DNA of 30,579 nt from a virus (lineage: Duplodnaviria; Caudoviricetes): positions 1 to 30,579 of IMG/VR virus record IMGVR_UViG_3300032329_000234, one strand, 5' to 3'. Each line of letters opens with the position of its first letter. The stretch's first letter is position 1. Shown here piece by piece: positions 1-30,579 of the stretch. Below the pieces are notes generated by a model that made no database searches, was not told where the DNA came from, and saw nothing but the letters and a program-made list of their open reading frames with translations. A program made the translations under genes and the position numbers.

Positions 1-123
1 ACTGACACATAAATATCCTTATATAGGATAAGTTATGAAAAACAGAAATAGCATACCTGCGAACTGGGCTGGCGATCGTTATATCAATCGTGAGTTGTTT
101 GAAAGTTATCTCAAGCCAGGACC
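1..123. repeat. Terminal direct repeat, copy 1 (circular assembly overlap)
   Basis: 1-123 is identical to 30457-30579, so the contig closes into a 30,456 bp circle. Confidence 0.95.
8..15 (+). promoter_or_regulatory. T4-late-like promoter box CATAAATA upstream of the HNH gene
   Basis: One mismatch to the T4 late consensus TATAAATA, 19 nt before ATG 35; contains the TAA stop of the upstream ORF in the circular genome. Confidence 0.6.
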
Positions 124-643
124 AAATGGTTGTTTATTATGGACAGGTCATATCACACGCATTGGATATGGCTTGATAGGTTTTACCTATCCCAAAGGTC
201 AGACCAGTCCATCTGGCAAACGAACGGGTATGATGAGTGCTCATAGAGCCGCCTTTCAATTACATCACGGTCGTGCTCCAAGTCAACCCAATATCAATCA
301 TCTTTGTCACGTAAAAAACTGTTGCGAACCTAGTCATTTACGGGAAGGCACACAGCAAGACAAAATTCAAAGTATGGCTACGGCAGGTATCAAGGGTGGG
401 CGTCAACTGGGGCAAACAGGTCTTGCTTATAATCATAAACAATGGAATCGTACTTACAAGCGTTCAGAAGAAGAAATAAACTGGATACGCTATGCCACCA
501 CTGATGAGATTGTGGCTCGTTATGGTATGCCCAAACAGCGAGCCAGTGCTTTTAGATGTATGGTACGCGATGGATACCGTTGGTTGCCGTTTGACAAAAG
601 CAAAGTGGTAAAACAAAAACCTGGACGCAAAAAGTCTGTATAA
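35..643 (+). CDS. HNH endonuclease (phage homing-endonuclease type) with a C-terminal putative DNA-binding helical domain
   Basis: Motifs CLLWTG...GYG...AHRAAFQLHHG...INHLCHVKNCCEPSHLREGTQQD are typical of phage HNH/Zn-loop nucleases; AGGA RBS at 25-28. Confidence 0.85.
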   Translation: MKNRNSIPANWAGDRYINRELFESYLKPGPNGCLLWTGHITRIGYGLIGFTYPKGQTSPSGKRTGMMSAHRAAFQLHHGRAPSQPNINHLCHVKNCCEPSHLREGTQQDKIQSMATAGIKGGRQLGQTGLAYNHKQWNRTYKRSEEEINWIRYATTDEIVARYGMPKQRASAFRCMVRDGYRWLPFDKSKVVKQKPGRKKSV

Positions 644-646
644 ATA
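639..646 (+). promoter_or_regulatory. Perfect T4 late promoter consensus TATAAATA
   Basis: Exact TATAAATA overlapping the HNH stop codon, directly upstream of a structured non-coding segment. Confidence 0.6.
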
Positions 647-650
647 TTAT

Positions 651-818
651 TGAGTGGGAGTTATCCATACCCTTCCTGGGATCATAGATATAATCCTAAA
701 TTGTTGATTGCCATTAACATTTAATCCCCAAATCTCCCACTCACCCAGTTTCACTCTAAGGCTTGTGTCAACCATCCTTGTAGAGTCAAAAGCCCTGTCA
801 CAAGCAGGGCTTTTTTTT
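651..818 (+). ncRNA. Candidate structured small RNA or leader RNA (about 165 nt)
   Basis: Bounded by TATAAATA and an intrinsic terminator; 10-bp helix TGAGTGGGAG (651-660)/CTCCCACTCA (734-743); hairpins at 702-719 and 754-785; no credible ORF. Confidence 0.6.
788..818 (+). terminator. Rho-independent terminator
   Basis: AAAAGCCCTG-tcacaag-CAGGGC followed by T8. Confidence 0.85.
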
Positions 819-841
819 GGCTGTTTTGAGACCATTTTCCA

Positions 842-870
842 TTGCTTTTTGTACAACTGTCATATATAAT
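842..870 (+). promoter_or_regulatory. Sigma70-type promoter
   Basis: TTGCTT (842-847), 17 nt spacer, TATAAT (865-870), just downstream of the terminator. Confidence 0.55.
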
Positions 871-939
871 AGTATAGGGATTAAGAAATGGCACGCAATT
901 TATAAAATAGATCGTAACGGATTTATAGATGATTATACT

Positions 940-1401
940 ATGAAAATAGATTTATACAACAACCACGAAACATTCAAACAAGAGTCCAAGCAGAACTCTG
1001 CTATAAATTCTTGGTATCGTGATATTGGATTGACTGCCAAAGACATTGACACACATCCTTGTATAACGGATCTCGCAATATTAATTCGCATAAGAAACGC
1101 TTACTGGACCATAATGACAGCCAGTGAACGTGCTTTATGGGCAGGTAGTTGGGGTGTGGTATACAAAGATAGAAAATTCCTACGCCCTAAAACCTTAAAC
1201 AAATTTGAAACATTGGTTGTCACCGCGTACGATCGCGAACAACGCTTAAACACCCAAAGAACTAAAATACAGTCACTAAGACACACTAATACAGAACCCT
1301 TAAAACGAGATCAAGATAATGAGGCTAACGGATCTCACTCGCACAGTTTACATAAACAGACTGTGACCAACGAGCGTGCCATAGAATGCCCTTACTTCTA
1401 A
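940..1401 (+). CDS. Hypothetical protein (probable start ATG 940 rather than 817)
   Basis: Open frame 817-1401, but 817-939 overlaps the terminator and promoter; first in-frame ATG is at 940; no recognised domain. Confidence 0.6.
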   Translation: MKIDLYNNHETFKQESKQNSAINSWYRDIGLTAKDIDTHPCITDLAILIRIRNAYWTIMTASERALWAGSWGVVYKDRKFLRPKTLNKFETLVVTAYDREQRLNTQRTKIQSLRHTNTEPLKRDQDNEANGSHSHSLHKQTVTNERAIECPYF

Positions 1402-1680
1402 AGTAACGGTTGGTGGTAGACTATAGCCAAAGGTCCACCTAGTAATATTCTGTTTATGTAGACTTGCTGAAAGGCCGCCCTTTATGGGGACGATCCAAGA
1501 TGACAGGTGTAGGAAACAAAGGACGCAACTGTGATTTATTTACAGTTTGCCATTCCTTTGACTCCAACTCCAAGTCGTATTAAAAACTTATTTGTTTCGT
1601 GTTTTTAACCAAGTCTGATAACAAATAGAACGACACGCCAGTGGAGTTCTTGTTATCAAGACAGATCTCCAAGAGATCTC
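1307..1680. other. Large multi-hairpin structured region (candidate ncRNA or replication origin)
   Basis: Inverted-repeat pairs 1307-12/1331-36, 1342-47/1360-65, 1412-16/1435-39, 1461-66/1571-76, 1517-23/1554-60, 1527-34/1540-47, 1580-87/1601-08, 1616-24/1650-58 and 1663-69/1673-79. Confidence 0.55.
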
Positions 1681-1705
1681 TTTATATGTAGAAAGGACGT
1701 AATTA

Positions 1706-1864
1706 ATGCCAAGACCCTTGGGTAGTAAAAACAAACAACCAGGTGTATCAAATGCTCAAAGGCAACGGCGATATAGAGCAAGAGTCTACCTAAAAGATAG
1801 ACAACTCGTAAGAGATATAGTAAACTTATTACAACTCAACCACGAAGAAAAGGATCGCAAATGA
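1706..1864 (+). CDS. Small basic putative DNA-binding protein (52 aa; not in the ORF track)
   Basis: My translation is MPRPLGSKNKQPGVSNAQRQRRYRARVYLKDRQLVRDIVNLLQLNHEEKDRK; AAAGGA RBS; ATGA overlap with the next gene; AT-hook-like RPxGSKNK motif. Confidence 0.7.
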   Translation: MPRPLGSKNKQPGVSNAQRQRRYRARVYLKDRQLVRDIVNLLQLNHEEKDRK

Positions 1865-2325
1865 GTATTCAAAAAGGACGCACCTGTTGGCAACAGATAG
1901 CGGAAGTTCAAAACAAGATCTGTGCGGCAGAAGGTGAGATACAGCGAAATGACACCCGCATATGGGAGTATCTAAACAGAAGTGCCACAGCCTTTGATGA
2001 CAAGGACTGGCACAATATATTAGAGTATTTCTTTGGGGTTGTAGCAGTAGAACACCCAGACTTGGTAAGCCAAGCGGATTGGGATCTATTTGCTGAACTC
2101 ACAGACAGTCTACCAGAGGATCCCAGGCCAGGTGATCATACCTTCTATGGCCGTCCTTACAAGAGCACACCTGAAAAACTCAAAATGTGGCAGGCAGTGA
2201 TGCGTATGAGAGAAATATGGAACAAGATCCACGGTATTGAGATCCAAAATAGACCACAGGCCAAGACATCACGGTCTGAGGATCGCCCAACACCCCTGTT
2301 TAACACCTTGTTTACGACAGAATAG
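1861..2325 (+). CDS. Hypothetical protein
   Basis: 154 aa ORF with AAGGA RBS, translationally coupled to the upstream ORF. Confidence 0.7.
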   Translation: MSIQKGRTCWQQIAEVQNKICAAEGEIQRNDTRIWEYLNRSATAFDDKDWHNILEYFFGVVAVEHPDLVSQADWDLFAELTDSLPEDPRPGDHTFYGRPYKSTPEKLKMWQAVMRMREIWNKIHGIEIQNRPQAKTSRSEDRPTPLFNTLFTTE

Positions 2326-2387
2326 TGTTGCCAAAAAGCCACTGTTGCCACGACGCAACAGACCAATAAATCGTTTAATGTTATACT
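2326..2387 (+). promoter_or_regulatory. Extended -10 promoter preceded by tandem palindromic operator-like boxes
   Basis: TG-T-TATACT at 2379-2387; boxes TGTTGCCAAAAAGCCACT (2326-2343) and TGTTGC-N6-GCAACA (2343-2360). Confidence 0.5.
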
Positions 2388-2418
2388 ACGAGCATAGTTA
2401 AACAACGGGAGTAGCACA

Positions 2419-2541
2419 ATGTACAAACAATTACAAGACTTACTTGACGCACAACAGGCACGTGATCTTACCCCAGCAGAACGTGCCTGGATCATTGAAA
2501 ATTTTCCAGAATATGAAACCTTATTGGAGTCCGCAGAATGA
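2419..2541 (+). CDS. Small hypothetical protein (40 aa; not in the ORF track)
   Basis: MYKQLQDLLDAQQARDLTPAERAWIIENFPEYETLLESAE; GGGAG RBS; ATGA overlap with ORF 2538. Confidence 0.65.
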   Translation: MYKQLQDLLDAQQARDLTPAERAWIIENFPEYETLLESAE

Positions 2542-2855
2542 AACTACCTGATACTTTAGTCAAGAATGCCACAGGTGTTTATGAAAACACCGCTGAAGAG
2601 TTTGTTACAGATTTCTCAGGTTACCGTGAAGTCAAGGTGCGTAGTGCTTGTGAAACATATCCTGGTGAACCAAAGGCCTGTATAGACAACAGCATACAGT
2701 TTGCTGAATATGGTGATTTAGATGTGGTCCAAGGATATTTTACCATAGATGGAGTTCCATTAGGTGCTTTCCATTATTGGAACTATGATCCTGAAACTGA
2801 TACATATTGGGACTGTAGCCCTGTTGGCAAGATCACGTATTATATCAAATGCTAG
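2538..2855 (+). CDS. Hypothetical protein with a possible Cys-His-Asp (transglutaminase/papain-like) triad
   Basis: Pattern ACIDNS...VVQGY...FHYWNYD...YWDCSP. Confidence 0.55.
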   Translation: MKLPDTLVKNATGVYENTAEEFVTDFSGYREVKVRSACETYPGEPKACIDNSIQFAEYGDLDVVQGYFTIDGVPLGAFHYWNYDPETDTYWDCSPVGKITYYIKC

Positions 2856-2922
2856 GCTCACGGATTTCAAATCAAACTTAATCCGTTGCGGCTCACGGAA
2901 AAGGATTCAAACTTAATCCGTT
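2855..2922. repeat. Two tandem 33-bp imperfect direct repeats (35 bp period)
   Basis: GGCTCACGGA-tttcaaa-TCAAACTTAATCCGTT (2855-2887) and GGCTCACGGA-aaaggat-TCAAACTTAATCCGTT (2890-2922). Confidence 0.85.
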
Positions 2923-2939
2923 ATGTCGTAATATACAAC

Positions 2940-2970
2940 AAAAAAGAGGCCGTTCACTAGGCCTCTTTTT
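2940..2970. terminator. Intrinsic terminator, probably bidirectional
   Basis: AAAAAAGAGGCC-gttcacta-GGCCTCTTTTT. Confidence 0.8.
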
Positions 2971-2980
2971 GCGTCCGCGG

Positions 2981-2986
2981 TAAATA
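2981..2986 (+). promoter_or_regulatory. TAAATA late-like promoter, probably giving a leaderless mRNA
   Basis: TAAATA lies 6 nt before ATG 2993, just after the terminator, with no Shine-Dalgarno. Confidence 0.55.
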
Positions 2987-2992
2987 AGTCAT

Positions 2993-3346
2993 ATGGCCAA
3001 ACAAGATCTCTGGACCGCACTATTCAAAATGGAATATGCCAAACACTCTGGCGTGATTCCCAGTATCAACGCAGGCACTGATCCTGCCAGAGACCTAGCC
3101 ATAGTTCAACACGTGGGACACAGTCAAAGTTATATGTTGACCTATCCCTTGCTCAAGTATGATGCTGACTATTGGAACATATACTTGTCAATGTTCAGTC
3201 AACCTGGTCTGGATCTACATCTCAGCACAGCCTTGGTCATTTCAGAAACCTTGTTTGGTGATCGTGTGTATGGACTTGACATACCTGATGTTTGGATTCT
3301 GAGTCTAGAAGTCCTAGCACAAGGTCAACTGGCCAAGATCATATGA
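2993..3346 (+). CDS. Hypothetical protein
   Basis: 117 aa ORF following the TAAATA box. Confidence 0.65.
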   Translation: MAKQDLWTALFKMEYAKHSGVIPSINAGTDPARDLAIVQHVGHSQSYMLTYPLLKYDADYWNIYLSMFSQPGLDLHLSTALVISETLFGDRVYGLDIPDVWILSLEVLAQGQLAKII

Positions 3347-3603
3347 AGACCATCACTTACAGTCAAGTTTGGATAGAGGAACTATGGCAAGCAGAACAGC
3401 ATATTCAGGCTCGTAGCAAATTCAAATTGCCAGAAACTCAATGGTTATTGGAACAAGGATATGAACCCAAATATAGTCAACGCCAGGATCTTCAGCGTGA
3501 ACAATGGATCTATACCTTGGAATTTCAAGTACCAGATGAGATAGTGAGTTATCTAGGTCTGCGTTGGCCTGATCAACGCTATGACATTGAAGTCCTGGTC
3601 TAG
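3343..3603 (+). CDS. Hypothetical protein (start ATG 3343)
   Basis: ATGA overlap with the upstream stop; in frame with track ORF 3292-3603. Confidence 0.65.
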   Translation: MKTITYSQVWIEELWQAEQHIQARSKFKLPETQWLLEQGYEPKYSQRQDLQREQWIYTLEFQVPDEIVSYLGLRWPDQRYDIEVLV

Positions 3604-3622
3604 ACCTGGCAAATTTTACAGC

Positions 3623-3630
3623 CATAAATA
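3623..3630 (+). promoter_or_regulatory. CATAAATA late-like promoter of the fibre operon
   Basis: Intergenic, 52 nt before ATG 3683; TAAGGA RBS follows. Confidence 0.6.
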
Positions 3631-3682
3631 ATAGTTAAACGTATTGGCCTAATCAGGGCGGCAGGCATTATAAGGAACGGAA

Positions 3683-6600
3683 ATGACCACAATTATCACT
3701 CGTGCGGTTAAAGGTAGCCCTTTATCCAATGATGAAGTAGATTCAAATTTTACAAACTTAAACACAGACTTAGTCGCAACTCAGGCAAATGTCATTGCCG
3801 CCAACACCAAGATCGCTAGCACGGATGCCAACCTAGGCACCGCTACTACCAATATCACAAACCTACAATCAAATGCGGCTAGCCAGCAAACTCAGATAGA
3901 CGCCAAAGCCGCCCTGGCAGGTGCCACATTCACAGGCAACATTTCAGCCCCATACATCCTGGGCAATGGTAGCAAATTAACTGGTATCTCAGCGGGCAGT
4001 TCCACAGCGGCCAATATTACTGTTACAGGCATCAATACCAATGTGGCATACAATCTTATGCTGAGTCCAACCTATAGTGGAACAGCCCAATTGTATGCTG
4101 AGACTGATGGCTCATTTACATACAATCCAGGTACCAATACATTAACAGTTGGCAATATCACAGGTAATGGAGCAGGCCTAACGGGTATTCCAACAGTGAC
4201 GGATGTGACCACAGCCAACACTGGTATGAAGAGTTATGTGGATGGTCAGGTCACCGCCTTAAACACCACAATCTCTGGGGTAACCACAGCCTGGACTGCC
4301 AATGCTGGTACACAACAGACCAGCATTAACACCAATACCACAGACATCGCAGGCCTTCGTGCCAACATCACAGCGGCCAATGCTGTTGTAGCAACCAAGA
4401 CTACAACCACTTATGTTGACTCAGCAGTGACCACTGCCAATACAGCAATGAAGACGTATGTGGATGGTCAGGTTGCCACCAAAACAACCACCACTTATGT
4501 TGACTCAGCCATTTCAACCGCTGTCAACAACCTAATCAATAGTGCCCCTGGTACCTTAGATACCCTGGGTGAAATTGCCGCCAACCTGGCCTTAGGTTCC
4601 TCAGCCGTGGGTGCTGTCACCGCTTCAATAACCTCAACCAATGCGAATGTCTCTGCCGCTAATGCCAAAATAGCCACGCTGGATGCTAACCTAGGCACAG
4701 CGACGACCAACATAACAACACTATTCGCAAATGCCGCAAGTCAACAGACCACAATGGCTGGACTAAGAACTGATGTTGATTACATTGTCAACACAAGTTT
4801 ACCAGGTGTGGTCAGCGTTAATTCAGTTCAGAATACCAGAATGGATACCTTTGAAGCCAACCTGGGTCAGAGATATACAGAAATACAAACAGGTGTTACC
4901 AACCTAGGATTGGCCACCACAGATATCACAGCATTAAAAGCCAACGCTGCCGCACAAGCCACACAAATATCAGATGTGAATACCAGCATAGTTGATTTAT
5001 ATGCCAATGCGGCAGGGCAAGCCTCAGCGATCTCAACTTTGACTGCCAACGCTGCCGCACAAGCCACAGACATAGCCGTGCTTTATGCCAATGCGGCCAC
5101 ACAGAGTTCAGCAATCGCTGGCAAAGCAAACACGTCAAGTTTGGCGGCTGTGGCAACATCAGGCTCATATACTGATTTATCTAACAAACCTACCATACCC
5201 GCACAATATTCTGGTGACCTTGCTGGCAATGTGATTTATGATAGTGTGCGTGGTCGTTTCATAGCCAATGCTTATCCCCTAAGCACACCTGATGGTAGTC
5301 GTTATGCCAACGGCTTTACCAATTACATTGTGAACACTCCCACATACTCCAATGGAGTATTACAGTATTCTTCAGCCACTGGTGTGGCCAGTCAAGGTGC
5401 TATGACCTATGGTGGAATATTGAGTGCTAACGTTGCCCTACAAAGTGCCTATGGCACGGGTGGTATCAAACAGGCAGTGGGCTTTTATCAATACAATCAA
5501 ATCACTCCTGTAACAGCCAATGTGATGAATCAAAATGATCGTGTGCGTGGTGGTATACTACAACTTGATCTAAACCTTAATGGTCAAACCTGGGGCATTT
5601 CAGGCAACACTTACAGTCAAGGTGCGGTATTCGCTGCCGCGGGTGGTGCTGTTGCTCAGATCATTGGTCCTGGTACCATTGGCAGTTTAATTGCCAGTAT
5701 CAACGGTGTCAACATCAATCCAGCACCAGGCCTACAATCCAATATTCAATATGCCACTGGCACACACAGCGTAGTATCATTTAACAGTAATGCTACCACC
5801 GCACAAGGCAATGTGGTCAACGCTAGATTGTTCGCGGGTGGTCTAAGTGGTTTTAGCGGCAACAACACCGTGGTCAATGCCATTGGTCTACATACCTATA
5901 ATGGTTGGGCAGGAACAATTGGCACTACATCTGGTGCCAAAAATGCCTATGCCTTGTTGAATGAAGATACCAGTACCCTAATACAAACTTCAGGCAATAT
6001 TGTATTTGCTTCAGGATCTGGCAAAGGTATTGTGTTCAGTGATGGCACAGTTCAGACCACAGCCGCATCAGGTTCAGGTGGTTCTGGCACTTATGGTGAT
6101 GCCAATGTGGCAGCCTATTTGTCCGCGGCTCTGGCACAAAATGTTGATACCTACAGTTTAACCTCAGGTAATATTTCAAGTCGTGGCAGTATTTCCGCGA
6201 CCACAGGATTCTTTTGGAGCAATGGAACACCATACTCAACTGGATCTGGTAATGCTTCAACTGGAAATATATCATTTGTCAATACTACGCTGACACCTAC
6301 CACAGACAATGTTACTCTATTAAAGAGTTACACGGGTAATGTGATCAGTCAAGCCAGTAATTTTATTTCACAATTAGCCTACGTAGAAAATTACAATTCT
6401 ATTACCACTGGCAATATCTATGCCACTTCACGTCGTGGCAGTTACGCATTTGCCAGTGACGCAGGTATATTTGGTGGTGCTGAGTCTGGTCCAATGGTTG
6501 GATTCCAACTACAACCAGCAGACAACGCGGCAGGCTCACCAGGACAACAATATTACCACGTAATGCCGCAAGATGGTAGATTTATCACAGCAGGCAATGT

Positions 6601-8005
6601 ATTGATTGGTCAATCAAATGTGTTGACCAATGGTTTTGGTGGTGTTGTGTCCAACGCTGGCGTGGTATTCCAAGATGGTACATTCCAACGAACTGCCGCT
6701 AGGTCTTTCGCAGGTGACCTTGCTGGATCTGTTGTGTATGATAGTGTGCTTGGTCGTAACTTTACCAATGCTTATCCCTTAAGCACACCAACTATAGGAA
6801 CCTCAGTTCCTGGATCAAGTTCCAACAACTTCTTATTGAATGGTCCAGTTTACTCAGGTGGTGTATTACAGTATCCACCCACACAGGTCAGTGGTGTTCA
6901 GAACGTATCCAGTGTAGTATTTGGTCAGGTAGTGTCAGGCAATGTGGCCATAAACGCCAGTGGACAAACAGCACAAAATAGAAACACAGTAAACCAATTG
7001 GTATTGAGCCAATTCCGTCCAACTGGTGCTAACTCATTTGGTAGTAGTGATCGTGTTCGTAGTTCAACCGTGGTCACTGATCTTATTTTGTCAGGTCAGA
7101 CCTGGGGCTTTGCCAATTCATCAAGTCAAAGTGCCACAGCGGTAACAGCCGCTGGTAGTCAGACCAGTTTGATAGGTTATGGCACAGTGGGATCAATGGT
7201 TGGAACCACAGGTGCTGTTCAAGTTTGTCCTACCAATGGAACAGCCAACGTTCAGTATGCCACTGGTTTGTTGGCAAGTATTAGTGTAAACTCTGTTGGC
7301 GGAGCCCAATATGCTGGTAATATTGCTTATGCTCGTGGTCTATCACCCACTGTGAGTGGTTTTACCGCCAACCTAACAGTTCAGAATGCTGTTGGCCTAC
7401 ATACTCCAAGTGGTTGGGCTGGAACTGTTGGATCTTCTACCGCTGGTGCTAAAAATGCCTATGCCTTGTTGAATGAAGATGCGTTGACACAGATTCAGAC
7501 CAATGGACCAATTACAACCACAGGCGGCACAGGTAATGTCACAGTTGGTGGCAATTTAACAGTTGGTAACAATAGTACTTTTGGTGGACCTGCCACATTC
7601 AATGGCACAACCACTATTGCTGGAACACTCAGTGGAGCAACAAGAAAGCAACAAGGTTCTTATAATGTCACAAGAACCACAGCCACAGTCCTAGACAACG
7701 TTCAGGCAATTATCAGCACTGAAGGTTGGCCACAGGTAGCTGGTAATGGTTCTACTTTGACCTATTATGCTTCAGCACAGTTTTTAGTAGGTGGACAAAC
7801 GGCCGCAACAAGATTACAAAGTGCTGGATCCACTGGGGCAGGCACATTTGCCAACGTGGTTGCCAGCGTTCCATATCCCTTGGCCACAGCAGGTGATACT
7901 GTAATTGCCTATGTCCAAGATAGTACCGCTGGCAAAATGTATCGTATAACCTACGCACAAACCGTAACCGCTGGTAGTGGTTATGTAGTGATAGAACAAA
8001 TTTAA
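3683..8005 (+). CDS. Long fibre protein (1440 aa): coiled-coil shaft plus duplicated beta-rich domains
   Basis: N-terminal KGSPLSNDEVDSNFTNLN, plus fibre motifs LINSAPGTLDTLGEIA and LAAVATSGSYTDLSNKPTIP; Ala/Thr/Asn heptads; internal duplication. Confidence 0.8.
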   Translation: MTTIITRAVKGSPLSNDEVDSNFTNLNTDLVATQANVIAANTKIASTDANLGTATTNITNLQSNAASQQTQIDAKAALAGATFTGNISAPYILGNGSKLTGISAGSSTAANITVTGINTNVAYNLMLSPTYSGTAQLYAETDGSFTYNPGTNTLTVGNITGNGAGLTGIPTVTDVTTANTGMKSYVDGQVTALNTTISGVTTAWTANAGTQQTSINTNTTDIAGLRANITAANAVVATKTTTTYVDSAVTTANTAMKTYVDGQVATKTTTTYVDSAISTAVNNLINSAPGTLDTLGEIAANLALGSSAVGAVTASITSTNANVSAANAKIATLDANLGTATTNITTLFANAASQQTTMAGLRTDVDYIVNTSLPGVVSVNSVQNTRMDTFEANLGQRYTEIQTGVTNLGLATTDITALKANAAAQATQISDVNTSIVDLYANAAGQASAISTLTANAAAQATDIAVLYANAATQSSAIAGKANTSSLAAVATSGSYTDLSNKPTIPAQYSGDLAGNVIYDSVRGRFIANAYPLSTPDGSRYANGFTNYIVNTPTYSNGVLQYSSATGVASQGAMTYGGILSANVALQSAYGTGGIKQAVGFYQYNQITPVTANVMNQNDRVRGGILQLDLNLNGQTWGISGNTYSQGAVFAAAGGAVAQIIGPGTIGSLIASINGVNINPAPGLQSNIQYATGTHSVVSFNSNATTAQGNVVNARLFAGGLSGFSGNNTVVNAIGLHTYNGWAGTIGTTSGAKNAYALLNEDTSTLIQTSGNIVFASGSGKGIVFSDGTVQTTAASGSGGSGTYGDANVAAYLSAALAQNVDTYSLTSGNISSRGSISATTGFFWSNGTPYSTGSGNASTGNISFVNTTLTPTTDNVTLLKSYTGNVISQASNFISQLAYVENYNSITTGNIYATSRRGSYAFASDAGIFGGAESGPMVGFQLQPADNAAGSPGQQYYHVMPQDGRFITAGNVLIGQSNVLTNGFGGVVSNAGVVFQDGTFQRTAARSFAGDLAGSVVYDSVLGRNFTNAYPLSTPTIGTSVPGSSSNNFLLNGPVYSGGVLQYPPTQVSGVQNVSSVVFGQVVSGNVAINASGQTAQNRNTVNQLVLSQFRPTGANSFGSSDRVRSSTVVTDLILSGQTWGFANSSSQSATAVTAAGSQTSLIGYGTVGSMVGTTGAVQVCPTNGTANVQYATGLLASISVNSVGGAQYAGNIAYARGLSPTVSGFTANLTVQNAVGLHTPSGWAGTVGSSTAGAKNAYALLNEDALTQIQTNGPITTTGGTGNVTVGGNLTVGNNSTFGGPATFNGTTTIAGTLSGATRKQQGSYNVTRTTATVLDNVQAIISTEGWPQVAGNGSTLTYYASAQFLVGGQTAATRLQSAGSTGAGTFANVVASVPYPLATAGDTVIAYVQDSTAGKMYRITYAQTVTAGSGYVVIEQI

Positions 8006-8013
8006 GGAACCAT

Positions 8014-8667
8014 ATGACTTGGCCAACTTCACAAGTATCAACAACTAACTTAGACCAAGGCACTGATAATCCAGGCCTTGCTCGCCCTGATCTAAAATCA
8101 GCAGTAGACAATATCAACGCTGTTGTTGCGGAATTTGGTAATGTTTCACTGTCCTCAAGCACTGAAGGTCAAGTGATTACCAAGGTCAGTGGAGTTTGGA
8201 CTGGTGCCACTCCCGCTACATATGGTAATACACAGGTGGCCGCATATCTTGTGGCCAATCCACCACCAGGCACCTATGGCAATACGCAAGTAAGTGCTTA
8301 CTTACCTTCATATATTCCCACATACACAGGCGTGGTTCCTGTAGCCAAATACAAAGAAGGTGCCTATGTCAGCACCGCAACCACTGGCACAGTCAATTTG
8401 GATTTTGCCAATGGTAATCAACAGATCCTAAATGCCACTGGCAATATTACCCTAGGATTTGTCAACGCACCCACAGCCTCAACAATGAGCATAGTGTTTA
8501 ACACTGGTGCCGCAAGCCGTTCCATTACATTTGCCAACACAGCCAAATACGCTGGTAATGTTCGTACAGTAAGTTCAACCATCAACACCACTGATGTCAT
8601 TGTGGCATCAACATATGATTCTGGTTCTACATACCTAATAAGTATTGTTAAGGGATTTGTTTCGTGA
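8014..8667 (+). CDS. Short fibre protein (paralogue of 27872-28576)
   Basis: Shares the N-terminal WP..TNLD..D...AR.DL anchor, YGN..VAAYL motif and C-terminal beta domain with 27872. Confidence 0.7.
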   Translation: MTWPTSQVSTTNLDQGTDNPGLARPDLKSAVDNINAVVAEFGNVSLSSSTEGQVITKVSGVWTGATPATYGNTQVAAYLVANPPPGTYGNTQVSAYLPSYIPTYTGVVPVAKYKEGAYVSTATTGTVNLDFANGNQQILNATGNITLGFVNAPTASTMSIVFNTGAASRSITFANTAKYAGNVRTVSSTINTTDVIVASTYDSGSTYLISIVKGFVS

Positions 8668-9374
8668 TTGGTCAGGCATTACATAGTTTATTTCAACTGG
8701 CCTCTGGCGGTGGAGCAGGATCAGCCACGCCAGGATCTGGTTCCATTGCCTATGATGGTGCCTATACTGTTGTAACCTATACCGCATCTGATACAGTTAT
8801 TGTGTCAGGTGGCAATTTAGACATTACCTATCTCATAGTTGGAGCAGGTGGAGCAGGTGGCGGATACATTGGCGGTGGCGGTGGCGGAGGACAAGTCCTT
8901 ACAGGTTCCGCTTCATTGGCACCTGGATCATATGCCATCACAGTTGGAACCAACAGTGGTGATTCAAGCACATTCAATAGCCTAACAGCCGCAGGTGGTG
9001 GTTCAGGACAAAATGGTAATCTTAACGGAAATGGTGGCAATGGCGGAACATCAGGTAATGGTCATTCAGGTGGCTCAGGTGGCAATGCCAATAATACAGC
9101 AGGAGCAGGCGGTGGCGGTAATGCTACCAACGGCACCAATGCTTCAAGCACCACAGCAGGTCGCGGTGGCGATGGATCACCAAGTTCAATAACAGGCACT
9201 ACATTATATTATGGAGCAGGTGGCTCTGGTGGTATTGGCAAAGGACAGGCCTGGCACGGTTCAGGTGGCCAATTGAATTCTGGATCATATGGAACAGGTG
9301 CTGGTGGTAATGGTGAAACATACAGCACAGTAGCAGGAACACAAGGCGTTGTTATTATCAGATACTTAACATAA
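8664..9374 (+). CDS. Glycine-rich adhesin / fibre tip protein
   Basis: YLIVGAGGAGG...GGGGGGGQV...YYGAGGSGG...GVVIIRYL is the typical phage Gly-rich domain; GTGA overlap. Confidence 0.75.
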   Translation: MIGQALHSLFQLASGGGAGSATPGSGSIAYDGAYTVVTYTASDTVIVSGGNLDITYLIVGAGGAGGGYIGGGGGGGQVLTGSASLAPGSYAITVGTNSGDSSTFNSLTAAGGGSGQNGNLNGNGGNGGTSGNGHSGGSGGNANNTAGAGGGGNATNGTNASSTTAGRGGDGSPSSITGTTLYYGAGGSGGIGKGQAWHGSGGQLNSGSYGTGAGGNGETYSTVAGTQGVVIIRYLT

Positions 9375-9451
9375 AGAATTTTAGCGATAGCACGGTGCTG
9401 TCGCAAATAAACCAGGCCAATTGACAGGCCTACCAATATAAGGAGAAAAAT

Positions 9452-9871
9452 ATGTCAGCATCAAGCGATTATTTAGAAAAGGCATTATTAGATCACGTTT
9501 TACGCAATACAGCATACACACAACCATCTGGTTTGTATGTTGCTTTGTTTAACAACACATCTGGCGTTGCCGCAACAAACATTGAAGCAGGAACACTAAC
9601 TGATGAAACATCAACATCTGGCACAGGTTATGGTCGCAAGGCTATCACTTTCAATGCCGCTTCATCACCTGGTGGCACAGCAACAAGTTCAGCAACTGTA
9701 ACTTTTGACGCCGCAACAGCAAACTGGGGAACTATTACTCACGTTGCTATTATGGATGCTCAAACAGCAGGCCACGTTTTATTCTGGGGTGCTTTAACAA
9801 CATCCAAGACTGTGGCAACTGGTGATACATTCCAGATTAGTTCTGGTAATATGACAGTAAGTTTAGCCTAA
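9452..9871 (+). CDS. Conserved virion fibre/structural protein
   Basis: Common phage family SDYLEKALLDHVL...YVALF...GYGRKAITF...ANWGTITHVAIMDA...GDTFQI; AAGGAG RBS. Confidence 0.75.
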   Translation: MSASSDYLEKALLDHVLRNTAYTQPSGLYVALFNNTSGVAATNIEAGTLTDETSTSGTGYGRKAITFNAASSPGGTATSSATVTFDAATANWGTITHVAIMDAQTAGHVLFWGALTTSKTVATGDTFQISSGNMTVSLA

Positions 9872-9904
9872 TACTCAAGTATTAGTTTTATAAAGGAATA
9901 AGAT

Positions 9905-12178
9905 ATGGCCTTGACGATAGCCGCAGGACACAACATAGCAACATCCAATAGTGTTGGGTTTCCTGGTGAGTATAGTTATAGGTCATTTCTCTTTGCTTCC
10001 AAGTTTAGTCTTGGGAGAGCATTAAATACAGGCGAAGAAGTAGTATTATGGAGCACTCTTGGTGCTAATACTATTTCTTCAATGTCAGGATATCCAGCAG
10101 TGACAATGCCAAGTGATCATCAGATCAGCATTGCCAATGTCTATGGAAATTATTATTATCAATTCAAGTTTAGAATCTCTATAGCAGAGAACAATCCAAA
10201 CAATACCGCTGGACATACGCCAGGTGTATATCTACATCAGTTAGAAATGCGTAGTTTGCCATTTACATTATCAAATCCAACTGGCACTAATCATATCTAT
10301 TTTAGATTTAAGGCCTGGGAGCGTGATACAAGTGAAGCCTGGATGACCAATGATACCACGGCGGATCAATATGCCTATGCTACCAGCAATGGTATGAACT
10401 ATTCAAGTTGTTATGTCAACAGCACAGCAAGGTGGTTGGCAACAACACAGAGTCAATCATTAAACTGGTCAAGAGCACATTCTGATTCATCTATAGGTAT
10501 AACATTGCCTTTAAGTAATGGATTTACATATCAGGCTAATGAATCATTATCTAACTTCAATCGTCTTGGACCATACAACGTTGGTGTTGGTAGTTATTTT
10601 ACAGGTTTTGATAAATCTGCCTTTGGATCATCAAGCAATCCAACCAGTATCTCATTGGATGATATTTGGTTAGGCAACTTTGATAGCATTAGTGGCTGGT
10701 CAAATGTTCCTGGACAGACCACTGGCAACCAAAGATTCTATAATTCAACTAATCCAAACTTAATTGCCAGCGATGGAACATTAAACACTGGCCTTCGTGC
10801 TAAGTTATTTTATTCTACTACATATAATTCAGCCACAGTTGATTTAGGTAGCATTGGTTCACCTGGTGATTTAACATTGTCTGATGGTGGTTCAGGTAGT
10901 TTAATTCCTGCTACAGCATCAGTAAATTCTTTAGCAACACTAACTTGTAATGCTGGTCTAAGCATTCAAGCACCAGCAACTACATTAGCAACAGCGGCAA
11001 CCACAGTTATTTCACCACAGAAGATCTTAGATATTGTGGTTGGTAGATACTTTGCTGATGATTATACAGGTCCTGATTATGCGGGCGATGACACATTCCG
11101 CATAACCACTCAGACAACTACAACTGGTCAGGTATTCCTTGGTGCTGTTAAAAATTTCCAAACGGCATTTGCCTTAAACACATCAGCAGGTGTCATATTT
11201 GGTCAAGAATTTGTCATTGACATTGTATCATTTACTGATATTTCTATTACAGCCGTTGAAAAGATTGTAGATGCCGCCTTGGTTGGTTCAGCCGCTACAT
11301 TGACCACTGACAGTTATGTATATACAGGTGGCGTAGCCAATTTACAATCTGTAACCACTGTTTATGCCGCTCCCAAGTTTGATCATTATGCTGTGGCCAA
11401 CTTACAAGCCGTTACCTCAATTACCGCATCAGGTAGTTATAGTGGTCAAGTTATTGATATGGCTGATCAGGTCAGCAATTATACCTGGGACAGCGTTACA
11501 AGTTGGGATAACTTCAACAATGGAGTATGGGCAGTCAATGGTTTATTAGACCAAACTCGTGCCACACTGACCACTGTTGGTGGTCTAAGACATTATGGTA
11601 ATGCCACAATATCAACGGCAGCCAATCTAACCGCAACAGGCACAATGGTCCAATGGGCCACAGCAGTATTAGACACACACGCTTATCTAACATCTGGTAG
11701 TCGCATTGTCAAAGACGCAGAATATCTAAACTTTGCCGCTGTTTCAACCTTGACCACAACTGGTCTACGCATTGAAGAAATAAACGCAACATTATTTGAT
11801 GTTTGCCAACTAACAACTACCGCTTATGTCAAATGGTCTGCCAACAGTCAGATCACCACACAGGCCGCGGTAGCCACAGTGGGTGGTGTCAAGTGGATGA
11901 CTCCTCAGGCTAACTTGGCCGCTGTCACATCTACTAATATCATTGGTGGTGTCAAGTGGATGACTCCAACAGCCACATTGGCCACACACGCTGAAATACA
12001 GGCACGCGGCACATTAAACAAGATTGATACCTATAGACGCATCAAAGTGCCCAAGGATATCAGAGCAACCGCAGTCGCAACAGACTATAGAACCATAGTA
12101 GTTCCACAGAATACAAGGGTGTTCCATATTGCTGAACCACCATTGATAAATCCAACGATAGAGAGACAACAAGTATGA
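9905..12178 (+). CDS. Large virion structural/fibre protein with beta-strand repeats
   Basis: 757 aa, Thr/Ala-rich repeats in the C-terminal half; 23-bp exact repeat at 11882-11904 and 11945-11967. Confidence 0.65.
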   Translation: MALTIAAGHNIATSNSVGFPGEYSYRSFLFASKFSLGRALNTGEEVVLWSTLGANTISSMSGYPAVTMPSDHQISIANVYGNYYYQFKFRISIAENNPNNTAGHTPGVYLHQLEMRSLPFTLSNPTGTNHIYFRFKAWERDTSEAWMTNDTTADQYAYATSNGMNYSSCYVNSTARWLATTQSQSLNWSRAHSDSSIGITLPLSNGFTYQANESLSNFNRLGPYNVGVGSYFTGFDKSAFGSSSNPTSISLDDIWLGNFDSISGWSNVPGQTTGNQRFYNSTNPNLIASDGTLNTGLRAKLFYSTTYNSATVDLGSIGSPGDLTLSDGGSGSLIPATASVNSLATLTCNAGLSIQAPATTLATAATTVISPQKILDIVVGRYFADDYTGPDYAGDDTFRITTQTTTTGQVFLGAVKNFQTAFALNTSAGVIFGQEFVIDIVSFTDISITAVEKIVDAALVGSAATLTTDSYVYTGGVANLQSVTTVYAAPKFDHYAVANLQAVTSITASGSYSGQVIDMADQVSNYTWDSVTSWDNFNNGVWAVNGLLDQTRATLTTVGGLRHYGNATISTAANLTATGTMVQWATAVLDTHAYLTSGSRIVKDAEYLNFAAVSTLTTTGLRIEEINATLFDVCQLTTTAYVKWSANSQITTQAAVATVGGVKWMTPQANLAAVTSTNIIGGVKWMTPTATLATHAEIQARGTLNKIDTYRRIKVPKDIRATAVATDYRTIVVPQNTRVFHIAEPPLINPTIERQQV

Positions 12179-12510
12179 CAACAATAACAGGATTCAAGGC
12201 TGACCAATATGGAGCCTATATTGAAAAAGACCCACAAGCCAACCTGGACTATAGTGTGGATTGGTCTGATTGGTTGGCCCAAGGTGATAATCTACGCACT
12301 AGTAGTTGGACTATCAGCACAGTTTCTGGTGATGGATCACCATTGACACAAACAGCCAATACTACAAATACCAACACCAGCACCAGTACCATTTATGTTA
12401 GTGGTGGTTCAGCAGGCAATACATATACAGTAACCAATCATATTACCACTGACAATGGCCTAGTTGATGAACGTTATTTCCGTATTCGTGTTAAGAATCG
12501 TAGTTTATAA
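12175..12510 (+). CDS. Fibre-adaptor-like small virion protein
   Basis: KDPQANLDYSVDWSDWL...GGSAGNTYTVTNHITT..G..DER.FRI.V is a widespread phage structural family. Confidence 0.7.
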   Translation: MTTITGFKADQYGAYIEKDPQANLDYSVDWSDWLAQGDNLRTSSWTISTVSGDGSPLTQTANTTNTNTSTSTIYVSGGSAGNTYTVTNHITTDNGLVDERYFRIRVKNRSL

Positions 12511-12519
12511 AGGAACAGT

Positions 12520-12933
12520 ATGTTAGAACAAGATGATCTCACTCCAGATTATCAACTTGAACCTGAGGAGGCTGAAGCACAGGCGGAATTAGATATAGCA
12601 CCTGCGGCGGATGTTGAAGCAAAGAAACAAAGAAAACCTCGTAAAGAAATTGATAGAGAAGTAGTTATTAAATTGGCTCGCCTACATTGTAATGTTAGCG
12701 AGATAGCCCGTTGGTTTGGGGTTGATCAAAACACAATCAACCTTAGATTCAAGGATGATATTGAATTGGCCCGTGGAGAAACCAAGGCCAAACTTCGTAG
12801 AAAGATGTTGGAAGAGGCAATGAATGGAAATACAACTATGTTGATTTGGTTATCCAAGAATATGTTGGGATTCTCAGACAATGGCCCTATTGAAAGTGAT
12901 GATAAGAAACCTTTACCTTGGACTGATGCGTAA
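12520..12933 (+). CDS. terS: Terminase small subunit
   Basis: HTH-like LARLHCNVSEIARWFGV plus AMNGNTTMLIWLSKNMLG; immediately upstream of TerL. Confidence 0.75.
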   Translation: MLEQDDLTPDYQLEPEEAEAQAELDIAPAADVEAKKQRKPRKEIDREVVIKLARLHCNVSEIARWFGVDQNTINLRFKDDIELARGETKAKLRRKMLEEAMNGNTTMLIWLSKNMLGFSDNGPIESDDKKPLPWTDA

Positions 12934-14183
12934 TGCCTTTAAGTGAGCCACAAAAAAATATCGCTGATAGCCCTGCCCGCTTTCGTGTGGCAGTAAGTGG
13001 TCGCCGCTTTGGTAAGACCCATATTGCGATTCGTGAGTTGGCCAAACACGCTAGGTTCCATAACCAGATCTGCTGGGCAGTATTTCCTAGTTATAGGATG
13101 GCCAGAACCGTGGTCTGGGATAAATTAAAAGCCGCTCTAGGTGAATTGAATTGGATTGCCAAAGTCAACGAAAGTGATCTCAGCATCCGTTTGGTCAATG
13201 GTAGTCAGATTGCTCTACGCGGAGCAGATAACTTTGATTCATTACGCGGAATTGGTTTGAATTTTTTATGTCTAGACGAAGTTGCTGACATAGATGAAAA
13301 AGCCTGGACTGAAGTATTACGTCCTACCTTGAGTGACAAGCAGGGCAAAGCCTTGTTCTTGGGCACACCTAAGGGCATTGGTAATTGGCTTTTTGATCTA
13401 TATCAGAAAGGACAAGATCCAGAAGAACATCAATGGGAATCGTGGCAATACACCACCCTGGAAGGTGGAGTTGTTCCGCCACAAGAAATTGAAGACGCAC
13501 GAAATGATCTTGATGAAGCAACATTCCGTCAAGAGTATATGGCCAGTTTTGAAACGGCCAGCAATCGTGTATATTATGCGTTTAATAGACAACAAAACAT
13601 TCAAGCCTATACTAACACAATTGAACGACACGAAATACTTTATACAGGTTGGGACTTTAACATTGATCCAATGAGTATTGTTGTTGCTGTCAAACGAGGA
13701 GATCAATTATATGTCATTGACGAAATCTGTCTGTATTCTTCTAACACCCAAGAAGCCTGTGATGAAGTCCGTAGCAGATATCCTAACAACAGAATCTGGG
13801 CCTACCCAGACCCAGCCAGTCGCCAACGCAAGACCTCAGCGGGCGGCTTTACTGACTTGTCAATTCTCGCTAACAACGGATTCACAGTTAAAGCACCAAA
13901 TAGTCACACCCAAGTTAGAGATAGAATCAACGCTGTCAATAGCAGACTCAGAAGTGCCAGCGGACAAGTAAATCTATACATTGACAGCAAGTGTAAACAC
14001 TTGATTGAAAGTTTAGAAAAGCAAAGTTACAAAGCAGGAAGTACTATTCCAGACAAAGATTCTGGATTTGACCATATGAATGACGCACTTGGATATATGA
14101 TTGATTATATGTTCCCTGTTCGTAGAGATACCAGTCATATCGCCCAGCCAAAGACCTGGGGACACAAATTATCAGCACACTAA
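12933..14183 (+). CDS. terL: Terminase large subunit
   Basis: Walker A SGRRFGKT, Walker B LCLDEVA, coupling motif FLGTPKG, nuclease motifs GWDFNIDP and DHMNDALGY. Confidence 0.97.
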   Translation: MPLSEPQKNIADSPARFRVAVSGRRFGKTHIAIRELAKHARFHNQICWAVFPSYRMARTVVWDKLKAALGELNWIAKVNESDLSIRLVNGSQIALRGADNFDSLRGIGLNFLCLDEVADIDEKAWTEVLRPTLSDKQGKALFLGTPKGIGNWLFDLYQKGQDPEEHQWESWQYTTLEGGVVPPQEIEDARNDLDEATFRQEYMASFETASNRVYYAFNRQQNIQAYTNTIERHEILYTGWDFNIDPMSIVVAVKRGDQLYVIDEICLYSSNTQEACDEVRSRYPNNRIWAYPDPASRQRKTSAGGFTDLSILANNGFTVKAPNSHTQVRDRINAVNSRLRSASGQVNLYIDSKCKHLIESLEKQSYKAGSTIPDKDSGFDHMNDALGYMIDYMFPVRRDTSHIAQPKTWGHKLSAH

Positions 14184-14195
14184 GGAAGATATAAT

Positions 14196-15683
14196 ATGCC
14201 AACAAACACAGGAGTAGGAGCCAGTAAAGAATATGAAGCATTACTGGGCACCCACGAACAATACCAAAACTTAAATGGTCGCTGGAGATTCTTATTGAAT
14301 AGTTTCCTAGGCGGTGAAATGTATCGTCAAGGACAATACCTAACACGCTATGCCAATGAAAGTGAACAAGATTATATTACTCGTATGATCACAACACCCC
14401 TGGACAATCACGTTAAAGGAGTCTTGGCTGTTTATAATGCTTTCCTTTTCCGCAAGCCACCAACTCGTGACTTTGCCAGTCTAGAAGGCAATCCTGACAT
14501 TGACAAATTCTTAGAAGATGCCAACTTAGAAGGTCAGAGTTTTGATAGTTTTATGAAAGATGTTTCTACCTATTCAGGTGTATTTGGACACGTTTGGGTA
14601 GTGTTGACCAAACCTAATCTTGGTGCCTTGACTCGTGCTGATGAACAAATCCTGGGTGCTCGTCCATATATCAGTATGGTAACTCCGCTTGCGGCCCTAG
14701 ATTGGGAGTGGACACGCACCGCTGTTGGCAGTTATGAATTGACCTATTTCAAATATATGGAAGACAGTGATCGCAGTCATATTTTCACTATCAAGGAATG
14801 GTACAAAGACAAAATCATTACCAGCATTGTGAACAAAAGTGATCAGATGATTGAAAGTCAAACAGTTGAGACCAATGGTCTTGGCTATTTGCCTATTACC
14901 ATTGCTTATAGCCAACGCAGTCCCAAGCGTGGCATTGGTATCAGTGATGTTGATGATATTGCTGATATTCAACGTGCTATCTACAATGAATATTCAGAAG
15001 TTGAACAAACTATTCGTATCAGTGGACATCCAAGTTTAGTTAAAACAGCAGAAGTTGAAGCAGTTGCTGGTGCTGGTAGTATTATACAAATGCCAGAAAA
15101 TATGGATCCTGGTTTGAAACCATATTTGTTAGAGCCAACTGGACAAAATGTCACAAACATATACGAAAGTATTAAGTATCGTGTAGAAGCCATTGACAAG
15201 ATGGCCAACCTAGGTAATGCTCGTGCTACTAAAACACAAAGTCAAGCACAATCTGGCATTGCTATGGAAACAGAATTTCAAATGTTGAATGCTCGTCTTG
15301 CTGACAAAGCAGACAACTTGGAGTTATGTGAAGATAATATCTGGCGTTTCTGGAGCAACTACCAAGGTGTAGTATGGGATGGCGATATTGAATATCCAGA
15401 TACATTCCATATTCAAGATAAGAAAAATGAAGTGGCATCATTGATTGATGCTCGCAAAACAGTTATGGATCCAGAATACCAAAAGATGTTGGATTATGAA
15501 ATTATGGAAACTGTGTTAGGTGATGAAGACTTGACCATCTACCTAAGAGATCCAATGGAGTATCAACCCCCAGCACCAGTAGCCGCTGGGATGATCAATG
15601 AAGTTCAACAGGCCTCTTTAGGCATTACACAACAAGGTGTCGCAGGCAACCTACAAGTACCACAACAAGGAACACAACAATGA
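14196..15683 (+). CDS. Portal protein
   Basis: 495 aa directly after TerL; YL.RY..E...DY..R, GISDVDDIADIQRAIYN and QSGIAM..EF..LNARL motifs. Confidence 0.9.
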   Translation: MPTNTGVGASKEYEALLGTHEQYQNLNGRWRFLLNSFLGGEMYRQGQYLTRYANESEQDYITRMITTPLDNHVKGVLAVYNAFLFRKPPTRDFASLEGNPDIDKFLEDANLEGQSFDSFMKDVSTYSGVFGHVWVVLTKPNLGALTRADEQILGARPYISMVTPLAALDWEWTRTAVGSYELTYFKYMEDSDRSHIFTIKEWYKDKIITSIVNKSDQMIESQTVETNGLGYLPITIAYSQRSPKRGIGISDVDDIADIQRAIYNEYSEVEQTIRISGHPSLVKTAEVEAVAGAGSIIQMPENMDPGLKPYLLEPTGQNVTNIYESIKYRVEAIDKMANLGNARATKTQSQAQSGIAMETEFQMLNARLADKADNLELCEDNIWRFWSNYQGVVWDGDIEYPDTFHIQDKKNEVASLIDARKTVMDPEYQKMLDYEIMETVLGDEDLTIYLRDPMEYQPPAPVAAGMINEVQQASLGITQQGVAGNLQVPQQGTQQ

Positions 15684-16189
15684 TCAAACTTAGCAATCAA
15701 ATGAAACAATTATGGGCAGACAATTTTGCTGTCTATACCAAAACACACGGATTCCACGTAAATGTAACTGGCTGTGGATTTTATGCCAATCATTTATTTT
15801 TAGAAAAAATCTATACCACCATCTATGAATATATTGACCGCTTGGCGGAAGGTATTCGCACCCTGGAAGAAGTGGCACCATTCAGTATAGATCGTGTCAA
15901 ACAACTGACCACAATCAAAGATGAAACAGTGGTCCCTTGTCCTGAAGATATGTGGATGGAGTTGTATTATGATGTTGAAACTCTAAAACAAGATGGCATA
16001 AAAGCATTTGATCTATGTCAAACAGAAAAGCGTTACGGTTTACAAAATATTCTCGCTGACTACTTAGAGGATATGGAACATCTATGCTGGATGTTGAATG
16101 CCAGTATGGAAGATGCCAAAGTTCAAGCAGCCAAAGAAGCCGCTGAAGTCAAACTAGGCATTCCAGAAGAACCAACACCAAAGATTTAA
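15680..16189 (+). CDS. dps: Dps/ferritin-like protein
   Basis: Dps ferroxidase signature YTKTHGFHVNVTG..FYANHLFLEKIY...IDRLAEGIR and C-terminal WML. Confidence 0.85.
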   Translation: MIKLSNQMKQLWADNFAVYTKTHGFHVNVTGCGFYANHLFLEKIYTTIYEYIDRLAEGIRTLEEVAPFSIDRVKQLTTIKDETVVPCPEDMWMELYYDVETLKQDGIKAFDLCQTEKRYGLQNILADYLEDMEHLCWMLNASMEDAKVQAAKEAAEVKLGIPEEPTPKI

Positions 16190-16194
16190 TAAGA

Positions 16195-16202
16195 CATAAA
16201 TA
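16195..16202 (+). promoter_or_regulatory. CATAAATA late-like promoter of scaffold and capsid genes
   Basis: Intergenic; AGGAGG follows before ATG 16238. Confidence 0.6.
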
Positions 16203-16237
16203 ACTATACATTACTCATTTAGGAGGCATAGGCAACA

Positions 16238-16921
16238 ATGGACCTACAACAAACATTGGCAACAGAAACAGCAACTGACGCTGGTACTACCGCAGGTAGC
16301 GAAGGACAGGCACAAGAGAAGTATTATAGTCAAAAAGAATTTGACGACGCAATGGCTAAAACCCGTGCGGCAAGTGAGCGTAAAGCCATCAAGGCCTATG
16401 AATCACTTGGATCACCAGATGAACTTAGAGCACTAAAAGAGCAGTTTGAAAGCAAACGCTTTGAAGAGCAAAAGGGCAAGGGTGAATTTGAAAATATTCT
16501 AAAAGACTTGGCTTCTAAAAAAGACGCAGAGATCGCTCGCAGAGATCAGATCATTGCTCAATATCGTGTTGATAGTCCGTTAGTAGAGACCGCGGCCAAG
16601 TATCGTGCTGTAGCACCTGAACAGGTGAAGGCATTACTCCGTAATCAAATCAAACTGACACAAGACGGTGAAGTTGAAGTAGTAGATGGAAATGGCACAA
16701 CTCGCTATAAAGACACTGGCGAGCCAATGGGAGTAGAAGATTTAGTCAAGAGTTTTCTTGACGCAAATCCACATTTCGTAGCCGCTGGACCATCCACTAC
16801 ACAAACTACGAGCGGGATTGGTAGCCAAGGCGTATCTCAAATAGATATCACCAAGTTGGATATGTCCAAGGCGAGCGACCGTGCTCAATATGCCAAATGG
16901 AAAAACCAACAAGGTAGATAA
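16238..16921 (+). CDS. Capsid scaffolding protein
   Basis: Charged coiled coil with YSQKEFD and FLDANPHFV motifs, directly upstream of the capsid gene. Confidence 0.8.
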   Translation: MDLQQTLATETATDAGTTAGSEGQAQEKYYSQKEFDDAMAKTRAASERKAIKAYESLGSPDELRALKEQFESKRFEEQKGKGEFENILKDLASKKDAEIARRDQIIAQYRVDSPLVETAAKYRAVAPEQVKALLRNQIKLTQDGEVEVVDGNGTTRYKDTGEPMGVEDLVKSFLDANPHFVAAGPSTTQTTSGIGSQGVSQIDITKLDMSKASDRAQYAKWKNQQGR

Positions 16922-16948
16922 TAATTTTAACCTTAAAGGAAATTAAAA

Positions 16949-17809
16949 ATGGCTTACCCATCAAATAGTAACACAAATATTAATAATGAACTGTATGCTA
17001 ACCTGGTAACAGCGGCACAGTTCGCGGCTTATGAGCAATCAGTTGCTCGTCAATTGGTAACAGTATTTGACGCACCACTAAACACAGGCTTGAACCTACA
17101 AGTTCCAGTTTGGAGTTCTGTAAGTGCTGATCTAATCACTGACGAATCTGCCGCAACAGCAAAAACAACAAACACAACTTCAGCAACTATTACTCTTGCT
17201 GAACACGTTGTTTACCATCAGATCACTGATCAATTACGCGACTCTGCTTACAGCAATGTGTTCGCACAAATTGGTGAGCAAAGTGGACGTGCTATTGCTG
17301 AGAGTTTAGATACACAAGTATTCTCAACATTTGCTAACTTCACTACAGACCTAGGTACTAGTGGTAAAGAATTAGTTGTTGCTGACTTGTTGTCCGCAGC
17401 CGCTACATTGCGTTCACGCAAGTTGACAGGTCCTTTCTACTGTGTGGTTCACCCAGGTGCGGCTTACAACTTGAAGAAGACATTGGCTACTCCTGCTTAT
17501 TACAGCGGTGGTTATGTTGCTAACCCAAGCGATGTTGGTAACAACATTCTAAGCGGTTTCTACATTGGTCAAGTTGCTGGCATTCAAGTATTTGAATCAG
17601 CATTAGTTCCAACATCCAGCAGTGATTCAACAGCCGCGGTATTCGTACCAGGTGCTATTGGTCACGCAATGCGTGGTACTGTTGAAATGAACACATTGTA
17701 TCTACCTGCTAACCGTGCTACTGATGTAGTATTGAAAGCAGTTGCTGGTGCTACAGCAATCCAAACTGGTTTTGGTGTTAAGATCACTTGTGACAAAACA
17801 ATTAACTAA
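16949..17809 (+). CDS. Major capsid protein (HK97 fold)
   Basis: 286 aa after the scaffold; GRAIAESLDTQV, VVHPGAAYNL and GQVAGIQVFES motifs; followed by a terminator. Confidence 0.85.
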   Translation: MAYPSNSNTNINNELYANLVTAAQFAAYEQSVARQLVTVFDAPLNTGLNLQVPVWSSVSADLITDESAATAKTTNTTSATITLAEHVVYHQITDQLRDSAYSNVFAQIGEQSGRAIAESLDTQVFSTFANFTTDLGTSGKELVVADLLSAAATLRSRKLTGPFYCVVHPGAAYNLKKTLATPAYYSGGYVANPSDVGNNILSGFYIGQVAGIQVFESALVPTSSSDSTAAVFVPGAIGHAMRGTVEMNTLYLPANRATDVVLKAVAGATAIQTGFGVKITCDKTIN

Positions 17810-17829
17810 TTAATTAGTTAAACAGTATG

Positions 17830-17861
17830 AAGAGCCCAGCATCTTTGGATGTTGGGCTTTT
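17830..17861 (+). terminator. Intrinsic terminator after the capsid gene
   Basis: AAGAGCCCAGCATC-tttg-GATGTTGGGCTTTT. Confidence 0.8.
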
Positions 17862-17878
17862 CCACATTTTTTAATCAT

Positions 17879-17930
17879 CATAAATAATATTGTCAAGAAG
17901 GACTTGACCACACACAATGAGAAGGACTCA
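17879..17930 (+). promoter_or_regulatory. CATAAATA promoter and a 5' UTR with twin AAGGA-loop hairpins
   Basis: CATAAATA at 17879-17886; GTCAAG-AAGGA-CTTGAC (17892-17908) and TGAG-AAGGA-CTCA (17918-17930). Confidence 0.6.
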
Positions 17931-17932
17931 CG

Positions 17933-18394
17933 ATGTCATTTACCGCACCATTTGCCACGCTGGATGATTTACTCCAGGTGGAACCAACTATACAAGACTA
18001 TGGCCAATTGGATTGGGACATAGAACTAGCAAAGAGTCAAAAAGAAGTCGCTCGTGTGTTGTCAGTTCGTTGGTGGCCTCAGTATGCCAAACAGTTCAAG
18101 GTAAATATCACCATCGTAGGTCAAATGGCTCTAATGGATCCAACCCGTTTAGAACCATCACAATGGACACAAGCCACAGTATATCACGCATTGGCTTATC
18201 ATATCTGTCCAAAACTTACTAAATTCATCCCAGAAACTGACAAGTTCCAGGTAATGATGGAATATTACCAAGGTCGCTTTGAACACGAAATGGATCTCGC
18301 TATCCGTGAAAGTGTACGCTATGACATCAACAATGATGGTGCCATACAGCCCTTTGAAAAACTTCCTGATACTTACCTGAGACTACGCAGATGA
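17933..18394 (+). CDS. Head-tail adaptor (probable)
   Basis: Position after the capsid gene; 153 aa helical protein. Confidence 0.65.
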   Translation: MSFTAPFATLDDLLQVEPTIQDYGQLDWDIELAKSQKEVARVLSVRWWPQYAKQFKVNITIVGQMALMDPTRLEPSQWTQATVYHALAYHICPKLTKFIPETDKFQVMMEYYQGRFEHEMDLAIRESVRYDINNDGAIQPFEKLPDTYLRLRR

Positions 18395-18825
18395 GCCTAC
18401 GAGAAGACCTAGCACAGGCCATACAAGTTGGTCTACAAGAAATACAAAATCCAAGACTAGTCTTAGTCACACGTGAGCCATTTGAAGTTGAAAAATTGGC
18501 TATCACACAATTTCCAGCATTACTGATCAAATCAGGATCAGAAGAACGCCAAAATGTCACTATGGGGTCTACAGCCATTGGGCGTAGAGTTGGCAAAATA
18601 GAAATGAATGTTAGAGGATTTGTTCGTGGAACAGATCTAGATACCAAGCGTAATGAAATCATTGACGCAGTTGAACGAGCCATTGATCTAGACCAAAATT
18701 GGGGTCTTAAAGATCGTGGAGTTCTTGGTTCACAAATTTCAGTGATTGAAATCATTGATCGTGCTCCGCCATTGGCAGAGATCAGCATCACAATAACAGT
18801 AAATTACAATTACTTGAGGAACTAA
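18391..18825 (+). CDS. Tail terminator / completion protein (probable)
   Basis: MSLRE.., FPALLI..GSEER motif and synteny. Confidence 0.65.
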   Translation: MSLREDLAQAIQVGLQEIQNPRLVLVTREPFEVEKLAITQFPALLIKSGSEERQNVTMGSTAIGRRVGKIEMNVRGFVRGTDLDTKRNEIIDAVERAIDLDQNWGLKDRGVLGSQISVIEIIDRAPPLAEISITITVNYNYLRN

Positions 18826-18826
18826 A

Positions 18827-19030
18827 ATGAAAGTTTATAAACAAGATCTTGAGCGTGATATCAAAGCGGCTCAATGGGAACAATATTCCACAGCAGGATG
18901 GACTCAGAAGGCTGAGTCTATTGTTGCTGTAGAAAAGGCAAACGAGGTTATCAATCTCAAGCCAGCGGCCAAAGTCAAGGCAGCCGTAGAACAAGCCAAT
19001 GACGACACCATTACAACACAAGGAGAATAA
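18827..19030 (+). CDS. Small hypothetical protein
   Basis: 67 aa, GAGGA RBS, fills the gap in the operon. Confidence 0.6.
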   Translation: MKVYKQDLERDIKAAQWEQYSTAGWTQKAESIVAVEKANEVINLKPAAKVKAAVEQANDDTITTQGE

Positions 19031-19032
19031 TA

Positions 19033-19455
19033 ATGGCGACTTTAACAGGTAATAACGGCGTTGTTAAGATTGATAACGCATCAGCAACAAAGACAGTAGT
19101 AGCAAACGTTCGTAACTTCAGTTGCGATATTACAACAGACAAAATTGAAACAACAACTATGGGCGTAGATGTTCGCACATATTTGAAAGGTCTAAGCAGT
19201 TGGACAGGTTCCGCAGATATCTATTTTGATCCAATAAACTACACAGGCGGAGCAAATGCTATTGCGGCTCTTAACCCAACAACTTTATTGGTTGGTGCGG
19301 CCCCAATTGGTGTTGAATTATATTTAGATGGCACTAGCGACAAATTGGCTGGCAATGCTATTATCACAGGTTTCAGTATCAAGAGTTCAATGGATGGTAT
19401 GGTAGAAGCAAGTATTTCATTCCAAGGCTCTGGTGCTATAACATTTACAGCCTAA
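19033..19455 (+). CDS. Tail tube protein, paralogue 1
   Basis: IETTTMG...RTYLKGLSSWTGSADIYFD...DGMVEASISFQGSG, the siphovirus major tail signature. Confidence 0.85.
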   Translation: MATLTGNNGVVKIDNASATKTVVANVRNFSCDITTDKIETTTMGVDVRTYLKGLSSWTGSADIYFDPINYTGGANAIAALNPTTLLVGAAPIGVELYLDGTSDKLAGNAIITGFSIKSSMDGMVEASISFQGSGAITFTA

Positions 19456-19467
19456 CAGGAGATTATT

Positions 19468-19905
19468 ATGGCAAGTTTATCAGGTAACGACGGTCAAATT
19501 CAATTGGCCACTACCACAGGTGGTACATACTATCCAGTTGCGGCAGTTCGCAACTTCAGTATTGATATCACAGCAGACAAGATTGAAACAACAACTATGG
19601 GCACAGATGTTCGCACCTATGTCCAGGGTCTAAGTTCATACAATGGTAGTGCTGATGTGTATTTTGATCCAACAAACTTCAATGGCAATGTTTACTTTAA
19701 TCCAACTTCAGGTACTGTTGGTCAAGGTAACTATGCTGGTAAGTTTTACATCAATCAAGATGCTGTAAATGATGTAATGTTCTATGCCAACAGTATGGTC
19801 ATTACTGGTTATAGTATCAAGAGCAGTATGGATGGTATGGTAGAAGCATCTATCTCATTCCAAGGTTCTGGCGAAACAACATTCTCAGGCGTTGGTAACA
19901 AGTAA
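19468..19905 (+). CDS. Tail tube protein, paralogue 2
   Basis: Same motifs as 19033-19455. Confidence 0.85.
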   Translation: MASLSGNDGQIQLATTTGGTYYPVAAVRNFSIDITADKIETTTMGTDVRTYVQGLSSYNGSADVYFDPTNFNGNVYFNPTSGTVGQGNYAGKFYINQDAVNDVMFYANSMVITGYSIKSSMDGMVEASISFQGSGETTFSGVGNK

Positions 19906-20201
19906 TGAGTCTGACCATTGATATCTCTGGATTAGAAGGCACACAGTTAGCCCTTAAAAAAGGGCTAGCCAAAGCAGTTAAAGAAATAGCCGCGGCTACT
20001 CAAACAGCATTGGTTGCCAAAACACCTGTAAAATCAGGTCGTGCTCGCAGTGGTTGGACGACCACTGTGACCTCAACCAGTTTTACTAGTGAAAACCGTG
20101 TGCCATATATTCAGCGATTAGAAGACAATTGGTCAAAACAAACACGCGGCAGAGGAATTATTGGCCCTGCTCTCAATCAAGTTAAAGGAAAATTCAAATG
20201 A
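19905..20201 (+). CDS. HK97 gp10-like tail completion protein
   Basis: TPVKSGRARSGW...NRVPYIQRLE..WSKQ motif. Confidence 0.8.
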   Translation: MSLTIDISGLEGTQLALKKGLAKAVKEIAAATQTALVAKTPVKSGRARSGWTTTVTSTSFTSENRVPYIQRLEDNWSKQTRGRGIIGPALNQVKGKFK

Positions 20202-20539
20202 GCGTATTAGAAAAAGCAACAGCACACTTTCGTAATCAATTAAGCAATGAACTTAAATGTATTGATGTTCCTGAATGGGAAACAAAAATTTATTTTAGAA
20301 AAGTTTCAACTTTGCGTGAAGAAAGCAAAATTCTTGAACTAAGCCAAGCAGGTAAAACTGTTGAAGCCTTGGTAGAAAGTATTGTTATCAAAGCACGTAA
20401 CGAAGATGGAACCAAAATGTTTAATCCAGTTGACAGAGTTACAATGCTTAATGAAGTTGATCCAGCCATTATTATTCGTATTGCTGGTGAATTGAATAGT
20501 GTAACAAATGACAAGTTGGAAGATATAGAAAAAAACTAA
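20198..20539 (+). CDS. Tail assembly chaperone (gpG-like)
   Basis: IDVPEW motif; located before the tape measure; ends in a slippery A AAA AAC. Confidence 0.8.
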   Translation: MSVLEKATAHFRNQLSNELKCIDVPEWETKIYFRKVSTLREESKILELSQAGKTVEALVESIVIKARNEDGTKMFNPVDRVTMLNEVDPAIIIRIAGELNSVTNDKLEDIEKN

Positions 20540-20703
20540 GGAAGGATCCAGATCTTTTATTCGCCTTGAGATTAGCAAAAGATTTGGGTCTAACCCTTGA
20601 TAGTATTTTAGATATGAGCAGGACAGAATTTCAATTGTGGGCGGCATTTTACATAATTGAAGCAGATGAAACCAAAAAGGCGATGAAAAAATCATCACGA
20701 TAA
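20530..20703 (+). CDS. -1 frameshift extension of the tail chaperone (gpGT-like)
   Basis: A-AAA-AAC at 20530-20536; the -1 frame reads LRKDPDLLFALRLAKDLGLTLDSILDMSRTEFQLWAAFY...KKSSR to TAA 20703. Confidence 0.75.
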   Translation, partial: KKLRKDPDLLFALRLAKDLGLTLDSILDMSRTEFQLWAAFYIIEADETKKAMKKSSR

Positions 20704-20715
20704 CTAGGACTTGAG

Positions 20716-23142
20716 ATGGCAGATATTGATATTAAAGTTGGTGCTGATACCAGGGAAGCAGATGCCGCCCTAGGTAAAGTTCTAAACACATTAAAACAAT
20801 TTGGTAGTATTGTTATTGGTGGAAACATAGCCAGAGAACTTGCGGATCTGACCATTGAAGCCAGCACATTGACCAACAAATTGTTGTCTGTTAGCGACAG
20901 CGTAGGTGAAGCCAATGACAAATTTGGTATACTTGCCAACACAGCAAGAAATACCAGTAGTGACATTGGTGGTACTGTTGATCTATTCCAGAAGTTATCA
21001 CAAAGTTCAGTATTCACAGGATCCAGCACAGAAGCATTGGCCAAAGTAGTTGAACGCTTCAATATGACTGTTCAGATCTCAGGTGCCAATAGTCAAGGTG
21101 CCGCCAGTGCGTTGTATAACTTTAGTCAGGCGATGCAGAATGGTACCTTGATGGGTAACGACTTCCGTGCTATGAGTGAAAACAACGGATTCTTCTTAAA
21201 AGTTTTACAACAACAATTAGGTAAGTCTGCCACTGAACTTAGAATGATGAGTGAACAAGGCAAACTCAGTGCTGAAACCATTGCCAAGGCCTTGCTGGAG
21301 TCAGAGCTCATTGTTGACAAATATGGCAATACTGTAATGACCATTCCACGAGCAGTTAAAAACTTACAAACATCAATGATGGAATCACTCAAAACCATTG
21401 ATGATTACACAGGTGCCACACAAATTATTGCCAATAACCTGGGTGGTATTGCTGTGGCCGCTGTATTGGCCCTGGGAGCCGCATTTGTATTCCTGGATAT
21501 AGCAGCCGCTCCTTGGATAGCCATTGCCATTGCTGTGGTTGCTGGTGTAGTTGCCATTGGCGTTGCGTTCCAAAAATTATATGATGCCATCAAGTCAACC
21601 ATCAGTTTATGGGACCAATTTTTGGCCTTGTTGGATAACACAGCGGCCAAGATTGCCAAATGGTTGGGTATACAATATGAAATTTCCAAGGCCACAGAAG
21701 AAACAAATAAAATTCTTGATGATGAAGTCAAGAAAAGAAAACAAGCAGACCAGGTGGCCACAGATGGATTGGTCACACATCATCAACGCAACAAGGCCGC
21801 ATTAGAACTAGATAAAACCTTAAGCGATCAGATCTTAACAATGACTGCCGCGGCCAAGATTGATGGTCAGATCAACAATGACAACAGAATTGGTTTAGAA
21901 ATTGAAAAAGCCATTGCTGTTGAAAAAGCCAAATATGTCAAAACTGGTGAATCAATGTTGGCTTCTGACATACAAAGATTATCAGCCGCTGTTCAGTTAA
22001 GAGAAGAAGCCAAATTGGCTGCCAATGGTCAGACATTGATCTTGAACAATCAAGATCAATACAGTGGTCTACTTGAGAAAAACAAACAACAACAAAGAGA
22101 AATCAATGCCGCTATACAATTTGGTGCTGATACTACCAAAGCAAGAATAGCACAAGAAAGATTGTTGCTTGAAGGTATGGCCCAATATTTGGCAATACAA
22201 AAATCCAACCCAGGTACAAGTTTATTTAGACGATATGATGCTGAAGTTGATGAATTGATTACTAAAATTAAATTGGCTGATCAAGAAGGTGCGGCAATGT
22301 TTGAAAGGTTTCACTCAGGAGGAAACCAAAATCCAAATACTCCATTGATATTTGGCAATGATCAAAAAGGTGCTCCAGGTCTAAATATGGGCCAAGCACA
22401 AAATCAAAATCCATTATATGGTCAAGACAACTACAGCAATTTGTTAAATGGTTATACTTCATTTAACCTTGAAGTTATTAGACTTGATCAAGAACTATAT
22501 GCTAAGAAATTAGGCATTGCTGAACAGTATTACGCAACTATATTACAGTTGGACAAAGATGCTTTGGGCAATCAAAGATTTGGTGCTGAAACAGCCAAGC
22601 AAATTGCTTCTGATAGAACAGCATTTGAAAAAAAATCAGATACTGAAAAAACAGCCTGGGCATTGGATCAAATGGCCCAGACCTTTACCGCAATGGGACA
22701 ACACAATCGTCAGGCCTTTGAAGCGGCCAAGGCCTTCAACATAGCCAATGCGGTTATGAATACCTACTTGGGTGCTACCAAGGCATTGGCCACATATCCG
22801 CCACCTTTCTCATTCATTGGTGCGGCAGCCGCGATTGCTATGGGTCTTGCTCAGGTTGCTGTGATCAGTAGTCAAAGTTATTCAGGTCGTTCCTTGGGTG
22901 GTCCTGTTATGGGCAATACTCCATATATGGTTGGTGAGAATGGTCCAGAATTGTTTACACCACATACATCAGGTGGTATCACACGCAATCAAGATTTGAG
23001 TGGTGGTCCAACCAATGTTAACTTTACAATTCAAGCAGTTGATGCTCGTGGAGTTGACAGTTTATTGATGGAACGCAAAGGTATGATCGTAAGTATGATC
23101 CGTAGTGCCATCAACGATCGTGGTCAACGAGCACCATTATAA
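20716..23142 (+). CDS. Tape measure protein
   Basis: 808 aa; tape-measure N-terminal motif ASALYNFSQAM..G.L.G.DFRAMSEN; hydrophobic segments; C-terminal GGPV..YMVGENGPELF. Confidence 0.92.
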   Translation: MADIDIKVGADTREADAALGKVLNTLKQFGSIVIGGNIARELADLTIEASTLTNKLLSVSDSVGEANDKFGILANTARNTSSDIGGTVDLFQKLSQSSVFTGSSTEALAKVVERFNMTVQISGANSQGAASALYNFSQAMQNGTLMGNDFRAMSENNGFFLKVLQQQLGKSATELRMMSEQGKLSAETIAKALLESELIVDKYGNTVMTIPRAVKNLQTSMMESLKTIDDYTGATQIIANNLGGIAVAAVLALGAAFVFLDIAAAPWIAIAIAVVAGVVAIGVAFQKLYDAIKSTISLWDQFLALLDNTAAKIAKWLGIQYEISKATEETNKILDDEVKKRKQADQVATDGLVTHHQRNKAALELDKTLSDQILTMTAAAKIDGQINNDNRIGLEIEKAIAVEKAKYVKTGESMLASDIQRLSAAVQLREEAKLAANGQTLILNNQDQYSGLLEKNKQQQREINAAIQFGADTTKARIAQERLLLEGMAQYLAIQKSNPGTSLFRRYDAEVDELITKIKLADQEGAAMFERFHSGGNQNPNTPLIFGNDQKGAPGLNMGQAQNQNPLYGQDNYSNLLNGYTSFNLEVIRLDQELYAKKLGIAEQYYATILQLDKDALGNQRFGAETAKQIASDRTAFEKKSDTEKTAWALDQMAQTFTAMGQHNRQAFEAAKAFNIANAVMNTYLGATKALATYPPPFSFIGAAAAIAMGLAQVAVISSQSYSGRSLGGPVMGNTPYMVGENGPELFTPHTSGGITRNQDLSGGPTNVNFTIQAVDARGVDSLLMERKGMIVSMIRSAINDRGQRAPL

Positions 23143-23152
23143 AGGATAAACA

Positions 23153-23794
23153 ATGTCAGGCACATTACCAATTAATTATTTTAGCAAGGTTACATTAAAA
23201 AGTAACACACCTACAGCCACCAGTGTAAGTATGGCAGGTAATCGCCAAAGCAAACAATTGGCCGCACAGTATTGGACAATGGATTGCGATTATCGTCCAT
23301 TACAACGCAGTGAGATCGCACAGATAATGGCTTTCTTAAACAAACAACGCAACAGTTTGCTGAGTTTTGACGTGGTATTACCCAAACATTCTAGACCAGA
23401 TGGCAGTATCAAAAATATCTATACTTCATCCAATGGTGGCATATCAGTCAATGGAACTCCTGCTATTGGTTCTACTTCTGTGAACGTAAATTTTGCTTCA
23501 TTGACCGCAACTTCATTTACAGGTGCTGGTTTATCAACCACAGTATTCAAAGCAGGTGACTTTGTTAAATTTAACAATCATACCAAGACATATCAACTTA
23601 CTGATGATGTTGTTATCTCAGGTGGTTCAGCAACAATGAATATTTTTCCAGGCTTGTTTGCTCCATTGACCAATGGTTTGTCAGTGATTTACTGGGATGT
23701 ACCATTTACTGTGTTCAACACACAAGGCACACAAGAATATAGCCTAGGCATTGAAGCCAACGGTCTACAACTTAAATTACAAGAAGCACTATGA
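23153..23794 (+). CDS. Distal tail protein (probable)
   Basis: Follows the tape measure; QYW...Y.PL...IMAFL and KAGDFVKF..H.K.Y motifs. Confidence 0.7.
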   Translation: MSGTLPINYFSKVTLKSNTPTATSVSMAGNRQSKQLAAQYWTMDCDYRPLQRSEIAQIMAFLNKQRNSLLSFDVVLPKHSRPDGSIKNIYTSSNGGISVNGTPAIGSTSVNVNFASLTATSFTGAGLSTTVFKAGDFVKFNNHTKTYQLTDDVVISGGSATMNIFPGLFAPLTNGLSVIYWDVPFTVFNTQGTQEYSLGIEANGLQLKLQEAL

Positions 23795-24363
23795 AAATTC
23801 TTGATAGTAACATTATCACACAATTGGAATCAGACAATTTTTTGTTTGCGGAATTGATTGAGTTTCAGTTAGATACACCAATTTATCTAACTACAGCAGG
23901 ATATAATATCTATGCTTCAACTCTGACCAGCGGTGGTAGTCAGACCTATCTAGCACAAGGTAAATTTTTAAGTTATAGTGGTGTTCGTCAAACAGACGAA
24001 TTTCGTATCAACAGCGTTAGCATATTGCTAAGTGGTTCAACAGATACATTTATCAATATGGTCTTACAAGATCGTTACCTACACAGAACTGTAAGAATTT
24101 ACAAAACTTGGATCAACTATACAACCAATTCTCTTATTGCTTCACCTAGTCTGATTTATTCAGGCACTATCACAGGTGCCAATATTGTTGATACAGCCAA
24201 AGAAACTCAGGTTGCTATTGATACAGGCAATGAATTTTATGACTTTGACAAAATTGCTGGTCGCTTGACCAATGTTGGTAGTCAACAAAAGTTTTATCCT
24301 GCGGATCAAGGTATGACTTACAGCACAGGAACTATTACAGATTTACGATGGGGTAAAGTATGA
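23791..24363 (+). CDS. Tail tip / baseplate protein
   Basis: Synteny; C-terminal GRLTN..SQQKFYP.D.G......L.WG motif. Confidence 0.7.
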   Translation: MKILDSNIITQLESDNFLFAELIEFQLDTPIYLTTAGYNIYASTLTSGGSQTYLAQGKFLSYSGVRQTDEFRINSVSILLSGSTDTFINMVLQDRYLHRTVRIYKTWINYTTNSLIASPSLIYSGTITGANIVDTAKETQVAIDTGNEFYDFDKIAGRLTNVGSQQKFYPADQGMTYSTGTITDLRWGKV

Positions 24364-24833
24364 TCATTGATGGACAAAGTTATCATCTCAAAGATGTTGT
24401 TAGATTGGGCAAGGCCTATCATAGTGAAAGTCCTTATGCTGTTACACACGAATACAATGAAAAGAAAACATTAGACTTTTTGCGTCAGGCAATGATCTAT
24501 CCTACTATGAAAACAGTGGTAGCAGAATATGACAACCGTGTGGTTGGAGCAGCCATTTGTTATTTACAAGAATATATGTGGGCAGACAGTTATAGAGCCA
24601 CAATGGAATTCTTTTATGTGGAACCAGAATATCGTGCTTTGGGACTAGCAGAACAAATGTTAGAACGCTGTATTGAATGGGCAGTCAAAATGAATGCCAC
24701 AGAATTTATGGCAGGTGATTTGGGTCTTCGTCCGCGTCTAACACAAAGGTTCCTTGAAAATCAAGGTTTCCAAGATCCAGGTGTAATCTTACGAAAGGTA
24801 TTGAATGTTGAAAAAGTTACTGAAGAAGCATAA
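24360..24833 (+). CDS. GNAT-family acyltransferase
   Basis: Acyl-CoA-binding motif A FFYVEPEYRALGLAEQML. Confidence 0.85.
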   Translation: MIIDGQSYHLKDVVRLGKAYHSESPYAVTHEYNEKKTLDFLRQAMIYPTMKTVVAEYDNRVVGAAICYLQEYMWADSYRATMEFFYVEPEYRALGLAEQMLERCIEWAVKMNATEFMAGDLGLRPRLTQRFLENQGFQDPGVILRKVLNVEKVTEEA

Positions 24834-27042
24834 TTTTTCTAAACTAGGCTTCTTGGCATTCCTATTGTCCTTTAGTGGATTGGCCTTTGCTGGTGGTGGT
24901 GGTGGAGGTGGTATTGTTGGAGCCATTGTGGGTGTTGTTGCTGTTATTGCGGCACCATTTACCTTTGGAACCAGTTTGGCCCTAGCAGGTGCTTTGTTAG
25001 CAGGTGCCGCTGTGGGTTATATGTTGGGCACAACTGTTGAGATGATGTTACATCCACCAAGTTTTGATATGCCAGATATGAGCAACAGTCAGGCAGCCAG
25101 TCAAAACGCAGGTATTACCATCAACAAACAAGGAACCAACATTGCTGTGCCTGTGGTATATGGACAGCGTCGTGTGGGTGGTGCTCGTGTATTTGTCAGT
25201 ACCAATGGAACTGAAAATAGAGATTTGTATATGGCTCTTGTGCTGGCAGAAGGCGAAATAGACAGCATTGTTAGAGTTGTTATTGATGATATTACAGTAT
25301 GGACAGGCACCAGCACACACGGTGCTAGTTATACTCCCAATACCAGTGCGTTCCAACCTTATTTTACATTTGAAACTTATCACGGTACCGCTAATCAAAC
25401 AGCAAGTCCATTGTTGAAAAATGCCTCTGGTTGGGATGATACTAAAAAATTAAGTGGTTTGGCCTATCTTGCTGTCAAATGTAGTTGGCCAAATATCACC
25501 ACCAATGATGATGCCAAAAAGAATCCTTGGGGTGGTATTCCTAACATTGTGGTTGAGTTGCGTGGCAAGCGTGTTCAATTTCCAACCAATTTTTCTTATG
25601 ATTACGCAAATGTAACATATGATCAAAGATTAAATTGGGACAAGAATAGATATCTTGCCACCACTGGTTACAGTAATCATCCTGTTGATTGTTTATTAGA
25701 TTACTTACGCAATCCTATCTATGGTAAAGGTCTTGCTGACACACAAATAGATTGGCACAGTTTTTACAAAGAGCGTATTCGTTGGACCAAAGATCAAAAT
25801 GGTGCGGTGTTGGCAGATAATCTACAACACAGAACCAATGGTGTTATTTTTACAGACAGAACTGTTATGGAAAATGTCAAAACCATATTGTTGAATATGC
25901 GTAGCAGTTTGATCTATCAAGATGGTCGCTATCGTCTTGTTGTGGTTGATAATGGTGATACCAGCAGTATCTATGCGGCCGCCAGCACCAGTGTAATGAC
26001 CATTACCACTGAAGATATCATTGATGGTATTAAGATACAGGCTGAATCAGCAGATGGCAAAGCCAATCGTATCACCATCAGTTATATGGGCTATATTGGT
26101 AGTGAATCAGGATCAGATGTTAAAACATATGAAACTATTGATTATGTATACCCATCAATTGGTAGTGCTACTGAAACCACATATCAAGCACAGGATGGTG
26201 GACGCTTGGTTGAGACCAAGATGACATTTGAACATATTACTGATGTTACCACAGCGGCCAAATTGGCACAGATAGTTTTAGAACGAGCAAGAAACAAAGG
26301 TAAAGTTATTACCTTCCAAGGCACTTCAAGAATGTATCAACTTGAAGTTGGAGATGTTGTTACATTACAATATCCAAGCCTAAGTATCAATGATCAATAT
26401 CGTGTTAAAAGTGTGGTTCAAAATGAAGATTTTACTTTTGTTATCACGCTTGAAGAACAAAATGATGTGACCTATGCTTATAATCCAACGCCACAGGTCA
26501 ATACCAAATATCGTCAATGGTTTATGGGCGATACAGGCAAACAGCCTGGTCAAGGTCCTATATTACCAGGACCACCAAGTTTGCCAGCACCAGGACAACA
26601 ACTCAATGGTATGTTGATTTGTCCATATAGTCCTGGCAAAAATTATAATGTGGCACCTTACTATGAAAATGGTGCCATTGGTCCTGATGTAAAGGTTGCC
26701 TTTGCTATTAGAATTAGTGCTTATGCTACCAGTCTAAATCCTTATACTGTAAGCCTAGGCAATCAATTGAGTACTTTTATTAACATCTCAAGTTTTAGTG
26801 CTTACTATCGCATTGCTGGCACTACTACTTGGACTTTCGCAGGCACAGGAACTTTTAATCCATATAGTAGTTCAGGATTCAGTGGTGACATAAATCTAGG
26901 TGATTGTAAACCAGGAATTATATTAGACATCAGGTATGACTTAAAAGATATCTCAATGCCAATGTGGGGCACAGCATCAGCATTTAGTTTATATACTTCA
27001 TACTTGTTACCAACCGCAACCGCAGGAGGATTCCAAACATAA
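24805..27042 (+). CDS. Tail tip hub / host specificity protein (gpJ-like)
   Basis: VPVVYGQRRVGG..VFV, LVLAEGEI, LSGLAYLA, CLLDYLRN..YGKG and LEVGDVV motifs. Confidence 0.85.
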   Translation: MLKKLLKKHNFSKLGFLAFLLSFSGLAFAGGGGGGGIVGAIVGVVAVIAAPFTFGTSLALAGALLAGAAVGYMLGTTVEMMLHPPSFDMPDMSNSQAASQNAGITINKQGTNIAVPVVYGQRRVGGARVFVSTNGTENRDLYMALVLAEGEIDSIVRVVIDDITVWTGTSTHGASYTPNTSAFQPYFTFETYHGTANQTASPLLKNASGWDDTKKLSGLAYLAVKCSWPNITTNDDAKKNPWGGIPNIVVELRGKRVQFPTNFSYDYANVTYDQRLNWDKNRYLATTGYSNHPVDCLLDYLRNPIYGKGLADTQIDWHSFYKERIRWTKDQNGAVLADNLQHRTNGVIFTDRTVMENVKTILLNMRSSLIYQDGRYRLVVVDNGDTSSIYAAASTSVMTITTEDIIDGIKIQAESADGKANRITISYMGYIGSESGSDVKTYETIDYVYPSIGSATETTYQAQDGGRLVETKMTFEHITDVTTAAKLAQIVLERARNKGKVITFQGTSRMYQLEVGDVVTLQYPSLSINDQYRVKSVVQNEDFTFVITLEEQNDVTYAYNPTPQVNTKYRQWFMGDTGKQPGQGPILPGPPSLPAPGQQLNGMLICPYSPGKNYNVAPYYENGAIGPDVKVAFAIRISAYATSLNPYTVSLGNQLSTFINISSFSAYYRIAGTTTWTFAGTGTFNPYSSSGFSGDINLGDCKPGIILDIRYDLKDISMPMWGTASAFSLYTSYLLPTATAGGFQT

Positions 27043-27710
27043 TGGCTATCTACAATAACAATTATTATCCTGACAGTCGCAACAGTACCTGGGCTGACAT
27101 CGCAGATTTGACCTGGGCTGATGCTACCTATGATTGGTCAGCATTTAGTCCTACCAGTTCCAATGCCACAGCCACGTGGTCATATACCACTGACGCACAG
27201 GATCTTGGCAGTCAAAAAACTTTTTATCCAACAACTGAAATCACTTGGGATAGTAGTAAACCTATCACTATCACCTATGATTACAGTCAAGATGGCACTA
27301 CCTATTATAATACTCAACCAGGCAGTATCACCGCAAGATATATCAAAACCAATGTAAGCACCGCAGGTAGTTATGTTGGCAGTATTTTTACACAGATAAA
27401 TTATAATCCAACCAGCGAAACACACTATAATTTGAATACCGCCACCTTGGCTGGTAATGTAAATTATAGAACATTGGATACAAATAATTTTAGTTCTATT
27501 CAAAGTGTCTCAGTAACTCCTGCTGTGTCAGAAACAAGACCAGTAGCAGGAAGATTGATTGCCAACAACACTGGTAACATTCAACTTAGAATTGTTAATT
27601 TGGACACCTGGGATAAAGTGGCTGTTGATGCCAATGTAAATATTGTTGTGACAGGATTTCCGTTCTTGACCACAAATGCCAATGCGGGAATAGTAGCAGT
27701 AACCAAATAA
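27042..27710 (+). CDS. Tail-associated structural protein
   Basis: 222 aa, beta-rich, translationally coupled to the hub gene. Confidence 0.6.
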   Translation: MAIYNNNYYPDSRNSTWADIADLTWADATYDWSAFSPTSSNATATWSYTTDAQDLGSQKTFYPTTEITWDSSKPITITYDYSQDGTTYYNTQPGSITARYIKTNVSTAGSYVGSIFTQINYNPTSETHYNLNTATLAGNVNYRTLDTNNFSSIQSVSVTPAVSETRPVAGRLIANNTGNIQLRIVNLDTWDKVAVDANVNIVVTGFPFLTTNANAGIVAVTK

Positions 27711-27719
27711 GGAAAATAT

Positions 27720-27875
27720 ATGCCAGTTCATAAAGTTCATATGCCAAATGGCAAAACAGGATATCAGTGGGGAGGCCACGGTAAAGTTTATACAGGCACC
27801 AATGCCAAACAAAAGGCCGCGGCACAAGGTCGTGCGGCCTATGCCAACGGCTACAAAGGTAAAGGAATGAAATGA
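27720..27875 (+). CDS. Small basic conserved phage protein (51 aa; not in the ORF track)
   Basis: MPVHKVHMPNGKTGYQWGGHGKVYTGTNAKQKAAAQGRAAYANGYKGKGMK; AAGGA RBS; ATGA overlap with the next gene. Confidence 0.7.
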   Translation: MPVHKVHMPNGKTGYQWGGHGKVYTGTNAKQKAAAQGRAAYANGYKGKGMK

Positions 27876-28576
27876 CTTGGCCAGCAGGAGCAATTAGCAC
27901 AGCCAATCTAGACGCAGGATCTGACAGTATCAGTGCGGCTCGTGCGGATCTGTATCAAATGGCAGTCAAGGTCAATATGATGATTGACAATGGTGCCACT
28001 ATATCAGACACACCAAATTCCTATGGCAATGCCAATGTTGCGGCATATTTGCCTACATATCAAGGACAATTCAGTAATCTTTGGGTTACAGGCACTAATA
28101 CTACAAATTTAATTAAAAATACAACACAGTTTGATGGTCCTGTTTATTTTACCGCTACTACAGCACCGTATCCTGTTGTATTTTACAATAGTGTTCAATG
28201 TCAAGGTCTATTAGATGTTGCCAGTCTTAATATCAATAATGGAACAAGTCTAGGTTCATATATTGAAAGAATATATACCATTGGTAACTCAGGATCTGGA
28301 ACTGTTACACCATATGCTAGTAATGGAGCAGTTCAAAAATTAACAGCCACAGGTAATTTTACCTTGGCCGCACCCAGTGGTATGTCAGCAGGATCAAGTA
28401 TTGTTTTGATCATTCGTCAAGATTCCACAGGTAGTCGTGTTCCTACAATTAATAGTGCTTATAAATTTGCCGCTGGTCAAAAAACTTTGAGCACAGCAGG
28501 CCTAAGTGTTGATATGATTACTATATTTTACGATGGTTCTGATTATCTATGTAATTTAATAAAGGCTTATTCATAA
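27872..28576 (+). CDS. Short fibre protein (paralogue of 8014-8667)
   Basis: Shared N-terminal anchor, YGNANVAAYLPTY, and C-terminal LIIRQDSTGSR...YKFA.G...LST...D.I domain. Confidence 0.7.
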   Translation: MTWPAGAISTANLDAGSDSISAARADLYQMAVKVNMMIDNGATISDTPNSYGNANVAAYLPTYQGQFSNLWVTGTNTTNLIKNTTQFDGPVYFTATTAPYPVVFYNSVQCQGLLDVASLNINNGTSLGSYIERIYTIGNSGSGTVTPYASNGAVQKLTATGNFTLAAPSGMSAGSSIVLIIRQDSTGSRVPTINSAYKFAAGQKTLSTAGLSVDMITIFYDGSDYLCNLIKAYS

Positions 28577-29322
28577 TGTTCGCACACTGGCACGGTGATT
28601 ACAAAGAAGTTAATAATCCTAGCATAGGTGTTACAGTTCTTCACGGCTCACCAAGTTTTAGTAGTAGCATCAAAAAGTTTGGTACACATAGTCTTAAAAT
28701 GACCAATACAGATAATTCAACATATGATCTATTACAATTTACCAGAAGCGACAACTATACTGGTATGGCCTGGACTATTGAATATTGGTTATATGTTGTT
28801 CATCCAGGATATCCGTTACCATATGGTAGTCACGTGATAAGATTTGGCAATAACATAGGTTCAAATCTTATCAGTAATGGCACATCAAATTCTGGGCCAT
28901 TTAATCTTGAACAATGGTTCTACGGTATTGGTTCTGCTGGCGGTAATGGTTATGGTGGATATGTATATGCGTCCAATCGCGGTAATGTTCAATTTCCTGC
29001 TAATACTTGGATCCATTTTTGTTTACAACGAGGATCTGATGGTTATGTTACAGCATATTGGAATGGATATGTAGATCGCGGAAATGCCAATCAATCATCT
29101 AATTTAACACAAACATTTACCATTGGCAATGATAGTAATCATTCATATGGTAGTATACCTGTAGAATGGTATATGGATGAATTAAGAATTAGCAATATCG
29201 CAAGATATAGCACAGAACAATCAACCTATGATCCACCACATCAGTTATTCACACCTGCTACAAGTGAATTTACTACAGATAGTAATACGTTATTATTGAC
29301 ACACTTTAATAACTCATATTAA
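28576..29322 (+). CDS. LamG/ConA-like lectin-domain adhesin
   Basis: KKFGTHSL, WTIEYW, W.H..L.R....YWNG, YMDELRIS.IARY and D.NTLLL.HF motifs. Confidence 0.75.
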   Translation: MFAHWHGDYKEVNNPSIGVTVLHGSPSFSSSIKKFGTHSLKMTNTDNSTYDLLQFTRSDNYTGMAWTIEYWLYVVHPGYPLPYGSHVIRFGNNIGSNLISNGTSNSGPFNLEQWFYGIGSAGGNGYGGYVYASNRGNVQFPANTWIHFCLQRGSDGYVTAYWNGYVDRGNANQSSNLTQTFTIGNDSNHSYGSIPVEWYMDELRISNIARYSTEQSTYDPPHQLFTPATSEFTTDSNTLLLTHFNNSY

Positions 29323-29342
29323 ATAATTAAAAGGAAAATACT

Positions 29343-29768
29343 ATGGCTTGGCCAGGTTCAAATCTCAACACAACAAATTTAGATAATCCCACGGATAAAC
29401 CAGCGGACGCAAGAGCAGATTTACTTGCTACAGTTCAGGCTGTAAATTCAATAGCGGCGGCACGCGGTCAGGCCTATGGTGTGGCCAGTTTAGATGGTGC
29501 TGGATTGGTGCCAGATAGTCAAATACCTGATACACTATCAAGTGACGCAGGCAATGACTTTACATTTCAACCCAGTAGTGGTCGTCTAACAGTATTTTAT
29601 ATTGCCAGCCTACAACCAAGAACAGTGAGCCAATTAACAGCCTTGTCAGCCATCACAGGCGATGTGGCCTATTGTTCAAATGGCGATGCGGGTAATCCCT
29701 GCTTGGCAGTTTGGACTGGCTCAGCCTGGAAACGTATTGCCTTAGGCACTACCATAAGTGCTACCTAA
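29343..29768 (+). CDS. Structural protein with the shared fibre anchor domain
   Basis: N-terminus like 8014 and 27872; GVASLDGAGLVP.SQIP motif; preceded by TAAATA (29320-29325) and AAGGA. Confidence 0.65.
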   Translation: MAWPGSNLNTTNLDNPTDKPADARADLLATVQAVNSIAAARGQAYGVASLDGAGLVPDSQIPDTLSSDAGNDFTFQPSSGRLTVFYIASLQPRTVSQLTALSAITGDVAYCSNGDAGNPCLAVWTGSAWKRIALGTTISAT

Positions 29769-29769
29769 T

Positions 29770-30033
29770 ATGTCACAAGTTCACGATATTGAATCAGAAA
29801 GCCTACCTGCCCACGTAAGTATCTGCCAAGAGCGTTACAATCAATTGGATCAACGCATTACCAGTATTGAAAAGAAATTGATTGGTATAGATATTATTTT
29901 ATGTGAGATCAGAGACGCAATACAAGGTGACCGCAAGGACAACTTTCGTTTGTTTTTGACCTGGGCCAGTGTGATAATCACCACGCTTTTAGGTGCTACA
30001 GGCACACTTTTATACCACTACGTGCTTAGATAG
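29770..30033 (+). CDS. Coiled-coil plus single transmembrane protein (holin- or XhlA-like)
   Basis: HVSICQERY...coiled coil...LFLTWASVIITTLLGATGTLLY; probable start ATG 29770. Confidence 0.55.
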   Translation: MSQVHDIESESLPAHVSICQERYNQLDQRITSIEKKLIGIDIILCEIRDAIQGDRKDNFRLFLTWASVIITTLLGATGTLLYHYVLR

Positions 30034-30075
30034 CAGAAATAGTCCAGGCCTATATAAAACCCATTAAATATGGGT

Positions 30076-30468
30076 ATGAGTTATCAATCACCCTTGGGCA
30101 AGTTGCCCATCAAGCGTAAGAAAAATATCAAAGATCCACCCATCAAGATTCCAGATATTCTACGCTTGCCTGATGGGCGTGAATTTGTGCTTAAAGATTT
30201 GATGGTCAAACCCAAGCGTGAATTTATCAATCTACGCACCAAAACTGTGGGCACAAGACCCAACAATGTTTGTAAAGAACCCAAATATTCCTATCAGGAC
30301 CACGTTTGGATTAGTCAAGCAGATCCCGTGGAAGTTATGAATCGTTTTGAACTACGACGCGAATATGTCAAAACTTTTATCAATCGCAGTCGTGCCATTA
30401 TCAAGCGTATACAAGACAGCACAGATGATCACATCATAACTGTGGGCAAGGCCTTGACTGACACATAA
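30076..30468 (+). CDS. Basic protein sharing the C-terminal domain of the HNH nuclease
   Basis: KYSYQDHVWISQADPVEVMNRFELRREYVKTF aligns with HNH KRSEEEINWIRYATTDEIVARYGMPKQRASAF; TAAATA (30065-30070) lies 5 nt before ATG 30076 (30070 is an alternative start). Confidence 0.65.
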   Translation: MSYQSPLGKLPIKRKKNIKDPPIKIPDILRLPDGREFVLKDLMVKPKREFINLRTKTVGTRPNNVCKEPKYSYQDHVWISQADPVEVMNRFELRREYVKTFINRSRAIIKRIQDSTDDHIITVGKALTDT

Positions 30469-30579
30469 ATATCCTTATATAGGATAAGTTATGAAAAACA
30501 GAAATAGCATACCTGCGAACTGGGCTGGCGATCGTTATATCAATCGTGAGTTGTTTGAAAGTTATCTCAAGCCAGGACC
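30457..30579. repeat. Terminal direct repeat, copy 2
   Basis: Identical to 1-123. Confidence 0.95.

What the first reader, a model, noticed from the sequence alone, without database searches (positions are those of the whole stretch)
1..30456. Complete mini-siphophage with a full virion but no replication, sigma factor, lysogeny or endolysin genes: candidate parasite of a T4-like or jumbo helper phage
Seen: the genome is circular and unidirectional, about 26 kb is virion genes, and the remainder has only an HNH and small hypotheticals. I recognise no polymerase, primase, helicase, SSB, integrase, repressor, sigma factor or lysin. Known: TATAAATA late promoters are read by RNA polymerase with a phage-encoded gp55-type sigma factor, and classic satellites (P4, PICI, PLE) replicate themselves but steal virion parts. 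Inference: this element could be the inverse, building its own particle while borrowing late transcription, and perhaps replication and lysis, from a co-infecting large phage.
Basis: partly seen in the sequence, partly recalled or inferred. Interest (0 to 1): 0.88.

Follow-up and report, generated by a model that had tools for sequence, protein, structure and literature searches.

The report
Phage likely parasitising jumbo phages
A complete 30-kb tailed phage encodes its whole virus particle and carries ATAAATA motifs before its virion genes but no recognisable sigma factor, polymerase or lysin, so it likely borrows late transcription, and perhaps DNA replication, from a co-infecting jumbo phage, which would make it a bacterial counterpart of virophages.

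Summary
The observation largely holds. The genome is a true 30,456-bp circle with 40 same-strand genes, a 26-kb virion block, and no recognisable polymerase, sigma factor, integrase or endolysin. The motif is ATAAATA, not TATAAATA (one copy, chance level).

Ten family genomes hold 48 forward and 2 reverse copies (31 and 46 expected); 31 more loci hold 45 and 0; prophage controls and HTVC111P show no such bias.

ATAAATA is the predicted late promoter of CBB/GAP32-like jumbo phages. A 361-kb jumbo of that kin has it before genes and encodes the gp55-type sigma factor. Its relatives' polymerases end in F-x-x-L-F (29 of 30 tails), as does window ORF 1861-2325.

New parts: a covarying 270-nt structured element (also in podoviruses) and a conserved short hairpin unit after one motif.

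Against: no helper is linked directly, and one relative encodes a PolA-fold protein. Capsid-encoding satellites are known (MiniFlayer); late-promoter parasitism by a long-tailed phage was not found in eight searches. Helper dependence about 0.7.

The parts
1..123 (.). Terminal direct repeat (identical to 30457-30579); unit length 30,456 bp
   Evidence: junction bridged by one contig
9..15 (+). ATAAATA motif, 26 nt before the HNH gene; predicted late promoter
35..643 (+). HNH endonuclease; homolog beside the same cassette in podovirus loci L070/L409
   Evidence: phrog_3593 E 5.6e-20, PF13392
640..646 (+). ATAAATA motif overlapping the HNH stop; the only exact TATAAATA (639-646)
647..820 (+). 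Candidate late small RNA: 10-bp closing stem (651-743), GCCAT at 710-714, terminator-like hairpin 788-814
   Evidence: closing stem of 10-13 bp in 9 of 9 family junction sites vs 1 of 39 other ATAAATA sites with 9 bp or more; GCCAT in 9 of 9 vs 5 of 39; terminator; no Rfam family
842..870 (+). Possible host sigma-70 promoter (3 of 6 at -35, 17-nt spacer, TATAAT), read by eye
   Evidence: sequence; not listed by the scan
940..1401 (+). All-helical 153-aa protein; a homolog lies beside the structured element in 10 of the 12 other loci that hold it; its tail overlaps the element
   Evidence: no clear structural match
1302..1573 (+). Conserved multi-helix structured element with a possible pseudoknot; candidate origin or primer RNA (function inferred from position only)
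   Evidence: fold z -5.33; 23 of 47 predicted pairs with compensatory change in 11 sequences; 27 of 55 pairs, 0 of 500 shuffles; no Rfam match
1706..1864 (+). 52-aa basic ORF, no family
1861..2325 (+). Helical 154-aa protein with a conserved F-N-x-[LI]-F tail behind a disordered linker; predicted docking peptide for a sliding clamp
   Evidence: 10 of 10 close homologs carry the tail, 2 distant ones do not; model; fold matches only two uncharacterised phage proteins
2419..3603 (+). Four small ORFs (2419-2541, 2538-2855, 2993-3346, 3343-3603) with no family; not folded
3624..3630 (+). ATAAATA motif, 59 nt before the first fibre gene
3683..12510 (+). Fibre and fibre-adaptor genes (1440-aa and 757-aa proteins read as fibre-like by eye; Gp80-like; Gp77-like)
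   Evidence: PF23140, PF23148, PF21722; the two long proteins have no clear family
12520..15683 (+). Small terminase, large terminase, portal
15680..16189 (+). Dps/ferritin-like protein; 29-35% identical homologs in 6 of 6 jumbo records tested
   Evidence: no match in 50,697 phage records
16196..16202 (+). ATAAATA motif, 42 nt before the scaffold and major capsid genes
16238..17809 (+). Scaffold and major capsid protein
17880..17886 (+). ATAAATA motif, 53 nt before the neck and tail block
17933..29768 (+). Neck, tail terminator, two tail tube paralogs, chaperones, tape measure, distal tail, hub, GNAT acetyltransferase (24360-24833), central fibre, further fibres
29758..30033 (+). 91-aa protein with a hydrophobic C-terminal stretch; weak holin-like candidate
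   Evidence: phrog_1193 E 3e-4
30070..30468 (+). 132-aa basic protein, family of 58 representatives, no known family; its C-terminal half resembles the HNH tail by eye

Best explanation
This is a complete, integrase-free 30-kb siphovirus genome that encodes its own particle and likely has its virion genes switched on by the gp55-type late sigma factor of a co-infecting large phage, most likely a CBB/GAP32/PA5oct-like jumbo phage. Steps: (1) shown: it encodes head, packaging motor, long tail and fibres; (2) shown: ATAAATA stands before its operons and is almost absent from the opposite strand across the family; (3) shown within profile sensitivity: no gp55-type sigma gene; (4) inferred: after entry, host RNA polymerase makes the early cassette (940-1401, the structured element 1302-1573, 1861-2325), and the DNA persists unintegrated or enters together with the helper; (5) inferred: the helper's late sigma factor transcribes the ATAAATA units, including the short hairpin RNA at 647-820; (6) inferred, weaker: the structured element is the origin or primer, and ORF 1861-2325 docks by its F-N-x-L-F tail on the helper's sliding clamp to draw in or compete for the helper's replisome; (7) inferred: progeny leave through the helper's lysis.
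For: Motif bias: 10 genomes, 48 forward vs 31.2 expected and 2 reverse vs 46.2 expected; 31 further TerL loci, 45 vs 27.0 and 0 vs 38.5; 75 control loci, 35 and 40; the cultured TerL relative HTVC111P has 13 and 21 and is annotated with a DnaD-domain protein and a lysozyme. No conserved -35 box around 48 family sites (highest flank information 0.51 bit). ATAAATA is the predicted late promoter at 35 places before structural genes in CBB, which encodes a gp55-like sigma (PMC5259590 passages). Jumbo G022 (360,683 bp) has 126 copies, 70 intergenic, 67 within 100 nt of a start, and a late sigma (phrog_12791, E 3e-74) nearest to PA5oct, Phosso, CBB and GAP32. phrog_12791 is in 0 of 11 small records and in G022; phrog_234 is in 0 of 10 small records and 3 of 3 jumbos. 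29 of 30 distinct jumbo PolB tails carry F-x-x-L-F; the gene next to PolB is annotated as sliding clamp or PCNA in 2 of 15 records; the motif ends 5 of 52 non-structural and 0 of 241 other family proteins, background 20 of 5172 windows. An unrelated podovirus-type virion module carries the same cassette and ATAAATA before its small terminase. About 810 stretches of this jumbo polymerase are estimated in the viral collection.
Against: No host, helper pair, co-abundance or transcript is shown. The motif also fits T4-like phages (NATAAATA; G024). G022 prefers G before the motif (38 of 67); the family does not (8 of 48). G022 was reached by chance and shares only the Dps gene with the window. G006 encodes a PolA-fold protein (TM 0.59 to a PF00476 cluster), so replication dependence is not family-wide. 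The F-x-x-L-F tail was not found in strict form in G001, G002, G005, G008 or G017, nor on the G022 late sigma. My own tests of the clamp's identity were inconclusive. Only two of the small ORFs were folded.
Confidence: 0.6

Rival explanations
1. Autonomous small phage: one of the unannotated small proteins is a divergent late activator that binds ATAAATA, DNA is copied by host enzymes from the structured element (Rep-free, primer-RNA style as in ColE1 plasmids, recalled), and lysis uses an unrecognised enzyme.
For: Many small ORFs have no family and four at 2419-3603 were not folded; a possible sigma-70 promoter precedes the cassette (by eye); G006 has its own PolA-fold protein; a holin-like ORF exists; the tail motif could instead bind the host beta clamp (motif QL[SD]LF recalled).
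Against: In the all-against-all clustering the window's non-structural ORFs formed singleton clusters, while the motif is in all ten genomes, so a shared own activator is not apparent; the models of 940-1401 and 1861-2325 gave no sigma match (inconclusive for helical folds); the motif equals the predicted jumbo late promoter.
Confidence: 0.2
2. Helper-dependent as above, but the helper is a T4-like myovirus rather than a CBB/GAP32/PA5oct-like jumbo.
For: NATAAATA is the cyanomyovirus late promoter (PMC2984593 passages); the T4-like record G024 has gp55 and many copies of the motif; the base before the motif is unbiased in the family.
Against: The G024 polymerase ends without F-x-x-L-F, whereas 29 of 30 jumbo tails have it; Dps homologs are in 6 of 6 jumbo records.
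Confidence: 0.12
3. ATAAATA is read by a sigma factor of an unknown host, so no second phage is needed for transcription.
For: The host is unknown; no relative above 54% TerL identity was found in GTDB genomes.
Against: There is no -35 element; in the papers read, the motif is tied to phage gp55-type factors; the cultured relative lacks the strand bias.
Confidence: 0.07
4. The contig is a mis-circularised piece of a larger genome.
For: Metagenomic assembly only.
Against: A separately assembled contig bridges the junction; four relatives have terminal repeats at 26-30 kb; DSL-LC06 is circular at 29.8 kb; all 48 TerL loci lie on contigs of 30.7 kb or less.
Confidence: 0.01

Closest known systems
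Phage DSL-LC06 (OR003941; proposed family 'Nanhuiviridae', PMC10611076)
   Same: 29.8-kb circle, TerL 54% identical, similar head and tail gene order, no replication, sigma or lysis gene annotated, ATAAATA 7 forward and 1 reverse.
   Different: The paper's main text has no occurrence of 'helper', 'satellite', 'promoter' or 'sigma' (passages seen, supplements not read). DSL-LC06 carries glycosyltransferases and no match to the structured element.
MiniFlayer and MulchRoom, satellite viruses of Streptomyces phages (PMC10690885)
   Same: Own capsid and packaging genes, no obvious replicase, terminal repeats, virulent large helper; MiniFlayer lacks an integration module.
   Different: Dependence is shown there and only inferred here. 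This genome has a tape-measure gene and a full long tail. The words 'promoter', 'sigma' and 'tape measure' do not occur in that paper's main text. No sequence comparison with them was made.
Virophages of giant viruses
   Same: Own virion; carry the late promoter of the giant virus (PMC10301787 passages). The G006 PolA-fold protein has structural neighbours in Preplasmiviricota clusters with D5-type domains.
   Different: Eukaryotic hosts and a different capsid lineage (recalled); this is a tailed bacteriophage. An analogy, not membership.
Pelagibacter phage HTVC111P
   Same: 31.6 kb, TerL 50% identical, similar virion module.
   Different: Annotated DnaD-domain protein, HTH regulator and lysozyme; genes on both strands; no ATAAATA strand bias.
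P4, PICI, cf-PICI, PLE and the I55 island of jumbo phage JPTI55
   Same: Dependence on a helper phage; I55 exploits a jumbo phage (PMC12772148, part 1 of 2).
   Different: They integrate and take capsids or tails from the helper; this genome has no integrase and encodes the whole particle.

Membership tests
Bacteriophage satellite virus (MiniFlayer/MulchRoom kind) | Encodes own capsid and packaging genes | tested here: met
Bacteriophage satellite virus (MiniFlayer/MulchRoom kind) | No recognisable replicase | tested here: met
   profiles of relatives' PolA-fold and 250-aa slot proteins find nothing in the window; not met by relative G006
Bacteriophage satellite virus (MiniFlayer/MulchRoom kind) | Cannot propagate without a helper phage | not testable with these tools
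   needs culture
PICI / P4 / PLE / cf-PICI | Integrase and chromosomal residence | tested here: not met
   no integrase family; no close TerL relative inside a GTDB chromosome
PICI / P4 / PLE / cf-PICI | Lacks tail genes | tested here: not met
   tail tube, tape measure, distal tail and central fibre genes present
gp55-type late transcription unit | (N)ATAAATA upstream of virion operons, no -35 box | tested here: met
gp55-type late transcription unit | Own gp55-type sigma gene | tested here: not met
   phrog_12791, phrog_234 and PF04542 give no match; a very divergent factor is not excluded
gp55-type late transcription unit | Transcripts start just downstream of the motif | not testable with these tools
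   no RNA holder listed
Sigma factor or known replication initiator, for ORFs 940-1401 and 1861-2325 | Fold match to a solved sigma or Rep | tested here: inconclusive
   best Z 6.7 and 5.2, generic helical matches
'Nanhuiviridae' (DSL-LC06 group) | Gene-sharing cluster VC_342_0 | not tested
   only TerL identity and gene order compared
Known Rfam RNA family, for 647-820 and 1302-1573 | Covariance-model match | tested here: not met
Sliding clamp, for the gene beside the jumbo PolB | Homology to gp45, PCNA or beta clamp | tested here: inconclusive
   annotated so in 2 of 15 records; no PDB match; hhalign to a gp45-like protein 2%

The most novel reading that the evidence does not exclude
A widespread guild of 26-35-kb siphoviruses and podoviruses are bacterial virophages of CBB/GAP32/PA5oct-like jumbo phages: they build complete tailed particles, wait unintegrated in the host, fire their virion genes from the jumbo's late sigma factor, and hijack its sliding clamp with a mimic of the polymerase tail, using an undescribed structured RNA as origin and a late small RNA as a switch or weapon.
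Probability: 0.3. Interest if true: 0.93.

Novelty: new variant of a known kind. Interest (0 to 1): 0.8.

Why it matters
If true, a family of ordinary-looking small phages in virome collections is a set of parasites of jumbo phages, and they can be recognised by a simple signature: a strand-specific helper late promoter without the sigma gene. It would extend virophage logic to tailed bacteriophages, explain replicase-free complete genomes, and point to natural inhibitors of jumbo phages. It also yields two undescribed structured elements and a testable clamp-binding peptide.

Tried and rejected
Exact TATAAATA as the motif: chance level.

Hidden folds: 940-1401 and 1861-2325 gave only generic helical matches; the Atlas gave nothing above 0.82 for 940-1401; 30070-30468 had no Pfam or PDB match.

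Small-RNA target: the GCCAT loop can pair with an AATGGC in the downstream leader, but that site ranked only 5th to 289th of about 2,600-3,050 windows per genome (133rd in the window), so I do not claim it.

Searches that led nowhere: a loose three-motif scan for the small RNA returned mostly chance hits; the HNH found no viral loci; DNA 600-1720 and the Dps had no match in the phage collection; the Endo VII of G007 points to 40-kb podoviruses, not to large phages; DNA similarity of family genomes to G022 is limited to short weak pieces. Dps homologs found at E 1e-25 all lie on contigs of 30.6 kb or less, and I did not test whether the jumbo Dps is nearer than bacterial Dps.

Co-occurrence: three dataset numbers are shared between named family or cassette contigs and named jumbo contigs, but only 80 of at least 609 jumbo loci were shown, so this is uninformative. 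No RNA holder listed.

The complex prediction of the clamp candidate with the ORF 1861-2325 tail was not available. Earlier-findings look-ups returned nothing. An archaeal TATA box was considered and dropped: the bases before the motif are not TT and the genes have AGGA-type ribosome sites. A group I intron reading of 1302-1573 was considered from recalled motifs and dropped (no Rfam match).
Full report
OBSERVATION. The window is one IMG/VR-type virus record with a 123-nt exact terminal repeat. A 4,858-nt contig of run X1 maps to 27871-30579 with its bases 1-2709 and to 1-2274 with its bases 2587-4858, so it crosses the junction; X1 may be the source sample but is a separate assembly. I called 40 ORFs, all on +. 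PHROGs and Pfam name the terminases, portal, scaffold, major capsid, neck, tail terminator, two tail tubes, chaperones, tape measure, distal tail, hub and central fibre, plus an HNH, a Dps/ferritin, a GNAT and a weak holin-like ORF. None of the 40 matches a polymerase, primase, helicase, SSB, integrase, repressor, sigma or endolysin family; NCBIfam adds nothing for the 15 scanned. The virion block spans 26,086 bp.

THE MOTIF. TATAAATA occurs once, at chance level. ATAAATA occurs five times in the unit, all on +, four times 26-59 nt before a start: HNH, first fibre, scaffold/capsid, neck/tail. TerL found 48 related loci, all on contigs of at most 30.7 kb; I fetched the eight largest records whole, four with terminal repeats. 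With DSL-LC06 the ten genomes hold 48 forward copies (31.2 expected, order-3 Markov) and 2 reverse (46.2 expected). Of the 48 TerL loci I then set aside 8 already counted, 2 duplicates and 7 of 45-53% identity; the other 31 hold 45 forward and 0 reverse (27.0 and 38.5 expected), and the 7 hold 19 and 1. Seventy-five control loci from bacterial genomes hold 35 and 40. The 31 include L003, whose TerL is identical to the window's, and other close relatives, so they are not 31 independent cases. HTVC111P, a cultured TerL relative with an annotated DnaD-domain protein and lysozyme, has 13 and 21. Near-absence from the antisense strand is what one expects (inference) if the seven bases alone suffice to start transcription. 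The flanks show no -35 box.

WHO READS IT. In CBB and GAP32, ATAAATA is the predicted late promoter before structural genes and CBB encodes a gp55-like sigma (PMC5259590, passages; supplements not read). NATAAATA is the cyanomyovirus late promoter (PMC2984593, passages). The two gp55-type profiles find nothing in the small records: 0 of 11 for phrog_12791 and 0 of 10 for phrog_234; PF04542 finds nothing in the four small records tested, but also nothing in G022. Models of 940-1401 and 1861-2325 match no sigma or Rep, which for helical proteins is inconclusive; the other small ORFs were not folded. A chance pattern hit led to G022, a 360,683-bp record with terminal repeats. It has 126 ATAAATA, 70 intergenic and 67 within 100 nt of a same-strand start, a late sigma nearest to PA5oct, Phosso, CBB, GAP32 and Atu_ph07, and a family B polymerase with about 810 estimated relatives in the collection. 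G022 stands for a candidate clade; it is not shown to be this phage's helper. Flank profiles of family and G022 sites correlate weakly (r 0.23, permutation maximum 0.228), and G022 prefers G before the motif while the family does not.

A SHARED PEPTIDE TAIL. ORF 1861-2325 ends in F-N-x-[LI]-F in 10 of 10 close homologs, behind a variable linker with low model confidence; two distant homologs lack it. 29 of 30 distinct jumbo polymerase tails carry F-x-x-L-F. The next gene in the jumbo is annotated as sliding clamp or PCNA in 2 of 15 records; my own tests of that were inconclusive. That phage polymerases bind their clamp by a C-terminal hydrophobic peptide is recalled from T4/RB69. The motif ends 5 of 52 non-structural and 0 of 241 other family proteins (background 20 of 5172); a recount found it in G000, G003, G004, G006, G007, DSL-LC06 and L072 and not in strict form in G001, G002, G005, G008, G017, L067 or L179. 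Clamp binding is a prediction.

THE REPLICATION SLOT. After the last late gene, each of the nine genomes G000-G008 has an ATAAATA followed by a closing stem of 10-13 bp (9 of 9 vs 1 of 39 other sites), a terminator-like hairpin (8 of 9 vs 4 of 39) and GCCAT (9 of 9 vs 5 of 39), mostly in a hairpin loop. I chose these sites by position and noticed the structure while reading them, so the contrast is partly after the fact. Downstream the genomes differ: G006 has a PolA-fold protein (G005 and the cut end of G008 look similar by eye), G001-G004 have a protein of about 250 aa of no family, and the window has ORF 940-1401 with a 270-nt structured element; profiles of the first two find nothing in the window. 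The element folds at z -5.33, has 23 of 47 pairs with compensatory change in 11 sequences and, with two added crossing helices, 27 of 55 pairs, above all 500 shuffles and all slid controls (the structure was derived from these sequences, and one added helix is only 71% paired). It has no Rfam match. Its role as origin or primer is inferred from position alone. It also lies, with ORF 940-1401 and an HNH, in podovirus-type contigs; G017 is a chimera of two related units about 35 kb apart with ATAAATA before the small terminase, and I saw no polymerase or helicase there by eye (only the sigma profiles were run on it). Among 74 non-core proteins of the eight relatives I scanned 64 against PHROGs: Endo VII three times, methyltransferases, no lysin, sigma, helicase or integrase; 10 were left out as large or structural-looking. 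No relative above 54% TerL identity lies in GTDB genomes, and those best hits are 2-6-kb contigs in bins.

MECHANISM. Most likely (0.6): a self-encapsidating satellite whose late genes are read by a jumbo phage's gp55-type sigma, with replication and lysis help less certain. Dependence on some gp55-encoding phage: about 0.7. Main rival (0.2): an autonomous phage with a hidden activator and host-enzyme replication.

COMPARISON AND NOVELTY. Satellites with their own capsid and no replicase are known (PMC10690885: part 1 of 6 and passages; PMC12822802 and PMC13587820: abstract and outline). A jumbo-borne integrative satellite is known (PMC12772148, part 1 of 2). Virophages carry their giant virus's late promoter (PMC10301787, passages). 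The family itself has been named from DSL-LC06 without mention of helpers or promoters (PMC10611076, passages). PMC7824862 (passages) gives background on clamps in such phages. Eight searches listed no paper on a complete long-tailed phage using a jumbo's late promoter; the library lacks most subscription papers and preprint supplements are closed, so this is not proof of absence.

VERDICT. Real, family-wide and not found explained in the literature searched; a new variant of a known kind, with the helper link still circumstantial. Interest 0.8.

Noticed in passing
window 1302-1573; L067, L068, L070, L072, L077, L049, L393, L399, L403, L419: Undescribed covarying structured element shared by siphovirus- and podovirus-type genomes, overlapping the end of an ORF; possible pseudoknot.
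   Followed up: yes
window 647-820 and the same junction in G001-G008: Short hairpin unit after ATAAATA with GCCAT and a terminator; candidate late small RNA, target not established.
   Followed up: partly
L053:11975-12140; G001 has a similar copy: A second ATAAATA-led non-coding stretch in G002 contains the complement of a ribosome-binding site plus start codon.
   Followed up: no
L061:2579-3652 (G006); L060:6070-7758, minus strand (G005): PolA-fold protein without a family name in the slot where the window has the structured element; structural neighbours include Preplasmiviricota proteins with D5-type domains.
   Followed up: partly
L053:12271-13032 and homolog-like ORFs in G001, G003, G004: Protein of about 250 aa with a low-complexity N-terminal part in the same slot; no family.
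   Followed up: partly
G017 and G018 (L070, L071, L080-L083): G017 (54.5 kb) is a chimera of two related podovirus-type units about 35 kb apart; G018 (50.4 kb) looks alike but was not checked. They carry GroES-like, Dps-like and methyltransferase-like genes (by eye).
   Followed up: partly
window 19033-19905: Two tandem tail tube paralogs, 77-80% alike in DNA; also tandem in G001.
   Followed up: no
window 3683-8005: 1440-aa fibre-like protein with an internal duplication of about 500 aa (repeats 1500-1512 bp apart).
   Followed up: no
window 2856-2992: Two copies of a repeat of about 25 nt and a two-way terminator-like hairpin in the gap before ORF 2993-3346.
   Followed up: no
window 20198-20703: Tail chaperone pair with a run of A at the first stop, as expected for a programmed frameshift (recalled).
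   Followed up: no
L078:4428-4448 (DSL-LC06): The single reverse-strand ATAAATA lies upstream of a reverse-strand ORF (4073-4318), back to back with a forward copy.
   Followed up: no
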